DNA of 64,000 bases from a virus (lineage: Duplodnaviria; Caudoviricetes). The stretch is from IMG/VR virus record IMGVR_UViG_3300025858_000010, positions 64,001 through 128,000 of that record; one strand, 5' to 3'. Shown one piece after another: positions 1 through 64,000 of the stretch. Both the position numbers and the translations under genes were made by a program. How positions within the stretch are numbered: the first letter of the stretch is position 1; each line of letters opens with the position of its first letter. The notes under the pieces were generated by a model, which did not search any database, was not told the DNA's origin, and saw only the letters and a program-made list of their open reading frames with translations.

Positions 1-127
1 AGTTTTTCATAATAAGATTTATTTCTATTTGAAATCGATACTAATGTGGTTTCATATTTTAACATAAATAATTGTATATTTTTTGAAAAATAAAGTTTAA
101 TATATAAAATAAATTTGACCACTAAAA

Positions 128-706
128 ATGACAGACATGGAAATTGAAATATACGACAGATTAAAAAACGTTGTAGATATATATAGAAAAAAGGGTATAT
201 CGTCTGTTGATATAAGAAAACATTTTTTAAGACATAAAAATTTTAAAAATCTCTTACATCTTATGCGTGATATTGAGTATACTTATAAAGATCGTAAATA
301 TCCAATTCCTTTTGATACATACGTATATGACATGCTTTTTTACAGAATTCTGATGGATAGAATTTATTATGAAAAAGATAATCCTGTTGAAGAAAAAATA
401 TTACATAATTTTAAAAATTTTGAAAAAAGTAATGAAACAGTCAAACCTAAAAAATTGACCACAATGAGAGACAAAATAGAAGCTGAAAATCTTAGAATAG
501 AAACAATATCAACTAGTGATTTGAGATATATTGTAGCTAATTACGAACATAAAGCTAGCAAAACAAAAGATGAAGATGCTAAAAAAAATTATATGGGATT
601 AGCAAAAAAATATAAAGACGTTATAAAACAGAGAGAAAAAGAAATGTACGATGATTTTATGAAAAACGTAGATAAAGAAGGACGATGGATTTCTAAACAT
701 CATTGA
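128..706 (+). CDS. hypothetical phage protein
   Basis: 192-aa ORF downstream of a TTAATATATA motif; no family recognised. Confidence 0.6.
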   Translation: MTDMEIEIYDRLKNVVDIYRKKGISSVDIRKHFLRHKNFKNLLHLMRDIEYTYKDRKYPIPFDTYVYDMLFYRILMDRIYYEKDNPVEEKILHNFKNFEKSNETVKPKKLTTMRDKIEAENLRIETISTSDLRYIVANYEHKASKTKDEDAKKNYMGLAKKYKDVIKQREKEMYDDFMKNVDKEGRWISKHH

Positions 707-932
707 ATAGCAAGACTTAAAGAAATAATTAAAAAGATCAAAAAATATTTTTGATCTTTTTTATATCTTTTTATGAAACATCATAAAAATAAAAAGAATT
801 AGAATTTTTTTCAATAAAAATTGAAAAAAATGAATAAAAAAATATGATATATATTCTAAACTTTTAAATTTTTTCGGATATAATTCCGAAACATTAATAA
901 AATTAAATGAAAGGAGAGTTGGACACATAGAA

Positions 933-1970
933 ATGAAAACAAACGATGATGATGTTTGGCGTTCACAGATTGCTAATTCAATTAAGAATATGCATCAATT
1001 AAAAGATAAATTAAAATTAACAGAAAAAGAAAATATAACAAATATATCTAATCTACCGGTTAAAATAACAAATTATTATTTAGAATTAATAAAAAAATAT
1101 CCAGAATTAAGAAGAACTGTAGTTCCTACTATTTATGAACAAGAAGTAAATGATATTGAATATGAGGATCCTCTAGACGAAGATGAGTATAAAAAGACTG
1201 ATTGTATTATACATAAATACCAGAATCGTGTGTTATTTTTGTGTACTTCACAGTGTTCTAGTTATTGTAGATATTGTACGCGTTCTAGAATGGTTGATAA
1301 AAAAAGTTTTAAAAAAGAACAATGGGATGATGCGATTAGTTATATCAAAAATAATAAACAAATCCAAGATGTTCTTATATCAGGCGGCGATCCAATGATA
1401 TTGAGTAATAAAAAATTGGATTACATTTTAGGAGAACTTAAAAAAATTGACCATGTTGGTATAATAAGAATAGGGACTAAAATGCCTGTTGTTCTTCCGA
1501 GTAGAATTAATCAATCTCTAATAGATATTTTAAAAATATATGCACCAATATATATTAATATACATTTCACGAGAAAAGAAGAATTAACTAAAGAATGTAT
1601 AGAAGCGTGTAAAAAATTAAGAGATGTTGGATGTATATTGGGAAGTCAAACTGTTTTATTAAAAGGGATAAATGATGATCCTAATATCTTAAAAGAATTA
1701 TTCTACGAACTTTTAAAGAATGGTATAAGACCATATTATTTATATCAAATGGATAAGATAAAAGGAGGTTCTCATTTTAGATGCGATTTGGATACTATGA
1801 TAAATATCATGAAACAATTGATAGGACTGAATAGTGGATTAGCCATTCCGGAATTTATAATAGACACTGAAATAGGTAAAATTCCTCTGAGATTAGATTA
1901 TGTTACTAGAAACGATGAAGGGAAATATATTTTAACTAATTTTGAAAAAAATGTTTCGATAATATATTAG
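933..1970 (+). CDS. kamA: lysine 2,3-aminomutase family radical SAM enzyme (KamA/EpmB-like)
   Basis: IHKYQNRVL, CSSYCRYCTR (CxxxCxxC), SGGDP, RIGTKMP, QTVLLKGINDD, PYYLYQ and GGSHF motifs. Confidence 0.9.
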   Translation: MKTNDDDVWRSQIANSIKNMHQLKDKLKLTEKENITNISNLPVKITNYYLELIKKYPELRRTVVPTIYEQEVNDIEYEDPLDEDEYKKTDCIIHKYQNRVLFLCTSQCSSYCRYCTRSRMVDKKSFKKEQWDDAISYIKNNKQIQDVLISGGDPMILSNKKLDYILGELKKIDHVGIIRIGTKMPVVLPSRINQSLIDILKIYAPIYINIHFTRKEELTKECIEACKKLRDVGCILGSQTVLLKGINDDPNILKELFYELLKNGIRPYYLYQMDKIKGGSHFRCDLDTMINIMKQLIGLNSGLAIPEFIIDTEIGKIPLRLDYVTRNDEGKYILTNFEKNVSIIY

Positions 1971-2007
1971 GATTCTTTAATTCTATTCAATTTTTGAAAA
2001 TTTCAAA

Positions 2008-2199
2008 TTACCACTGCTCTTCACCATAAGGATCTTCTTCGTTAATAATTATCTTTGGTAATACGTCTAACACGATTTTTTCGTCTTTAAATCTTTCTAA
2101 CCAATCAGATAATTCGTCTGATTGTAATTTCATATAATCATTATATGAATCTTGAATAACATTATCGAATGATTCGAATAATTTAAACTTGGTTATCAT
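2008..2199 (-). CDS. small DPYGEE-tag protein
   Basis: starts MITKFKLFE, ends EDPYGEEQW. Confidence 0.75.
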   Translation of the reverse strand: MITKFKLFESFDNVIQDSYNDYMKLQSDELSDWLERFKDEKIVLDVLPKIIINEEDPYGEEQW

Positions 2200-2468
2200 A
2201 CTATTTCAAATTTTTTGAATAATTCATTTACTGGAGGAATAGTCATGAATATTTTTTTCAATAAATCTTCTAAATGTTCATATTCATAAATAGAATTGAT
2301 ATTTAATAATTTAAGAAGTTTATCATCTGGTGTAAGAACATATTTTCCGTATTTATTAAACCAAAATACCATTTGATAAATAATATCTTCAATATTTATT
2401 GATAGAAGTATAGCCACTCCATCTTTAATTTTTCCTACATAATCAACAATTGATATACTAACTTCCAT
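2196..2468 (-). CDS. hypothetical protein
   Basis: start reassigned to MEVSIS (2468), removing the overlap with the divergent gene. Confidence 0.55.
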   Translation of the reverse strand: MEVSISIVDYVGKIKDGVAILLSINIEDIIYQMVFWFNKYGKYVLTPDDKLLKLLNINSIYEYEHLEDLLKKIFMTIPPVNELFKKFEIV

Positions 2469-2523
2469 TTTAAGTGTTTGTATTTTTAATATATATATAA
2501 TAAAAAGAAGTTCTATTTTTATT

Positions 2524-2892
2524 ATGGTTTTAGATTTTAAAGATTTATACATAAAGTATGATGGTCATCCTAGATTTCATAGTAATATTATTGTCGAAGA
2601 TGATATAGTCGAAGTAATTGTTCAGAAATTGGAAATGATTTTATTTACAAATAAAGGAGATCTATATGGCGAACCAAATATGGGATGTAATCTTGAATAT
2701 TTTTTGTGGCAAACAAAAGTTCCTGTTCCTGATATTAGAAATTTAATAATGGAACAAATCAACACATATATACCGGAATTAAATGATTTGGAATACTCAT
2801 TCGATATTCAACTATATGAAGGAACATATAGAGATATTTTATATCTTAATTTTATAATAAAGGGATATAATTTCGAAATTTTATTAAAATAA
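2524..2892 (+). CDS. baseplate wedge gp25/GPW-like protein
   Basis: ILFTNKGDLYGEPNMGCNLEYFLW...QINTYIPE resembles the gp25 family signature. Confidence 0.7.
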   Translation: MVLDFKDLYIKYDGHPRFHSNIIVEDDIVEVIVQKLEMILFTNKGDLYGEPNMGCNLEYFLWQTKVPVPDIRNLIMEQINTYIPELNDLEYSFDIQLYEGTYRDILYLNFIIKGYNFEILLK

Positions 2893-2907
2893 TTTAATAT
2901 ATAGGGT

Positions 2908-3387
2908 ATGAATAATATATTTGAATATAAAGAATATGTAAATGAAATGGTTATACTAAATAAACCTAGTGAATCAAAAGATCCAATAGATGGAATTAAA
3001 TTCACAGAAAAAGAAATTAGAATATTGCAAAATAATGAAGCATATCCATTTGATTTGATTGATAAAACTAAAGCTGTCTGTTTAATTTCCGATTTATATA
3101 AAATTAGTATATATAAGAAAAAAAATGATGAATACTTTTCAAGAATTAGAGATATTAGAAAATCTTTCAATCCGGTTATATTTGAAACAACGACAACAAA
3201 TTTGATAGATTGTTTATATATTTTGGATGATTTCATGTGGGAAAAAATTAAAATAGAAAATGAAAAATCCATTTTAGCTAAAAAGTTAGAAAAAGAAAGA
3301 TTAGAAAGAGAAGCTAGAGGGGATAAAGAATATAAAAATAATCATGTTTTTCCATATAAATCTTTTAGTGGAAAATGGAATATGTAA
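2908..3387 (+). CDS. hypothetical protein with FxxYVNE leader
   Basis: MNNIFEYKEYVNE start; TTAATATATA just upstream. Confidence 0.6.
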   Translation: MNNIFEYKEYVNEMVILNKPSESKDPIDGIKFTEKEIRILQNNEAYPFDLIDKTKAVCLISDLYKISIYKKKNDEYFSRIRDIRKSFNPVIFETTTTNLIDCLYILDDFMWEKIKIENEKSILAKKLEKERLEREARGDKEYKNNHVFPYKSFSGKWNM

Positions 3388-3435
3388 TTTCAATTTTTTA
3401 ATTAAACATTTTAACTTCATTTCCATATAACATTT

Positions 3436-3840
3436 ATGGATTTCAAAGAAATAATTAATAGGATATTTGTCAATAAAAACACTTATAAAGAAGTGTCTGA
3501 TGAAGATAAAATATCATCATTTTTTATTATTAATCGTAAATTCGGAAAGCAATACCCAAAGATCGCAAAAGAATTCAATCACAAAAATGTAGATAAAGCT
3601 TCTGCGGTAGATATGTGGTTTGAACATTTTAAAAATGTACATATTATTCCACAATGGTATTGGGAAAAAAGTCAAGAAAAATTAAAAAAAACAAAAAAAA
3701 ATAACTACGATAAAATTAAAAAAATATACGAAATAAAAGACTACGATATTCAATTTCTAGAAAAATATTACGAAGAAGATTTAAAAAAAGAATTAAAAAG
3801 AATAGAGAAATTAGAGATATTAGAAAAAAATGATACTTAA
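3436..3840 (+). CDS. possible clamp-loader small subunit (gp62-like)
   Basis: size and FFIINRKF segment resemble T4 gp62 (FIINR); weak similarity. Confidence 0.35.
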   Translation: MDFKEIINRIFVNKNTYKEVSDEDKISSFFIINRKFGKQYPKIAKEFNHKNVDKASAVDMWFEHFKNVHIIPQWYWEKSQEKLKKTKKNNYDKIKKIYEIKDYDIQFLEKYYEEDLKKELKRIEKLEILEKNDT

Positions 3841-3881
3841 ATTAGTTAAACATCCAGAATAAAATACGACTGCAAAATAAA

Positions 3882-4145
3882 ATGAAACTTTATCATTGGA
3901 CATACAAAAATAAAATAAAATCAATATTAAAAAACGGATTAAATACATCTGAATTAGGTATTGTTTATCTTACACCATCACCAGATAAATGGTCAAAAGG
4001 AACAGTTTGTTTAGAGGTAGAAACTGGAAATTTGAAATTAACTTGTTTTGACGATTGTAAAGAATGGGAAGTTTTATGTTGGGGAAACATACCACCTGAA
4101 AATTTGAAAATAATAAAACCTAAAAATTTGAAAATAATAATTTAA
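3882..4145 (+). CDS. small ADP-ribosyltransferase-fold protein (Tpt1/DUF952-like)
   Basis: LYHWT...SILKNGL...VYLT...E...IPP pattern. Confidence 0.55.
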   Translation: MKLYHWTYKNKIKSILKNGLNTSELGIVYLTPSPDKWSKGTVCLEVETGNLKLTCFDDCKEWEVLCWGNIPPENLKIIKPKNLKIII

Positions 4146-4244
4146 AAACCACTTTGTATGAAAAAACAACAAAGTGGTTTTTAATTTTTGTCTTTTTATT
4201 ATTTTCGACCTCACTTTGTTCAATATATACTGGAAAAAAATCTT

Positions 4245-5357
4245 ATGAAAATTTTTACAACAGATGATATCAATAACATTCTTGTTAAGTATAACAAATC
4301 TGAAAAAACTACAAGAAAAGACAAGATATGGTTTCAAAACATAGAAGGAGTTAGGAAATCTGGTATGTGTTTCAGCCTTTCACATAAAGAACTTCATGAG
4401 TATGCTAAGTGTTATAATAGTGTTCAATATTTCGCAGAAAATTATATTAAAATTATTAATGATTATGGTAAAATACGGACAATAGAATTAAGAGATTATC
4501 AAAAAGAAATTCTTGAAGAAGAATTAAATAGATTCTCTATTATTCTTAAAAGTAGACAAGTTGGTATAAACGTTACAATGTGTATATTATTCTTACATAA
4601 GATGTTGTTTGAAGATGATAAAAAAATATTAATAGTGGGTAATAAATTTCAAACGGCAAGTGAAATACTAAGTAAATTAAAAGATATTTATCTTTTATTG
4701 CCATTCTATTTAAAACAAGGAGTTTTAGTGTGGAATAAAAAATCATTGATTTTTGAAAATGGATCAAGAATAGAAACTGCTATTAGAACAAAAGAATTAC
4801 AAATTGAAGACTATGATATTTTTTACATAGATGAATTTTCTAAAATTCCTCAATATATTATTGAACCTTTTTATATGAATTTGATTAACAAAATGAAAAA
4901 AGAATCTAGACTTATCATATCGTCTATTCCTAATGGATTTAATTTATTTTATGATTTAGTTCAATGTTCAGAATTACCGTTAAATCATCCAAATAAAAAC
5001 TTATTTGTTACTAAAAGAATATATTGGTGGCAAGTTCAAGGTAGAATGGACACAAAAATGAATATATTAAATGATAAAATAAAACAATATGGTATAGACG
5101 AAGAAGTGATTATTAATCATTTAAAGAATCAAGGGATCGTTGTTTATGATAAATGTATAGATGGTAAAATGTGGTATTTTTTGAAATATGATTCTAATAA
5201 TGAAAATAGTATGATATGGAAAATAAGACAAATGAAAATAAATAATGTTCCATTAGTAGAATTGGCTGAAATAACTAATTGGAAGGAAGAAATGATTCGA
5301 TTATTAGGCAGTGAATATATATTCAGAACTGAATATGATTTATGTTTTCAATTTTAA
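4245..5357 (+). CDS. terminase large subunit paralogue, ATPase domain only
   Basis: KC..SVQYFAENYIKI, LRDYQ, KSRQVG, LPFYLK.GV..WNK.S..FENGS, YIDEF, SSIPNG; ends at FRTEYDLCF with no nuclease domain. Confidence 0.8.
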   Translation: MKIFTTDDINNILVKYNKSEKTTRKDKIWFQNIEGVRKSGMCFSLSHKELHEYAKCYNSVQYFAENYIKIINDYGKIRTIELRDYQKEILEEELNRFSIILKSRQVGINVTMCILFLHKMLFEDDKKILIVGNKFQTASEILSKLKDIYLLLPFYLKQGVLVWNKKSLIFENGSRIETAIRTKELQIEDYDIFYIDEFSKIPQYIIEPFYMNLINKMKKESRLIISSIPNGFNLFYDLVQCSELPLNHPNKNLFVTKRIYWWQVQGRMDTKMNILNDKIKQYGIDEEVIINHLKNQGIVVYDKCIDGKMWYFLKYDSNNENSMIWKIRQMKINNVPLVELAEITNWKEEMIRLLGSEYIFRTEYDLCFQF

Positions 5358-5375
5358 TTTTTAATATATAACCTT

Positions 5376-5897
5376 ATGAAAATAATATCAGATACACCAC
5401 CAAAAAACGCAGGATACATGAAAGTCCATACCCTACAACTACAAGGAAAAAAAAACCAAAACGTTGTAAGGGAGTATATTAATTCTAAAGACGCCGTTGC
5501 ATCAGTAGTTTTTAATACTGTTAAAAATAAATATCTATTTGTCAAACAATTTCGTCCGGGTCCTAAAATGAATATAATAGAATTAGCAGCTGGAATGTTA
5601 GACCATGCTGGTTTAGATGAAGTCACTACAATAAAAATGGAAATTGAAGAAGAACTTGGATATGCAACAGATACTATAAATCAAATAGTTAAACCATATT
5701 TCACATCGCCAGGAAAAACTAATGAGAGAATATCTATTTATTTTGCGACAGTTTCAAATAAAATTGGTCAAGGAGGTGGATTAGAGAGCGAAAATGAAGA
5801 AATTGAAATAGTGGAACTCACGAAAGAAGAAATAAAGAAAACAGATTTCATTGATGGTAAAACATTATTAGCTCTATCTGTTCTTAAATTAAAATAA
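5376..5897 (+). CDS. NUDIX hydrolase (ADP-ribose/NDP-sugar pyrophosphatase-like)
   Basis: VKQFRP, ELAAGMLD...EIEEELG Nudix box, SPG, GGGL..ENEEIE. Confidence 0.85.
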   Translation: MKIISDTPPKNAGYMKVHTLQLQGKKNQNVVREYINSKDAVASVVFNTVKNKYLFVKQFRPGPKMNIIELAAGMLDHAGLDEVTTIKMEIEEELGYATDTINQIVKPYFTSPGKTNERISIYFATVSNKIGQGGGLESENEEIEIVELTKEEIKKTDFIDGKTLLALSVLKLK

Positions 5898-5982
5898 AAG
5901 AAATTAATTTTTATTTTTAAAAAACTTTTCTTAATTTTGCCTTTACGTTATTAATTAAAATCTTTTTGAAAAATCGGATAAT

Positions 5983-6285
5983 ATGGACATTTCAACTAAA
6001 ATTGTTTTAGTTTTAATAATTGGATTATTATCTACTGCTTGTATTGATAATGTTTTTAATTGGTTACGTATACTTTATTATAATCATAAAGAAAAAAAAG
6101 AAAGATTCTATAAGTGCAATACGTACATAGTTGGATTTCCAAGTGGAGAGATAATTTTTCTTGATAGTGATAAGAGAATAGAACTATTAATAGATAAAGG
6201 TTATTTGAGGTGGTTTAATGAATATAAACGTTTTTGTTATAGTGATCATGACAAAAAAATTATTGAAAAATTATTAAAATTTTAA
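5983..6285 (+). CDS. hypothetical membrane-anchored protein
   Basis: hydrophobic N-terminus. Confidence 0.5.
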   Translation: MDISTKIVLVLIIGLLSTACIDNVFNWLRILYYNHKEKKERFYKCNTYIVGFPSGEIIFLDSDKRIELLIDKGYLRWFNEYKRFCYSDHDKKIIEKLLKF

Positions 6286-6287
6286 AT

Positions 6288-6512
6288 ATGGAAAAATATT
6301 TAACAAAGGGACATCTAGGGCATTATGGCAAATATAAAAATAATAAAAAAAATATTATTGTTATGGAAGTGAATAAACTAGTCGATGAATATAATGAAAA
6401 AATCAATAAATTTCCAACTAAAGCAGAAAATGATATTTTTCACCAAAAAATGATTAGTAAAATCAAAGAACTTTACTATACAATTGAAAAATTTAATTTT
6501 ATGCATTATTAA
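6288..6512 (+). CDS. hypothetical protein
   Basis: ORF in operon context. Confidence 0.5.
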   Translation: MEKYLTKGHLGHYGKYKNNKKNIIVMEVNKLVDEYNEKINKFPTKAENDIFHQKMISKIKELYYTIEKFNFMHY

Positions 6513-6537
6513 ATTTTAAAAATTAAGAATTTTAAAA

Positions 6538-6699
6538 ATGAAAAAAGCAATAACCATTGGTGCATTAATATTAATTATATTGATATTGTTTTATATTTTC
6601 GTAAAAACTATTCAATTTTTAAGTCCATTATTGATTCTTATAGGATTAATCATTGTTTGTATAGGTGGACTTATATTTATAATTAAAAGTTTTTTATAA
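6538..6699 (+). CDS. small two-TM membrane protein (not in ORF track)
   Basis: 53-aa hydrophobic ORF MKKAITIGALILII... filling the operon gap. Confidence 0.55.
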   Translation: MKKAITIGALILIILILFYIFVKTIQFLSPLLILIGLIIVCIGGLIFIIKSFL

Positions 6700-6722
6700 T
6701 AATAAAAATAAAAAAATTAAAA

Positions 6723-7418
6723 ATGAATAAAATTCTAACTTTTATATCCGATACTCATAATAAACATAAAGCTTTAAAGGATTTATTGCCAGGTGGTGAT
6801 ATTTTAATTCATTCTGGGGATATATCATCGAGAGGTTATGATCATGAAATCGAAAATTTTTGTAAATGGTTCAATGAAATTGACAATTACGGACTTAAAA
6901 TTTTCATAGCAGGAAATCACGATTTTGGTTTTCAAGATAATTATGATAAATCTATAGAAATAGTAAAGTCTTACGAAAATATAATTTATCTTCAAGACGA
7001 TCTTCATCTGATTGGAGATGATTATTCGACTTCTATAAAGATTTGGGGGTCGCCATGGCAACCCGAATTTTGTAATTGGGCATTTAATGCAAAAAGAGGT
7101 GAAGATATAAAACAACATTGGGATAAAATTCCAATGGGTGTAGATATTTTAATTACTCACGGTCCTTCTTTTGGAAAACTAGATAAAGTTATTGGAAGAA
7201 ATGAAAATTTAGGATGCGAAGAGTTAGATAAAAAGATTAAAGAAATAAAGCCAAAGATTTTTATTTGTGGTCATATTCATTCTGGTCGTGGTTATTATTT
7301 TGATGGTAATACTCATTATTTTAATGCATCCATCTTAAATGAAAGATATGAATATGAATATAAACCAATAACTATTGATTGGAATATTGAAAATAATGAA
7401 ATAAAATTTTTACAGTGA
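6723..7418 (+). CDS. calcineurin-like metallophosphoesterase
   Basis: SDTH, GD, GNHD, ITHGP and GHIH motifs. Confidence 0.9.
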   Translation: MNKILTFISDTHNKHKALKDLLPGGDILIHSGDISSRGYDHEIENFCKWFNEIDNYGLKIFIAGNHDFGFQDNYDKSIEIVKSYENIIYLQDDLHLIGDDYSTSIKIWGSPWQPEFCNWAFNAKRGEDIKQHWDKIPMGVDILITHGPSFGKLDKVIGRNENLGCEELDKKIKEIKPKIFICGHIHSGRGYYFDGNTHYFNASILNERYEYEYKPITIDWNIENNEIKFLQ

Positions 7419-7419
7419 C

Positions 7420-7755
7420 ATGACGATGGAAAACAAAAAATCAAAAGAATTCAATAAACATACTATATTGTGTGCTGCTTTTTGTGGTGCAGGTAAAACA
7501 TACATTTGTGAAAAAACTGATATTGATGCTATAGAAATAAGAATATTGGAAATATAAAGATAAAGGATTACAGAAAGAATATGTCGAAGATATCAAAAAA
7601 CATTTAGGAAAAGTCGATTAGAAAGAGATAGTCCTCATGATTTTATTGGGGTATACATGAAATATTGGAATCCTTGGTTAAATGAACTAAAAGATCAATC
7701 ATACTGTAAACATATTGTTTTAAAAAAAGGAGAATATTTAAAAGACGTTCTTTAA
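7420..7755 (+). pseudogene. fragmented P-loop protein
   Basis: AAFCGAGKT P-loop, then coding-like segments in shifted frames (EYWKYKDKG..., RDSPHDFIG...EYLKDVL*). Confidence 0.55.
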
Positions 7756-7800
7756 TACAAAAAAAAGCGACAATATAATATTGTCGCTTTTTTTTGTATT
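7754..7800. terminator. bidirectional intrinsic terminator
   Basis: long inverted repeat aatacaaaaaaaagcgacaatat / atattgtcgctttttttt-gtatt between convergent genes. Confidence 0.8.
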
Positions 7801-8299
7801 AAATATTTTTTCTCCATATAAAATATCCGTCACGTTCGCCAACAAACATATATCCTGATATAGATGTTATTATTCTTTTTAATTCGTCTATAGTTAAAAG
7901 ATTTTCAAATGAAAATTTCAAATCATCTTTATTAACAAATGAAATTGGTTTAATATCAATACCAAATATATTTAAATTATTTGGTAAATTTGAATAAAAC
8001 TCTTTTAATGCTATATTAACAATATTATTCTTTATGATAACATCCAATTCGTTTTTTCCAAAAACAATAGATCTAAATTGAACGCGTCCATTACCTAGAA
8101 TATCACCAGTTAAATCATTAACTTTAAAAATATGTTTTTGAGGATCATCAATATCAATATAATTTTCATACGTGTTGAAAAATATTGATAATATATTTTT
8201 ATGAGCTTTTCCAGAAGGTTCAATGCCATTAACAATATCATCTATTTTTAGCCCAGGTATATTTAAACTTTCGAAAAATTTATTCCAATTTTTTACCAT
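7799..8299 (-). CDS. hypothetical protein with leader MVKNWNKFFE
   Basis: ORF track; leader motif. Confidence 0.6.
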   Translation of the reverse strand: MVKNWNKFFESLNIPGLKIDDIVNGIEPSGKAHKNILSIFFNTYENYIDIDDPQKHIFKVNDLTGDILGNGRVQFRSIVFGKNELDVIIKNNIVNIALKEFYSNLPNNLNIFGIDIKPISFVNKDDLKFSFENLLTIDELKRIITSISGYMFVGERDGYFIWRKNI

Positions 8300-8324
8300 T
8301 TCAATTTATATTTTTTTTTATATA

Positions 8325-8804
8325 TTATTTAAATTTTTTATTTTTAATTTTATTATCTAATTTAGAATTTGAAAACCACCACTTTTCCGCATCTGGTAAT
8401 TCTTTATATACTTTTTCTACAGGTTTTCCATAATATTTTATAAGATAGTTATCAACTATATGTGGATTACCTCTAAAATCTAATATGATCAAGTATGGCA
8501 CTTCATCATTTTTTAAAACTTCATTACCATCACGATCATCTAAATTTTTATCAAAACGAATACCAGTACATTTCAAAGTTTTTGGTACAGGTTTAAACTG
8601 TGGTTCTCCTGCATATTGATTCTTATATAGAACTTTTCCTCTTTCTAAAAATTGAACAACCTTACCTACAAGTTTTTCGGCTTCAACAGCATATGCTCTC
8701 CAGGCGGCCACTGATACTGGATGCCTTAGATTTCTTATCTGTCCTAATCTATCTAATCCATCTATTGTTGCTTCTTCATTGATAAAATCAATATATTTTT
8801 GCAT
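8325..8804 (-). CDS. hypothetical protein with leader MQKYIDFINE
   Basis: ORF track; leader motif. Confidence 0.6.
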   Translation of the reverse strand: MQKYIDFINEEATIDGLDRLGQIRNLRHPVSVAAWRAYAVEAEKLVGKVVQFLERGKVLYKNQYAGEPQFKPVPKTLKCTGIRFDKNLDDRDGNEVLKNDEVPYLIILDFRGNPHIVDNYLIKYYGKPVEKVYKELPDAEKWWFSNSKLDNKIKNKKFK

Positions 8805-8821
8805 ATAATCACATTTTTTTT

Positions 8822-9292
8822 TTAAAATTGTCTGATAGCTCTAATATAACAACTTCCATTTTTACCTAAACTTCTCTGTTTATCTAATACAGTGTCAGTG
8901 GTGAAATAATGTAACCATGCATTATTTTCATTATCTTCTGAAGAACTCCAGTAATAATTACCATTTCTAAATCCTCCCACTATTTCGTTTTGTAAATACA
9001 ATTGTTCTAATTCATCTTTTGAAGGCAAAAACCAATCAGTATATCCGTCTGTTGTTAATCCTGAACAATAATATGCTGCTGAAGATTCACCACAATTATC
9101 ATACATTAAAGTAGTATTTAATTTACCGTCACCAATTGATGTGCCACTGGCAGAAATAAATACACCATAACAACCCCATTCCCATTTTTTATGTGGAAAA
9201 ATAGCATCTGTTGGATGTGCAATCAATCCATGTGTGCCTTCATCCCATGTATAAAAAACTATACCTCCTTCATAATTTTCACCTATTTCCAT
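8822..9292 (-). CDS. DUF1566/Lcl C-terminal-like domain protein
   Basis: GGIVFY..HGLIA, DWFLPSKDEL, YWSSSE, IRAIRQF. Confidence 0.75.
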   Translation of the reverse strand: MEIGENYEGGIVFYTWDEGTHGLIAHPTDAIFPHKKWEWGCYGVFISASGTSIGDGKLNTTLMYDNCGESSAAYYCSGLTTDGYTDWFLPSKDELEQLYLQNEIVGGFRNGNYYWSSSEDNENNAWLHYFTTDTVLDKQRSLGKNGSCYIRAIRQF

Positions 9293-9301
9293 TTTATCAT
9301 T

Positions 9302-10192
9302 TTATATTTTTATTTCAAATTCCAACAAATCTTTATCGAACACATATACCCCTCTATTTTCTGTGTATTTTAATCCGTTTTTTGTAGTATCAAATACGAA
9401 TATATGACCATTTTTACTATTAACGAATGAAAAATAATCCACATTATACCATCCAGGATTACTTATATTACGAAAGACATGTACATTATCCACTACTTCG
9501 TGATCTGTGAAGGATTTACATTGTAATGTCTTTTTAACACCATTTAATTTGAATTTAACATCAACACCTTTATGTGTATCTATTCTTTGACCTGGTTCAC
9601 TTTTTATAACATCTGATATTTCACCAATATTAGAAAGATATTTCATAGTCAGACATTCTCCTTTGTTTCCTATGTATGTTGATTTTGCTATAGCACTCAT
9701 TATTCTATAAAATATTGTAAGATTATCATGTGGAAAAAATATATCATAAGCATATTTTGTCATTAAATATTTCATTCTCTCTAAGTTTTCAAAATAATCA
9801 TTATCAAAATTAAGCAGTACTTTTTCGTTATTATTTTTATATCCTTTGATTATGAAATAATTTAGAGTATCTACAATTTCTGCAAAACTTGTCCAATGCG
9901 TATTAACATAATTTAATAATGACCACATTGGATCTTTATCATCATGAACTTTAACGTAATATTCTCTAATTTCTTTATCTAGATTGGCGTCTTTGCTGTA
10001 TTTTAATTTTTCTAATGAATATTCTGTATTTACTATCCCATAATTGCCATCGCCCAATAATTTATTCCAGTGTCCGTTTTGATATAATCTCCACATCAAA
10101 TTATTAATAAAATCAGAATAATTTTGTTTAAATCTTTTAATGGTAAAAAGATTATATATTTTTCTTTTATCTGTTAATTTAAATTCCATCAT
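9302..10192 (-). CDS. hypothetical protein, possible PD-(D/E)XK nuclease fold
   Basis: GNKGE...D...GVD...LQCK arrangement. Confidence 0.4.
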   Translation of the reverse strand: MMEFKLTDKRKIYNLFTIKRFKQNYSDFINNLMWRLYQNGHWNKLLGDGNYGIVNTEYSLEKLKYSKDANLDKEIREYYVKVHDDKDPMWSLLNYVNTHWTSFAEIVDTLNYFIIKGYKNNNEKVLLNFDNDYFENLERMKYLMTKYAYDIFFPHDNLTIFYRIMSAIAKSTYIGNKGECLTMKYLSNIGEISDVIKSEPGQRIDTHKGVDVKFKLNGVKKTLQCKSFTDHEVVDNVHVFRNISNPGWYNVDYFSFVNSKNGHIFVFDTTKNGLKYTENRGVYVFDKDLLEFEIKI

Positions 10193-10206
10193 TTTCTTTT
10201 TTTATA

Positions 10207-12504
10207 TTACTTTTCCGTATAAGGATAAACATTTTGAGCGTTTGCTGCAAATCTTTTATTTCCTTCATCGAATTGTATAGAATATTTGCCATCTGGTCTA
10301 ACTCCTATAAATATTCCTTTTTTATTATCATATACAGATTTATCTTTTTTGTATATTATTTTATCTCCTTCTTTAAATTTTGATTCTATTTTTTTAATTT
10401 CGGTTGTTTCACTTCCTTCTTTTTTTTTCATATATGGATTTTTCCAATTATTATCGCCGTTTGTCAAATAATTTTGTGTAGAAACCAAATGAAATGTGTC
10501 AAAATGATCTAATGCGTTTATACCTTGTTGATATTTTTTATCAGTATGAAGAGCACATATCATATTACTTCTATAACTATTTCCCTCTCTCGTTATCCAT
10601 CCTTCGTTAGCTGCATACATTTGAAATAAATCTCTATCTTTGTCATATCTTGTATAAACATAATCCATAAACGTTCCATCTTCAGGAACAGCCAATCTCC
10701 AAACTAAAGCTCTACCTAGAAGTTTTTTCCCATCATCGTTCAATAAAACCAACATTTGAATGACGTCTGGATTATCAACAAACATTTGCATCTCTGGGGC
10801 TTTATTTGTTCCTCTCATACAAGAACTATTTAACATTCCTCCTCCCTGAACGTAATTAGCGCCATTATACCAGTATCGTATATCTTCGCCCGATACAAGT
10901 TTTAATTTATCTGATATTCCTTTTATACACAAATCATAAGTGGCTTTATATGCGTTGGTCAGAGATTCTACATCTTTATCCGTGAGTTTTTCATTTACTA
11001 TTCTAAAAAATTTACCAATTTTCATCATTTGTCTAAATCTGGATTTGAATGGATTTTCTTTATCATCCAATCTTTTAAATTTATCTAATGGGATGTAACT
11101 GATCATTTCGTTTGTATCTGTAATATCGAAATATGATAAATTCATTAATGCAGACTTTATTTTTAAATTTAATCTATATAATATCATTGAAAGTCTATCA
11201 CTCGTTATAAATAACATAATTTCTTTATTATCTAATTTTCTTTTTATATCTTCAGATTCTTCTTTTTTAATTATACTAATATTTGCTCTTGGTAGATTAT
11301 AATAATTCTTATTTTTTCCTTGAACATATAATTGTTGACAGAATTTGATCATAAAATTTATTCCGAAATTATCTCTTGGTTTATTTCCGGCTATATTTAC
11401 AATTTCACCGATTTGACCGTCCATATTATCTAACATGAAATTTTGAGATGATTGAGCTATTATATAATCACCAACTTTATAATCATAATTAAATGATTCT
11501 ATATTATCTTTTAATAATTTTAATTCCAACTCGTTTTTCTTTAATTCTTCTTCTGTAGCACTTCTAATTTTATTTTGTGGCACCACATAACCCATAGGAA
11601 CCCCTATCAAATTATTAATGTCGTATAAATTATTATCAAATCTATTTGTAAATTGAACACTATATCTATTATAGATTCCACGTGATATAACTTCCCTAAT
11701 AATTCCAATATTATTTTTAAAATCGACATTATCATAACGTCCTTCTTCTACTACAATAATATCGTTCAACTGAAATGGTTGACCTATTTTATCCAATTCT
11801 TTTTTTACTTTATCTATTTTCTTTTTAAATTTCTCTATTTCTTCAGGTTCGGCATGTCTCATATTCATTTTATTTATAGTTATACCAGCTCCGTTTTTAG
11901 GAAATCCTTCATTATCACTTTTAAAATTTTTATCGGTTTTATCTAAGAATCCCACCCACCATTGATCTGGGCCTACAGGATAATAAGTAATGGCTATTTC
12001 ATCGTCAATGTTAATTAATTTATTATCATATCCAATTTTAATACTACCTATACCAACTATAACATCACCGATTTTATATTTTGTATTCATCCTTATGTCC
12101 TCGTTCTTCTTATTTTCTTCGTGTTTTTTGATAATTTTTTCAAAATATATTGGATCATTAGAGGCAATATTTTTTAAAGGAATATAAAAACAATGTCCTT
12201 TTTTACCAATATCTTTAAATCCAGCGTGAAATTTTTTATTTGGTTCATCAAATTCAATAAGAAAATTACCATATTCTTTCATATCTATTATTGTTCCCGC
12301 TAAATAATCCAGATTAACACCGTCAACTTCACCGTTGGTCATTATTTTATCACCAATTTTAAGATTTTCTCTTTTAATTTCAGCAATAATATTTGATTCG
12401 GTTTTCTTTTTAAACATCCCTATTTCTTCATTAATATAATTAGTCATGAAACCATTATAATTTTTTATCATTTCGTATTCATTCTTATCATTCTTATTTT
12501 TCAT
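10207..12504 (-). CDS. multidomain protein: tandem SH3/KOW-like repeats plus SCM...GRALVW...FMD domain
   Basis: about five (Y/F/L)K(I/V/E)GD-initiated repeats; YINE leader; first repeat is paralogous to 37890..38237. Confidence 0.6.
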   Translation of the reverse strand: MKNKNDKNEYEMIKNYNGFMTNYINEEIGMFKKKTESNIIAEIKRENLKIGDKIMTNGEVDGVNLDYLAGTIIDMKEYGNFLIEFDEPNKKFHAGFKDIGKKGHCFYIPLKNIASNDPIYFEKIIKKHEENKKNEDIRMNTKYKIGDVIVGIGSIKIGYDNKLINIDDEIAITYYPVGPDQWWVGFLDKTDKNFKSDNEGFPKNGAGITINKMNMRHAEPEEIEKFKKKIDKVKKELDKIGQPFQLNDIIVVEEGRYDNVDFKNNIGIIREVISRGIYNRYSVQFTNRFDNNLYDINNLIGVPMGYVVPQNKIRSATEEELKKNELELKLLKDNIESFNYDYKVGDYIIAQSSQNFMLDNMDGQIGEIVNIAGNKPRDNFGINFMIKFCQQLYVQGKNKNYYNLPRANISIIKKEESEDIKRKLDNKEIMLFITSDRLSMILYRLNLKIKSALMNLSYFDITDTNEMISYIPLDKFKRLDDKENPFKSRFRQMMKIGKFFRIVNEKLTDKDVESLTNAYKATYDLCIKGISDKLKLVSGEDIRYWYNGANYVQGGGMLNSSCMRGTNKAPEMQMFVDNPDVIQMLVLLNDDGKKLLGRALVWRLAVPEDGTFMDYVYTRYDKDRDLFQMYAANEGWITREGNSYRSNMICALHTDKKYQQGINALDHFDTFHLVSTQNYLTNGDNNWKNPYMKKKEGSETTEIKKIESKFKEGDKIIYKKDKSVYDNKKGIFIGVRPDGKYSIQFDEGNKRFAANAQNVYPYTEK

Positions 12505-12591
12505 GAGATTTATTTTTTTTCTTATTTAAATTCAGTTATAAACAAAACATATTTTATGCTATATATATTAAAAAATTAAAACTGTTTTTTA

Positions 12592-12990
12592 ATGAAAGAT
12601 AAATTGATTTTTAACGATAAAATAGAAATAAGAAAATCGAAGTTACATGGTTGGGGTGTTTTTGCTAAAAGCGATATAAAATCAGGCGAGATTTTAGAAG
12701 AAGATTCTTTTTTAATAATTCCGATGTCACAGAACGAATCATCTTCAATTTTTATAGATTATAGATTCAATTTTCCAAGAACAAATTCTAAATGTCAAGT
12801 AATACCATTTGGTTTTTCTTGTTTATATAATCATTCAGAAAAACCAAACGCAGCCTGGGAAACAAATGATGAAAATAATTTATTTATTTTTTCTGCGATT
12901 AGAGACATTAAAAAGGATGAAGAAATATGTATTTATTATGGGGATATTAATTATTGGAATGAAGGAAGATCTCACACAAAAATAATTTAA
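12592..12990 (+). CDS. SET-domain methyltransferase-like protein
   Basis: HGWGVFA, YNHSEKPN, RDIKKDEEICIYYG. Confidence 0.9.
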   Translation: MKDKLIFNDKIEIRKSKLHGWGVFAKSDIKSGEILEEDSFLIIPMSQNESSSIFIDYRFNFPRTNSKCQVIPFGFSCLYNHSEKPNAAWETNDENNLFIFSAIRDIKKDEEICIYYGDINYWNEGRSHTKII

Positions 12991-13008
12991 TTTTTCGATG
13001 ATATAATT

Positions 13009-15030
13009 TTAAATTTCCCAGTTTTCTTCACCATAAGGATCAATATCCATGTGTTTTAATCTATATTCTTCTTTTTTTTGTTTTATTCTTTTTTGTTCTT
13101 CTTCCCATTTTTCAAATTCATCACCGTCAGCTTTTTTTAAATGATCAAAGCTTATATTATATGATGATCTTGTGTGATCACCATATCCAGTATGTAATTG
13201 AACATTGAATCTATTATCAAATTTAACACAAGCTGAAACATCATCATTAATGCGTGTTATAATACCAATTTCACCTTTAAATAAAATATTGTCCATTCTT
13301 CCATTACATACTACCACATCACCAACATTAAAATAGTCTTTATTTTCGTATATTCTGTTTTCTCTTATCAATAATGAGTCGTCATCTTCCCAAGTTTCTT
13401 CCCCATAAGGGTCAACATCCATATGTTTTAATCTCATTTCCTCTCTAATTTTTTTTCTATATTCTATTTTTTCAGGATCGGTTAATTCTAATAAATAATA
13501 ATAAATATAGTAAGAAGAATTCGTAAAATCGATTCTGTCACAATCCCACAAGTGATTATTGAATCTTTCTGGAAATTTAACTGCCAATAATGGAGAATCA
13601 CTCATTGATAGAATAATACCCACTTCACCATTAAAATAAATATCATCCATTTGTCCGTGGCAAATAACGGAATCACCTATTTGAAAATCATTAATTTCAC
13701 TTTCATTTAAATGTTTGTAGTAATTTGAATTGTAGTCCATATCCCAATCTTCTTCACCGTAAGGATCAATATCCATGTATTTTAATCTCATTTCTTCTCG
13801 TTTCTTTCGTAGTTCAGATATCGGTTTTAATATATTTTTAGAAACAATATATGTATATCCAATACTATGAAATTTGACATCATAATGTATTCCTTTTATA
13901 ACAACTCCATTTACAGTAGAAGATGTATTATTTGAGTGTTTATCGATTATTGTGCCTATTTGACCATTTAGATCAAGACCGCTTTGATTTCCTGTACAAA
14001 TCACTTTATCTCCATTTTTAAAATCATAATCATTTTCGAAGTTCTCATTTAACCAATCTTCTTCGCCATAAGGATCAATATCCATATGTTTTAATCTTAA
14101 TTGTTTTAATCTTTCTTCTTTTCGTTTTTGTTCTTTGGGATCTAATAAATCTAAACAATCTTCTGGAAAGTAATATGAAGATTCATTTAAAAAATAATAA
14201 TTATTATCACGTTTTCTAATAGTGTAACTACGACCAATACAGTCTAACATATTCCGATCCCACCTATTTTTAACAACATGATTTTTTAATTTGTCATTAA
14301 CAACAACCCTATCTCCTATGTTAAATTTATGATTCGAATTTTCGTTAACACTTTCACTTAACCAATCTTCTTCACCATAAGGATCAATATCCATATGTTT
14401 TAATCTCCTTTCCTCTCTAATTTTTTTTCTATATTCTATTTTTTCTGGATCAGCCAATTCTAATAAATGATAATCGATATAGTAAGAAGAATTCGTAATA
14501 TCGATTCCGTTACAGTTCCATAAATGGTTATCAAATCTTTCTGGAAATTTAACTGAAGCATTGAAATGACGCAATGATATAATAATACCTATTTCACCTT
14601 TAAAATAGATATCATCCATTTGTCCGTTACAAATAACAGTATCACCTATTTGAAAATCTTCTATTTTACCTTCATTTAAATAGTGCATTGAATTGTAATC
14701 TTGATCAATCCAGTCTTCTTCACCATAAGGATCAATATCCATATGTTTTAATTTTACTTCTTCTTTTTTAATTTTTGATTCAATTTCTTTGTTTAAATTA
14801 AATAATTTTATTTCATCTTCTACGAACCATATGTTACCACAAAAATATTCAATGACTCTATAATCCGGTAATAAAAAGTTAACTAAACTAACTAAATAAT
14901 AATTTACACCATCGTGTGTATTTATTGTTTTAATTACACCAATTTTATCTACAAGATTTTGTCTTCTATGTCCTTTTTTCACTATAACGACATCGCCAAC
15001 TTTAAAATAATTTGAAAACTTTTTTATCAT
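13009..15030 (-). CDS. six-module SH3/KOW-like + DPYGEEDW polyprotein
   Basis: six FxxGDxV domains, each followed by a charged helix and (H/Y)MD(I/V)DPYGEE(D/T/N)W. Confidence 0.8.
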   Translation of the reverse strand: MIKKFSNYFKVGDVVIVKKGHRRQNLVDKIGVIKTINTHDGVNYYLVSLVNFLLPDYRVIEYFCGNIWFVEDEIKLFNLNKEIESKIKKEEVKLKHMDIDPYGEEDWIDQDYNSMHYLNEGKIEDFQIGDTVICNGQMDDIYFKGEIGIIISLRHFNASVKFPERFDNHLWNCNGIDITNSSYYIDYHLLELADPEKIEYRKKIREERRLKHMDIDPYGEEDWLSESVNENSNHKFNIGDRVVVNDKLKNHVVKNRWDRNMLDCIGRSYTIRKRDNNYYFLNESSYYFPEDCLDLLDPKEQKRKEERLKQLRLKHMDIDPYGEEDWLNENFENDYDFKNGDKVICTGNQSGLDLNGQIGTIIDKHSNNTSSTVNGVVIKGIHYDVKFHSIGYTYIVSKNILKPISELRKKREEMRLKYMDIDPYGEEDWDMDYNSNYYKHLNESEINDFQIGDSVICHGQMDDIYFNGEVGIILSMSDSPLLAVKFPERFNNHLWDCDRIDFTNSSYYIYYYLLELTDPEKIEYRKKIREEMRLKHMDVDPYGEETWEDDDSLLIRENRIYENKDYFNVGDVVVCNGRMDNILFKGEIGIITRINDDVSACVKFDNRFNVQLHTGYGDHTRSSYNISFDHLKKADGDEFEKWEEEQKRIKQKKEEYRLKHMDIDPYGEENWEI

Positions 15031-15074
15031 AATAGTAATATATATAAAAATTAAAATTTAAAAACACACTTATT

Positions 15075-16139
15075 ATGGAAAAATCTGAAATAAAATTAAT
15101 AAACGGTGATATATCAACATTAATAGAAGATCAATATACTAAAATATTAAGAAGCGAAAATTATAACTTTATATTTAATAAACAAACTGGATTTTTCGTT
15201 CGTTGGGGCAAAACAAAGGAAGATGACGGTGACATAAATCTGGGTCTTCCAGAATTAGTAGACATGGAAATATCCACATCATGTCACGGTATAGATAAAC
15301 CTTGTAAATTTTGTTACAAATCAAATACTCCCAAAGGTGATTATATGTCATTTGAAACTTTTAAGAAAATATTTTCAAAACTCCCACCGAGTATAACACA
15401 ATTGGCTGCCGGTATAGGAGATATTGACGGAAATCCCGATATGTGGAAAATATTTAACTATTGTAGGGAAAATGGAGTTATTCCAAATGTGACTATTAAT
15501 GGAGCTAGAATGACGGATGAATTATTTGATAGATTAGCCTTAATGATGGGAGCTGTTGCTGTATCTTTATATGATAAGGATTTAACTTATACCGCTGTTG
15601 AAGAATTGACAAGAAGAGGATTAAAACAAACAAATATACATTTCCTGTTAAGCGAAGAAACATATGATAAAGCTATAGAAACATTGAATGATATTAAAAT
15701 TGATGATAGATTAAAACATCTTAATGCTATAGTTTTTTTATCTCTTAAAACAAAAGGAAATGCTAAAAACGGTTTCACTCAATTAGGTCAAGAAAAATTC
15801 AATAATATTGTTAAATATTCACTCGATAATAATATATCGATTGGTTTTGATAGTTGTGGAAGTACTAAGTTTTTAAAATCGATTGAAGGACATAACAATT
15901 TTAAACAAATGGAAATGTTAGTAGAAAAATGTGAAGCTTCTCTTTATTCAAGTTATATATCAGTTAGTGGACATTATTACCCTTGTAGTTTTTGTGACGG
16001 TGTAGAAAATTGGGAAGAAGGCATAGACGTTTTAAATTGTGAAGATTTTTTAAAGGATGTTTGGTTTAACGAAAAAACATTAAATTTCAAAAAGAAATTA
16101 TTAAATTGTAATCGAGATTGTCCAGTTTACATAATTTAA
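15075..16139 (+). CDS. radical SAM / SPASM-domain protein
   Basis: CHGIDKPCKFCYK cluster motif; C-terminal CEA...G.YYPCSF...CPVY. Confidence 0.8.
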   Translation: MEKSEIKLINGDISTLIEDQYTKILRSENYNFIFNKQTGFFVRWGKTKEDDGDINLGLPELVDMEISTSCHGIDKPCKFCYKSNTPKGDYMSFETFKKIFSKLPPSITQLAAGIGDIDGNPDMWKIFNYCRENGVIPNVTINGARMTDELFDRLALMMGAVAVSLYDKDLTYTAVEELTRRGLKQTNIHFLLSEETYDKAIETLNDIKIDDRLKHLNAIVFLSLKTKGNAKNGFTQLGQEKFNNIVKYSLDNNISIGFDSCGSTKFLKSIEGHNNFKQMEMLVEKCEASLYSSYISVSGHYYPCSFCDGVENWEEGIDVLNCEDFLKDVWFNEKTLNFKKKLLNCNRDCPVYII

Positions 16140-16172
16140 AAATGATAATTAATATATATAATAAAAAAAATC

Positions 16173-16466
16173 ATGATGAAAACTTTTGAAATGTTTAATG
16201 ACAGTACTAAAAAAGCTTATTTAGTCAAATTAACTGACGCTGATGGAGATGTTTGTGCATTCTTAATCGATGAAGAAACCGCTGAAAATATAGACAACGA
16301 TATAGCTGTTAGTATACCAGGAACAAATCAAGTCCTAGACGGTGATTCGGATTCTTACGAAAGATGGTATGCTAAAATCAAAGACATAAATGAAATAATC
16401 GAAAATGCTAAAAATAATGGATATATAGTTGATTTAGATAATGAATTTGATTTTATACATTATTAA
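16173..16466 (+). CDS. hypothetical protein with leader MKTFEMFND
   Basis: ORF after TTAATATATA. Confidence 0.6.
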   Translation: MMKTFEMFNDSTKKAYLVKLTDADGDVCAFLIDEETAENIDNDIAVSIPGTNQVLDGDSDSYERWYAKIKDINEIIENAKNNGYIVDLDNEFDFIHY

Positions 16467-16471
16467 AACAA

Positions 16472-16909
16472 ATGATTAAAAATATGAAAATAAGAAATGG
16501 ATTTGTAAGTAACAGTAGTTCGTCTAGTTATATAATTAGAAAAGAAAATTTAACAAATGAACAAATTGATATGATTAAAGATCACATTAATTATTGTTGG
16601 AAATTAATAAACGATGACAATAAAAAAATTGCTTCATTTAGGAAATTTAATGAGGACGATCCATATGGTGAGGAAGAAAACCGGAAAAATGATGAAATAA
16701 ATTATAGTAAAAAAACAACAATTGATAAATTAAAAGAAATGATGGGTGATAATACACCATATAGAATAACAAACACTGATAAATGGGATGTTATAGAAAA
16801 AGATAATGTAATTGAAACCTGTACAGATATGGACAATTTTCCTATGGATTGGTTTTTAACACAAATAGTAAAAGTAGATGAATCTGATATTATTTATAAA
16901 GAATATTAA
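16472..16909 (+). CDS. MKIRNGFVSNSSSSS-family protein with internal DPYGEE
   Basis: N-terminal motif; internal FRKFNEDDPYGEEE. Confidence 0.7.
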   Translation: MIKNMKIRNGFVSNSSSSSYIIRKENLTNEQIDMIKDHINYCWKLINDDNKKIASFRKFNEDDPYGEEENRKNDEINYSKKTTIDKLKEMMGDNTPYRITNTDKWDVIEKDNVIETCTDMDNFPMDWFLTQIVKVDESDIIYKEY

Positions 16910-16928
16910 TAAAAAAAAAATTAAAAAT

Positions 16929-17440
16929 ATGAAAATAAGAAACGGTTTCGTGAGTAACAGTACTATTTTTTATGCTTTTTTTTAATTTGTTTATAAGTTC
17001 ATCAATATATTCATAAGGTATAACTATTTTTCCCTTTTTTTATAGTTACTATAACCACCATGTTTTTCTTGATATAATTTTTGAATTTTATTTAAATTTG
17101 AAAAAATAAAATCTTCAACATTAAAATCTTCAGGAATCAATATCACATAAGTATTTATATGGGTGATAGTTACGAATTCTATTACACTATATCCGATATC
17201 ATGTATGATTTATCAATATGTGGAATTGATACTGGTCCAGACGAAGGTATTATAACTTTTGTCAAAGAAAGAGATTTATTAAGAAAAATTAGAAATATTA
17301 AACAATTACCGGCTAATGATATAGATGAATTAAGAGAGAAAATGAAAAAAGAAAAAGAGGAATACGTTAGAAAAAAAGAAGAAAAAAGATCACATATCAA
17401 AAAAATAGACCCATACGAAGAGGAAGATTGGGAAAAATAA
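16929..17440 (+). pseudogene. second MKIRNGFVSNS-family gene, broken by an internal inversion; C-terminal DPYEEEDW
   Basis: 16961..17153 reads as the missing coding middle on the minus strand; both junctions rejoin in frame when flipped. Confidence 0.75.
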
Positions 17441-17494
17441 AATTTCGCTCATGAAAATTATTTACTTTTGTCTAAAACTTAAAGTGTTTAAAAG

Positions 17495-17524
17495 AAAATA
17501 CCACCATTGATGGGTGGTATTTTA
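17495..17524. terminator. intrinsic terminator
   Basis: aaaataccacc-attgatg-ggtggtatttt between convergent genes. Confidence 0.65.
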
Positions 17525-17580
17525 AAAAATTAGAATCTTTAGATGAAATAAATATTAAGGAATATATTAAATATGAATAA

Positions 17581-18447
17581 TTATTTGAATCTATCTAATA
17601 TTGGACTTATTATAGGATTTCTTACTATATCTTCTTTACCGAATTCTACAAAACCAATGCCTGCAATGCCTTGCAAATTATCATAGGCATATTTTAATCC
17701 AGATTCTTCTGGATTTTTAAATCTGTCTATTTGATTCAGATCTCCAGATAATATGAACTTTGAATTATATCCAATTCTTGTTAATAATGTTTTAATTCCT
17801 TTGATGGTCAAATTTTGTGTTTCGTCTCCGATAAGAACCGAATCACATATGTTTATGCCCCTCATATAAGACATATATAAAGGTTCTATTATTTTATTTT
17901 CGACTAATTTTTTTCTCGTTTCTTCTCCAATTATTCTATCCATCAAATAATATAAAGAATACAAATAAGGAAAGGTTTTCATATCAAGATCTCCTCTAAG
18001 ATAACCAATAGATTCTTCACTTTCAATTATCGGAGTTATAATATAAATCTTTTCATATCCATTTTTAGAATCCCTTAATAAATCCAGAGCTTTAGCGACT
18101 GACAGATAACTTTTACCTACGCCTGAATCCCCTATACATATTGTGATTTCATTTTCATCTATTGTTTTAATAAACTCTTTTTGTTTTTGATTTTTACATT
18201 TTAAATTAACTCTTTTAAGTAATGTCTCTGTGAACTGTTTTTTAGTGAAAATAACATCATTGGTCATTTTTCTGGTGTTGTAAATAGCTTCAATTACTTC
18301 ATCATCGGCATTGAGTACCGATAACATATTGTTCTTTCGTTTACTCATAATAGTTGATGTTTTTTTGTTCGCAACAAAAAAACCAGACTTATCTCTTGTT
18401 GAAATGTCGTCCGGCTTTTTTTTGTTGAATAAAGTACGTTTAATCAT
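17581..18447 (-). CDS. phoH: PhoH family ATPase
   Basis: GDSGVGKS, IGYLRGDL, YMRG, DETQN, TRIG, SGDLNQID, DIVRNP. Confidence 0.9.
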   Translation of the reverse strand: MIKRTLFNKKKPDDISTRDKSGFFVANKKTSTIMSKRKNNMLSVLNADDEVIEAIYNTRKMTNDVIFTKKQFTETLLKRVNLKCKNQKQKEFIKTIDENEITICIGDSGVGKSYLSVAKALDLLRDSKNGYEKIYIITPIIESEESIGYLRGDLDMKTFPYLYSLYYLMDRIIGEETRKKLVENKIIEPLYMSYMRGINICDSVLIGDETQNLTIKGIKTLLTRIGYNSKFILSGDLNQIDRFKNPEESGLKYAYDNLQGIAGIGFVEFGKEDIVRNPIISPILDRFK

Positions 18448-18490
18448 ACGAAATTATATATTAATTTTTTTTTCACTTTTTTTGTTAAAA

Positions 18491-19087
18491 TTGTCTGATT
18501 TTATAAGAAAATTTGGATATAATTCAATAGCCACTGGTCATTATACATTGGTTAAAAAAGAATTAAAAAGAAGAAATATTGATATACCATCTTTTGAATA
18601 TTTTCAAAAATATAATAATTTTAAAAGAAAAAGAGGTGTAGATGAATTATTCATATATGATACTGATACTCATAGAGGATATTTGAAAAAAAGAATTATA
18701 GAAGACGATTTAATAGATTATAAGTGTAAAAATTGTGGAATATCTGGGGAGTGGAATGGAAAAAAATTAATTCTTCAGTTGGAACACATAAACGGTGATG
18801 CGTGTGATAATAGATTAGATAATTTATGCTTTCTTTGTCCTAATTGTCATTCACAAACTGATAGCTATAATAGAAAAAAAATAAATAAAATTAAAAAAAT
18901 AAAATATTGTGAGTGCGGAAAAAAGATATCTAACGGTGCTTTTATGTGTGTTGATTGTAATTCCAAGACTAATAGAGTGGTCGATAGACCAACACACGAA
19001 GATTTAAAAAAAGAAATTGAAGAAACATCGCAAAACAAAGTGGCTAAAAAATATAATGTTTCTTGGAAAACTATAAGAAAGTGTTGA
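18491..19087 (+). CDS. HNH endonuclease (start uncertain, possibly 5'-truncated)
   Basis: CxxC, LQLEHINGD..DNRLDNL.FLCPNCHSQT, C-terminal HTH; next to the tRNA; no in-frame ATG, so TTG at 18491 assumed. Confidence 0.75.
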   Translation: MSDFIRKFGYNSIATGHYTLVKKELKRRNIDIPSFEYFQKYNNFKRKRGVDELFIYDTDTHRGYLKKRIIEDDLIDYKCKNCGISGEWNGKKLILQLEHINGDACDNRLDNLCFLCPNCHSQTDSYNRKKINKIKKIKYCECGKKISNGAFMCVDCNSKTNRVVDRPTHEDLKKEIEETSQNKVAKKYNVSWKTIRKC

Positions 19088-19105
19088 AAAATTATGAAAA
19101 GTTAG

Positions 19106-19179
19106 ACGGATAGATGGGATTCGAACCCATGTTCGTGGAGTTAGAGGCCGCCGCTCTGACCAGACTGAGCTACTATCCG
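19106..19179 (-). tRNA. tRNA with CUA anticodon (amber suppressor candidate)
   Basis: acceptor CGGATAG/CTATCCG, D stem GCTC/GAGC, loop CT-CTA-AC, T arm ATGGG-TTCGAAT-CCCAT; anticodon stem only 3/5 paired; no encoded CCA. Confidence 0.75.
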
Positions 19180-19196
19180 ATTATTATTAAATTTTT

Positions 19197-19308
19197 TTTA
19201 AAAACCATCTTGATCTTGTTGCCAGTTCCTCGTGCGAAACGAATTCGCTGTCCTATTGGTTCTGTGCTCTCAATTTCAAGCTTTTTGGAACAAGATCAAG
19301 TGGTTTTT
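19197..19308 (-). ncRNA. candidate structured RNA upstream of the tRNA
   Basis: about 22-bp terminal stem (aaaaccacttgatcttgttcca / tggcaacaagatcaagatggtttt) enclosing a GC-richer interior. Confidence 0.35.
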
Positions 19309-19317
19309 CTAATCATT

Positions 19318-19569
19318 TCACAAAGTTAAAAATAAGGCTCCCCCTGATGTAGATATACATCCTTTACATGGTTGTATAATAGAAGATTTATTTTTAATAG
19401 CTAGATCTATTATATCTATTTTTATATTTTTTGGTAAATCTTTTATTGCTTTTTTAACAATAATACTGGTTTTACTTTCTTGACCTGGGCAATTATTTTT
19501 ATCTCTAGCCGAACCAATAAATATAAGTATATTTTTATTATTATAATTTTCTAATTTTTTAATTTTCAT
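19318..19569 (-). pseudogene. truncated flavodoxin / NAD(P)H-dependent FMN reductase
   Basis: ILIFIGSAR...CPGQESKT...IIDL...IQPCKGCIST, then an early stop. Confidence 0.6.
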
Positions 19570-19612
19570 TTATCAACATCATTTTAAATATCTTAATCTT
19601 ATTAAATTCTCT

Positions 19613-20302
19613 TCACCATATTATCTTCATCATGTTTTTCTTTGATCCTAAATAATTTTTATATTCATCAGTAAATCTATTATTGAAACAATATAATGTT
19701 TCTAAATTCTTTAAATGTTCAATTCCATCTAAATTAGTTAATTGATTAGAATGACAATATAATTCTCTCAAATCCGTTAAATGCTCAATTCCTTCTAAAC
19801 TAGTCAATCTATTATTAGAACAATATAATCCTCTTAAATTAGTTAAATATTCGATTTCTTTTAAACTAGTTAGTAAATTATAATTACAATATAATATTTT
19901 TAAATTCGTTAAATGTTCAATTTCTTTTAAACTAGTTAGTAAATTATAATTACAATATAATATTTTTAAATTTGTTAAATGTTCAATGCCTTCTAAATTA
20001 GTTAATGAATTAAAATGACAATATAATTCTCTTAAATTCGTTAAATGTTCAATTCCCTCTAAACTAGTTAATCTATTAAATGAACAATATAAATATCTTA
20101 AATTAATTAATTGTTCAATGCCTTCTAAACTAGTTAATCCTTTATAAGAACAATCTAAAGACATTATTTGATCTAATTGTATATTTTGCTTTTTGGCTAG
20201 CCGTATTATCGGAGTATCGTTATCGTTGTCCCAATCTTCTTCACCATAAGGATCAATGTCTTGTCTACTTAATTGTTCAAATATTCTAAAATTTTTGATC
20301 AT
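19613..20302 (-). CDS. leucine-rich repeat protein (22-aa repeats) with N-terminal DPYGEEDW
   Basis: LTSLEGIEHLTNLxxLYCxxN repeats encoded by 66-bp tandem repeats. Confidence 0.9.
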   Translation of the reverse strand: MIKNFRIFEQLSRQDIDPYGEEDWDNDNDTPIIRLAKKQNIQLDQIMSLDCSYKGLTSLEGIEQLINLRYLYCSFNRLTSLEGIEHLTNLRELYCHFNSLTNLEGIEHLTNLKILYCNYNLLTSLKEIEHLTNLKILYCNYNLLTSLKEIEYLTNLRGLYCSNNRLTSLEGIEHLTDLRELYCHSNQLTNLDGIEHLKNLETLYCFNNRFTDEYKNYLGSKKNMMKIIW

Positions 20303-20305
20303 CTT

Positions 20306-20644
20306 TTAATATTTTCTTGTCCCTAGTATTCCTGTTTGATCATAATATTCGCCAGAATCTTCCCATTCTCTGGTCACACTATTCCAATGCGGAAATCCAT
20401 CAGGTAATTCAGCCCAAAAAATTAAATATTTTTCTGCTCTTTCCGGATCTTGTTTCAATAATATTTCGTAGGTATCCTTTTTAACTTTATGTTTTTTAAC
20501 GATCCCAAGTCCTTTTTCTATTTTTTCTTCATATGTCAAAAATCCAAGTCCTTTCCTCACGTTTTTACCAATTTCCTTTATAATATCCTTTTTTTCGGAA
20601 ATATATTTATCGAATAGAACTAAATGATTCAAATTTTCTTTCAT
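20306..20644 (-). CDS. hypothetical protein (FDKYISE leader)
   Basis: ORF track. Confidence 0.55.
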   Translation of the reverse strand: MKENLNHLVLFDKYISEKKDIIKEIGKNVRKGLGFLTYEEKIEKGLGIVKKHKVKKDTYEILLKQDPERAEKYLIFWAELPDGFPHWNSVTREWEDSGEYYDQTGILGTRKY

Positions 20645-20662
20645 TTCTTAATATTTATTTTT

Positions 20663-21217
20663 TTATTCTTCATCATCTTCATCGAAATGATCAAAGTCTT
20701 GAATTTTAATTTTTCCCTTCTTTATGTCGGTGTCTGCTTGATCTTCATCGAAATATTCTAAATCATCGGGATTGGGAGTTTCATAATCATCATCTATTAT
20801 GATATCATCATTTTCATCCTCCAAATATTCTTCTTCATCAGTATCTTCTAACATTTCAAATCTTACTCTATATTCAACTTCAAAAGTTTCAGTTATTCTA
20901 TTAAGATATTCTAAAGAAACATCATAAGTCCTTTTTTTTCTAACTCCTTCATCGAGTGTTAAAATTTCATCTTCATCAATATATTTAAAATCTGTTTCGC
21001 TAATAAAAAATTTTACTATTAAACCTTTATTTTTGTCATATTCAAAAACAGGTTTACGAACTCTATCAAATATATCGTTAAGTATTCTTTTTGATGTTTC
21101 AAAAACTTCAGAAGGAACATCTTTGAAAGATTTCATTTCCTTATCAGAATCTACTATTGAATTAGAGGTTTTAGATCCCTCATTTATAAAATTATCAAAA
21201 TTTCTTAAAATATCCAT
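20663..21217 (-). CDS. acidic hypothetical protein (FDNFINE leader)
   Basis: ORF track; TTAATATATA upstream on the minus strand. Confidence 0.6.
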   Translation of the reverse strand: MDILRNFDNFINEGSKTSNSIVDSDKEMKSFKDVPSEVFETSKRILNDIFDRVRKPVFEYDKNKGLIVKFFISETDFKYIDEDEILTLDEGVRKKRTYDVSLEYLNRITETFEVEYRVRFEMLEDTDEEEYLEDENDDIIIDDDYETPNPDDLEYFDEDQADTDIKKGKIKIQDFDHFDEDDEE

Positions 21218-21387
21218 ATAAAAAATGATTTGTTTTCACTTATATATTAATTTGAAAAAATCATTTTTTATATTCTATTGTGTTTTTTAATTGTCCCAAT
21301 TTTTTCTATTATTTTAATTAAAAATTCAGGTTTAAATGATGGTATGTCTTCTTTACGATAAACTGATATAATGTATGGATTCATTAA

Positions 21388-21588
21388 TTAAGATTCATAA
21401 TCTATTGTTAATAAATTAAAATTATCATCTAATATGGTTAATGTTTCATTTAGTGTATCATAAATGAATTTCAACTTTTCTTCACTTTCATTTGTTACAT
21501 CAATAACATATTTACAACTTAAATTCATCGTAAATCCTGAAGGTACCTTTTTTGTTTGATTTTTTTTAAATTTTTCTGAATATTTCAT
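21388..21588 (-). CDS. hypothetical protein
   Basis: ORF directly downstream of dnaJ. Confidence 0.45.
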   Translation of the reverse strand: MKYSEKFKKNQTKKVPSGFTMNLSCKYVIDVTNESEEKLKFIYDTLNETLTILDDNFNLLTIDYES

Positions 21589-21591
21589 ATA

Positions 21592-22629
21592 TTATTTCTT
21601 TAATTTTTCGTAATCAATGATTATATTAACTTTTACAATTAAATCACCTCTATTATTATCATCATACAATAGACCCTTCCTAGCGACTCTTAATAAATCG
21701 CCGTCTTTTGTTTTGGATGGAATTTTTAAAGAATATTTTTTATCATCTAAATGTTCGTATTCAAAATCAAATCCATCAATGGCTTGTTGATAGTGAAGAT
21801 CTAATTTATAAATCAAATTAGATCCATCTCTTATATATCTATTATCGTCGATGTAAGTGGCTTCAACCGAAAGAGTGCCAACTTTTTGTTGATAATATTT
21901 AGATTGATGTCCCATTCCTCTAATATATTTAACAAAACTTTTATCAATTCTAAATGAATTACCGAAAGCAAATTCTTCATCTTTTGAAATTACTTTTGTA
22001 CCATTGCATTTTTTACATTTTCCTGTATGTATTTTTCCGGTCCCGTTACAATATTTACAATGAGTAAAACCATCATTTCCTCTACCATCGCATGTCTCAC
22101 ATTCAAATTCTTCGCTTTCTGGATCAAATCCAGTGAAATCACATACATCGCATTTAACGTCACGTTTAAATTTTATTGGTATTTGTTTATTATTATAAAC
22201 GTCCTTTAATGTAATTTTAACTGAATGTTTAATATCTAAATTTTCAGGAAATTCTTCTCTGCGGTGAAATATATTTTGAAAAAATGGATCATCAAATGGA
22301 GATCCTCCACCGAATCCGAAATTTTGAAAAGGATTTCCTCCAAATGGATTAAAATCCTGACCATTAATATTTATATGAAAAAAAGGATTTCCTTGGTTTG
22401 GATTATAATTTCTACCATGCGGACTTTGTACATCGTATATTTGTCTTTCTTTTTCATCTCCGATTACAGAAAAAGCTTCATTTAATTTTTTGAATTCTGA
22501 GTCATCATGATTTTGAGTTGCATCTGGATGATGTTCTTTGGCTAGTTTTCTATATTGTTTCTTTATTTCTTTATTATCGGCGTTCTTATCAACTCCTAGT
22601 ATATCATAATAATTTTTATTTGGATCCAT
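21592..22629 (-). CDS. dnaJ: DnaJ chaperone
   Basis: J domain with HPD, G/F-rich linker, CxxCxGxG zinc fingers, C-terminal domain. Confidence 0.92.
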   Translation of the reverse strand: MDPNKNYYDILGVDKNADNKEIKKQYRKLAKEHHPDATQNHDDSEFKKLNEAFSVIGDEKERQIYDVQSPHGRNYNPNQGNPFFHININGQDFNPFGGNPFQNFGFGGGSPFDDPFFQNIFHRREEFPENLDIKHSVKITLKDVYNNKQIPIKFKRDVKCDVCDFTGFDPESEEFECETCDGRGNDGFTHCKYCNGTGKIHTGKCKKCNGTKVISKDEEFAFGNSFRIDKSFVKYIRGMGHQSKYYQQKVGTLSVEATYIDDNRYIRDGSNLIYKLDLHYQQAIDGFDFEYEHLDDKKYSLKIPSKTKDGDLLRVARKGLLYDDNNRGDLIVKVNIIIDYEKLKK

Positions 22630-22709
22630 CTAATTTTTATTTTTTTTAATTTATATATATTTCATATGATAATAAAGTTTAAAATATTCGATTCGTACAT
22701 ATCTGAGGG

Positions 22710-23554
22710 TTAATCAACTGTCAATAAAAATCTAACATTATTTACAACTTTTTAACAAAATTTAACTATTAATTAACACGAAAATCAGGTTTTTGATCGC
22801 ATCTGTTGGAAATAAAATGATTATGGATTTACCGATAAAATATCATAAACATTTCAACAAATATAATGTATTGGGTAAACGATTAAATTCATATATTATC
22901 ACACGAAAGTATGTTCAATTCAGTTTTGAAATTGTTACATTACCGAAAAAGGAAGGTAAAGTTTGTATTGGTGTTGATACAGGTATTAACGCACTTGCAT
23001 CACTCAATAATGGAAACCAATATGGTAAAGACATCAAAGGTTGTATTGAACGAGTAAAAAGGTGTAAACAGAAGTCAAAAGGTTGGTATGTGGCTAAAAG
23101 AGCATTGAAACAACGAATTGACGAAGTATCAAAAGAAATTGTTAATGTTGAAAATCCTGATTTAATTGTGGTTGAAAAACTCAAAAATATGGGAGTCAAA
23201 AGTAAAGCCAAACGCCTATTGGCTAAAAGTATTAGGCGTTCTATCGGAACTTGGAATTGGAAGTATTGGTTGAATAGGTTAGAAGCACAGTGTGAATTAA
23301 ATCGTATTTCGTTCAGAACTGTAGCACCTTATTATACCTCTACCACCTGTCCTGTATGTGGTCAATCCGATAGGGGAAATCGAAACGGAGAAATATTTTT
23401 GTGTCTGAATTGTGGTCACACAGACAATGCGGATATTAATGCGGGTAAGAATATTTTGAATCGATTTCTCACAGGACAATACGGTGTCTGTTACAAAGAA
23501 GTAAATTTGATACAATCTACAAGGTTGTAGATTTTGTTGGATTTATTTTAACGG
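22710..23554 (+). mobile_element. non-autonomous, internally deleted IS607-family element
   Basis: GG(T) at both junctions, right end ...TTTTAACGG, tnpB only, no transposase. Confidence 0.75.
22793..23530 (+). CDS. tnpB: TnpB (N-terminally truncated)
   Basis: IGVDTG, VVEKL, TSTTCPVCG...CLNCG, DNADINAGKNI. Confidence 0.85.
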   Translation: MIASVGNKMIMDLPIKYHKHFNKYNVLGKRLNSYIITRKYVQFSFEIVTLPKKEGKVCIGVDTGINALASLNNGNQYGKDIKGCIERVKRCKQKSKGWYVAKRALKQRIDEVSKEIVNVENPDLIVVEKLKNMGVKSKAKRLLAKSIRRSIGTWNWKYWLNRLEAQCELNRISFRTVAPYYTSTTCPVCGQSDRGNRNGEIFLCLNCGHTDNADINAGKNILNRFLTGQYGVCYKEVNLIQSTRL

Positions 23555-23810
23555 TATAAGATGGTGGAGAAATGGTAAATTAACAGATGAAGAAGAAGAT
23601 GAATGTTATCATCAATTCGATGTTTTAACGGTTTATGATAAAAATTTTGAACTTGTTAAAATTCTTAGATGTAAAAAATGTAAAAAATCTTTTGATTATA
23701 ATGATCCTACCAAAGAAAGAATGAAATGATGAAAAGATATTCATGTAAGAAAATCATAAAAAACTTTTTAGTTATATTTATTATATTAAAAGAAATATTT
23801 ATTCATAGAA

Positions 23811-25256
23811 ATGATAAAAAAATTTAAATTATTTGAAACCAATAATAATAAAATAGAAGCAGCTATTGATTTTATCAGAAATGTTATAAAGGATACAGAA
23901 TGGGAAGGTAAAGTATTTCTTGCTGGAGGTGCTGTAAGAGATGAAGTGATGGGCAGAACGCCAAAAGATATAGATCTTCTTATTAATGCACCTAACGGAG
24001 GCATTTTATTTGCAGATTGGATAACTAAAAAATTGGGTATATATGTAGATGGTAAAAATCCAGTAGTTTATCCTAGATTCGGCACAGCTATGTTCACCCT
24101 TAGAAAAATAAAACATGATGGAGTAGATATTTCTTTTGTTGAAATTGAATGTGTTATGCCAAGAAAAGAAGAATATCTAAAAGGAAATAGAAAACCCATT
24201 GTTTCACAAGGAACACTCAAAGATGATGTCAATAGAAGAGATTTTACAATAAATAGTCTTCTAAAAGATTTATCAAGCGGCGAAATATTAGATCTAACAG
24301 GAATGGGTAAAAATGATATAAGAGACGGTATAGTGAGAACTCCTTTAAATCCGGATGTGATTTTTGATGAAGATCCTCTCAGAATGCTTAGAGCAATTAG
24401 AATAATTGTTAAATATAACTGGACATTACCTTTATTCATGATAAGAAGTTTGAAAAAGAACGCCAAAAAACTTCAATATATTTCACAGGAAAGAATACAG
24501 AGCGAATTAAATAAAATGTTACTAACAGACAATCCAGACAAGGCAATTAGATTGTTGCAAATATTTGGACTTTCTAAATATATTTTTCCAGAATTAGATA
24601 AACTCATCGGTATGAAACAAAATAAACATCATCAGTACGATGCTATGCGTCATTCATTAGAGGTATTAAAGAATACGCCAAAGGACTTAATAACTAGATT
24701 ATCTGGATTACTACATGATATAGGAAAATCCAAGACAAGAGAGATAATAGATCACGAAGTGCATTTTTATGATCATGAAGAAGTAGGGGCTTATATGGCT
24801 CGTGATATATTGCATAGACTAAGATATCCAAGAGAAATTTGTGATGCGGTTTTTCTTATCATTAATAATCACATGAGAACTAAACATTCTGGCGATGAAG
24901 GTGAAATAAGTGATAGAACACTAAGAAAACTAAAAATGGATTTAGGCCCCCATTTAGAAAGAACATTAGATTTAATTCACGCTGATAACATATCACATTC
25001 TGCTCAATCTAATATGCCAAATCAAATATCTAATATAAGAAGAAGATTTAAAGAGTTAGAAGAAAAAGATAAAGGAATAAATATTAAACCGCCATTAAAT
25101 GGTAATGATATAATGGAAATACTAGGAATTACAAAGGGACATCATCCAGTGATAGGAAGATTGTTAGCACTTCTTAAAGATAAATATTTAGATGATCCGA
25201 CTATGACAAGAGATGAAGCCATAGATATAGTTAAAAACAATTTCATTAGATCATAA
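23811..25256 (+). CDS. cca: CCA-adding tRNA nucleotidyltransferase with HD domain
   Basis: GGAVRD, DIDL, RRDFTIN, EDPLRMLRA, ERI..E, LHDIGK. Confidence 0.88.
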   Translation: MIKKFKLFETNNNKIEAAIDFIRNVIKDTEWEGKVFLAGGAVRDEVMGRTPKDIDLLINAPNGGILFADWITKKLGIYVDGKNPVVYPRFGTAMFTLRKIKHDGVDISFVEIECVMPRKEEYLKGNRKPIVSQGTLKDDVNRRDFTINSLLKDLSSGEILDLTGMGKNDIRDGIVRTPLNPDVIFDEDPLRMLRAIRIIVKYNWTLPLFMIRSLKKNAKKLQYISQERIQSELNKMLLTDNPDKAIRLLQIFGLSKYIFPELDKLIGMKQNKHHQYDAMRHSLEVLKNTPKDLITRLSGLLHDIGKSKTREIIDHEVHFYDHEEVGAYMARDILHRLRYPREICDAVFLIINNHMRTKHSGDEGEISDRTLRKLKMDLGPHLERTLDLIHADNISHSAQSNMPNQISNIRRRFKELEEKDKGINIKPPLNGNDIMEILGITKGHHPVIGRLLALLKDKYLDDPTMTRDEAIDIVKNNFIRS

Positions 25257-26456
25257 TATTGGATAAACTACTTCCGGGTAAACTTCTAAAATCTCTGTTT
25301 TTTTATTTTCATAAGGTACTTGATTTAAAATATAACGTAAGGCATTGAGTTTAGCTACTCTCTTATCGTTAGAATCTACGGCTACCCAAGGCGATTTTTC
25401 AGTCGATGTTCGCTTAAACATTTCTTCTTTATAAGCAGAATATTGATCCCATTTATCTAAAGATTTAGCATCATTTGGACTGAATTTCCAATATTTAATT
25501 GGTGATGTTTGTCTCAGTTTAAATCTTAGTTCTTGCGTATCTTTTGTTATCGAAAACCAAAATTTAATAAGATAGAAGTTATTATCTATCAAATCATATT
25601 CAAATGGTAAGACATCTTCCATGAAATTTTCATATTGTTCTGTTGTACAATAACCCATAACCGGTTCAACTACAGCTCTATTATACCATGAACGGTCATA
25701 AAAAGCGATTTGTTGTGTGGCTGGAAGAACATCAGAGTAACGTTTAAACCAATTTTTTTTCTCATCTTCTGATGGAATTCCAAATGTATTTATTCTAAAA
25801 TAACTAGGGTGTAAGTTTTCTGTTGCTGTTCTAATGAATGATCCTTTGGATGCAGCATCTCTTCCTTCTGCAACAACTACTAATTTTTTATTATTTGAAA
25901 ATAACCAATCTCTCATTTTTAAGAGTTCTATTTGCAGAGAAGCTTTTTCTAATTCAAATCTTCGTCTTTTAACTCTAAATCTTGGTGCACTAGAAATTAC
26001 TTTACGCCATTCGGCGAACTCTTTATCTTCAATGTAAGGATCATAATAAACGTCTTCTGTATCCACATCAGTTATATCTATGTCCTGTTCAGCGTTATAT
26101 AATGTTTTTAACCTTTTTGGAATTGATGATAGATAATTATCGAAGTAATTTTCAATTTTTTTATCTTTACCTTTTAATTTTAAATTGTTTATGCCTCTAA
26201 AAAAAGTATCTATGTTGAGTTGTTCCATGACGTTTTTATCAACTTCTTTTTGAAGATCCATGAGAAATTGATTATCAATTTTTTTAATTTCACCTCTCAT
26301 TATTTTTTCTTTATAGTCCGTAAGAAGTCGAACAAGTTCGGATTCTAGTCTTTCCATATCATCTTCACTTTTGAAGTATGATTTTATATTATTAAAAAGT
26401 TTTTTGAAATCCTTTTTAAAATTTTCATTTAGAAAGTTATCATATTTATCTATCAT
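25251..26456 (-). CDS. ppk2: polyphosphate kinase 2 with N-terminal extension
   Basis: EGRDAASKG, DRSWYNRA.VE.VMG, LIKFWFSI, WKFSPND. Confidence 0.9.
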   Translation of the reverse strand: MIDKYDNFLNENFKKDFKKLFNNIKSYFKSEDDMERLESELVRLLTDYKEKIMRGEIKKIDNQFLMDLQKEVDKNVMEQLNIDTFFRGINNLKLKGKDKKIENYFDNYLSSIPKRLKTLYNAEQDIDITDVDTEDVYYDPYIEDKEFAEWRKVISSAPRFRVKRRRFELEKASLQIELLKMRDWLFSNNKKLVVVAEGRDAASKGSFIRTATENLHPSYFRINTFGIPSEDEKKNWFKRYSDVLPATQQIAFYDRSWYNRAVVEPVMGYCTTEQYENFMEDVLPFEYDLIDNNFYLIKFWFSITKDTQELRFKLRQTSPIKYWKFSPNDAKSLDKWDQYSAYKEEMFKRTSTEKSPWVAVDSNDKRVAKLNALRYILNQVPYENKKTEILEVYPEVVYPIL

Positions 26457-26808
26457 AATTTAATTCTTCTATTTTTTTGTTCCATTTATAGTTTATATCA
26501 TTCCAATATAAATCCCCTTGTGGTGTGTCACCCCAATAAAAAGCATTCATTATATGATCGCGTTCGTCAACATGTTCCCACCAGTTTGTACCGGCATACC
26601 CATACCTTAAAAGTGAGGCTCCGACCAGTTTTGAATTGAGATTAGTTTCATTTTCGCAATTTTCCGCATATTCTTCTAAACAGTTATTATCAATTAAAAA
26701 TTGTCTAAATTTTTTATCGATTATAAAACTGTCGTCAATGTCTTCTTCATCCTCTTCTTCAAGATATTCTATATTTTCTCTAATATATTGTATATATTTT
26801 TTAATCAT
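26446..26808 (-). CDS. hypothetical protein (YIQYIRE leader)
   Basis: ORF track; AFYWGDTPQGDLYW. Confidence 0.6.
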   Translation of the reverse strand: MIKKYIQYIRENIEYLEEEDEEDIDDSFIIDKKFRQFLIDNNCLEEYAENCENETNLNSKLVGASLLRYGYAGTNWWEHVDERDHIMNAFYWGDTPQGDLYWNDINYKWNKKIEELNYDR

Positions 26809-26874
26809 ATGCGTATATATTAAATTTTTTTGGCAGATTTATAAACATAATTTGTATTTAGACATATAAGAAAA

Positions 26875-27342
26875 ATGAAAAAAATTTTTACAATAATATT
26901 AGTATTTATTTCGTCTATTGTTTATTCTCAAATAGATTATAACATTTATATTGGATTAACAAAGAAAGAAATCATAGAATCATTCAAACATGATGATTTC
27001 AACTATAAATTTGAAAAAAAGATGTATGTTAATATAGATAGTTCTGGTAAATTCATATCAGATAATAACCATTATACTTGGTTAGTTTATTATTATAAAA
27101 TAAGAGCATTATTCGTCTTTAATAAAAAAAATGATAAATGTGATAAATATTATTTAGCAATCAATGATATAAAAAATTATTGGGATTATTATGATTATTA
27201 TAATGATATATTGAGTAAATCAGATAAAGAGTTAACTTGGATTGAAAAAAGACATAAATATTATATTGAATTAATAATAAGAGCATCAAACCCAAATCAA
27301 ATGTTTATATTTGCCCAGAATAAAAAATATATTCGTCATTAG
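26875..27342 (+). CDS. putative secreted protein
   Basis: signal peptide MKKIFTIILVFISSIVYS-Q. Confidence 0.6.
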   Translation: MKKIFTIILVFISSIVYSQIDYNIYIGLTKKEIIESFKHDDFNYKFEKKMYVNIDSSGKFISDNNHYTWLVYYYKIRALFVFNKKNDKCDKYYLAINDIKNYWDYYDYYNDILSKSDKELTWIEKRHKYYIELIIRASNPNQMFIFAQNKKYIRH

Positions 27343-27347
27343 TATAT

Positions 27348-27821
27348 TTAATTTATTCCAAAATTGAAATTACTCGATCCGATGTCATTATCTTCTAAAA
27401 TAGTATAGTCAAATTCTTGATTTTCTTTTAATTCTATTCCATACTTTTCCATAAAATATTTTACAGTATATTCATCGGGGATATAAAACAATTCACCAGA
27501 AGAACCAATGGATGAAATTATAACATGATCTTCCATTATGAGTTTTTCTAATTCATTTGAAAATAATATTATATTTAATATACTTTGAATTTCTCCCATA
27601 TCTAATTTTTCGTCACCACTGCTATTAAATTTATAATTGCTATATGGCACTATTTCATTTAATAACATAGAAGCAGTAATATTATTATCAAATAAAAAAT
27701 TGTGTAAAATATCAGATGATTTAATTTTATGTACTAATTGTTTAGCATACGTTATAGTGAGTAAATTAAATTCTTCACCATATTTATTAAAAAAATCTTC
27801 AATTTCTTTAGATAAAGACAT
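27348..27821 (-). CDS. hypothetical protein
   Basis: ORF track. Confidence 0.55.
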   Translation of the reverse strand: MSLSKEIEDFFNKYGEEFNLLTITYAKQLVHKIKSSDILHNFLFDNNITASMLLNEIVPYSNYKFNSSGDEKLDMGEIQSILNIILFSNELEKLIMEDHVIISSIGSSGELFYIPDEYTVKYFMEKYGIELKENQEFDYTILEDNDIGSSNFNFGIN

Positions 27822-27848
27822 TCAGTATTGGTTTTTCTAGTATATATT

Positions 27849-28592
27849 TTATTTAAATTTCATTTTGGATATATTTTCTAAAAAATTTGATCCAGGAAAC
27901 ATGGTATCTATGTCTAATAAATACTTATCCAATTCTTTATGATATTTATAATCTTGATATTTAATTTTATCAAAGTTGCAAAACAATTCAAGAACTTTAT
28001 CATATTGAGGTTTTTTATCAAAATATAAAAAATCATTATCATTTAATTTGAAATCTTTAAATATTTGAGTGTTAAAATATTTTGAAATAGATATAAAACT
28101 AGCATAACTGAATAAACTCATGAATCCTTTTGAAAAATATTCATTTGAATCTAAATCTAGAAATTCAATTATATGTTCTAAATTGGTCGAAACCAAAAAG
28201 AGATTTTCACCAACAATATATTTTAAACCACTTGGATATAAATGTAATCCAAATTTATTAAACATAACATTCATTAATGTTGGTAATATGTCCCAACTAT
28301 AATAGAAAAACGATGATAAAAATTCATTTTCTGGTGTTCTAATAAAAATGAATCGAAAATCTTTATAATTAAAATCTATAAATTGTCCTTTTAAATTAAA
28401 TACTCCGTTATCTAATATCGTGACCAATGTTGATGCATCAGTCTCTTGTGGTATTAGAATTTTAATATGATCATAATTTATTTTATCTTTATATACAAAC
28501 GGGATCTCATTTCGAATATTATTACTATCAAGTTTGTTAGATACTTCTTTTAATAATCTAATAAATTCCGGTTTTTCCAATATTCTTGACAT
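27849..28592 (-). CDS. hypothetical protein, possibly a degenerate nucleotidyltransferase fold
   Basis: IPFVYKDK.YDHIKIL and FGLHLYPSGL loosely recall phage NTase-like proteins without the catalytic DxD. Confidence 0.4.
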   Translation of the reverse strand: MSRILEKPEFIRLLKEVSNKLDSNNIRNEIPFVYKDKINYDHIKILIPQETDASTLVTILDNGVFNLKGQFIDFNYKDFRFIFIRTPENEFLSSFFYYSWDILPTLMNVMFNKFGLHLYPSGLKYIVGENLFLVSTNLEHIIEFLDLDSNEYFSKGFMSLFSYASFISISKYFNTQIFKDFKLNDNDFLYFDKKPQYDKVLELFCNFDKIKYQDYKYHKELDKYLLDIDTMFPGSNFLENISKMKFK

Positions 28593-29106
28593 TTTCCAAT
28601 TTTTTTATTTTTTCAATTATTTCTTTACTTATTTGTTTTCCTAATTCATTTGATAACGAATCAAATATATTTTTAATATAATCATCATAAGTTTCATGGA
28701 TTGTAGATGAGGGCGATATCGGAAAAGTTTTTGGTAATTGTATATCAACGTCGTAATAATCACCCAATTGTTTTAATTTTATCCAATCGTTTTCATGTAT
28801 AGAATTTCTATAATATTTAACGTAAAAAACTGATAATGAATTCGTTATTAAACCGTTATTCAATAAATAATCGTGATTAGATGAACATTCTCCACAATCA
28901 GTTCCATGATCTCCTCTCCAACCATTTCCTTTTTTGAATTTTCCAACAACATCATTAATATCTGAATAATTGGCAGCCCCTTCCGTGGATTCTCTCATAG
29001 CCATTTCCATTAATTTAGTTAATTCGTCATTAATCGGAACTTTTAATTTTTCTTCTTTTTTTGGCTCAATATAAAGAAGAAATCTTGATTTATCGTTTCT
29101 ATGCAT
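28558..29106 (-). CDS. hypothetical protein
   Basis: ORF track; WRGDH..CG..S..DYLL segment. Confidence 0.55.
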   Translation of the reverse strand: MHRNDKSRFLLYIEPKKEEKLKVPINDELTKLMEMAMRESTEGAANYSDINDVVGKFKKGNGWRGDHGTDCGECSSNHDYLLNNGLITNSLSVFYVKYYRNSIHENDWIKLKQLGDYYDVDIQLPKTFPISPSSTIHETYDDYIKNIFDSLSNELGKQISKEIIEKIKKLENVKNIGKTGIY

Positions 29107-29107
29107 A

Positions 29108-29383
29108 TTATTTTTTATTTAATGTATCAAACAATTCTTTATCTATTATTATATTATTTCCACCGTCTTCTTCTGATAAATATTGACCTGCAATTTGATT
29201 AACAGCAACGTAATCTGTATCTATATCGGAATTATGTATATGATGAAATGCTTCCATCAATTCTTTTTTATCATCTTCTGTCGGTACAATTATTTTAAAA
29301 TTAACCCATTCAACATTTTTTATTTCGTCATCAGTTAAAAATCTTTTTCTTTTATCTTTTTGATAATCTTTATATTTTCTCAT
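29108..29383 (-). CDS. hypothetical protein
   Basis: ORF in operon. Confidence 0.55.
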   Translation of the reverse strand: MRKYKDYQKDKRKRFLTDDEIKNVEWVNFKIIVPTEDDKKELMEAFHHIHNSDIDTDYVAVNQIAGQYLSEEDGGNNIIIDKELFDTLNKK

Positions 29384-29393
29384 ATTTTTTAAT

Positions 29394-30569
29394 TTATTTA
29401 ATATCTGTAGCAGGCTTTGTTATCAAAACAGGCAATTTTACACCATCAAATTCTTTTTTATCTATTGATTTATAATATTTATTAAAATCAAAATATTTAT
29501 GATAAATTTCCATTATTTTTTCATAAGTCACTTCATTAATTATATTTTCAACTGAAAATTTTTCTTGTTGAATATATTTATATCCGTTATTATGTAATAA
29601 TATATTTTCCTTCTTGAATTTAATTTTATAATATTTTTTAATTATATTAAATCTTTTTCTAGTTAAATATTTATGCGGATTATCTAAAATCATTTTAAAT
29701 AATTCTTGTACTTTTTCAACATTATTATTTGATGTGACTGTTTCGAAGAATACCAGTGATGAAATATTTGTCATTATTCTCTGATAACAATGTACATAAT
29801 AAACTAATCCATTTTTTTCTCTTATTTCTTGATATAGAGGGGATTTTAATCCATTACCAAGCATTTTTGTTATAAAATCTATATACGGAAAATCATCTTT
29901 GATTATTTCAGATATATTTATTATTGATGTCTTATTCTTGTAGTTATTTCCTTTTTCGAATAAATAATTTCCGTCAAACAAAGTTAAAAATTGTTCATAA
30001 ACTCTATCATCGTAAGAAATTCCTCTGAAGAAATCTTCTAATGATTTGTTATTACTTTTACATATATCAATAATCATTGTCGGTTTTCTATATTGAAATT
30101 CAAAAAAATCATAGCAATCATTTAAAGTTAAATTTTTTAAATCATCTAATAATCCAATAGCTTCATGATATCCATATAATTTTCTTAATAAATTTTGTCT
30201 GTGCCATTCTGATTGATCGTTAAATGAATCTTTATATTCTTCTATGACAACTTTTTTTTCATTTTCAAATTGTTCTTCGGTTATTTTAAAAGTTGTTAAA
30301 CGTTCGTAGAATATTTTCTTCCATTTTTTAACGAATATATCTAATCCCGTCATATAAAAAACTATTTCCGAATCGTTAGTGAACGCGTTCCATGTGATTC
30401 CGTCAGATTCGAATTTTTCTATTAAATCGTCAAATCCTTTACATATCAAATGTTCTAATAAATGTGATATTCCGTATATTCCTTTATGTTCATTCATGAC
30501 GCTTCCGTAATAAGCCACGTAGAATCCTGATAAATTTGTAGGACTTTTAATTTTATTATATTTTACCAT
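29394..30569 (-). CDS. M16 (insulinase-family) metallopeptidase
   Basis: GISHLLEHL (HxxEH), NAFT, EKKVVIEE, SPLYQEIREKNGLVY. Confidence 0.9.
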   Translation of the reverse strand: MVKYNKIKSPTNLSGFYVAYYGSVMNEHKGIYGISHLLEHLICKGFDDLIEKFESDGITWNAFTNDSEIVFYMTGLDIFVKKWKKIFYERLTTFKITEEQFENEKKVVIEEYKDSFNDQSEWHRQNLLRKLYGYHEAIGLLDDLKNLTLNDCYDFFEFQYRKPTMIIDICKSNNKSLEDFFRGISYDDRVYEQFLTLFDGNYLFEKGNNYKNKTSIINISEIIKDDFPYIDFITKMLGNGLKSPLYQEIREKNGLVYYVHCYQRIMTNISSLVFFETVTSNNNVEKVQELFKMILDNPHKYLTRKRFNIIKKYYKIKFKKENILLHNNGYKYIQQEKFSVENIINEVTYEKIMEIYHKYFDFNKYYKSIDKKEFDGVKLPVLITKPATDIK

Positions 30570-30804
30570 GTATTTCTTTTATTTTTTCTATTATAAATTT
30601 TTTTATTTTTGCTTTATTTATTGATTGAATTGATGTATTTGGATATAATTTTTTAACTTCGTTTATATTGTCAAAATTACCCAAAAAATCTATCCACCAC
30701 CAAGTGTTATAATTATCTTCATGTATGGGAATAAGTTTTCTTGTTATTCTATATCCATAATAACTATTATCTATATAAATTATTTTATCAAGTATTTTAT
30801 CCAT
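30556..30804 (-). CDS. hypothetical protein
   Basis: ORF in operon. Confidence 0.45.
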   Translation of the reverse strand: MDKILDKIIYIDNSYYGYRITRKLIPIHEDNYNTWWWIDFLGNFDNINEVKKLYPNTSIQSINKAKIKKFIIEKIKEIHGKI

Positions 30805-31025
30805 TTTATTTCTTGTTTTTATTCATCGCCATAATTATTTATTGTTTTTGTTGTCGCTTCTTCTATTCCGCAGTTTTTAGATGGTTTTTCAATATTGAAC
30901 ACCTTTCCATTTTGTTTTGATTTGTTTTTTGGTATTCATGTTTTGTTTTGATTTAACTCGGCATTCTTTGCACTAATATGAGTTTTATGTTTTAATATAT
31001 ACTATTATAAAATTAAAGTTTTAAA

Positions 31026-31721
31026 ATGATAGAAGATTATTATGTTTATGTGTATTGTGATCCCAGAGTCCCATCTAATATTGTTGTAGATACTGTAAAT
31101 TTTGAGTTTCAACCTATCTATATAGGTTATGGAAGAAAAAATAGAATAAATTTTCATTTAAAAATGAAGGATTCAAACTTTTTAAAAATAAATAAAATTA
31201 AATCAATTAAATCGGATGGATATTTACCTATTATATTTAAAATAAAAGAGAATATGAAGCAACATACAGCAGTCAATTTGGAAAAATGCCTTATAAGAGA
31301 AATAGGCACAATTTTAAATGTGTTGGGAGTTAAAAATGGACCTTTAACCAATCAAACTCCTGGTGGGGATGGCGGTCCAACTTTTTTTAAAAGAAAATTA
31401 ACCGAAGAACATAAAGATAAAATTAGAAAAGCTAATACGGGTAAATCATTCACTTTACAAAGGAGGACAAATTTATCAATTGCTCAAAAAAGAAGAAACA
31501 TTGTAATTGATCAAGATAAAAAAATTAAAATGTTAGAAGGTTTAAAAAACATGAGCGATGAATCCAGGGATAATATATCAAAGGCGACAAAAAACACAGT
31601 ATGGATTTTTAATCCTATTTTGAATAAAAACAGAAGAATAAAAATTGAAAATATAGATAATTACCTAAAAGACGGATGGATTAAAGGATTTAAAGACTCA
31701 AGAAAATCTAATCATCGTTAA
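31026..31721 (+). CDS. GIY-YIG / NUMOD3 homing-type endonuclease
   Basis: YYVYVY.DPR...YIGYG...R...E..LI...GPLTN.TPGGDG; TEEHKDKIRKA. Confidence 0.8.
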   Translation: MIEDYYVYVYCDPRVPSNIVVDTVNFEFQPIYIGYGRKNRINFHLKMKDSNFLKINKIKSIKSDGYLPIIFKIKENMKQHTAVNLEKCLIREIGTILNVLGVKNGPLTNQTPGGDGGPTFFKRKLTEEHKDKIRKANTGKSFTLQRRTNLSIAQKRRNIVIDQDKKIKMLEGLKNMSDESRDNISKATKNTVWIFNPILNKNRRIKIENIDNYLKDGWIKGFKDSRKSNHR

Positions 31722-32607
31722 CACCGCATTCCTTGCAACTATCCCACAATCGTCCACCAATAGGTAGTCCTAATTCTTTAGCTGTGAATTCCTCGCCTGT
31801 TTTTTCATCTATAAAGCAACTTTCTTTATTCAAACTATCATCACTTATATCTAAGTAATGACAATATCCGTCAGATTGGCTTCCGCCGTTTTCTACTTTA
31901 TCGTAATATGGACAATTTTTTATATGATAAACACCTTTTTCATATTTTATACCTGTATAACAATATATTCCTTCTGGAATTATATTAGTGTCTTTATTTT
32001 TTCTTTTTAATGTTAGTTCTAATAATTCTTTATAACATTTTCTACATAAAGGCATATAACTTTCGTTGCCCCCAACTTGAACCTGTTCTCCTTCTACGAT
32101 AATATCTTTAACCCATCCAAGCAACCCCTTTTTTGTAGAATATCTAATATTTAATATTGCTTTTTTTTCACAATTGTAACAAAGAGTTTTTAACTCTTCT
32201 ATTTCGTCTGCTAATGTCAACATGTATATTGATCCTTCGAATGGAAAAGTTTTGAAATCACTCCTCAGCCCATAAGCGATAACTGGTATATTTAATATAT
32301 CAACAACATCTGATAATTCATATATATGATGTTTTTTAAAAAATTGAACTTCGTCAACTAAAACACAATCTATTATTTTTTCATGATTTTTAACTATTTC
32401 AAATAAATTAGTTTCATCAGATACAGCAACCGCTGTTCTTTCAAGACCAGTTCTTGATTTTACTTTATTTTCACCATATCTATTATCTTTTATTGATGTA
32501 AATATAATTGGATATTTTCCTCTTTCTTCATAGTTATAATAGGTTTTTAAAAGATCAAGAGTTTTTCCTGCCCCCATTGAACTATATCTAAAAAACATTT
32601 TAGCCAT
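31708..32607 (-). CDS. tdk: thymidine kinase with Cys-rich C-terminal extension
   Basis: MGAGKT, VDEVQF, YGLRSDF, FEGS, GGNESYMPLCRKC. Confidence 0.9.
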   Translation of the reverse strand: MAKMFFRYSSMGAGKTLDLLKTYYNYEERGKYPIIFTSIKDNRYGENKVKSRTGLERTAVAVSDETNLFEIVKNHEKIIDCVLVDEVQFFKKHHIYELSDVVDILNIPVIAYGLRSDFKTFPFEGSIYMLTLADEIEELKTLCYNCEKKAILNIRYSTKKGLLGWVKDIIVEGEQVQVGGNESYMPLCRKCYKELLELTLKRKNKDTNIIPEGIYCYTGIKYEKGVYHIKNCPYYDKVENGGSQSDGYCHYLDISDDSLNKESCFIDEKTGEEFTAKELGLPIGGRLWDSCKECGVNDD

Positions 32608-32613
32608 TTAAAA

Positions 32614-32826
32614 TCACTTAATTTTTACCCAAACTCTTTGGGTCTCATTAGCTTCTATTTTCATTTCAAAATTTGGAAGCGGACACCAATCTGGGGTTTC
32701 TGTAAATATTCTTTTGTCTGTAATCAAACAAACGTCTAATTTAATAGATTCTTTTGATCTATATGAATTTGGACAATCGGAACATTTTTCTATTTTTTTA
32801 AAAAATAATTTAGTCATAATTTTCAA
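32614..32826 (-). CDS. small Cys-containing protein
   Basis: CSDCP...C...PDWCPL. Confidence 0.55.
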   Translation of the reverse strand: MKIMTKLFFKKIEKCSDCPNSYRSKESIKLDVCLITDKRIFTETPDWCPLPNFEMKIEANETQRVWVKIK

Positions 32827-33091
32827 TTTCTTTTATCACTTTATCTATTTGTTTTCCTAAATCAATGGGAATCATAACTTCTTGTCTAATAATTTCCAAT
32901 AATTGTTTCATACTCATAGAAACTTTGAGTAAAGCAGCTATGTCTTTTTCCATAGTAATATCAATTTTCTTATTTTTCTTGAATTGGTCTAATTCTAATT
33001 TCATTTTTTCATTTTCCAATTTTAAAAATTCGAGTTCATAATTTGGACTATCAGACCAAACTCTATCATTAAATGAACTTTTTCTTCTCAT
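32810..33091 (-). CDS. hypothetical coiled-coil protein
   Basis: ORF track. Confidence 0.5.
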   Translation of the reverse strand: MRRKSSFNDRVWSDSPNYELEFLKLENEKMKLELDQFKKNKKIDITMEKDIAALLKVSMSMKQLLEIIRQEVMIPIDLGKQIDKVIKEIENYD

Positions 33092-33189
33092 ATAATGTTT
33101 TTGTTTTTTTATATTAAAAAAAACATTGATAGTTTAACAAAAAAAAACTAAAATCTAATATTAATATATAAAAATAAATCAAGATTAAT

Positions 33190-33471
33190 ATGAAAATAAA
33201 AAAGTATTCAGAATTTTTAAATGAAAATAAAACGCCTGAAAATTTTATTCCTGATTTTTTATATCATTCAATTGAACCTGAGAATTACGATAGTATTATG
33301 AGATACGGACTTAGAGGTGATATTTATTTAACCTTTACTCCGAAAGAAGCCGAAAAGCATCATCCAATAATTTTAAAAATTGATGTTAGAAATCGTCAAT
33401 TAATTAATAGTAATGAAGGTTGGATTGTAAAAGATGTTCCAATTGATAATATCGAATTATATAATAAATGA
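33190..33471 (+). CDS. small ADP-ribosyltransferase-fold protein with FLNE leader
   Basis: MKIKKYSEFLNE; LYH...SIMRYGL...IYLT...ILKID. Confidence 0.55.
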   Translation: MKIKKYSEFLNENKTPENFIPDFLYHSIEPENYDSIMRYGLRGDIYLTFTPKEAEKHHPIILKIDVRNRQLINSNEGWIVKDVPIDNIELYNK

Positions 33472-33991
33472 AAGAATACAAAATAATAAATATTTAGATA
33501 TGAACAAGAGAGAAGAGGAATTGATTACCACATTATATAATTATTATGTTGATGGTACAGTAACAGAACTTAAAGTTGGTGATTATGTTAAGTATACAAG
33601 AACTGTTTCTAAACATTCTGGTAAAATAGGCACATTTGAAGGAACTAACAATGAAGGTAAGTATAAAATTAGATTCGATGATATTAAAATATTGTTAATC
33701 TGTAATCCACAACACGTGGAATCGATTAAAAAAGATGAAAAAAGTATTGATCGTTTAATAAAAATATTAAAACAAATGGTTCTTGATGGGGATTTAAGTC
33801 AAGTTGCAATAAATGAATTTTTAAATGGATTAAACAGAGAAAAGAAATTGAAAGAAATAGATCCATACGATGAAGAAAATTGGGAAGAAGAAGAAAAAGG
33901 AATGTTCCTACCCAAAAGAATATCCAAAACAAAAAGTAGAAGAACCATAGACCCTTTTGATCGTAGTGGAGGTTTTCACAGAGGATGTTAA
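33434..33991 (+). CDS. SH3/KOW-like domain protein with DPYDEENW
   Basis: LKVGDYVKY...GKYKIRFDD; KEIDPYDEENW; real start probably downstream. Confidence 0.65.
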   Translation: MFQLIISNYIINERIQNNKYLDMNKREEELITTLYNYYVDGTVTELKVGDYVKYTRTVSKHSGKIGTFEGTNNEGKYKIRFDDIKILLICNPQHVESIKKDEKSIDRLIKILKQMVLDGDLSQVAINEFLNGLNREKKLKEIDPYDEENWEEEEKGMFLPKRISKTKSRRTIDPFDRSGGFHRGC

Positions 33992-34867
33992 ATGATATTA
34001 TTTAATAAAAAAATAGAATTAAAAACTCATTATTGTCGATATTTCGACGATGAATTAGAGGAAGTTGATGAACCATATGTTAATGTTCAAATAAAAATAA
34101 ATGGATGTAATGCTAATTGTTCATTTTGTAATAGTAAAAATGGACCATCTTTAGATGAAGATAAATATTATTCAAAATTAGAAAAAATATCAGAAAAAGT
34201 AAGAATTAGAAAATTAAATTTAAGTGGTGGCGAACCAACTCTTGATTTTGAAAAGTTAAAAAGAATATTATTAAAAACAAGAGAAATTCTTCCTAACGTT
34301 TATATGGCAATTAATACAAATGGATATAATTTTGAAAAATTATTCGAGAACGATTTATATAAAATAGTTGATAATATACAATTAAGCAGACATCATTACG
34401 TTGACGAAATCAACAACGAAATATTGGGTTTTAATTCAATATCAAAAGATATAATTCATAATATAAGCAAAGAATTAAGTAATAAAAGATTTTTAAATTT
34501 GTCTTGCAATCTTATTAATGGATATATAGATGATGAAAAAGAAATTTTCAATTTTTTAGAAGAATCTAGTAAAATTGATATTAGATGGGTTGGTTTTGTT
34601 ACTCTCATATCTTTAAATGAATATTGTGAAAATAATATAATTAAATTTAATGACATGAATTTATTAAATGATAGATTCGTTATCACCAATAGATTTACTT
34701 TCAAAAATTTATGTAAATGTTATGGATATGTATATATACCAACAGACGGTGGTGATCCAATAAGAGTATATAATAAACAAACTGAAAAATCTGATGACAT
34801 TAAAAACATATTGGTTTTCGATGGAGAAAATTTCAATATTGGATTTACAAATAATGTTTTAATTTAA
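33992..34867 (+). CDS. radical SAM protein
   Basis: CNANCSFC, SGGEPTL, NTNG, LSRHH. Confidence 0.85.
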   Translation: MILFNKKIELKTHYCRYFDDELEEVDEPYVNVQIKINGCNANCSFCNSKNGPSLDEDKYYSKLEKISEKVRIRKLNLSGGEPTLDFEKLKRILLKTREILPNVYMAINTNGYNFEKLFENDLYKIVDNIQLSRHHYVDEINNEILGFNSISKDIIHNISKELSNKRFLNLSCNLINGYIDDEKEIFNFLEESSKIDIRWVGFVTLISLNEYCENNIIKFNDMNLLNDRFVITNRFTFKNLCKCYGYVYIPTDGGDPIRVYNKQTEKSDDIKNILVFDGENFNIGFTNNVLI

Positions 34868-35034
34868 TCTATTGGTCTAGTAAAAATTTCTAACATGTTA
34901 GACGGTGATGGATCATAATTATATGGTTTCTTTATAATTGTTTTACACCATATAAATCATTCCAAATATCTTTATTCCCTTCTTTCAGATAATATCTATA
35001 TCTATAATCTTTCCACGTTACGATTTTTTTCACA

Positions 35035-35607
35035 TCATTTTATATTGTTTTCATATTTTAATTTTAAAATTAGATAATCCGTGACTATATCAAAAATTTT
35101 TAAATTATCTATATCGCCAAAACTAACTTTAACGACTCTATTTTCTTCTGTCACTTTAATGCTAGTTTGTTTATAATCATTATAATTTATTGTTAATAGA
35201 CATATATGGTATTGCCCAACGTTATTAACGTCTTTAAATAAAACTTTATCGACTTCTATAGGAAATAATTGATTTAATACTACACCGGTTTTTTCATATA
35301 GAATGCGTCTAACATTTTGTGTTTCTGTTTGATCGTCGTTAAATGAATCTTTTATGCTTGTAAGATAATAATCTATTGTATTATATTCAGATTTATCCTT
35401 ATATTTAAATTTAAATGCTGGACATTTTTCATGTTTTAGAAGTATGTATCCTTCATCTTTAAAATATGGTAATATGACTACTTCAGCGTCACTAATAACA
35501 ACGTCTTTATCATCGAATTTAATAATTGATAATTCGTCATTTTTAAATATTTCTTCATTATCTTCGCGTTTTGGTTCATTTTTCTTTATTTTTGTAAATT
35601 TTTCCAT
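35035..35607 (-). CDS. hypothetical protein, degenerate NUDIX-like
   Basis: VVILPY...ILLKHE...RRILYEKTG. Confidence 0.4.
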   Translation of the reverse strand: MEKFTKIKKNEPKREDNEEIFKNDELSIIKFDDKDVVISDAEVVILPYFKDEGYILLKHEKCPAFKFKYKDKSEYNTIDYYLTSIKDSFNDDQTETQNVRRILYEKTGVVLNQLFPIEVDKVLFKDVNNVGQYHICLLTINYNDYKQTSIKVTEENRVVKVSFGDIDNLKIFDIVTDYLILKLKYENNIK

Positions 35608-35622
35608 AATTTATATTTATTT

Positions 35623-35779
35623 TTAATCATCGTCCCAATTTTCTTCTCCGTATGGATCAATATCTTTCATCTTATCTCTAATTTCTAAATTTCTTAAAGG
35701 TTTCTATCTTAGATAATCCTTCGTATGGATCTATTTTCTTTTTTCTAAATATATTAAATTCTTCGAATAATTTAATCAT
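35623..35779 (-). pseudogene. frameshifted DPYGEE minigene (not in ORF track)
   Basis: MIKLFEEFN...KIDPYEGLSKIE, then shifted frame PLRNLEIRDKMKDIDPYGEENWDDD*. Confidence 0.65.
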
Positions 35780-35885
35780 ATTAATTTTTTTTAATTATAT
35801 ATAAAAAAACATTTTTCAATTTTAATATATAATTTTGTAAATTAAAAAAAATTATTTAACTTCGTAAAAAATAAATATAAATATT

Positions 35886-36401
35886 ATGAAATTTAAGGAT
35901 TGGTTCAAAAAGAATGTGGAAGAAAAACAATTACCCAAGATTGAAACTTTAAAAAATAAAAAAATTAACGAATCATTCGTCGAGTGTGGTACTTGTGAAG
36001 GTTCTGGCATAGATCCAAATAATGAAGACAGAAATTGTCCTGATTGTAATGGGGATGGTGGATATGATGACGGAAACGAAGGATGGTATAATAATGATGA
36101 TGAACAATATCAACGTCAACAAAGAAAAGAAAAGAAACCAAAGGTTGGAAAAAATTTTAAAGTTGGAGATGTTCTAGTTTTAACGGATGATAAGAAATCA
36201 TCTAAGATGCCACAAGATGCCTATGATTTCTTAATGACTTATAAAACATTCACTGTTAAATCAATAAACGATAAAGGTAAAATAAATATTGGATGTAGAA
36301 TATCTAAAAACGAAAACGGTATAGGAGTTGAGAAAATCTATATGTTTTCAACAGATAGATTTGATTTATTGAACCCGGCAACATTATTGGAAGAAAAATA
36401 A
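35886..36401 (+). CDS. DnaJ-type zinc finger + SH3/KOW-like domain protein
   Basis: CGTCEGSG...CPDCNGDG; FKVGDVLVL. Confidence 0.6.
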   Translation: MKFKDWFKKNVEEKQLPKIETLKNKKINESFVECGTCEGSGIDPNNEDRNCPDCNGDGGYDDGNEGWYNNDDEQYQRQQRKEKKPKVGKNFKVGDVLVLTDDKKSSKMPQDAYDFLMTYKTFTVKSINDKGKINIGCRISKNENGIGVEKIYMFSTDRFDLLNPATLLEEK

Positions 36402-36413
36402 TCCATAAAAATA

Positions 36414-36809
36414 ATGTATGTTACAATATTTATTTTATTTATCATCATTTTAATAATGTCTCTTCGTGAAGGAGTGGTATTGAAATGGACTCTCAATGGA
36501 CATCCAGCTAAATTATCTAGCATATGGCATTCTTTAGGAATGACATTAAGAGCTTTAATTGTTCTTTTTGCTATTTATCAATTGTTTCCAAATTGGCAAG
36601 ACATGATCCTAGCCGGACTTCTTGGGTTGAATTGGACTTGGACTATATATGATTTGTGTATTAACTGGATCAACGGATGGAAACTATGGTACACCGGTAA
36701 AACATCAGATATTGAAGTGAAATTAAAATCTAAGATTATTTGGATATTGAAAGCTATTTTGTTCGTTATTACTATTATCTATATAATAATATATTATACT
36801 ATATTTTAA
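36414..36809 (+). CDS. membrane protein
   Basis: several hydrophobic segments. Confidence 0.6.
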   Translation: MYVTIFILFIIILIMSLREGVVLKWTLNGHPAKLSSIWHSLGMTLRALIVLFAIYQLFPNWQDMILAGLLGLNWTWTIYDLCINWINGWKLWYTGKTSDIEVKLKSKIIWILKAILFVITIIYIIIYYTIF

Positions 36810-37791
36810 TTAAAAACAATTTTATTAGATTTTTTCAATTTATTTATTGTTTTTTCATCCAAATATTTTTCTACTGTTTCTAATTCATTATCTATAAAAT
36901 AATTCAATTTTATTTTTTTATTTAAAAAATCATTTATATTGATTTTATGGATATTGTATTCTCTTTCACATAAATTTATATCCATATAAATATCATCATT
37001 GATATACATATTAACGATTGTTTGTTCGTGTTCATTGAACAAAAAAATATAAAAATTATTTCCATCATAAAAAAAAATATTATTCATTCCATATTCTCTT
37101 TCAATTAAGTGATCGATCATGCTATCAATAGATTCACATGGTATAGATAATATTTTTTCTTTTATGTTTTTTAATTCTTTATTAATTATAATTTCTAATC
37201 CATTTTGATAATAAGTAGAATTACTAATCCATCCATCCACACTTATAGGTATATTTTTTAAATTTTCAACAAAAAAATTCGGAATGCCTCCAAATAATAA
37301 TGTACTATAAGAATTATAATCTCCTCCGCCATCATTCATACAATATTCATAAAACCATAGATTATAATTATTTGAAAACATATTATTTTGGATGTTTAAT
37401 AGTTCTTTTTTATCATTTATGATACAATCACCTTCTAAATAATTAAAATATTCATACCCCAATTTATCAGCCAGTGAAACCCCATTATAAATGGATCTGA
37501 AAATATTAAGATGTATAGAATTATCATATAAAACTCTACATGAAAAATTCTGAAGTGTTGCCCACCATCCATTATAATCGACGTTAATAGAATAGTCTAG
37601 AAAATCTTTAACGTTGTATTTATCATATATAACGTAATCTACAATATCATAGATTTCTTTATCTAATATTGGTAAATGGGTTGTTAAAATAATATCAAAG
37701 TTTAATTCCTTGATATTATTTATGCATTTTTTAATATTTTAATTCTCCTTTCGTTGGATGGATAAGAACCAATTATAAAAACATTTTTCAT
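36806..37791 (-). pseudogene. frameshifted hypothetical gene
   Basis: MKNVFIIGSYPS... needs one more A in the run near 37728 to join the frame containing ORF 36806..37462. Confidence 0.6.
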
Positions 37792-37889
37792 ATAATAATT
37801 TCAATTTAGAAAAATCTTTCTAAATTAATTATTATATATTCATTTAACTATAAACAGTTTTATAAAGTTTAATATAATTTATTAAAACT

Positions 37890-38237
37890 TTATGTTTTTC
37901 CCATTTTTTTACCTCTATTAGCAAACCACCATTGCTTATCATCTACGTTATAAACCGATCTTTTTTTCAATTTTTCGAATTTAGTTTTATCATTTGATAA
38001 TATATTTGTTAAAGGTACATAGAAACAATGTTTAGCTTTACCAATATCATTATGTCCCGAATGTAATTGTTTGCTAAAAGAATCGTTAAATTCTATTAAA
38101 AGATTACCATATTCCTCTATTTTTAAAATTTTGCCAATTTGATTTTCTAAATCAACATTGTCGTATTCTCCTTTAGTCATAATATCATCACCGACTTTCA
38201 AATCGGCTCTTTTAATAGTTATCTTTAATGTTTCCAT
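37890..38237 (-). CDS. single SH3/KOW-like domain protein
   Basis: paralogous to the first repeat of 10207..12504 (EYGN.LIEF...DIGK..HCFY.PL.NI.SND). Confidence 0.7.
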   Translation of the reverse strand: METLKITIKRADLKVGDDIMTKGEYDNVDLENQIGKILKIEEYGNLLIEFNDSFSKQLHSGHNDIGKAKHCFYVPLTNILSNDKTKFEKLKKRSVYNVDDKQWWFANRGKKMGKT

Positions 38238-38443
38238 ATCATTATTTTTTTTATTTTTAAATCATCAATTTGATGTTTTGTATCAAAACCATCATCTTCA
38301 TCTTCATCGTTTTATTTTGATCATTTTCTACGTGATATGATGATAATCCAAATCCAACAAGTTCTTCTAATGTTTTTAATCTTTTCATCTGATTTTTCAA
38401 TTATATCCTTTAATAGTTAAATTATAATCTATTTATCATTAAA

Positions 38444-38845
38444 TCACTTAATTGTTTTTAATTTATTTAATCCCTGGTAAATATTCACAACTCTCGTTTG
38501 GATCGTCACGTAACTTGGTTGAACATTCCAAGACGCACTTTGAGGTCTTTGTGCTAAGGCAGTTAACCATATGATACTTCCAATTTTAATTTCACTTGGA
38601 TTACTTGTCATATTAAATTGTGGTCCGATTATAGCTTCTTCTAATTTAGCAATTCTATCTTTATCGGTTATTATATCGGATACCTGAAGTATCTCAATCG
38701 GACCTTCGACTTTTTCTATATTCCCGTCTTCTAATTCCTTTAAAGCAATAATATCCGAAGATATCGGATCAAATCCTTTTTTAGGATTAAACTCTTTCAC
38801 TTTCTTATTTTTATACTCTTCAAAATCTGTTGTTAAATTAGACAT
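38444..38845 (-). CDS. hypothetical protein
   Basis: ORF track. Confidence 0.55.
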   Translation of the reverse strand: MSNLTTDFEEYKNKKVKEFNPKKGFDPISSDIIALKELEDGNIEKVEGPIEILQVSDIITDKDRIAKLEEAIIGPQFNMTSNPSEIKIGSIIWLTALAQRPQSASWNVQPSYVTIQTRVVNIYQGLNKLKTIK

Positions 38846-38856
38846 TTATACTTTTA

Positions 38857-39198
38857 TTATTTTATATAATTATCTCTTTCATCGTCATACATATCCATTA
38901 ATATTTCTATAACTTTATTTATATTATCGATAAAATCATTTTTTTCTACATTTTTTGGTATGTTTAATCTATATGGTTTCCATCTTCCTTTAAAGGCATA
39001 TTCCTCAGGAGGATCTTCTAAAAACCCGAAATCAGATGGAGCGGACATCTTATAATATCTATGATCTTCTTCTGAAATCTTCCACCCCCTTTTTATTAAT
39101 AATGATAATAAATTATCTAATATTTTTTTATTATCATCCTCCCATATTTCTTCGTCGTAGGGATCTACATCTTTAAAATTCTCGAACTTCTTTATCAT
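38857..39198 (-). CDS. protein with N-terminal DPYDEEIW tag
   Basis: MIKKFENFKDVDPYDEEIW. Confidence 0.65.
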   Translation of the reverse strand: MIKKFENFKDVDPYDEEIWEDDNKKILDNLLSLLIKRGWKISEEDHRYYKMSAPSDFGFLEDPPEEYAFKGRWKPYRLNIPKNVEKNDFIDNINKVIEILMDMYDDERDNYIK

Positions 39199-40800
39199 TT
39201 ATTTTTTCTTCGTTTTTATATTGTAGTTTGTCAATCTATCTATTGTTCCTTCTTTACCAATAATTTCCATTATATCAAATAAAGAAGGTCCAAATCCCAT
39301 TCCAGTTAAAACGAGTCTCAAAGAAGGAGCAACTGCACCAAAATTTAAACCATTAGAGTTAACATAATCTTCAAAAGCCTTTTGAATGTTTTCTGATGTC
39401 CAATTGGACACTTTTATAACAGATTCTTTTATTCCCTCAATTATAGCAGGACTTTTATCTGTCCATTTCTTTTCGGCTACTTTTTTATCATAAGTTGTTG
39501 GTTTTTCAAATAAATATAAAGAAGCATCATAAATGTCTTTTATAAAATTAGCCTTGCCTTTATTCATTTCAACCATTTTCTTAATAGTTCTATCTGGGAG
39601 GTCTATACCTCTTTCTTTTAACATTGGTTTTAATTGAACAACAACTTCTTCATCTGGCATTTGTTTCAAATATTGACCGTTATACCATTTAGCTTTATCA
39701 ATATTAAATTTAGCACCGGATTTACCACATCTTTCTAATGAAAAAGATTTGGCCAATTCATCCATTGACATAATTTCTTGTTCTGTTCCTGGATTCCAAC
39801 CAAGAAAAGCTAAGAAATTTATAAAAGCTTCTGGTAAATATCCTGAATCTTTATATCCGCTTGAACTTTTAGAAGGATCTTTTGGATCTTGCCATTTTAG
39901 AGGAAATACTGGGAATCCCATTTCATCACCATTACGTTTTGATAATTTACCATTTCCACCAGGATTAAGTAAAAGAGCTAAATGCGCAAATTCAGGAGCT
40001 TTCCATCCAAATGAATCGTATAAAAATACGTGAAGTGGAGCACTCGGAAGCCATTCTTCACCTCTAATCACGTGACTTGTTTTCATTAAATGATCATCAA
40101 CTATATTAGCCAAATGATAAGTTGGAAGACCATCCGACTTAAATAAAACTTTATCATCTAATGTATCCGTATTTACGTTTATAGTTCCTCTAATAATATC
40201 ATTAACAACTATATTTTGATTTTCTGGAAATTTTACTCTAATTACATATGGTACATTTTTTGAAAGTAAGTCATCTACTTCTCTTGGCGATAATGAAAGT
40301 GAATTTTTCATTTCCATTCTAGTTTTATAATCGTATTGAGGTGACTGAATGCCTTTTTTGATCAATCTAGATTTCATTTCTTCAATATCATCCGGTGTAT
40401 CGAAACAATAATAGGCTTTACCATCATTTACCAAATCCTTTGCGTATTTTGGATAGATATTATATCTTTCAGATTGACGATAAGGGCCGTATGGACCACC
40501 AATCCAAGGAGCTTCATCTGGAACTATTCCACACCATTCTAAAGATTTTCTTATGTATTCTTCGGCTCCAGGAACAAATCTATTTTGATCAGTGTCTTCA
40601 ATTCTCAAGTAAAAAACCCCATTATATTTTTTAGCGAAAAGATAGTTATAGAGCGCTGTTCGCACCCCCCCCAGATGGAGCGGACCCGTTGGGCTTGGCG
40701 CGAAGCGAGTCCTCACCGTTCCTGCGTTTCCGATGTTTTCTTTCATCATATCGACGAATTTTTCAAATTCTGTTAAATTTATTAGATTCATGTTTTTCAT
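39199..40800 (-). CDS. gltX: glutamate--tRNA ligase
   Basis: RFAPSPTG.LHLGG, LRIEDTD, YRQSER, SHVIRGEEW, KLSKR; anticodon-binding domain present. Confidence 0.95.
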   Translation of the reverse strand: MKNMNLINLTEFEKFVDMMKENIGNAGTVRTRFAPSPTGPLHLGGVRTALYNYLFAKKYNGVFYLRIEDTDQNRFVPGAEEYIRKSLEWCGIVPDEAPWIGGPYGPYRQSERYNIYPKYAKDLVNDGKAYYCFDTPDDIEEMKSRLIKKGIQSPQYDYKTRMEMKNSLSLSPREVDDLLSKNVPYVIRVKFPENQNIVVNDIIRGTINVNTDTLDDKVLFKSDGLPTYHLANIVDDHLMKTSHVIRGEEWLPSAPLHVFLYDSFGWKAPEFAHLALLLNPGGNGKLSKRNGDEMGFPVFPLKWQDPKDPSKSSSGYKDSGYLPEAFINFLAFLGWNPGTEQEIMSMDELAKSFSLERCGKSGAKFNIDKAKWYNGQYLKQMPDEEVVVQLKPMLKERGIDLPDRTIKKMVEMNKGKANFIKDIYDASLYLFEKPTTYDKKVAEKKWTDKSPAIIEGIKESVIKVSNWTSENIQKAFEDYVNSNGLNFGAVAPSLRLVLTGMGFGPSLFDIMEIIGKEGTIDRLTNYNIKTKKK

Positions 40801-40806
40801 ATCTTA

Positions 40807-41706
40807 TTATTTATTTTTATATTTTTTGTTATATTTACCAATAGTTTCTGGAGTATTAACAAATGGAAAATAATTATCTTTATATCTCCAATAATAACCA
40901 CCTGCACTATTAAAACTTTTTGTTCCCTTACAACAACCTATGATGTGTCTTCTATTTATTCCTGTTTCTTTTTCGGATTGACGAACAGAGTCGTATTCTT
41001 TAACCAATTCATCTGTTTCTATTTGATATTGACACACAGATTTACGATTTGGATGATTCATTTTCATTTTCAATAATTCTTCTTTGGTGTGTTTAAGTTC
41101 TCTTTCAACATAAGGAAAATATTCATCTTTGTATCTCCAATAATGACCAAATTTACTAGGTGTAGATTTACCCTTACAACTATCTATAATAGTTGAAACT
41201 TTATGACCAGTTTTTCTACTAGCTTCTCGTGTTGATATATATTCGGCTAAGAGTTTATCTGTCCCAATTTCGTATTCACACACTTCTCTTCTCAATGGAT
41301 TGTTCATTAAAGTTTTTAATTTACTTTCTTCTGGTATTTTTTTTCCAGTCCAATAATCAGCACCTTGTCCACCACTTGTATCATTTTTCAATTTAAACCC
41401 CCATTGTTTAAGTTGTCCTATCCAGTATATTTCTAAATTATCTATATTATCTGCGTCGCTTTCATCTAGTACATCGATCATAGGTTTCAATTCTTGGTTT
41501 TTTAACCATAACAACCATTTATTTTTTGAGGTCCAAGAATCTTTTAGAGAATATGGACTATTGTGCGCCCAAAATCTATTTTTAAGATTTTTAGTTTTCC
41601 CAACATATTTCACTTCACCGTCTATCGGGTCGCTCAAAGTATAGATATAATATTTTTGTTTCATTTCTACTTTTTCATTCAAAGAATCTTTAAAAATCGT
41701 TTTCAT
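40807..41706 (-). CDS. GIY-YIG homing-type endonuclease with NUMOD1 repeats
   Basis: YIYTL.DP...KYVGKT...R...E.YWI; two EY.S.R.A.+.TG...CC.G...AGGYYWRY repeats. Confidence 0.85.
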   Translation of the reverse strand: MKTIFKDSLNEKVEMKQKYYIYTLSDPIDGEVKYVGKTKNLKNRFWAHNSPYSLKDSWTSKNKWLLWLKNQELKPMIDVLDESDADNIDNLEIYWIGQLKQWGFKLKNDTSGGQGADYWTGKKIPEESKLKTLMNNPLRREVCEYEIGTDKLLAEYISTREASRKTGHKVSTIIDSCKGKSTPSKFGHYWRYKDEYFPYVERELKHTKEELLKMKMNHPNRKSVCQYQIETDELVKEYDSVRQSEKETGINRRHIIGCCKGTKSFNSAGGYYWRYKDNYFPFVNTPETIGKYNKKYKNK

Positions 41707-41741
41707 TATTCATATATGTTTTTATGTTCAGTAATCTATTT

Positions 41742-41828
41742 TCACTCTTCTTCGTCACAAGGATCAATATCTTTATGATTATTTTTTTCTTTTACAAATA
41801 TAATAAAATTTTTTAAATTATCACTCAT
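41742..41828 (-). pseudogene. decayed leader+tag minigene (not in ORF track)
   Basis: MSDNLKNFIIFVKEKNNHKDIDPCDEEE*, with TGA where the tag has TGG. Confidence 0.55.
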
Positions 41829-41857
41829 ATTTCTATATATTAAATTAAAATTTAATT

Positions 41858-42157
41858 TTATTCCCATTCTTCTTCACCGTAAGGATCTATATCTTTATAT
41901 TTTTCAGATTTAATCCTTTGGTTCTCTTGAAATTCTTCTTTAGTTTTAGATAGAGAAATTTCCCATATATAACTTAACTGAACTGTATTTTTATTCAATG
42001 ATTCTAAATCATATTTCCACATATTTTGATCATTTGAACAATAATAATTTTTTATCACATAATAACCGTGTGCATTTCTATGCATACCATGATAATATAC
42101 TACATCACCGATTTTATATTTTGATTTATTTTTATTAAATTGTACAAATGTTTTCAT
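41858..42157 (-). CDS. single SH3/KOW-like domain + DPYGEEEW
   Basis: MKTFVQFN..YKIGDVV...KDIDPYGEEEWE. Confidence 0.75.
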   Translation of the reverse strand: MKTFVQFNKNKSKYKIGDVVYYHGMHRNAHGYYVIKNYYCSNDQNMWKYDLESLNKNTVQLSYIWEISLSKTKEEFQENQRIKSEKYKDIDPYGEEEWE

Positions 42158-42160
42158 TTA

Positions 42161-42763
42161 TCATACCTCCCAATTTTCTTCACCGTAAGGGTCTACATCA
42201 GCGTGTGCTGCTAATTGTTGATCTCTTAATAATTTTTTATTCGAATCAGTGATTAAATAAGTATAACCTTTTTTTGTGTGTGTTTGATAAGAATTTATTT
42301 TTCCATTTTCATCATATAAAGTGACACCTTCCATATCGAATTTTTTACCCAATAATCTTAAAATAGATAATGTTTGATTAATTCTAATTAATATATTATT
42401 TAATATTTTTTTTATATTAATGTAAAAAAAATCCGTAAATGGAATAACCTTAAAACATTTTTCAAACACATTCCATTTTTCTTTAATGATGTTAATTTGA
42501 TCTTGTGTAAAATGAAATTTATATTTCATTAGAATTGAAACAAACAATTTACTTATTAAACTCAAATTGATGTAATATTTATTTACTACTTTTGTCAATT
42601 TTTCATTAGATATAATTTCAGCAAATATTTTTCTATTTTCAAAAAATAAAGCATTTAAATGATCAATTCTTTCTTCGAAAGTTTCATTGAAAATTGATTC
42701 ATTTATGTATGTGTCAAAATTTTTCATGTTATTCATACCATTCTTCTTCACCATATGGATCAT
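42161..42763 (-). CDS. DPYGEENW-tag protein
   Basis: likely start MKNFDTYINE; ends DVDPYGEENWEV. Confidence 0.7.
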   Translation of the reverse strand: MIHMVKKNGMNNMKNFDTYINESIFNETFEERIDHLNALFFENRKIFAEIISNEKLTKVVNKYYINLSLISKLFVSILMKYKFHFTQDQINIIKEKWNVFEKCFKVIPFTDFFYINIKKILNNILIRINQTLSILRLLGKKFDMEGVTLYDENGKINSYQTHTKKGYTYLITDSNKKLLRDQQLAAHADVDPYGEENWEV

Positions 42764-43445
42764 TTTCTGTAAATTTTCTAATAGGTTCTACTATTTCGTA
42801 TTCTTGTATAACGTCAGATAATATATCTAAATATGTATCATCATCAACATCTCTAATAGTTAAATTGCTGGTAAATAATTTTTTGTAATTAACGTTAAGT
42901 CTTAGCTTTTTTGCATATTTACCTGTAGTGGATAAAGAATTAGGAACTAACATTATATTATAGAGTTTATTTTTACTGTATATGTCAATTAGCTTATTTT
43001 TATATTTTTCATTTAAATAATCACAAACTTTTTCGACATCTTGCAAATCATCGTATATTTTTTTAATGTCGATTTTATCACCAATTTTTTTTAAAATAAA
43101 ACTACTATTGTTCTCTTTTATCATTTTTTTCTGAGTGTCCTTATCAACATCATCCAAATATTTAGTTTTATTTTTTCTTAATTTATCGATATATCTATTC
43201 TTTCTTATTTTTCTTTTTTTTAATTCTCTATCTTTTCCGAAATAAGGGTCCTGCATAGAAATATCTTGCATGGTTATAACATCAGGTCTTCTATAAGTAG
43301 CTGAATCTGGACCTTTATTAAAAGAAGGTCCTGTGTTTTGATCACCAGATATTCCCATACTTCCATAACCAGTCACATTTCTGTAATCAGTATATTCTTC
43401 GAATGTTTTTAAATTTTTCATCTGGTTTTTATTCATCACACCCAA
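42729..43445 (-). CDS. DPYGEEEW-tag protein
   Basis: MKNLKTFEEY leader, internal MIKE, ends NDPYGEEEWYE. Confidence 0.7.
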   Translation of the reverse strand: MGVMNKNQMKNLKTFEEYTDYRNVTGYGSMGISGDQNTGPSFNKGPDSATYRRPDVITMQDISMQDPYFGKDRELKKRKIRKNRYIDKLRKNKTKYLDDVDKDTQKKMIKENNSSFILKKIGDKIDIKKIYDDLQDVEKVCDYLNEKYKNKLIDIYSKNKLYNIMLVPNSLSTTGKYAKKLRLNVNYKKLFTSNLTIRDVDDDTYLDILSDVIQEYEIVEPIRKFTENDPYGEEEWYE

Positions 43446-45988
43446 TTTTTATTTACAAAATTTTCTGTATAAATATTTTTATCGGCGTTATCAGCCAATA
43501 ATAATTTTTCAGCATTATATATTATATTTTGATTTAGAATATTTGATATTTCTTCCGTTGGAATAACATCTGTCAATATTCTCAAATTAGTGTATTTTAT
43601 ATTAGATCCTTTAATAGTTAAATCCATTTCGTGATCAAAGGATTGAACGTATGTTGATTCGTATTTATTTTCTTTAATTATTTTAAATGTTGATATTGAT
43701 GTATTTAGTTCAACATTATTAACTGGTTTATATCCAGAACTTATTAAATATGTATATCCTGTCGAATCTAACCAAGATATGGTTTGTAATTGATAAGTAT
43801 TAGAATTAAAGAAAACTATATCGTAATTATTATCTCTTTGATACAATTTCAATTCTACTGTTTTTTGACGTTGATCTAGGTTTATAACGAGGCCGTACCA
43901 AATATTAGTTAATAAATTAACACCGATTCTAGATTTGTCTGTTGCACTTAAAAATCCACTTAATTTATAATATTGATCGTTTAATTGAAAATTAATATCG
44001 TTGTTATAAAACCAAGATCTGTATCCTTTATTAGTAACAGTATCAAAATTATCAAAGAACCAGAAATTTGTTTTTTTATCTATATCATAAGTTTTCCATG
44101 AGTTTATATTTGGTTTATCGGGGTTCCACGAATTATTAAAATTAAACCAACATATGAAAGATCTGTTTGTTGATTCGGTGAAAACATTATCTGTTTTTTT
44201 ATAAACAACTGCGGTTTTTCCAATAACATCTTTGAAATCGTAATGTGATTTTGAAAAGTCGAAATTATCATTAGATATATTTTCTTGAACTCTAATTACT
44301 TTATTATTAACAACATATCTCATCGGATCAAAAGTGAAAGGTTTGAATTGTTCAATATTAGCAATTTTTTCTTCTTCCTGTGTGGTTTCAATCCCCATAA
44401 GTTCTTGCATTGTAGTGTTTTTAGTAAGTGTATCTAATAAGGCTTTTGATTCTTCGTGAAGATTTCTGATATTCGCTTTTTGTTCGTATTTCTCAAGTAT
44501 TACTTTATAATAATAACCAGCGTTCATAACTTCCCTATAAACTTGAGAATGTTTAACATAAAATAGTCTGTTTATAGGACATATGTATAATATATCGTTT
44601 TCACTAGGTCTTTTATCGATTCCAAATTTTCTTTTAAATTCGTCTTTGAGTATATGAATTTCAAACGTATCAAATAAATCCAAATTGAATTGATTGAATT
44701 TTACTGTATTATCTGGAAATTTATTATCAGGTACTAAAATTTTAACTTTTTTCATATCAATTATATTATATAATTGATATTCGTGCAATATGAAGTCTAT
44801 TCCGTTTGAATCCGGATCAGTTAAATGATAATCTACTTCCCAACCAAAAACATCATTCACTTGATTGGCTAACATATTAGCAAAACTAACTATTTGTGTC
44901 ATATCATAAGGTTTCCAGTATGTTGAACCGCCTATTTGAGCATTTTGATTTTGAGCAGTTATTGATGCGGTAGTTCCCCCAGCTGGAATTGTTCCATTAG
45001 AATTGTTTGGATTAGATGAATAACAACTTAGCCCCTGTGTCCAAAAATTCATATTTAAATCATAAGGAGTCATAACATTCGTTATTTGTCCGTTGCCTGG
45101 TGACATACTATAAGTCGAACCTGATTGCGTGCTTATATTCCAACCACATGTATCTGTTGATCCAGTGAAATGATTTATATACGGAACAATACAGTCTTGT
45201 CTTATTCCGTATCTGTTTGTTTTTAAAGAATTTGCAGAAACATTTTGAAAATCTCCAATTAAAATGACATCATATACGTTTGTCGGCTGGTTTGGTGGAT
45301 ATATTGTTTTTATTTTATATTCCACTCTAGCGAATCTAAGATTATTGAATCTAAACGTTGATATATTTGCTTTATTGAGAGGTTCCCATTTAGAATAAGT
45401 TCTACCGTTATCTTGAGTAACTCTATAATATATTTCTAAATTATCAATATCATCTGTTATAACTTGAAAATCAGAAATAGAAAATATTTTATATATGTCT
45501 TTTGGAATGAGAACTACTTCATTAATAGTTTCAGTTAAAGTGAATGGTCCGTCCGTCCAATTGAATTCATAATCACCTGATATTATTATGGCTGGTGTAT
45601 AATCATCATCACCTATAATTATATTTGTTGGTGGAAGATCATCTATTTTATCATCAATTCTATAATAATATAATTCTAAATCGAAGGGTCTATTTGGTAT
45701 ACATGTAATTCCAGTTATTGCTGAAATAGGCATCAATTCACTCCAACAATCTTGACATTCAGATTGTTGATTGTCATATTTATTTTGATATTTGAAGAAT
45801 ACTGACAAATATTGTGATGAATCTATTGTTCCTCTAACAATTTGAGAATAAGAAGTGATTTTTTTTATCCCAGTTATTACTGCTGTTGGTTTAAGATACA
45901 TAGTATTATTCGTTGGAGTGAGTGTTTGAGTGCCAATAAAATTCATTGTAAAGGTGCCGTCGAATTTTTTACTTAATAGATAATTCAT
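43436..45988 (-). CDS. virion structural protein with a neck/head-closure (gp14-like) central domain
   Basis: 850 aa, T/N/G-rich; DFILHEY...FEIHI.K..F...P.ENDILY..PINRLF.V recalls T4-like neck proteins. Confidence 0.5.
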   Translation of the reverse strand: MNYLLSKKFDGTFTMNFIGTQTLTPTNNTMYLKPTAVITGIKKITSYSQIVRGTIDSSQYLSVFFKYQNKYDNQQSECQDCWSELMPISAITGITCIPNRPFDLELYYYRIDDKIDDLPPTNIIIGDDDYTPAIIISGDYEFNWTDGPFTLTETINEVVLIPKDIYKIFSISDFQVITDDIDNLEIYYRVTQDNGRTYSKWEPLNKANISTFRFNNLRFARVEYKIKTIYPPNQPTNVYDVILIGDFQNVSANSLKTNRYGIRQDCIVPYINHFTGSTDTCGWNISTQSGSTYSMSPGNGQITNVMTPYDLNMNFWTQGLSCYSSNPNNSNGTIPAGGTTASITAQNQNAQIGGSTYWKPYDMTQIVSFANMLANQVNDVFGWEVDYHLTDPDSNGIDFILHEYQLYNIIDMKKVKILVPDNKFPDNTVKFNQFNLDLFDTFEIHILKDEFKRKFGIDKRPSENDILYICPINRLFYVKHSQVYREVMNAGYYYKVILEKYEQKANIRNLHEESKALLDTLTKNTTMQELMGIETTQEEEKIANIEQFKPFTFDPMRYVVNNKVIRVQENISNDNFDFSKSHYDFKDVIGKTAVVYKKTDNVFTESTNRSFICWFNFNNSWNPDKPNINSWKTYDIDKKTNFWFFDNFDTVTNKGYRSWFYNNDINFQLNDQYYKLSGFLSATDKSRIGVNLLTNIWYGLVINLDQRQKTVELKLYQRDNNYDIVFFNSNTYQLQTISWLDSTGYTYLISSGYKPVNNVELNTSISTFKIIKENKYESTYVQSFDHEMDLTIKGSNIKYTNLRILTDVIPTEEISNILNQNIIYNAEKLLLADNADKNIYTENFVNKNWV

Positions 45989-46011
45989 ATATAAAAAAAG
46001 AATTTTTTTAT

Positions 46012-46028
46012 TTTAATATATATATTAA
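46012..46028. promoter_or_regulatory. example of the TTAATATATA (putative late) promoter, here bidirectional
   Basis: motif recurs closely upstream of structural and leader-bearing genes. Confidence 0.5.
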
Positions 46029-46056
46029 AGTTAGAATTCCAAAAAAAATAATCAAA

Positions 46057-46935
46057 ATGTATATGAATAATCTAATGAATTTTGATGATTTTACTTTAAA
46101 TGAAAAGAATAAACCATCTGAAGGATTAACAAAAGAAAAAAAATCCGATATAGTTAAAAGAGCTAGGAGAGGCGAAGATATTGGTAAGAAAGGAAAAAAC
46201 TTTGAACAATTAAATAGATCGGATATTGATCCATACGGCGAGGAAGATTGGAACGATGATAATGATACACCGATAATACAGTTAGCTAAAGAACAAAATA
46301 AACCATTAGATCAAATAATGTCTTTATATTGTTATTATAATTCATTAACTAGTTTAGAAGGCATTGAACATTTAACTAATTTAGAAACATTAAATTGTTC
46401 TTATAATTCATTAACTAATTTAGAAGGCATTGAACATTTAACTAATTTAGAATTATTAGATTGTTCACGTAATCAATTAACTAATTTAGAAGGAATTGAA
46501 CATTTAACGAATTTAAGAGAATTATATTGTCATTCTAATCAATTAACTAATTTAGAAGGAATTGAACATTTAACGAATTTAGAGATATTATATTGTCATT
46601 CTAATCAATTAACTAGTTTGGAAGGAATTGAACATTTAACTAATTTAAGAGAATTATATTGTCATAATAATCAATTAACTAATTTAGATGGAATTGAACA
46701 TTTAACTAATTTAAGATATTTACATTGTTCGAATAATTCATTAACTAGTTTAGAAGGCATTGAACATTTAACGAATTTAGAATTATTAGATTGTTCACGT
46801 AATCAATTAACTAATTTAGATGGAATTGAACATTTAAAGAATTTACAATATTTATATTGTAATAATAATAGATTTACTGATGAATATAAAAATTATTTAA
46901 AATTAAAAACAAAAATAAAAAATATAATAATATGA
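46057..46935 (+). CDS. leucine-rich repeat protein with DPYGEEDW
   Basis: paralogue of 19613..20302 with more 22-aa repeats and an extra N-terminal segment. Confidence 0.9.
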   Translation: MYMNNLMNFDDFTLNEKNKPSEGLTKEKKSDIVKRARRGEDIGKKGKNFEQLNRSDIDPYGEEDWNDDNDTPIIQLAKEQNKPLDQIMSLYCYYNSLTSLEGIEHLTNLETLNCSYNSLTNLEGIEHLTNLELLDCSRNQLTNLEGIEHLTNLRELYCHSNQLTNLEGIEHLTNLEILYCHSNQLTSLEGIEHLTNLRELYCHNNQLTNLDGIEHLTNLRYLHCSNNSLTSLEGIEHLTNLELLDCSRNQLTNLDGIEHLKNLQYLYCNNNRFTDEYKNYLKLKTKIKNIII

Positions 46936-47312
46936 AAAATTTAAAAAGTAGAAAAATTTATTTCAAAGAAGCGGTCGATGATAGTGATCTTATACCGATT
47001 AAAGGGGAATGGGAACCTTTAAAAAAAGAAAATAGATTTCTTTTATCAGAAGTAAAAGAATTATGCAAATTGGCGTTTGAAGCTGGTGAAAAGGGATTTT
47101 TAATTTTTGAACAATGGTGGAATGATCAACATATCAATGAAAACATTCTTCCACGCCCTTTTAAAAAAGTTAAATGTCTTGAATGTGGCGAAGAAGTATG
47201 TGATAATATGAATTATAAGATAGGACATCTATATAATAAACACAATTGTAAACCAAGTTTGAATGACTATAAAGCTATTGACATGATGAAAAAATATTTT
47301 CCATCTTCTTAG
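46932..47312 (+). CDS. hypothetical zinc-finger protein
   Basis: internal HINE; CLECG...H....H. Confidence 0.55.
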   Translation: MKNLKSRKIYFKEAVDDSDLIPIKGEWEPLKKENRFLLSEVKELCKLAFEAGEKGFLIFEQWWNDQHINENILPRPFKKVKCLECGEEVCDNMNYKIGHLYNKHNCKPSLNDYKAIDMMKKYFPSS

Positions 47313-47403
47313 GTTATCTAAAATATGGAGAATGATACAGGATTAGAATCTTGGATTGTTCGTTAAAAATATACAGTTTAGGACTGTTATAGCTTCGGCT
47401 ATC

Positions 47404-47440
47404 TAAACTCGGAAAAATCGCTACTTTCCGAGTTTTTTTA
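47404..47440 (+). terminator. intrinsic terminator
   Basis: aaactcggaaa-aatcgctac-tttccgagttt followed by a T run. Confidence 0.65.
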
Positions 47441-47550
47441 TAATCTAATTTCAAATATTTTTGTTTTTTAATAACATGACTAGGTGGTAATTGCTCAAAT
47501 ATTCCATGCTCAGGACAAATTATTTTTATTTTTTTTTTTGGAGATTTCAT
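47440..47550 (-). pseudogene. homing endonuclease zinc-ribbon remnant
   Basis: KIKIICPEHGIFEQLP.SH fragment only. Confidence 0.5.
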
Positions 47551-47630
47551 AATTAACTAAACTATAATCATAAATATAATTGTGCACAATATTAGCTTTT
47601 TTTTATAAAATCTTCTGTTTTTTTGTTCAT

Positions 47631-47656
47631 AAACTTTTATTTTTTATTCGTATATA
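47631..47656 (+). promoter_or_regulatory. example of the AAAC-N17-ATATA promoter class
   Basis: same spacing recurs upstream of at least eight genes or operons (see findings). Confidence 0.55.
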
Positions 47657-47687
47657 TTAAATAAATAAAAACAAATGATATTCGACT

Positions 47688-49205
47688 ATGATAGTTGATT
47701 ACGAATATTCTCAGCAAATTTTAAAAGTATCCTATATTGGTGATAATGGTCAAATTAAAATGAAACATTATAGATGGCCAAATCCACAAAAATATGTAGT
47801 TTGCTCGGATGATGATAGAGATAAAAGTGGTAAATATACAACTTGGGATGGTATGGCTTGCAAGTTAACATATACTCGAATGCCAGATCGATATTCAGTT
47901 TATGATTATATTGATAATTTACCACAAGAAGAACAAGATGTTCTTTTTAAATACGTAGAGCCCGAGATTTTTTTTGTTGATATTGAAAATGAAATTTTAG
48001 ATAAAAGACCTCAACCAGAACTAGCAGAAAGTGCTATACAATCTATATCTATTGTGGTTAGAAATAAAGCTCTTGTTATGGGATTAAATGATTTATCAAA
48101 GGAACAAGAAGCATCTATTAGAGAAGATATAAATAATTATTTCGTAAAATTTAATGCGAATTATGATTTTAAATTCATTAAATATCGAAATGAATACGAG
48201 ATGCTATTGAACTTTTTTGAAAAGTATGTTCCAAAAATGCCAGTTATAACTGGTTGGAATTTTACTGAATATGATTGGGTATTTCTCGTTAATAGAGCTA
48301 GAAAAATCGGAGTAGATCCAACATCAGCGTCATATACTAAAATATTAAGACAACCATTTAAAAGAGATAATAAAAATGGTAGACAAAAACAATCATATTG
48401 TGAACAACCAGCTCATAGATTAATTATTGATTATATGGAGCTCTATGAAAAATGGAACTCTACAATTAAAGTTAAAGAATCAAATTCACTAGACTTCGTT
48501 TCCGATGGAATTCTTGGTATTAAAAAAGTCAATTATGAAGGATCTCTTAAAACACTAGTCGTAAACGATTACAAAAAGTTTATATTTTATAATGCAGTAG
48601 ATTCAATTCTAGTTCAGAAAATACACGAAAAAACAAAATGGATTGATATTCTTTATGGAATTGCCACCTTATCTCGAATTAAAATCCTAGACGCTTATTC
48701 AACTCTTCCAGTTACAGAAGGCATATTGAGAAGAAAATTAAAAAAAGAAAGAAATGTTATTCTATGTAAATTGGATAGAGATTTCTCAGATAATAATACA
48801 ATAATGGAATCAGAGAAAACCGTTAAAGGAGGATGGGTCAAAGAACCTATAAAAGGAATGGCATTATGGACTGCTTGCTATGATTTCTCGTCCCTTTATC
48901 CAACGTGTATGAGGATGTTTAATATTTCGGCAGATTCTTATAAAGGTATTTTGTCTCCGGGTAAAGATTTTGCAATCTTTAATGGACATAGGGTTGATTT
49001 AGATTCTAATGATATTAAATTATTAAATGGTTCTGTTTTTAAAAATGAGGTCGGTGTAGTTAATCAAGTGATGACAGATATTTTTGCTGACAGAAAGAAA
49101 TATAAGGGATTTATGATGAAAGAACACGATGAATTAGAGTCATATAAAAGAGAGCTTAGAAGTGCTGAAGATGAGCTTTTGTTGGAATTAGAACATATTG
49201 ATTAA
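47688..49205 (+). CDS. family B DNA polymerase, N-terminal part (exonuclease + motif A)
   Basis: VDIE, ITGWNFTEYD, YNAVD, GGWVKEP, YDFSSLYP; lacks KxxxNSxYG and YGDTDS. Confidence 0.85.
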   Translation: MIVDYEYSQQILKVSYIGDNGQIKMKHYRWPNPQKYVVCSDDDRDKSGKYTTWDGMACKLTYTRMPDRYSVYDYIDNLPQEEQDVLFKYVEPEIFFVDIENEILDKRPQPELAESAIQSISIVVRNKALVMGLNDLSKEQEASIREDINNYFVKFNANYDFKFIKYRNEYEMLLNFFEKYVPKMPVITGWNFTEYDWVFLVNRARKIGVDPTSASYTKILRQPFKRDNKNGRQKQSYCEQPAHRLIIDYMELYEKWNSTIKVKESNSLDFVSDGILGIKKVNYEGSLKTLVVNDYKKFIFYNAVDSILVQKIHEKTKWIDILYGIATLSRIKILDAYSTLPVTEGILRRKLKKERNVILCKLDRDFSDNNTIMESEKTVKGGWVKEPIKGMALWTACYDFSSLYPTCMRMFNISADSYKGILSPGKDFAIFNGHRVDLDSNDIKLLNGSVFKNEVGVVNQVMTDIFADRKKYKGFMMKEHDELESYKRELRSAEDELLLELEHID

Positions 49206-49219
49206 AAATATTCTTTTAA

Positions 49220-50989
49220 ATGATATTAACTAAAAATTCAAATGTTACTATAACTTCGAGAAATATGGGTTATTATATTAATTACTTTAATGATATTAAA
49301 ATAAATGATGTAATAAACGTTGATATAAATATTTTACATAAAGGAAGTAATTTAAAGATTAATGTATGTTGTGATAATTGTGGACAAGAAAAGGAAGTGT
49401 CTTATGTCAAGTATAATAATTATATAAAGGATGATGGTAAATATTACTGTAAAGATTGTAAATGGATAAAATATAAAGAAACAAATATAAAAAGATACGG
49501 AGTAACAAATCCATTAAAAAAAATGGAACTAAAAGAAAAAATAAAAAAATCTCTTATAGATAAATATGGTGTTGATAATCCAATGAAAGATAAAAATATA
49601 AAAGAAAAAGTAAAAAATACAATAAATGAAAAATATGGAGTTGACAACGTTTTTCAAAATGATGAAATAAAAGAAAAAATAAAAAATACGAATTTATTAA
49701 AATATGGGATTGAAAGTCATAATAAAAATGAAAAAATTAAAGAACATAAAAAAAATACATATTTAAAAAATTTTGGATATGAAAATGTTTTTTCATCTCC
49801 TGAAATAATAGATAAAATTAAAGAAATATTAATAGATAAATATGGTGTTGATAATATTTTTAAAAATGGTATAATTAGAGATAAATTTATAAATGAAAAC
49901 AAAATAAAATGGTTTAATGAAATTAAAAATAAATATAAAAATTTAAATTTTATTAATGCAGATTTTGTTAAAAAAGAATTTCAAATTAATTGTGATAAAG
50001 GGCATACTTTCAATATAACTTTTAATTTATTTTATAACAGAAATAGAGAAAATTGCAAAACTGAAATTTGTACTATTTGCAATCCAATAGATAAACAAGA
50101 GTCCGGTTTGGAAATTCAAATTAGAGATTTTATAAAAGAAAATTATGATGGTATAATAGAATTAAACAATAATATTATTATAAATCCATATGAGATAGAT
50201 ATTTATTTACCAGAATTAAAAATTGGATTTGAATTCAATGGTCTTTATTGGCATTCGGAGATTTATAAAGACAAAAATTATCATATAAATAAAACAAATA
50301 TATCGGAATCAAAAGAAATAAAATTAATTCAAATATATGAAGATGATTGGTTATATAAACAAGATATAGTTAAATCCAGAATACTAAATTTGCTAGGCAA
50401 ATCTAATAAGATAATGGCTAGAAAAACTGAAATTAAAGAATTTAATGACACTAAAATGATAAAAGATTTCTTGGATAAAAATCATATTCAAGGACACGTT
50501 GGATCAAAAATTAAAATAGGACTTTTTTATGAAAATAAATTGGTTTCTTTAATGACATTTGGTGATAAAAGAAAATTAATGGGTCAGAAATCAGTAGTCG
50601 GAACTTATGAAATGTTAAGATTTTGCAATATATTAAATACTAATGTTATCGGCGGAGCTAGTCGATTATTTAAATATTTCGTCGATAAATATAATCCCAA
50701 TGTTGTTATAAGTTACGCTGATCGCAGTTGGTCTAATGGCAATCTTTATAAAAAAATAGGATTTGATTTTATAAGAAAAACAGAACCTAATTATTATTAT
50801 ATAATAAACGGAAAAAGAAAACATAGATTTGTATTCAGAAAAGATAAATTAATTAAAGATGGTGCCGACCCATCAAAAACAGAACATGAAATAATGTTAG
50901 AAAAAAATATTTATAGAATATATGATTCTGGTCATTTAAAATTTATTTGGAAAAATAATAAAAAAACAAACCTCACAGAAAAAAATTGA
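49220..50989 (+). CDS. KYGV-repeat PD-(D/E)XK endonuclease with C-terminal GNAT/Mom-like domain
   Basis: CDNCG, KYGVDNP repeats, EIDIYLPELKIGFEFNGLYWH, RFCN..GGAS, SYADRSWS. Confidence 0.7.
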   Translation: MILTKNSNVTITSRNMGYYINYFNDIKINDVINVDINILHKGSNLKINVCCDNCGQEKEVSYVKYNNYIKDDGKYYCKDCKWIKYKETNIKRYGVTNPLKKMELKEKIKKSLIDKYGVDNPMKDKNIKEKVKNTINEKYGVDNVFQNDEIKEKIKNTNLLKYGIESHNKNEKIKEHKKNTYLKNFGYENVFSSPEIIDKIKEILIDKYGVDNIFKNGIIRDKFINENKIKWFNEIKNKYKNLNFINADFVKKEFQINCDKGHTFNITFNLFYNRNRENCKTEICTICNPIDKQESGLEIQIRDFIKENYDGIIELNNNIIINPYEIDIYLPELKIGFEFNGLYWHSEIYKDKNYHINKTNISESKEIKLIQIYEDDWLYKQDIVKSRILNLLGKSNKIMARKTEIKEFNDTKMIKDFLDKNHIQGHVGSKIKIGLFYENKLVSLMTFGDKRKLMGQKSVVGTYEMLRFCNILNTNVIGGASRLFKYFVDKYNPNVVISYADRSWSNGNLYKKIGFDFIRKTEPNYYYIINGKRKHRFVFRKDKLIKDGADPSKTEHEIMLEKNIYRIYDSGHLKFIWKNNKKTNLTEKN

Positions 50990-51015
50990 CATTTTAAAAT
51001 TAATATATATGTAAG

Positions 51016-51927
51016 ATGTTTTTTTGGTGGATTTTTCCGCCCAAAAAAAAAATGCTTATGAAGAAACAAATTTTTAACCAAGATGTTATTGGTCCTCAAG
51101 ACTTTGATGAATTAGTCAATAAAATGAGGACTTTTTTTATGCAAAAAAATTATAAAGAAGTTTATCCTCAACCAATAAGATCTATTATGGCTGCCTGTGA
51201 GGATCCGAGAACTTTAAGATCTTTTACTTTCGATGGAAATACATGGCCTTTGAGTCAAACTAATCAAATGAATTTGGAAATGATATTACTAACTATGCCA
51301 GAGGAAGCAGATGGTATATATTGTATGACAACATCTTATAGAGATGAACCTAATCCTATACCTGGTAGACATGATAAAATATTTCCAATGTGGGAGTTTG
51401 AACATAAAGGAAACTTTCAAGATCTTATAAAAACATTAAGTGAATTGAGTGTTCATCTTGGTTTTGTGAAAAAAACTGAAGATATTCCAATATTCACATA
51501 TGATGAATTGTGTGAACATTATGGTGTTGATAATTTAGAATCCGATCACGAAATATTAATATGGAAAGAATATGGTGACGTTGTTGGAATAACGTATTTT
51601 CCAGAAAGGACTCATCCATTTTGGAATATGAAACAAGATGGATTAAATAAAAAAGGTGAAAGATTATTTAATAAAACAGATTTTATTATTTGTGGTCAAG
51701 AAACATTTGGATCGGCTGAAAGATCTGTTGATGTAGAACAAATGAGAAATAGTTTCCATAGTATATCAGATGGAATGTATGCCAAGTTATTATATAACGA
51801 ATTTGGTAAAGAAAGAGTTATCAATGAATTAGAATCTTATTTATCATTACCAATGATAAATAGATATGGTGCTGGTATTGGTTTTACAAGATTATATAGA
51901 AATATGAAATTAAAAGGACTAATTTAA
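51016..51927 (+). CDS. class II aaRS catalytic-domain-only protein (Asn/Asp/Lys subclass)
   Basis: motif 2 SYRDE...RH...F, GSAER, motif 3 GAGIGFTRL; no anticodon-binding domain. Confidence 0.8.
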   Translation: MFFWWIFPPKKKMLMKKQIFNQDVIGPQDFDELVNKMRTFFMQKNYKEVYPQPIRSIMAACEDPRTLRSFTFDGNTWPLSQTNQMNLEMILLTMPEEADGIYCMTTSYRDEPNPIPGRHDKIFPMWEFEHKGNFQDLIKTLSELSVHLGFVKKTEDIPIFTYDELCEHYGVDNLESDHEILIWKEYGDVVGITYFPERTHPFWNMKQDGLNKKGERLFNKTDFIICGQETFGSAERSVDVEQMRNSFHSISDGMYAKLLYNEFGKERVINELESYLSLPMINRYGAGIGFTRLYRNMKLKGLI

Positions 51928-52030
51928 TTAGTCCTTTTAATCCTTATCTTGAATACATTTTTTTTTGAATACTTGTATATTTTGATTTAATTGTTTTTTA
52001 TTTAAAATTTTTTTATGTATCTTTGTATAA

Positions 52031-52558
52031 ATGAATAAAGAATTCCATAATAATCAACAAGTCTATATTTTTTTAGATCTAGACGGTGTTTTAGTGACCA
52101 CCAATCAGTATTATACTAATAGGAAAAAATGGCATCCCATGTATGATTGCTACAGGTTTGATGAAAAATGTGTAAAGGTTTTTAATCAAATTCTTGATGA
52201 AGCAATGCTATCAAAAAAACCAATCGTTGTATTATCAAGTGATTGGGGTAAGAAATATTCATTGGAAGTAATGAATAGAATATTTGAGTGGAATAATGTT
52301 AAATGCACTATAACAGATATAACTCCGAATCTTTGGGGAATTGAATTTATGAAAGTTCAAGAACTGGAAGCTTGTCGTGCGTCTGAAATCATAAAATATG
52401 TGTGTGATAACAATGTACAGAAATTCATAGTCATTGATGATTACGATTTGAATCCTTGGTTTGAAGCGAATTTTATTCACATAAAACGCGCTAATGAGGG
52501 AATTAAACAATTGGGCATAAAAGAAAAAATCATTAAATTTTTAAAAGAACACTGTTAA
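52031..52558 (+). CDS. HAD-family phosphatase (RNA-repair HAD type)
   Basis: FLDLDGVL, VLSSDW, R..EI, VIDD. Confidence 0.75.
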   Translation: MNKEFHNNQQVYIFLDLDGVLVTTNQYYTNRKKWHPMYDCYRFDEKCVKVFNQILDEAMLSKKPIVVLSSDWGKKYSLEVMNRIFEWNNVKCTITDITPNLWGIEFMKVQELEACRASEIIKYVCDNNVQKFIVIDDYDLNPWFEANFIHIKRANEGIKQLGIKEKIIKFLKEHC

Positions 52559-52662
52559 AAATAAATTTTCATTGGATTATTTTAATATATAATGAAAATT
52601 AAAAATTAAAAAGATTTATTTTTTTTTTTAATTTTTAATAATAATTTTTTATATATAATAAT

Positions 52663-54063
52663 ATGAAAATATTAAGATATAATAATTTTTTTAAGGAAAA
52701 TGTACAACCTTTTACTGGTGATGAAGAAGTTCAACTACAACCAGAAGAAGATAAATTGAACATTGATCAATATAACCAATTGAGATTATGGGATATTGAT
52801 GATGATAGCTTTAAGACAGAAGATGAAAAGAAAAGGGATTTGAAAGTAAAAAAAATTCATGATGATTTAATTAAAAAAATAAAAAAAGAACCAAAGGTTG
52901 AAGAAGTAAGACAGCCAACACCTATAGAAATTGGTGATTGGGTAGAAATTTTTGATTTTAACGATTTGAATAAAAATCAAAAAAAGTTTTTAAAATCCAA
53001 ACCCTATCATTACGTCAAAGCAGTCACTAATAGTAAAGGCAATATATATGAAGTCGGTGATCCACATATTGATATTGGATATAAAATTCCATTTAAAATG
53101 TGTAGATTTAAAAAAACAGAAAAACCGGATAGTAAATATAAAGTACTTTTTATTCAATTCGATTTGGCTATAGATACACATGGTGAAAAAGATGTCTATA
53201 ATTTTTTTAGAGGATTTGAAAATATGTCCGGATTATTTCCAGTTTTATTTTATGAAAAAATGAAAGATGATGTTTTTGTTAATTTTGTTAATTATGATGA
53301 TATTTATAAAATAAAAAAAGATTATTATGCACATGGTATTTGTTTGAAAGATTACAATTTTGTATTTTTTGGACACGTATCAAATTTCACATCTTTGTGT
53401 AAAATGATTGTTAATTATCTAAATAGAAATGATATTCCTTATTTAAAATATGGTACTTATAGTGAATATGATAATAAGGCTTATGAATTTGATCTTTTAG
53501 AAAATTTAGGATATCCATATATACCATCAATAATGACTACTAAATTAACAAATAAAATAATCAGTATAGTTGAAAATGACTTTGGATTCCCAGTTATTGT
53601 CAAAGATGTTAAAGCAAATAGAGGTACTGGCGTTTTCTTGATCAAAGATTTGAAAAACTTAATCAAAACTTTTTCACATAGATATTCTTCCAATTTGATG
53701 TTGATACAAAAATTCATACCAAACGATGGGGATTATAGGGTTATAACAATAAAAAATAAAGTTGAATTGATAATAAAGAAAAAAAGAATAGACGAAAAAG
53801 AATTTAGATCTAATGTGGCTAGAGGGGCAAAGGCTATAAAAGGAAAATTACCATCTAATATCATTAAAATGTGTGAAGATGTATCTAAACATTTAGACAG
53901 TGATATTTTAGGATTTGACATAATACAGAATAAAAATACAAAGGAATATTACATAATGGAGGTTAATTCGGCTTCACATTTCTCTACCTTTTCTGTTATA
54001 TCGGGTGTCAATATTCCAGAAATAATAGTTAATTATATTATTAAAAAAATCAAAAATAATTAA
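52663..54063 (+). CDS. RimK-like ATP-grasp ligase with N-terminal extension
   Basis: FPVIVK...GTGVFL, IQKFI...DYRV, FRSNVARG, GFDII, MEVNS. Confidence 0.85.
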   Translation: MKILRYNNFFKENVQPFTGDEEVQLQPEEDKLNIDQYNQLRLWDIDDDSFKTEDEKKRDLKVKKIHDDLIKKIKKEPKVEEVRQPTPIEIGDWVEIFDFNDLNKNQKKFLKSKPYHYVKAVTNSKGNIYEVGDPHIDIGYKIPFKMCRFKKTEKPDSKYKVLFIQFDLAIDTHGEKDVYNFFRGFENMSGLFPVLFYEKMKDDVFVNFVNYDDIYKIKKDYYAHGICLKDYNFVFFGHVSNFTSLCKMIVNYLNRNDIPYLKYGTYSEYDNKAYEFDLLENLGYPYIPSIMTTKLTNKIISIVENDFGFPVIVKDVKANRGTGVFLIKDLKNLIKTFSHRYSSNLMLIQKFIPNDGDYRVITIKNKVELIIKKKRIDEKEFRSNVARGAKAIKGKLPSNIIKMCEDVSKHLDSDILGFDIIQNKNTKEYYIMEVNSASHFSTFSVISGVNIPEIIVNYIIKKIKNN

Positions 54064-54064
54064 A

Positions 54065-55078
54065 ATGTATTCATTTAAAAAATATAAAAATTTTTTAAAC
54101 GAAAATAATTATTTGACATTTGATGATCTCGTTTTTAAATATCATCCACAACTGAATACAGAATTTGATAAAATAAACTTCAATAACGGATATGTTCTAT
54201 CGGTATTTAGACTCGATGATAAATATCTACCGGGAAGTGAATATAGTATGTTCTATTTTGATCATGAGAAAAGTAAATACATTCTACTATTTTCATCTAA
54301 AGAAGAAGTTAGTGAAAAAATGATTGAACTTCAAAAAAGAAAAGAAAAAAAGAGAATATTTACTACCGAAGATCCTTATGGCGAAGAAGATTGGAATAAC
54401 GAAAATATAGTTCAGAAAAAAAAGATAAAATATAAAAATTTTTTAAACGAAAATAATTATTTGACATTTGATGATCTCGTTTTTAAAGATCATCCATATG
54501 TAGACGATGTAAAAATTGCCAAAATGGATTTCGATAATGGTTATAGTGTATCTTTATTATTTGGTGAAAAAGTGTATTCAAACTCTAAAGACACATACGA
54601 AATGATGTGTTTTGATTACAGAGGAGAAAATATTTACGATGATGTGTTACCATATTTAACTAAAGATCAAGTTAGTGAAAAAATGATTGAACTTCAAAAA
54701 AGAAAAGAAAAAAAGAGAATATTTACTGCCGAAGATCCTTATGGCGAAGAAGATTGGAATGATGATGATAATATTTCAGAAAATTTAGATCAAAAAGAAA
54801 AAATCACCACGGTACAATTATGGAATGAATATTTACGCAAAGGCAGGAAATATGTGATGGATAAATTAAGATATAGAGATATTGAATTTGTAACAAAATC
54901 AAAAAAAGTTAAAAAATACAAAGGTAAAATATGTGGTTTTGTTCCTGCTTTTTTGTATTCAGATAAAGAAATAATAATTCTTTTCGATACCAAAGAATAT
55001 GGAGTTTTAAAAGTTAATGATAAATATCCAATTATTCTAAATCCAAAAAGTGAATACGAGGACGAAGACGATGAATAA
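54065..55078 (+). CDS. two-module DPYGEEDW protein plus C-terminal domain
   Basis: duplicated KYKNFLNENNYLTFDDLVFK...EDPYGEEDWN. Confidence 0.75.
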   Translation: MYSFKKYKNFLNENNYLTFDDLVFKYHPQLNTEFDKINFNNGYVLSVFRLDDKYLPGSEYSMFYFDHEKSKYILLFSSKEEVSEKMIELQKRKEKKRIFTTEDPYGEEDWNNENIVQKKKIKYKNFLNENNYLTFDDLVFKDHPYVDDVKIAKMDFDNGYSVSLLFGEKVYSNSKDTYEMMCFDYRGENIYDDVLPYLTKDQVSEKMIELQKRKEKKRIFTAEDPYGEEDWNDDDNISENLDQKEKITTVQLWNEYLRKGRKYVMDKLRYRDIEFVTKSKKVKKYKGKICGFVPAFLYSDKEIIILFDTKEYGVLKVNDKYPIILNPKSEYEDEDDE

Positions 55079-55859
55079 ACTTAAAAGTTATATAAATGAT
55101 CTTTTGAAAAATAAAGTTCAACTAGATAAAGATATCTATTCTGATAAAAATGAAACAATTGAAAAAAAAGAAAATCTTAAAATTTTTATTAATTTTGTGA
55201 ATGAAATTTATAAAAATGAAAAAATATCTGTTTTCACTTTTCCCTTTCTTGAAAATATAGACGATTTTATTATAAAACCTGAAAATATTTATTTAATTAA
55301 ACAGATGTTTAAAATAATTCAAAAACAGGCGTTTTATTTTGATATAATCACATCCGGCGATTTTGGAAAATGGATATATAAATTAATCGAAGATAAAGTT
55401 ATAAAATTCAACAACAATTTGGTCGTGGTCAGTGGACAAATTAGAAAAGTTAAAGAAGATGAAAATAATAAAATTGAAATTCTGAAAAAAAGATTTAATG
55501 ATATATCATATAAAGATTTTATATTTATAGACGATAGTTTTGTATCCGGCGGAACTAGAGATAAAATAGATGAATTTTTAAGAAAAAAATTTAATTCCAG
55601 AATAATAAAAACATTCGCTTTCTATACACACTATCACGAAGACGATGACGATGTTCATTCTGAATATTGCTACGCTGATGAAAATAAAGAAAAAATTATA
55701 CCTATTCATAAGCACATGGATTTCATTAACAGTATAGATTTAAAATCATATGAAGATATAATATATTCTAATATTAAAAATGGACAAATATCAGAAATGA
55801 GAGATCTTTTTAGGATTATAAAAAGAATTAGTGAAGCAGAAAAAAAACATAATTTTTAA
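55050..55859 (+). CDS. phosphoribosyltransferase-like protein
   Basis: FIFIDDSFVSGGT PRPP-binding motif. Confidence 0.6.
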   Translation: MNTRTKTMNKLKSYINDLLKNKVQLDKDIYSDKNETIEKKENLKIFINFVNEIYKNEKISVFTFPFLENIDDFIIKPENIYLIKQMFKIIQKQAFYFDIITSGDFGKWIYKLIEDKVIKFNNNLVVVSGQIRKVKEDENNKIEILKKRFNDISYKDFIFIDDSFVSGGTRDKIDEFLRKKFNSRIIKTFAFYTHYHEDDDDVHSEYCYADENKEKIIPIHKHMDFINSIDLKSYEDIIYSNIKNGQISEMRDLFRIIKRISEAEKKHNF

Positions 55860-55904
55860 TTTTAAATATTTTTTGAAAAATAAATTGTAACTTATTTGTA
55901 ATAT

Positions 55905-56159
55905 GTGTGTCTAATTTTAAAAATAAATTATATGAAGAAAACAATTATTACAATAAGTTTAATGTTTATTTTTAATATCACAATAGCCGACATTAAAGAC
56001 TCTAAAATAGAAAATATTCATTTCCAAAAAAATGAAGTTAAAATTAAAGATATAATACCCATTACTCCTAATGAAGCAACTTTTGAAGATTTTTATGACA
56101 CCATTAATATTGAAAATTTAAAGCCAATAACACCAAGAGAAGCTGATTTTAATGAATAA
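55905..56159 (+). CDS. small secreted protein
   Basis: signal peptide; twice-repeated PITP.EA.F motif. Confidence 0.55.
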   Translation: MCLILKINYMKKTIITISLMFIFNITIADIKDSKIENIHFQKNEVKIKDIIPITPNEATFEDFYDTINIENLKPITPREADFNE

Positions 56160-56514
56160 AATAGATTATATAGGGAAATTAATATTAAATTCAAATGAAG
56201 ATCATTGCTCAAATGAATTTATCGATAATGTAATGTCATTATGTTATAAATACGAAAAGAAAAAGGCAAGAATTAGAAAATATAAGAAATATTCTTTATT
56301 TACTTTACCAATTTTATTAATAATATTATTTCTATTTATTCCATTTTTAAATGAATTTATATTAATGATATTGAATAGAATAACTTTAATGATAATTTTA
56401 AGATATTATGTATTAACAACAACTTCTATTATAATATCATTTTATATAATCATGATAGAAAGAATATTTAAATTCATTAAAATGAAAAGTATTAGCCAAA
56501 ATATATGTCTCTGA
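56152..56514 (+). CDS. membrane protein, possibly anti-sigma-like
   Basis: FIDNVM segment followed by two TM helices. Confidence 0.4.
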   Translation: MNKIDYIGKLILNSNEDHCSNEFIDNVMSLCYKYEKKKARIRKYKKYSLFTLPILLIILFLFIPFLNEFILMILNRITLMIILRYYVLTTTSIIISFYIIMIERIFKFIKMKSISQNICL

Positions 56515-57040
56515 AATATTCAAACGCCATTTTAAATAATTGAAGAGGAACATCGTGTTCTAGACCCGGAATGATAAGAATTTGTCCATTGAATTTTTTA
56601 CTTTCTAAATAACTAATAACAAGATGCCCATCAACACCACCGTTGTATTTTCTATCTCTTTCACCAATTATCATCATTTGATCATTATTAACTTGAATAT
56701 CTAAATAATCTTGTGGTAATCTTTGTAGAGTAGGTGCTTCACTGGTTGATGCAATGGCCGGATTAAAATGTAAACCTTTCAAATTATATTTATTACAGAG
56801 GTGGAAACCAAGATGACCACCTGCCGAATAACCAATTATCATATCTGGATGTTCTTTTTCAATTATTTTTTCTAAATGTGGAAAAAGAACATCTCCCTCA
56901 TACCAATAAATTTCAGGATAAATTAATTTGTCACCGAACATAGTGAAAACATTTATAAAGTGTTGACTGCGAACAAATGGCATTAAATTGTTTTGTTCAT
57001 CTCTCATTCTACAAGAACCCGTAATAAACATTAATTTCAT
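56492..57040 (-). CDS. alpha/beta hydrolase (YqiA-like esterase)
   Basis: GYSAGG nucleophile elbow, FNPA, D and H; start reassigned to MKLMF. Confidence 0.7.
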   Translation of the reverse strand: MKLMFITGSCRMRDEQNNLMPFVRSQHFINVFTMFGDKLIYPEIYWYEGDVLFPHLEKIIEKEHPDMIIGYSAGGHLGFHLCNKYNLKGLHFNPAIASTSEAPTLQRLPQDYLDIQVNNDQMMIIGERDRKYNGGVDGHLVISYLESKKFNGQILIIPGLEHDVPLQLFKMAFEYFRDIYFG

Positions 57041-57102
57041 GTTGTTATATATTATTTTTGCAAATATAAAAAAAATTATTAATTTTGTCAAAATTAAATT
57101 AA

Positions 57103-57537
57103 ATGCAAACTTTTTTACCATATTCTGACTTCAAAAAAACCTCAGAAGTATTGGATTATAAAAGATTAGGAAAACAAAGAGTAGAAGCGTCCCAAATATT
57201 AGATATTTTAATGGGCACTAAGAATTCTTGGATAAATCATCCAGCTGTAAAAATGTGGCTCGGATACGATGAAATGTTGAAACTATATTTTAATAACATT
57301 GTAATTGAATGGGTGAAAAGAGGATATAAAAATAATTATAATTTATTTAAGATGGATGAAAATAAATTAATATCCCCGTGGTGGTTAGGTAATGAAAATT
57401 TCCACAGGGCAATGCGCAGCAGACTTATTGAAAAATATCCAGAATTTTATTTACCAAAATTTCCAGAAGATAATGGTTTTAATAATGGTAAATATTTATG
57501 GCCAGTAAATGAAACTAAAACTTTTAGAATGATTTAG
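57103..57537 (+). CDS. pyrimidine dimer DNA glycosylase family protein
   Basis: MQTFLPY, LD.KRLGKQRVE, HPAVKMW.G, PWWLG..FH, YLWP. Confidence 0.8.
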   Translation: MQTFLPYSDFKKTSEVLDYKRLGKQRVEASQILDILMGTKNSWINHPAVKMWLGYDEMLKLYFNNIVIEWVKRGYKNNYNLFKMDENKLISPWWLGNENFHRAMRSRLIEKYPEFYLPKFPEDNGFNNGKYLWPVNETKTFRMI

Positions 57538-57560
57538 ATTTATTTCTTTTTGTATAATCT

Positions 57561-59534
57561 TTATCTGTTTTTTGGATATTCCAAATTTAACAGTTTAGAA
57601 TTTCTTTTTTCGAATTCGTTAATCATTTTTTTTGTTTCTCTTTTACAATTGCCCAGTATGTAAACATATTTATGTTTTGGTGTGGCTATTCTATTTATAC
57701 ATGATTTTTCGTATTTTTCTATCTCCAAATTTAATAATTTTTTAGTATCTAACGGAATTTCACTGACTTTATTCCAAGTAATTTCAATATTCAATTTTTT
57801 AGCCATCTTCTTATACATACTCCTTCTATGAAAATATCTACTAGAAAACCAATCCAAATGAGGTTTATTTAAATCGAAATATATTTTATTACTTCCATAC
57901 TTTTGTCCCAAATATATAAAATTACAGGCTTGATAAATAGTTCCAAGTTCTTTAGCATCTGGATCAGAATAAGCAGTAAAAATTCTAAATTGTGTATTCT
58001 TTACCATCCATTTTATAGACCACATTATTAAAGATGAAGCTAAGTTTTTAGGTGTCCATGACGCACATGCCCCCCTACTTATTAATTTTTCTAATTGACT
58101 TGTATTATCACCCAACAATTTAGAAAATTGATTGGGCGTGGCCATAATAACAACACCAGCTAATTTATTTTCATATTTGGCTATAAATCTGTGTGTTGGT
58201 CTATTTGGCATTTTTCCTAACCATTCATATTTTTCTATAAAAATTTTAACTTCATCGCATAATATTTTGTTATTATCAGGAACGTATTCAAATGTAAAAT
58301 CAGAAACATTTAATTTTTTTTCTATTTTAAATTCATTTATTGTATTTAATCTAATGTCATATTGCCATGAATGTTTTTTATTATATATATGAAATTTAAT
58401 TAATTTGTTAAATACTTCATAATTTTTATCGATTAAAAAAATAAAATTATAACCTTGTTCTTGACAAGATTTTTGTTTAGCTAAATTTTTTTCTAAATTT
58501 TCATCGTACCATTTTTTTGATTTGATTTCAATAATTAAATTTAATGGTTCAAAATAAAAGTCAGGAAAATATATATGCTCTTTATTATTATAAATATATT
58601 TAATACTATTATGTCTTTTAATTCCTATATGGTAATATTTTTCTAAAAAATCTAATTCATAGCTGCCTTGATAATATAAATCTTTATATTTATTTATTTT
58701 AAATCCATTTTTCAACATTTTTTTGAAGAAATATTCATGTTGTGACGGAAATTCAACATCGTATTTGTCTAACATTACTTTTTTTAATTTGTTCTGTACT
58801 TCAGGATTCATCATTGGATTTTCGAAACCAAAAATTTCTAAACAAGTATCTTTGTATTTTTTTCTATTATTGAAATTTTCATTTCCGTACTTATCTTTTT
58901 TTGTTTTTGATATTTTATCTTTAATTATTTCAGATTTTAAAGGTGTAATGAATCCATATTTTTCTAAATTGGTTTTTTTAAATTTGTTTAAAAATTCTTC
59001 TTTTTTTAAAGGACAATCTACCCCGTATTTTACTTTAAAAGAATTTTTAAATTGTTCAGTTTTCATATATGAAGTTTCACCATATTTATTTAAACATGTT
59101 TTCTTTATTTTTTCTTTTATTTCTTTTGATTGTGATGGAAATTCCACACCATATTTAATTTTATTCGAATTTTTAATTTTTTCAATTATATCTACTCTTT
59201 GTAATGGAGATTCAAATCCATATTTTTTTAAATTGGTATCTTTTGCTTTTATAAATGAACACTTATTACAATAATAATTTTTATTATCTTTCGTGTTTCT
59301 TAAATAAGAATAATATGAAATATTTAAATTTTTACCACAATTATCACATTTTACATCAATTTTTATTTTAGATGTTTCAGGTAATTGTTCTGGAATTATT
59401 TCAATAACATCTCCCGAATTAATATCAAATCCTATTTTTTTATAATAACCAATATTTTTATTCGTTGTTTTTATTTCTATTTTTTCTGTTAAAATCATTT
59501 CTTTAAAGTTCAAATTATTACATTTATATATCAA
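57561..59534 (-). CDS. KYG-repeat endonuclease fused to a Mom-like domain
   Basis: YFPDFY...IIEIKS nuclease; FIEKYEWLG...PKNLAS...AYSDP..ELGTIYQACNF. Confidence 0.65.
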   Translation of the reverse strand: MIYKCNNLNFKEMILTEKIEIKTTNKNIGYYKKIGFDINSGDVIEIIPEQLPETSKIKIDVKCDNCGKNLNISYYSYLRNTKDNKNYYCNKCSFIKAKDTNLKKYGFESPLQRVDIIEKIKNSNKIKYGVEFPSQSKEIKEKIKKTCLNKYGETSYMKTEQFKNSFKVKYGVDCPLKKEEFLNKFKKTNLEKYGFITPLKSEIIKDKISKTKKDKYGNENFNNRKKYKDTCLEIFGFENPMMNPEVQNKLKKVMLDKYDVEFPSQHEYFFKKMLKNGFKINKYKDLYYQGSYELDFLEKYYHIGIKRHNSIKYIYNNKEHIYFPDFYFEPLNLIIEIKSKKWYDENLEKNLAKQKSCQEQGYNFIFLIDKNYEVFNKLIKFHIYNKKHSWQYDIRLNTINEFKIEKKLNVSDFTFEYVPDNNKILCDEVKIFIEKYEWLGKMPNRPTHRFIAKYENKLAGVVIMATPNQFSKLLGDNTSQLEKLISRGACASWTPKNLASSLIMWSIKWMVKNTQFRIFTAYSDPDAKELGTIYQACNFIYLGQKYGSNKIYFDLNKPHLDWFSSRYFHRRSMYKKMAKKLNIEITWNKVSEIPLDTKKLLNLEIEKYEKSCINRIATPKHKYVYILGNCKRETKKMINEFEKRNSKLLNLEYPKNR

Positions 59535-59595
59535 TTTTCAAAGTTCAAATTATTATATTCATATGAATGAACAAAGTTTGAACAAAAAAAAATCC
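59524..59595. repeat. about 70-bp direct repeat, copy A
   Basis: aaagttcaaattattatattcatatgaat(g/a)aacaaagtttgaacaaaaaaaa shared with 61412..61486. Confidence 0.85.
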
Positions 59596-61388
59596 TAAGA
59601 ATTAAATTTGAATTTTAAATGTCCCGAGTCATATATTCTATAGATTCTTCTTTCTAACATTATTTCGTGTTCTGTTTTATTTGAATCAAAACCTTCTTTT
59701 ATTAATTTATCCTTTCTAAAATTAAAACGATGCATTCTAATTCCATCTATTACATAATAATAATTTGGTCTGGTTTTATGTTCTAGTTTAAAACCTAATA
59801 TTTTGTATAAATGACCAGATGACCAAGATCTATCAGCATAACTAATTACTTCTATCGGATTATATTTTTCAATGAAATATTTAAAAAGTTTACTAGCTCC
59901 TCCCACAACATTAGTATTCAATTTATTACAAAATCTTAATAATTCGTATGAATTCGCTGTTGATTTTTGACCCATTGATTTTCTTAAAGATCCAAATGTC
60001 ATGAGAGAAACAAGTTCATTTTCGTAAAAAAGTCCTATTTTAATTTTCGAACCTACGTGTCCTTGAATATGATTGACATCTAAAAATGTTTTAGATGATA
60101 TTGTATTTATTTCTTTTATTTCACATTTTCTAGCATATATTTTATTTGATTCGCCTAAGATATTTAATATTCTAGATTTTACTATATCTTGTTTATAGAT
60201 CCAATCGTCTTCGTAAATATGTATGAGTTTAATTCCATTTTTTTCGGATAGTTCTGTTTTTTCTAAATGATAATTATTTGATTTATATAATTCATTATGC
60301 CAATAAACACCATTAAATTCAAATCCTAATTTGAGTTCTGGAAGATATATATCTATCTCATAAGGCTTTATAATTTCTCTATTATTACTCAATATTTCAC
60401 CACAATAATTTAATTTTATAAAATCAATAAAATCTATTTGAAAGCCTGAATTATTATAACTATTAATTGGATTGCACACAGTACATAATTTAGTTTTACA
60501 TTTTAATCTATTATACAATAACATTGAAGATATTGTGAATTCATGTGATTCTCTACAATCGCATTTAAAAGTATAATTAGAAGAATCTATTTTAATAATA
60601 TTAATATTTTCGAATTTTTTTAAAATATTCTCAATTTTGGTTTTCTTTGATTTTTCTTTGATTATATCGGATTTCATCGGATTATATACACCATAATTAC
60701 TCATTAGTGTTTGTAAAGATTTTTTTCTTACTTCCATATTTTGCAAGGGTGAACGTTCTTTATATTTATCTATATTTGTTTCTATTAATTTGTTAACGAT
60801 TTCTTTATTTTTCAAAGGAACATCGACCCCATATTTTTTTATATTAGTTTTTATTATTTTCAATCTAACTTCATCATTTTGTAACGTGCATTCTACTCCA
60901 TATTTTTTCAAATTAGTATTTTTTAAATTTTGTAAAATTTCTCTATTTTTCAATGGATGATCTACACCATATTTTTTTAAACATTCATTTTTAGTTTTTT
61001 CTTTATATTCATTTGTCATTGAGTAATATTCAACACCATATTTTTCTATATTTGTTTTTTTTATTTTATTTTTTATATTTTCATCTTGAAAAACATTTTC
61101 TACTCCGTATTTTTGAATATTTGTCAACTTAGTTTTTTCCCATTTACATTCCGCACAATAATATTTATCAGATAAATCTTTAGTGATTTTTCTATAATCG
61201 AAATATCTTATCTTTTTTTCTTTTCCACACGAATCGCAAATAACATCTATTCTAACTTTAGAATATTTTGGTAAATTTTTTATATCAATATTAATAGTAT
61301 CACCAGATTTGATACTATTATTATAATTTTTATAATAAGATAAATTTTTATTATGAACTTTAATATCAATATTGTGATTTTTTATCAT
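59595..61388 (-). CDS. KYGV-repeat PD-(D/E)XK endonuclease with GNAT/Mom-like domain
   Basis: paralogue of 49220..50989. Confidence 0.7.
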   Translation of the reverse strand: MIKNHNIDIKVHNKNLSYYKNYNNSIKSGDTINIDIKNLPKYSKVRIDVICDSCGKEKKIRYFDYRKITKDLSDKYYCAECKWEKTKLTNIQKYGVENVFQDENIKNKIKKTNIEKYGVEYYSMTNEYKEKTKNECLKKYGVDHPLKNREILQNLKNTNLKKYGVECTLQNDEVRLKIIKTNIKKYGVDVPLKNKEIVNKLIETNIDKYKERSPLQNMEVRKKSLQTLMSNYGVYNPMKSDIIKEKSKKTKIENILKKFENINIIKIDSSNYTFKCDCRESHEFTISSMLLYNRLKCKTKLCTVCNPINSYNNSGFQIDFIDFIKLNYCGEILSNNREIIKPYEIDIYLPELKLGFEFNGVYWHNELYKSNNYHLEKTELSEKNGIKLIHIYEDDWIYKQDIVKSRILNILGESNKIYARKCEIKEINTISSKTFLDVNHIQGHVGSKIKIGLFYENELVSLMTFGSLRKSMGQKSTANSYELLRFCNKLNTNVVGGASKLFKYFIEKYNPIEVISYADRSWSSGHLYKILGFKLEHKTRPNYYYVIDGIRMHRFNFRKDKLIKEGFDSNKTEHEIMLERRIYRIYDSGHLKFKFNS

Positions 61389-61411
61389 TGGAAGTTATTG
61401 GTTTTTTTCTA

Positions 61412-61486
61412 TTATATATATTAATTTTAAAGTTCAAATTATTATATTCATATGAATAAACAAAGTTTGAACAAAAAAAAAGATCC
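61412..61486. repeat. about 70-bp direct repeat, copy B
   Basis: matches 59524..59595. Confidence 0.85.
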
Positions 61487-61508
61487 AGCACATTGCCGGA
61501 TCTTTTTT
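61474..61508 (-). terminator. terminator after the capsid gene
   Basis: aaaaaagatcc-agcacattgcc-ggatcttttt. Confidence 0.7.
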
Positions 61509-61542
61509 ATTTACTATAATAATATAATTATTGATAGTCTGA

Positions 61543-63300
61543 TTAGATAAGAACACCTTCAGAATCAGTAACCTTAATAGCCATGAATTGTTTTTCTGGG
61601 AAGAATCCAATATCAGCAACAGCATATCTGCTTCTGATCAACATTCTTGGTGCCCACGTCGCTTCGGAAATCAAGGAAATTGATTGTGCCATTAAATAAG
61701 GGATAAAGAGAAGACCTGGTTGATCAACACTATTTTTTCTACCTAAATAGATATAGTTATCATCCCATCTCATGTATGGATCAACGTAGATTGCGATATT
61801 ACCAACATTACCCATTGGATAAAGTTGACCGTTGGTATTTAATTTGCCAGCGTTAACTGGATTAATAGTATAACCAGCGATATCTTGAATAACGGAAGCT
61901 AAGTTACCGTTTGTTACTAAATATTGAGCTGGTCCAATTCTACCATCAGTAGCGATGAAGTTAGAAGCGTTATTGATTTTGGCAATAAGTTTTCTTTGGA
62001 TTGAGTGAGTTGTTTCACCCATTCCAGTATTCAAAGCTGCTACGTATGTATCAACATTGAGGTCGAATTTTGATGTTACACCATCTGCCATTTTTGGAGC
62101 AGTATAAGATGTTCTATTCTTGAGAGCTAAGTTTCTAACTTTACCGACGATTTCTTTAGAAATAACTTGGGTAAGTTCGTTAATTAAAACTCCTTCGAGT
62201 TTTTGAACAATATCCATACCGGTTGCGGCTTTGATATCTTCAATTTGAGTTCTTTTCAATGTTGATGAAATTTCAACATCTCCTACTTGTACTGATTTTG
62301 TGAATACATCAGGACCAATAACACCAGGATAAGTTTTTTCATCTTGGAATCTTGACATAGGACCTTCCCAGCCATTTTCCATATTAGATGTCCAACCAGC
62401 TGAAAATCCAGGTAGGTGATCTTCCAATAGTGAAATCAATTCAATTGTCCATGTACCAGCTGTTAAACCTGTAGTAGTTGTACCGCTTATAGTACCAAAA
62501 TCATTAGTTGATAAGTAGGTAGTAATAGCGCCAGTTTGTGGGAATGTATTCATTCCAGTTTGCCATGGGTAATTTGCAGCCCCTGTAGAATCTTGTGGTA
62601 CCAAAGAACCAACTGAGAAACCAGCTTGTCTGTAGCATCTAAACATTGGATAACCATCAATTCTGGAAAATCCTAAAAATTCCAACCAATCGGTATAAGA
62701 ACCAACTGCTGGTCCATTTGTCATTGTAGCTACTGCTCCACCAGCTCCAATATGAACCCAAGTTCTCTTGGATAATCCACCAACTCTTTCTTGAATACTC
62801 AATAAAGAAAGTTGTAATTGAAGAGCTTGTTTTAAAAGTAAATCTTCTGCTGTATCATTACCTTTAACTTTAAAAACCAAAGGTCTTTGATTAGCGTCAG
62901 CTGTTTCGCGAATACCGTCAGCATAAGCGTTATCATATTTGAAATCAACAAATAAGAGTTCGATTCTTGGAGAAGCTGTTGGTTTAACACCAACCAAATC
63001 CAAACCAATCGTTTGAGCTGCGATCTTCATTGCGACAGGGAGAAGATTTTGTGCAACGTCACCACTACCGATTACTCCATCACCTTGCCAAGTGGCACCA
63101 GGAACTGTAGAGATAACGGGAGCTAGAACTTTGCCCATACCATTTTGATTCAATGTTGCATAACCAACATTTTCATTCATTTGATGCATTTCTGCATATT
63201 CGGACATCCATGCTCTTTTATCATCATCAACAACTTTAAGAGCGTCTAAGATAGGAGCCCATTTTTTTTGTGCTTTCACACCGTCTACTATAAAATTCAT
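61543..63300 (-). CDS. major capsid protein (T4 gp23-like)
   Basis: KKWAPIL, IAAQTIG.DLVGVKP, L.NEL.Q.I, IYVDPY, GL.FIPY, P....RSRYA. Confidence 0.85.
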   Translation of the reverse strand: MNFIVDGVKAQKKWAPILDALKVVDDDKRAWMSEYAEMHQMNENVGYATLNQNGMGKVLAPVISTVPGATWQGDGVIGSGDVAQNLLPVAMKIAAQTIGLDLVGVKPTASPRIELLFVDFKYDNAYADGIRETADANQRPLVFKVKGNDTAEDLLLKQALQLQLSLLSIQERVGGLSKRTWVHIGAGGAVATMTNGPAVGSYTDWLEFLGFSRIDGYPMFRCYRQAGFSVGSLVPQDSTGAANYPWQTGMNTFPQTGAITTYLSTNDFGTISGTTTTGLTAGTWTIELISLLEDHLPGFSAGWTSNMENGWEGPMSRFQDEKTYPGVIGPDVFTKSVQVGDVEISSTLKRTQIEDIKAATGMDIVQKLEGVLINELTQVISKEIVGKVRNLALKNRTSYTAPKMADGVTSKFDLNVDTYVAALNTGMGETTHSIQRKLIAKINNASNFIATDGRIGPAQYLVTNGNLASVIQDIAGYTINPVNAGKLNTNGQLYPMGNVGNIAIYVDPYMRWDDNYIYLGRKNSVDQPGLLFIPYLMAQSISLISEATWAPRMLIRSRYAVADIGFFPEKQFMAIKVTDSEGVLI

Positions 63301-63378
63301 TTTTTTAATTTTTTTTTTAGTTATATATTTGATTTAAAAAGTCATTTTTTTCTAAATCGACTATCAAACATATAAAAT

Positions 63379-64000
63379 TTATCTTTGTAATCTTTTTAAA
63401 TATGCTTCTAATTGATTTTCAGATAACTTTGTATTATCAAAACTATTATTTTTTTCTGTTAACAGTGTAACTTTACCTGAACTTTTTTTAGCATATTCGT
63501 GGAGGTTTCTACTATTCCAGAAACTTTCCATTTTATCCTCAGTAAGGTTTGTATAAAATTGTGCACTACTTATAATACTTCCTTGAACTTCTGGACGTAA
63601 ACTTTCCCAAATTGGTCTAAGATCGTTTGGGATATTGTCGATCAATTTGTCATTAAAGCTTCTTACGGCTGAAGTTAGAGCTTTAGCCATTATTGTTAAA
63701 ACTTCATTTTCTGTTGTATAACCATTACTTTCGTTCATTGCAACGATTACTTTTTCTTTATCTGATTGAGAAAGGTTATAGTATGCTGCCTTTTTCTTTT
63801 CAGTTAAGAAAAGTAAGAAATGAGGTTCTTTATCTTCTGAAGCCTTGCGTTTTTTGGATTCATTGATTTGCTTTAACACTAATTTCTTTAATGTATTTTC
63901 TGAATCATAAATTTTATCACCTATGATTGATAATCTATTTTCTTGAATTTCTTGAACTTCACCGGTATCTGATAATTTAACTACAGCAATTCCATTGTCA
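63379..64000 (-). CDS. prohead core/scaffold (or protease C-terminus), partial
   Basis: frame is open to the window edge; directly upstream of the capsid gene; several (I/L/M)xE sites. Confidence 0.55.
   Translation of the reverse strand, partial: DNGIAVVKLSDTGEVQEIQENRLSIIGDKIYDSENTLKKLVLKQINESKKRKASEDKEPHFLLFLTEKKKAAYYNLSQSDKEKVIVAMNESNGYTTENEVLTIMAKALTSAVRSFNDKLIDNIPNDLRPIWESLRPEVQGSIISSAQFYTNLTEDKMESFWNSRNLHEYAKKSSGKVTLLTEKNNSFDNTKLSENQLEAYLKRLQR

Follow-up and report, generated by a model that had tools for sequence, protein, structure and literature searches.

In this study, we analysed a 64,000-nucleotide stretch (the window) of a virus genome, positions 64,001 to 128,000 of the IMG/VR record IMGVR_UViG_3300025858_000010, and found that about one in eight proteins of this 243-kb relative of the largest known phage carries the same eight-residue acidic peptide, DPYxEExW. 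The contig (26% GC, rated complete) represents a T4-like phage, and its capsid protein is 85% identical to that of the 735-kb phage LR756501. Our analyses suggested that the peptide is a lineage-specific address or docking label. The observation behind the original prediction, that many unrelated proteins share this tag, was confirmed. Its interpretation, a short linear motif docking many cargo proteins onto one partner, was supported only in part, since the motif and its selection at the protein level were established, while no partner (reader) was identified.

Copies of the motif in the window and their carriers

A six-frame search with the pattern DP[YFW].E..W revealed 18 intact copies in the window, all of which read DPY.EE.W, together with two decayed ones. 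The most frequent form is D[IVL]DPYGEE[DEN]W. The intact copies lie in the ORFs originally named, although three entries of that list (about 20 copies in 14 ORFs) required correction. ORF 16472-16909 holds only a degenerate copy, DDPYGEEEN, in which the W is lost (DPYGEEEN at 16658-16681, plus strand). The copy assigned to 41742 is truncated, DIDPCDEEE followed by a stop (DPCDEEE at 41745-41765, minus strand), at the end of the 41-aa ORF 41742-41867. The copy assigned to 35623 (35635-35658, minus strand) is an orphan in a 15-codon mini-ORF (MKDIDPYGEENWDDD) that follows a short leader ORF ending at TAG and lying in another frame, which represents a decayed locus.

The coordinates below run from the D to the W of each tag, with the D codon at the higher position on the minus strand. 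The largest carrier in the window is a 673-aa six-module polyprotein (13009-15030, minus strand), in which each module comprises a small beta-barrel, a K/R/E-rich helix and the tag, with tags at 14710-14733, 14362-14385, 14053-14076, 13744-13767, 13390-13413 and 13018-13041; Pfam SH3_13 scored only 1e-5 on it, below its cut-off. C-terminal tags were found on the minus strand at 2011-2034 in the 63-aa ORF 2008-2199, which has the leader MITKFKLFE, at 41864-41887 in the 99-aa single-module protein ORF 41858-42157, at 42170-42193 in ORF 42161-42763, and at 42738-42761 in ORF 42729-43445, and on the plus strand at 17408-17431 (DPYEEEDW) in the 93-aa ORF 17159-17440. N-terminal tags were found on the minus strand at 20231-20254, right after the leader MIKNFRIFE of the LRR protein ORF 19613-20302, and at 39142-39165 (DPYDEEIW), after the leader MIKKFENF of ORF 38857-39198. 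The remaining copies, all on the plus strand, comprise an internal tag (DPYDEENW) at 33860-33883 in ORF 33434-33991, which is kept in the orthologue of the 735-kb phage, a tag at 46228-46251, residue 58 of the LRR protein ORF 46057-46935, which has an N-terminal extension, and two tags at 54371-54394 and 54734-54757 in a 337-aa two-module carrier (54065-55078), where the first tag is followed by a copy of the protein's own leader, KKYKNFLNE.

Structure predictions were obtained for two carriers. In the AlphaFold2 model of the LRR protein ORF 19613-20302, the one confidently folded carrier, residues 1-18 and 20-27 have pLDDT under 50 while the LRR body is at 84-99, so that the tag lies in a low-confidence, probably flexible N-terminal extension. 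The model of the 99-aa protein ORF 41858-42157 (mean pLDDT 64) showed strands at 19-69, a helix at 73-88 and the tag as coil.

Distribution and conservation of the tag

The whole contig holds 47 copies, of which 45 lie in 37 of 288 greedy ORFs, whereas twenty mononucleotide shuffles gave none, and PYGEE occurs in 29 proteins against 0.03 expected. Of these 45 copies, 14 are C-terminal (within 5 residues of the end), 12 N-terminal and 19 internal, and the original description of the tag as usually C-terminal is therefore only partly right. About 105 copies were found in LR756501, but none in the huge phages LR745206, LR756502, LR756500 and Lak-B5 or in two complete IMG/VR relatives (hereafter G001 and G002). 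Many multi-copy AT-rich IMG/VR contigs carry the tag as well, and 199 significant representative proteins were found worldwide, with up to 12 tags in one protein. In contrast, 185,579 cellular genomes gave only chance-level single hits. No description of the motif was found in the searched literature or in Pfam.

Carriers are unrelated to each other, including LRR proteins and small beta-barrel modules, and in LR756501 a CCA-adding enzyme, a GNAT, a deaminase, a methyltransferase and pieces of structural proteins. Orthologues of this phage and LR756501 share 31-63% identity overall, yet tag columns were identical in 64/72 cases (89%), flanks within 20 residues in 85/241 (35%) and the rest in 42%. 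Among the 15 reciprocal-best pairs in which either partner is tagged, 11 are tagged in both. Synonymous variation was observed at every degenerate codon position, as originally claimed, and selection acts on the protein. However, codon choice is biased towards CCT, TAC and GGT compared with genome usage (TAC 37% against 14% genome-wide here; 75% against 36% in LR756501), which shows that copies also share descent, and part of the uniformity could be historical. Lineage-wide changes were also found: the sub-lineage G004 has DPW in place of DPY, and LR756501 prefers L and this phage I/V just before the tag.

Leaders, cleavage-type sites and the inferred role in the prohead

Carriers are enriched for leaders resembling the T4 capsid-targeting sequence (CTS), with 20/37 against 40/251 in this phage (p = 1e-6) and 37/87 against 146/916 in LR756501 (p = 4e-8), an odds ratio of 4-6. 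The T4 CTS, MKTYQEFIAE, is cleaved off and suffices for encapsidation (PMC3012670; bioRxiv 10.1101/2021.01.19.427310). Beside the gene of the gp23-like major capsid protein (61543-63300, minus strand), which dates the lineage and was a candidate docking surface, lies that of an 808-aa prohead protease-scaffold fusion, whose 3' part occupies 63379-64000 (minus strand) and which runs beyond the window. This protein has a gp21-like protease domain and about 13 tandem repeats of YSEYIAE-type units, and the repeats, of 14 residues, resemble the carriers' leaders and the T4 CTS. In addition, internal tags are followed by protease-type [LIVM]xE sites within 12 residues in 156/321 cases against an 18% background (p = 1e-35), with 17/43 in LR756501 and 8/19 here, although this enrichment is uncorrected for the Glu-rich stretch that follows the tags. 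LR756501 also has a stand-alone protease-domain paralogue in which a C-terminal tag replaces the scaffold part, a scaffold-repeat protein with a tag, and tagged pieces of capsid, portal and sheath proteins.

In our best reading, DPYxEExW is a portable docking peptide at flexible ends of proteins or of polyprotein modules, in which six side chains (D, P, Y, E, E, W) are held invariant while the bodies of the carriers evolve fast, the signature of one common reader that binds the peptide. The best-supported setting is the prohead, where the tag is most likely used to load or hold accessory proteins. In this view, many carriers start with a leader that looks like one unit of the tandem repeat in the protease-scaffold fusion; polyproteins of body-helix-tag modules would be cut by the gp21-like protease at [LIVM]xE just behind the tag, which would then lie near the new C-terminus, as it does in single-module proteins; the tag would hold, sort or present these accessory proteins inside the head, or hand them to a co-packaged enzyme; and they would later be delivered to the host with the DNA. 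The analysis itself established the motif, its clade limits, selection at the protein level, the low-confidence setting in one carrier and the statistical links to leaders and cleavage-type sites, whereas binding, the reader, packaging, cleavage and each step of this scheme are inferred. A functional docking motif with a common reader is probable, but the prohead setting as stated remains tentative.

Several results do not favour the prohead setting. The link to the capsid is statistical only, and no reader was identified. By the regex, 17 of 37 carriers here lack a leader (about 9 of 37 by eye) and 50 of 87 in LR756501, and some sit in arrays of small leaderless genes. The tag is strongly acidic, whereas T4 internal proteins are basic. 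Tagless sister phages have the same capsid, portal and protease-scaffold genes, and a reader in the head would therefore have to be a clade-specific change; the one clade-variable head feature found, an SH3-like insert in the scaffold, is also present in two complete tagless genomes. Furthermore, carriers are not enriched for the late-type promoter motif (7/37 against 60/251).

Alternative readings and comparable systems

Among the alternatives, two are considered unlikely. A RimK/LysX-family ATP-grasp ligase (52663-54063, plus strand), which is specific to the tag lineage, carries a CTS-like leader and lies next to a carrier gene, is a candidate reader or writer, and might bind the tag and add glutamate or another amino acid to a Glu in or next to it, as with the EDWGE tail of LysW/ArgW or the Glu-Glu end of ribosomal protein S6. 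Its ATP-grasp domain is of RimK type (Pfam RimK 1e-23; NCBIfam rimK_fam 3.5e-30, LysX_arch 2e-21), residues 157-270 match the RimK pre-ATP-grasp domain, and its closest solved relatives are alpha-L-glutamate ligases, RimK and the ArgX/LysW complex entry 3VPB. The ligase is present here and in LR756501 (60% identity) but absent from LR745206, LR756502, LR756500, Lak-B5, G001 and G002, and in this phage, LR756501 and three of the five IMG/VR loci, including the DPW-variant lineage, a tag or variant tag lies within about 2 kb of its gene. The tag and the C-terminal tail of the amino-group carrier proteins LysW/ArgW are both acidic, with Glu-Glu/Asp-Trp-(Gly)-Glu. LysW/ArgW end in EDWGE, for example APELEEDWGE, and LysX/ArgX ligate onto the last Glu (PMC10433800); tags often read PYGEEDWGE or EEDW.E, Gly is the second commonest residue after W in the world-wide set (74/321), and cleavage after [LIVM]xE would leave a C-terminal Glu. 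However, the ligase is one of 74 well-conserved non-carrier genes that the two tag-bearing phages share and the two sister genomes compared lack, it lacks the C-terminal GSWGR motif with which LysX/ArgX read EDWGE (PMC10433800), and its N-terminal extra domain shows no profile similarity to the barrel modules. Only about a quarter of natural C-terminal tags end in Glu, the invariant D, P and Y have no counterpart in LysW, which is one small zinc-finger carrier with an obligatory last Glu whereas about 37-87 unrelated proteins per genome carry the tag, and RimK-like genes occur in phages without this tag (PHROG 2599). A plain host-takeover role on S6 is possible. The tag might instead dock proteins onto a hub outside the virion, either a phage-made assembly or replication compartment, built from multivalent tag-reader contacts with the multi-tag polyproteins as scaffolds, or an abundant host protein. 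The leaderless carriers, the up to 12 tags per protein in world-wide relatives and 15 in a 13-kb locus, a multivalency typical of scaffolds, and the expansion of small beta-barrel modules, a fold class that often reads peptides (18 domains here and 33 in LR756501, against 0 in LR756502 and 5 in 400 kb of G001), are consistent with this reading, and sister lineages put a different C-terminal tag, R[DK]xK[IL]xx[IL], on leaderless small proteins. Nevertheless, no reader is known, barrel modules also occur in a tagless genome, the fold of a barrel-helix-tag protein (pLDDT 64) did not place the tag confidently on the barrel, and the originally suggested host hub has no positive support, since cellular genomes hold only chance-level copies and mimicry of a host motif is not indicated.

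Other readings appear very unlikely. A self-contained cap that ends a helix (Asp-Pro, a turn, then Trp packing back), or self-association of carriers, would fit the predicted or likely helix, either a basic helix or the leader, that the tag nearly always follows and the upstream preferences for L at -6, an aromatic or basic residue at -4 and I/V/L at -1; but the upstream helices are unrelated in sequence while six tag residues never change in about 150 copies, the tag has low model confidence in both folds, and a tagless LRR paralogue folds from the same leader without the cassette. A degradation or timing signal, read by a protease or an adaptor so that accessory proteins are removed at a set time, might be suggested by the position of the tag at or near protein ends, by the non-polar ends of the sister-clade tags, as in many C-terminal degrons, and by a retropepsin-like protease gene beside a 12-tag polyprotein in a metagenomic relative. 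Yet the ends are acidic, unlike known bacterial C-degrons of ssrA and MuA type, the tag also occurs internally and near N-termini, and the retropepsin-like gene is absent from this genome. The possibility of a by-product of DNA-level spread, through a recombination hot spot or a selfish in-frame insert with no function for the peptide, is remote: the codon bias, the remnants and orphan copies, and chimeric ORFs made of pieces of structural genes are in its favour, but all degenerate sites vary while the six residues never do, flanking DNA and protein are not conserved, no palindrome or repeat structure goes with the tag, and decayed copies lose the motif quickly, which shows that intact ones are maintained.

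Comparison with described systems revealed partial parallels. Acidic C-terminal tails of single-strand-binding proteins (SSB DDDIPF, T7 gp2.5) and clamp-binding peptides, the analogy originally proposed, are likewise acidic peptides with an aromatic residue acting as a shared docking handle, but there one protein's tail binds many partners, whereas here many proteins share one tail and the free C-terminal residue is not conserved. Cargo-loading peptides of encapsulins and the C-terminal capsid-targeting tail of the HK97 prohead protease are short, mostly C-terminal peptides on a flexible linker that load diverse cargo into an HK97-fold shell, and the tagged stand-alone protease paralogue of LR756501 parallels the latter; their sequence differs, binding of the tag to the capsid protein has not been shown, and the tag also occurs near N-termini and up to 12 times in one protein. 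The CTS of the T4 internal proteins IPI-III and Alt is, like the tag, a short portable peptide shared by otherwise unrelated accessory proteins of a T4-like phage and linked to a gp21-type prohead protease; however, the CTS is N-terminal, amphipathic, ends in a cleavage site and is removed, while the tag is acidic and aromatic, lies mostly at C-terminal or module ends, has no resemblance to it in sequence and appears to stay on the protein.

Distribution and conservation of the DPYGEExW tag

The single 243,112-bp contig (26% G+C), of which bases 64001-128000 form the window, is rated complete by the CheckV estimate of IMG/VR and belongs to a T4-like phage. It encodes a gp23-like capsid protein, a split family-B DNA polymerase with homing endonucleases, a GluRS/GlnRS-like synthetase, a CCA-adding enzyme and a RimK-like ligase. 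Its capsid protein is 85% identical to that of LR756501/LR756503, the 735-kb 'uncultured phage', about 50% identical to those of the 634-642-kb genomes and 28% identical to those of the Lak phages. These belong to the Mahaphage clade, whose predicted hosts are Bacteroidetes (PMC7162821).

A six-frame search for DP[YFW].E..W found 18 copies in the window, all of which read DPY.EE.W and lie in the sense frame of the ORFs named in the original prediction. Its observation of a shared peptide tag held and is far beyond chance. Two further copies are decayed, as that at 16658-16681 has lost the W and that at 41745-41765 is truncated, and one intact copy, at 35635-35658, is an orphan mini-ORF in a locus where a leader ORF ends at TAG in another frame. 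The whole contig has 47 copies, 45 of which lie in 37 of 288 ORFs, whereas 20 shuffles gave none, and PYGEE was the most over-represented pentapeptide of the proteome (29 proteins against 0.03 expected). Positions D, P, Y, E, E and W are invariant, position 4 is G in 35 of 45 copies, the residue before the tag is mostly I or V, and the residues after it are mostly D, E or N. Fourteen of the 45 copies here and 41 of 102 in LR756501 lie within 5 residues of the C-terminus, and the others are N-terminal or internal (12 and 19, respectively, in this phage).

The DNA pattern occurs 105 times in LR756501 but was not found in LR745206, LR756502, LR756500 or Lak-B5, nor in two complete IMG/VR relatives of 676 and 640 kb (hereafter G001 and G002). 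A scan of IMG/VR returned at least 94 stretches, nearly all of 22-33% G+C and many with several copies, up to 15 in 13 kb, and a profile of the C-terminal tag found 199 significant representatives among 1.84 billion proteins, the best hits being polyproteins with up to 12 tags. In contrast, the pattern gave 72 single hits in 185,579 bacterial and archaeal species genomes, where about 70 were expected by chance according to our own estimate, and no genome held several copies. The motif is therefore a hallmark of one phage lineage, with capsid identity of about 78% or more, and is not a cellular motif. A side branch of that lineage (G004, 86 kb) has only a few copies, which are the variants DDPWGEENY, DDPWCEENW and EDPFGEDSW, and a related contig has EDPWSEEIW.

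Every degenerate codon position in the tag varies, so the constraint is on the peptide. Codon usage is nevertheless skewed: TAC makes up 37% of Tyr codons in tags against 14% genome-wide here, and 75% against 36% in LR756501, and CCT and GGT are raised too, which indicates that copies also share descent or a codon preference. Among 176 reciprocal-best pairs with LR756501, 11 carry the tag in both partners, 3 only here and 1 only there. In ten of those 11 both-tagged pairs, aligned pairwise, tag columns were identical at 64/72 positions, flanks within 20 residues at 85/241 and the rest at 685/1648. In addition, the LRR carrier at 19613-20302 folds confidently in the predicted model, with pLDDT 84-99 from about residue 41, while residues 1-18 and 20-27, the leader and the tag, stay below 50, and a tagless LRR paralogue goes straight from the leader into the first repeat. 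An AlphaFold2 model of the 99-aa barrel-helix-tag protein had strands at 19-69, a helix at 73-88 and the tag as coil, but its pLDDT of only 64 was too weak to say whether the tag touches the barrel.

These properties fit a short linear motif in the general sense, namely 3-10 conserved residues in a disordered region, forming an island of conservation and occurring convergently on unrelated proteins, although its link to a binding partner is inferred. The tag does not fit a selfish in-frame repeat of the Rickettsia palindromic element type, which is conserved as DNA more than as protein, longer than 100 bp and palindromic, since only 24 nt are conserved, third codon positions vary and the flanks are unrelated. 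EF-hand or dockerin calcium loops, 2A skipping peptides, PDZ ligands and the TolB box were considered and dropped because the patterns do not fit. A PDB sequence search with a tag segment gave only spurious HIV matrix hits at E of about 0.1, a Protein Atlas look-up yielded nothing useful, and a tblastn search of the phage collection with a 45-residue segment gave no match, probably because the query is short and filtered. A literature search for DPYGEE returned only unrelated papers, and the tag was not found described in the libraries searched.

Carriers, leaders and the prohead

Carriers in this phage are LRR paralogues (Pfam LRR_4), small beta-barrel modules (a weak SH3_13 hit) and many unknowns. 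In LR756501 they also include a CCA-adding enzyme fused to four tag modules, a GNAT, a deaminase, a methyltransferase and a phosphoribosyltransferase. The same genome (loci numbered L100-L136 here) has small ORFs made of pieces of structural proteins fused to the tag: a prohead protease-domain paralogue, a portal clip piece, two capsid pieces, a sheath C-terminal piece and scaffold repeats. Our contig has a 66-aa portal-piece protein with the tag at 157155-157355. No core structural or replication protein of this phage carries the tag, and carriers evolve fast, as only 2 of 37 have any hit in LR756502. The CCA-adding enzyme of this phage (window 23811-25256, plus strand) starts with the leader MIKKFKLFE, which resembles the T4 capsid targeting sequence (CTS), and its LR756501 orthologue is fused behind four tag-bearing modules in a 1179-aa protein.

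Many proteins of this phage begin with a leader such as MIKNFKIFE, MKNLKTFEEY or MNNIKRYEEFVNE, resembling the T4 CTS MKTYQEFIAE, which is cut off by the prohead protease and suffices for loading (PMC3012670; bioRxiv 10.1101/2021.01.19.427310). A simple regex found such leaders in 20/37 carriers against 40/251 other proteins (p = 1e-6), and in 37/87 against 146/916 in LR756501 (p = 4e-8). The T4-type sequence is N-terminal, about 10 residues long, amphipathic and ends in an L/I-x-E site cut by the prohead protease. The carriers' leaders fit this description, whereas the tag, which is C-terminal, internal or behind a leader and is acidic, does not.

The gene beside the capsid gene (window 63379-64000, minus strand, continuing to contig position 129805; 382-2805 of locus L170) encodes an 808-aa fusion of a gp21-like prohead protease (residues 1-224) to a scaffold, with a run of about 13 tandem repeats of 14 residues (YSEYIAEnlDKsI), each ending in a protease-type site, followed by an acidic Q-rich linker, an SH3-like insert and a C-terminal domain. 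The linker and the insert are present or absent by clade. The repeats resemble the T4 CTS, and the leaders look like one repeat unit. Internal tags were followed within 12 residues by [LIVM]xE, the T4-type site, in 156/321 world-wide cases against an 18% background, in 17/43 in LR756501 and in 8/19 here, figures that are not corrected for the Glu-rich context, whereas a leader-like regex after internal tags was not above background. In the two-module carrier of the window the first tag is followed by a copy of the protein's own leader. Together, these points suggest units of leader, body and tag, which the prohead protease would separate, leaving the tag near a new C-terminus.

We further found that the motif TTAATATATAA (core AATATATA) lies in 67 of 288 upstream regions against 5 expected, for example at window 63301-63340 and 45989-46030. 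It precedes the capsid, protease-scaffold, portal and large tail genes and is probably the late promoter, but the tag showed no association with its core.

Candidate readers and sister-lineage tags

The scaffold's SH3-like insert is missing in tagless LR756502 but present in tagless G001 and G002, which breaks its co-occurrence with the tag. Barrel modules are expanded in the tag lineage but are not strictly clade-specific, as a few also occur in G001. One complex prediction of the capsid protein (53-row alignment) with a 45-residue C-terminal tag segment (13 rows) gave a score of 0.00, which counts neither for nor against binding to the inner face of the shell as in encapsulin-type or HK97-type cargo loading. 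The phage encodes its own DnaJ and DnaK (window 21592-22629, minus strand, and contig 36938-38818, plus strand), and in both tag-bearing phages the DnaK gene is flanked by tag carriers, one of which, in LR756501, is a DnaJ-zinc-finger-like protein. However, the two chaperones were rejected as the reader, since both are present in tagless clades too and the DnaK tail is of the ordinary EEVK type. A retropepsin-like aspartic protease gene (135 aa) lies directly beside a 1537-aa polyprotein with 12 tags in metagenomic relatives (loci L358/L359), but no homologue was found in this contig.

There remain 74 well-conserved non-carrier genes that the two tag-bearing phages share and that LR756502 and the first 400 kb of G001 lack. 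One of them stands out, a RimK/LysX-family ATP-grasp ligase (52663-54063) with a leader of its own, which is absent from six tagless genomes and, in most lineages where it was found, lies next to a tag-bearing gene. It has the ATP-grasp domain plus the RimK pre-ATP-grasp domain of RimK-family alpha-L-glutamate ligases: Pfam RimK scored above its cut-off (84.3 against 21 bits), NCBIfam rimK_fam scored 105 bits, below its 143-bit cut-off, and structural matches cover residues 157-270. Its N-terminal extra domain is not supported as a barrel module (hhalign probability 0.3%). Enzymes of this family act on acidic C-terminal tails. RimK acts on the Glu-Glu end of S6. LysX/ArgX act on the EDWGE end of LysW/ArgW, for example APELEEDWGE, where the last Glu is the ligation point (PMC10433800). 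Many tags read PYGEEDWGE or EEDW.E, but the tails after W are varied (E, EN, NE, D, DD, EK, EI and others), only about a quarter end in Glu, and the ligase sequence has no C-terminal GSWGR motif, with which LysX/ArgX read EDWGE (PMC10433800). We keep the ligase as the most concrete rival explanation.

Sister huge phages without DPYGEExW carry a different abundant C-terminal tag. LR756502 (loci L137-L169) has RDxK[IL]xx[IL] on 65 proteins and the first 400 kb of G001 (loci L256-L275) has RKxKIxx[IL] on 67, whereas this phage has none and LR756501 has two. Those carriers are mostly small leaderless proteins, often in tandem arrays, and are not enriched for leaders, so the two tag types may not be equivalent or do the same job. 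Nor was positional equivalence on homologous bodies supported, because carriers are not homologous between clades and the one shared capsid-fragment body has its tags at different places. G001 has a capsid piece with its own RKxKI tag. The mutually exclusive pattern still suggests that lineage-specific terminal tags are a general habit of these phages.

The reading of the tag as a peptide that docks many proteins onto one partner was partly supported, that is, as far as sequence analysis can go and with no partner identified among the candidates examined. What the analysis establishes is the motif itself, its restriction to one lineage and its constraint as a peptide, while binding to a reader, loading into the head and cleavage behind the tag are inferred. 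A bolder possibility, which we regard as less likely than not but not excluded, is that huge phages of the Mahaphage group run lineage-specific peptide address systems, in which each lineage would mark 7-13% of its proteins with its own terminal tag: DPYGEExW in this lineage, DPWxEExW in a sub-lineage, and RDxK[IL]xx[IL] or RKxKIxx[IL] in sister lineages. In this view, a dedicated reader, here possibly the RimK/LysX-like ligase or the expanded beta-barrel modules, would sort, pack or modify this large and fast-evolving accessory proteome, which would amount to a virus-encoded protein-sorting code with multi-tag polyproteins as multivalent scaffolds.

Most genes of the largest phages have no known function, and one peptide that marks a tenth of the proteome groups about a hundred unknown proteins per genome into a single functional class, besides offering a direct experimental handle through peptide pull-down, reporter fusions and mass spectrometry of protein termini. 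If the tag is a loading or docking signal, it would show how giant capsids take up many accessory proteins and could also serve to load foreign proteins; if it is the handle of a RimK/LysX-like ligase, it would be the first proteome-wide substrate set for that enzyme family in a virus. The different tags of sister lineages suggest a general, evolving sorting code in huge phages.

Other features of the genome

ARAGORN called a tRNA with anticodon CTA, an amber suppressor type, at window 19105-19179 (minus strand), and one decayed tag locus has a leader ORF that ends at TAG. The six-module polyprotein is flanked by a 132-aa SET-domain protein (window 12592-12990, plus strand; Pfam 2.3e-15) and a radical-SAM protein (window 15075-16139, plus strand), the former being 72% identical in LR756501 and absent from the sister genomes compared. 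In addition, several large homing-endonuclease-like genes (DUF7487 plus a Mom-like domain; PHROG 3339/559) lie in and around the split polymerase and the capsid genes (window 47688-50989, 57561-61388).

Follow-up and report, generated by a model that had tools for sequence, protein, structure and literature searches.

[quoted passage not shown] The T4 CTS has the sequence MKTYQEFIAE (PMC8442874). Targeting depends on its residues 4 and 7 and processing on residues 8 and 10, and targeting is still possible when the acidic residue at the cut is lost (PMC9026906). Cleavage after Glu is common to the prohead proteases of T4, phiKZ, 201phi2-1 and SPN3US, several of which also autocleave (PMC5694885, PMC9026906). 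The next closest systems are the processed head and ejection proteins of phiKZ, 201phi2-1 and SPN3US, with cleavage at S/A/G-x-E or A-x-E. In SPN3US, processing affects 8 of about 50 head proteins, and the protease also cuts itself at the C-terminus (PMC5694885). The third closest system comprises the polyvalent proteins (Iyer et al. 2017, PMC5512222), which are long, multi-module proteins predicted to be packaged, delivered with DNA and processed into units; their modules are different effector enzymes, and the cutting is thought to be done by an embedded metallopeptidase (PMC5512222).

Here, we describe a protein of six paralogous modules that is encoded in the window, namely the whole 64,000-nucleotide stretch of DNA analysed, which covers bases 64001-128000 of a phage record in IMG/VR (243,112 bp, 26% G+C). 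The source is an uncultured, T4-like huge phage. The initial annotation had proposed that the protein is a polyprotein matured in the head into six small tagged proteins. We give this reading, the best supported of those considered, a probability of about 0.5, with both the packaging and the cleavage being predicted. The type of protease, the match of the motif, its enrichment at junctions and the homology of the linkers to leaders speak for it, whereas the lack of an N-terminal Glu, the setting of the gene and some junctions without a site speak against it.

Like the T4 internal proteins, the locus goes together with a gp21-type protease, a gp23-type capsid protein and leaders that are spaced as MKTYQEFIAE with a predicted cut after Glu, and its putative cargo is likewise diverse and non-essential. 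Unlike in T4, six units are joined in one polypeptide and separated by processing-only leader remnants, and the first leader has no Glu. In addition, each unit bears a second, C-terminal peptide, DPYGEExW (below, the tag), and the sites prefer N at P2 and N, S or G at P1'. The phiKZ-type phages remove long propeptides from single proteins, unlike the six-module chain, and their protease differs from the one considered here, which is joined to a scaffold containing about 14 repeats of eleven residues. In phage P2, gpO is a protease-scaffold fusion; similarly, an 808-aa protein of our phage joins a protease domain to scaffold-like helical repeats, its family being S77/gp21-like. The likeness to polyvalent proteins is that modules are shuffled between relatives. 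The differences are that the units are six paralogous barrels, that there is no peptidase domain and that the joints match the prohead protease motif. We found no report in the literature of cargo-module chains joined by prohead-protease sites or of small repeated modules released singly.

Architecture and predicted fold of the six-module protein

The ORF list, the division into modules and their alignment gave the following features, in which the arrow marks a candidate cut.

13009..15030 (-), intact ORF of 673 aa with six paralogous modules
14710..15030 (-), module 1, aa 1-107; the N-terminus MIKKFSNYF is CTS-type-like and runs directly into the barrel
14671..14709 (-), linker 1, aa 108-120, ending YLNE↓G; candidate cut after E120
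14362..14670 (-), module 2, aa 121-223; barrel, helix of about 20 residues and tag, from the AF2 model and fold matches
14341..14361 (-), linker 2, aa 224-230, LSE↓SVNE↓N; candidate cuts after E226 and E230
14053..14340 (-), module 3, aa 231-326, from the module alignment
14044..14052 (-), linker 3, aa 327-329, W-LNE↓N; candidate cut after E329
13744..14043 (-), module 4, aa 330-429, from the module alignment
13702..13743 (-), linker 4, aa 430-443, ending HLNE↓S; candidate cut after E443
13390..13701 (-), module 5, aa 444-547, closest paralogue of module 2 by identity values
13345..13389 (-), linker 5, aa 548-562, LIRE↓NRIYE↓N; candidate cuts after E557 and E562
13018..13344 (-), module 6, aa 563-671, with the terminal tag, from the module alignment; the protein ends W-E-I
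41858..42157 (-), stand-alone single module of 99 aa with a C-terminal tag

All six modules have F/Y-x-(I/V/N)-G-D-x-V near their N-terminal side, and in each of them a K/R/E-rich stretch ending RLKHMD(I/V) precedes the tag. The tag DPYGEExW ends at residues 107, 223, 326, 429, 547 and 671, so the modules are 103-124 aa long. The order within a module is thus an SH3-like barrel, a basic helix and the tag. The alignment bore out the initial description of a domain, a charged helix, the tag and a linker repeated six times, and the linker endings reported there (YLNE, SVNE, WLNE, HLNE and LIRE with IYE) read the same in the 673-aa translation. The gene at 41858..42157 had been taken for one such module standing alone, and it is indeed 24-33% identical to the six.

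With the exception of one pair, the modules are only 26-50% identical to each other. Modules 2 and 5 had been called near-duplicates at the DNA level. They are the closest pair, with 75% identity in protein, but the DNA identity is only 84% (290/345 positions), the longest identical run being 37 nt, so the term was somewhat overstated.

In the Pfam search, the only match of the six-module ORF was a weak one to SH3_13, and neither a peptidase nor another enzyme domain was detected. An AF2 model (m726721dab6e2) was built from a 45-sequence alignment for residues 108-230, that is, for linker 1, module 2 and linker 2. Its mean pLDDT was 82.5, with the barrel core above 90 and strands at residues 24-85; a helix of about 20 residues was also modelled, and the tag was of low confidence. 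Linker 1 with its YLNE had a pLDDT of 54-66 beside the barrel of more than 90. The candidate cut sites thus apparently lie in flexible, low-confidence segments of a confident model. A single-sequence AF2 run for residues 100-326 reached a pLDDT of 37.

The comparison of the modelled module with known structures gave CAP-Gly, KOW, Tudor and PsaE domains as tied matches (Z 7-8.7, rmsd 1.7-2.5 over 54-60 residues). The CAP-Gly matches were 7owc (Z 8.7) and 3tq7 (Z 8.2, rmsd 1.7 over 58 residues). Foldseek matched phage proteins named 'SH3-like domain' with E values of 2e-4 to 1e-3. As modelled, the fold of the module is a small five-stranded SH3-like barrel, a fold name that says nothing on function.

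The prohead protease and the motif at its expected substrates

The genes for the major capsid protein and the prohead protease lie at the end of the window. The portal gene, which is gp20-like, and the protease-scaffold gene are found just beyond the window end, the latter with its 3' part still inside.

61543..63300 (-), major capsid protein, T4 gp23-like (phrog_138; PDB gp23 matches with E 6e-5)
63379..64000 (-), prohead protease-scaffold, 3' part; the full 808-aa gene occupies 127379-129805 of the genome (L005:1379-3805(-))

The N-terminal domain of the 808-aa protein matched PF03420 (Peptidase_S77) with an E value of 6e-5, below Pfam's cut-off. A profile of 37 protease sequences searched against the whole PDB matched only T4 gp21, 5jbl (E 0.007). 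The catalytic residues, His in GEFDHP and Ser in VSSRAAG, do not vary among the protease relatives. The rest of the protein is helical, and a repeat of eleven residues of the type YSEYIAENVDKSI, in which I/V-A-E is always present, occurs in it about 14 times. Judged by these matches, the 808-aa ORF adjoining the gp23-like capsid gene is a gp21-type (S77-like) prohead protease fused to a scaffold.

The expected substrates of this protease were then compared across 66 related loci, whose capsid proteins are 45-85% identical. In the N-terminal region of the capsid protein, a candidate maturation site is ..EYAEMHQMNE↓NVGY (codons 63169-63180), and more than 60 related capsid proteins keep it as ..EYAEMHx[MLVI]NE↓N[VIL][GAS]Y. 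The motif lies directly upstream of a G/A-Y stretch that is predicted to match the start of mature gp23, the N-terminal alignment being weak. The cut of T4 gp23, which we take to be after Glu65, helps to place this candidate site. In the relatives of the protease-scaffold protein, hydrophobic-NE[SNQ] is kept at residue ~17-20, and N171-E172-S173, where the protease domain ends (~170-176), is invariant and aligned with 'ITES' of T4 gp21. Further hydrophobic-NE copies are present in the scaffold part at ~273, 470, 650-700 and 780.

Since the motif is kept at the capsid site and at the two protease-domain borders, the protease of this clade most likely cuts hydrophobic-N-E↓N/S. The same motif is present in four of the five linkers of the six-module protein, linker 5 having IRE↓N and IYE↓N instead, and the residue after the linker Glu is N, S or G in all five. 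The comparison with T4 gp21 drawn in the initial annotation proved apt, as an S77-like protease is encoded next to the gp23-like capsid gene and the linker motif is the one found at its expected substrates.

Linkers, leaders and relatives

The broader motif [LIVMF]xE[SNG] occurs eight times in the 673-aa protein. Seven copies fall within the 78 linker residues, with at least one in every linker, and the eighth, FLNE↓S (E283), sits within the barrel of module 3. None of the 20,000 whole-protein and 20,000 within-linker shuffles had sites in all five linkers, statistics that overstate independence because repeats of shared ancestry are not independent trials. NES occurs only 29 times in the 73.5 thousand residues of the genome. 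The counts of [LIVMFT]NE[SNG] are highest in the protease-scaffold ORF, with 6 copies, and in the six-module ORF, with 5. In an ortholog fragment (P0048), the flanking residues are changed and LNE↓G and VNE↓N are kept; in linker 2, SVNE↓N is kept and LSE is not.

Stand-alone modules have leaders of 9-12 aa, such as MIKKFDNFLNE↓G, MKSYINFVNE↓A and MITKYKLFE↓N. Such leaders were found in 65 of 161 homologues. Counted from the Glu as position 0, which is followed by S, N or G, they have an aromatic residue at -6 in 49%, another at -3 in 48% and a hydrophobic one at -2. By this alignment of positions, the spacing of the leaders is that of the T4 CTS. In the genome, 36 of 270 ORFs (~13%) have such leaders, which are 7-12-fold enriched at N-termini. 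This share suggests that a large part of the gene products may be delivered with DNA.

In the 45-sequence alignment, the five linkers occupy the same columns as the leaders of the stand-alone modules. On this alignment, we regard the linkers as internalised copies of T4-CTS-like leaders. The 128 junctions examined keep the processing positions, and their only frequent upstream aromatic is the W of the tag. It would be expected that junctions keep processing positions and mostly lose the targeting aromatics if one signal targets the chain and each joint is cut. The N-terminus of the six-module ORF, MIKKFSNYF, has the aromatics F5 and Y8 in the manner of the T4 targeting residues 4 and 7. Meanwhile, no Glu follows (..NYFKVGD), so this N-terminus does not end in the hydrophobic-x-Glu of a leader and is not itself a cleavable CTS. 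With Asp as the last CTS residue, T4 cargo is still targeted, but its processing is blocked.

A search with the module profile found 206 proteins among 1.84 billion representatives, whereas a word-index search with module 6 gave no match. The relatives range from single modules of 88-144 aa to chains that reach 12 tags and 1537 aa, and the domains between their tags are often unrelated to one another. The joints are points at which modules are swapped between relatives, a design that would also explain how the injected repertoire is renewed.

The junctions of 44 homologues, with 151 internal tags, were examined against control windows. [LIVMFT]xE[SNG] was present within 15 aa after the tag in 54% of the cases vs 6% in the controls, about a nine-fold enrichment, and NE[SNG] in 34% vs 2.4%. 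A clear site was present in only about half to two thirds of the homologue junctions. In a 732-aa relative, one junction passes from the tag straight into the next barrel, which indicates that internal tags are possible without a cut. Where the tag is naturally C-terminal, the protein ends 1-4 aa past its W, and a cut at the junction Glu would leave similar ends.

About 30 other ORFs of the genome bear the tag at an N-terminal, internal or C-terminal position. Its codons vary synonymously (CCT/CCA/CCG, TAT/TAC, GGT/GGC/GGG, GAA/GAG). This speaks against conservation of the tag at the DNA level, e.g., as a recombination site, and for selection on the peptide. A literature search with the string DPYGEE returned nothing relevant.

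Gene setting, origin and competing readings

The six-module gene lies outside the head cluster, flanked by a SET-domain gene and a radical-SAM gene; its neighbours are thus enzymes and non-structural. A syntenic relative (L086) has no six-module gene, and there the SET gene directly adjoins the radical-SAM gene. No ortholog of the gene was found in five related records, nor in IMG/VR with a degenerate DNA pattern or in JGI metagenomes. A tblastn search of GenBank phages gave only a weak match, to a 735-kb metagenomic phage.

In two related phages (L082 and L094), single modules are encoded by separate genes in tandem, and every one of these has a leader of its own. In a relative, P0049, module 6 is joined to a different first module, and in another, P0059, the junction ENLKTFEEF is an internal leader with Leu replacing Met. 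The best explanation is that the chain arose via the in-frame fusion of single-module genes, each composed of leader, barrel, basic helix and tag. Taken together, the tandem single genes, the two rearranged relatives and the absence from L086 and the five records point to a recent, dispensable cassette fusion. In its setting among non-structural genes, it is an accessory insertion.

If the protein is a head-matured polyprotein, it would be synthesised alongside the head genes and would enter the prohead via its T4-CTS-like N-terminus, its tags or both. The gp21-type protease would then cut after E120, E226/E230, E329, E443 and E557/E562 and release six proteins of ~100-120 aa, each with the tag near its new C-terminus. 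The products would remain in the head and probably be ejected with the DNA, as the T4 internal proteins are.

It is possible, although we do not consider it likely, that the protein stays uncut and multivalent, its tags and barrels acting jointly as an adaptor, decoy or scaffold for a reader of DPYGEExW, and that the motif at the joints is a relic of leaders. The junctions are clearly leader-derived, as ENLKTFEEF in P0059 illustrates, and those of some relatives lack any site. The location outside the head cluster also fits an uncut protein, as do the ~30 tagged ORFs, in which the varied positions of the tag mean that it works without a nearby cut. However, at a module identity of 26-50%, modules 2 and 5 excepted, the processing positions have been retained in all five linkers, whereas the targeting aromatics have been lost over time. 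P0048 likewise keeps LNE↓G and VNE↓N in spite of its changed flanks, and relics alone would hardly account for a nine-fold enrichment over 151 junctions. Cutting of the linkers outside the capsid or by another host or phage protease, with the modules acting in the cytoplasm of the producing cell, appears very improbable. The enzymes encoded next to the gene and the absence of a cleavable N-terminal CTS from the ORF are in line with it, but the linker motif coincides with that at the borders of the capsid protein and the protease, and the Pfam scan of eight ORFs gave no peptidase match. Moreover, the T4 gp21 substrates named in reviews are prohead components (PMC9026906, PMC8442874).

Two further readings concern the barrels rather than the linkers. 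The barrels may read the acidic-aromatic tag in a CAP-Gly-like manner and thereby associate head to tail or gather tagged proteins. CAP-Gly domains bind C-terminal EEY/F, the tag ends EE-x-W near the C-terminus, and CAP-Gly domains are among the best structural matches of the module, tied with KOW and Tudor. We nevertheless consider this quite improbable, as a Z of 7-8 is typical of any small barrel, the GKNDG motif of CAP-Gly was not seen in the module alignments and many tag carriers have no barrel. Unlikely as well is a role as both cargo and organiser, in which the cut products would read and carry the tag and would polymerise or cross-link the ~30 tagged proteins into an ordered cargo body in the capsid or the infected cell. 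If this were true, the cutting of the polyprotein would supply the pieces in fixed one-to-one amounts.

Should the head-matured polyprotein be confirmed, the T4 rule by which a leader loads and a protease releases would extend from single internal proteins to modular polyproteins. Hydrophobic-N-E↓N/S would then serve as a sequence rule by which the capsid cargo of a large clade of huge, uncultured phages could be predicted. The arrangement could also inform designs in which capsids are loaded with several proteins in a fixed ratio.

Upstream of the six-module gene, a candidate promoter-like word was recorded. The T4 late-promoter word TATAAATA was considered as a candidate and rejected, as it is present upstream of only 12 ORFs, none of them (0) tagged.

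15039..15047 (-), TTATATATA, at -17 to -9 of the six-module start codon; weak evidence

TTATATATA is one mismatch away from the promoter-like word TAATATATA, a recurrent upstream word that precedes the protease-scaffold and portal genes. The leader-bearing ORFs are enriched for an upstream TAATATATA (odds ratio 3.6, p 0.002).

Leaders resembling the capsid targeting sequence

The patterns [FYW]xx[FYW][LIVM]xE and [FYW]x[LIVM][FYW]E were used to count leaders resembling the T4 capsid targeting sequence, and such a leader was found at the start of 36 of the 270 ORFs of the whole genome. One of these ORFs encodes a tRNA nucleotidyltransferase, which, given its leader MIKKFKLFE|T (the bar marks the candidate cut after Glu), could be a packaged and injected enzyme.

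Window 23811-25256, plus strand: tRNA nucleotidyltransferase
Genome 127379-129805 (L005:1379-3805), minus strand: prohead protease-scaffold fusion

The scaffold-like region fused to the prohead protease contains about 14 tandem 11-aa repeats (YSEYIAENVDKSI). The presence of I/V-A-E in every repeat suggests a scaffold designed for chopping into short peptides.

Surroundings of the six-module ORF

Window 10207-12504, minus strand: 765-aa neighbour with several SH3-like FxIGDxV modules and no tags
Window 12592-12990, plus strand: flanking SET-domain gene
Window 15075-16139, plus strand: flanking radical-SAM/SPASM gene

The two flanking genes abut directly in the related phage locus L086. Since the ortholog of the 765-aa neighbour in L086 begins with MIKNYNSFLNE|A, the real start of this neighbour is probably an internal Met (MIKNYNGFMTNYINE). 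Its C-terminal domain is shared with the ORF at L005:13140-14099.

The 44-nt gap at window 15031-15074 contains a copy of TAATATATA oriented toward the radical-SAM gene. This word, a likely promoter core, occurs in 83 copies in the whole genome (both strands counted) and lies no more than 60 nt upstream of 49 ORFs, in most cases between -14 and -17 or between -28 and -33.

Module exchange and tags in relatives

Genome 229155-230768 (L010/L011), minus strand: 537-aa paralogue with two tags
L094:398-3131, plus strand: four tandem leader-plus-barrel genes of a related phage

The second module of the 537-aa paralogue is 62% identical to module 6 of the six-module ORF. In the homologous protein P0049, which belongs to another phage, the first module of this paralogue is recombined with module 6, a make-up indicating that modules are swapped at the tag or junction. 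In genes 2-4 of the four L094 genes, DPYGEExW is replaced by the C-terminal peptide DPxDxNWWFxNSEKKPxKK, which may be an alternative tag; the first gene ends in a looser variant (..DDQWWFQNSKIAKK..).

DNA polymerase region

In window 47688-61388, large ORFs for homing endonucleases (49220-50989 and 59595-61388) come after a DNA polymerase ORF, and a further ORF (57561-59534) has both a homing endonuclease and a Mom-like domain. The region suggests a polymerase gene split by mobile elements.
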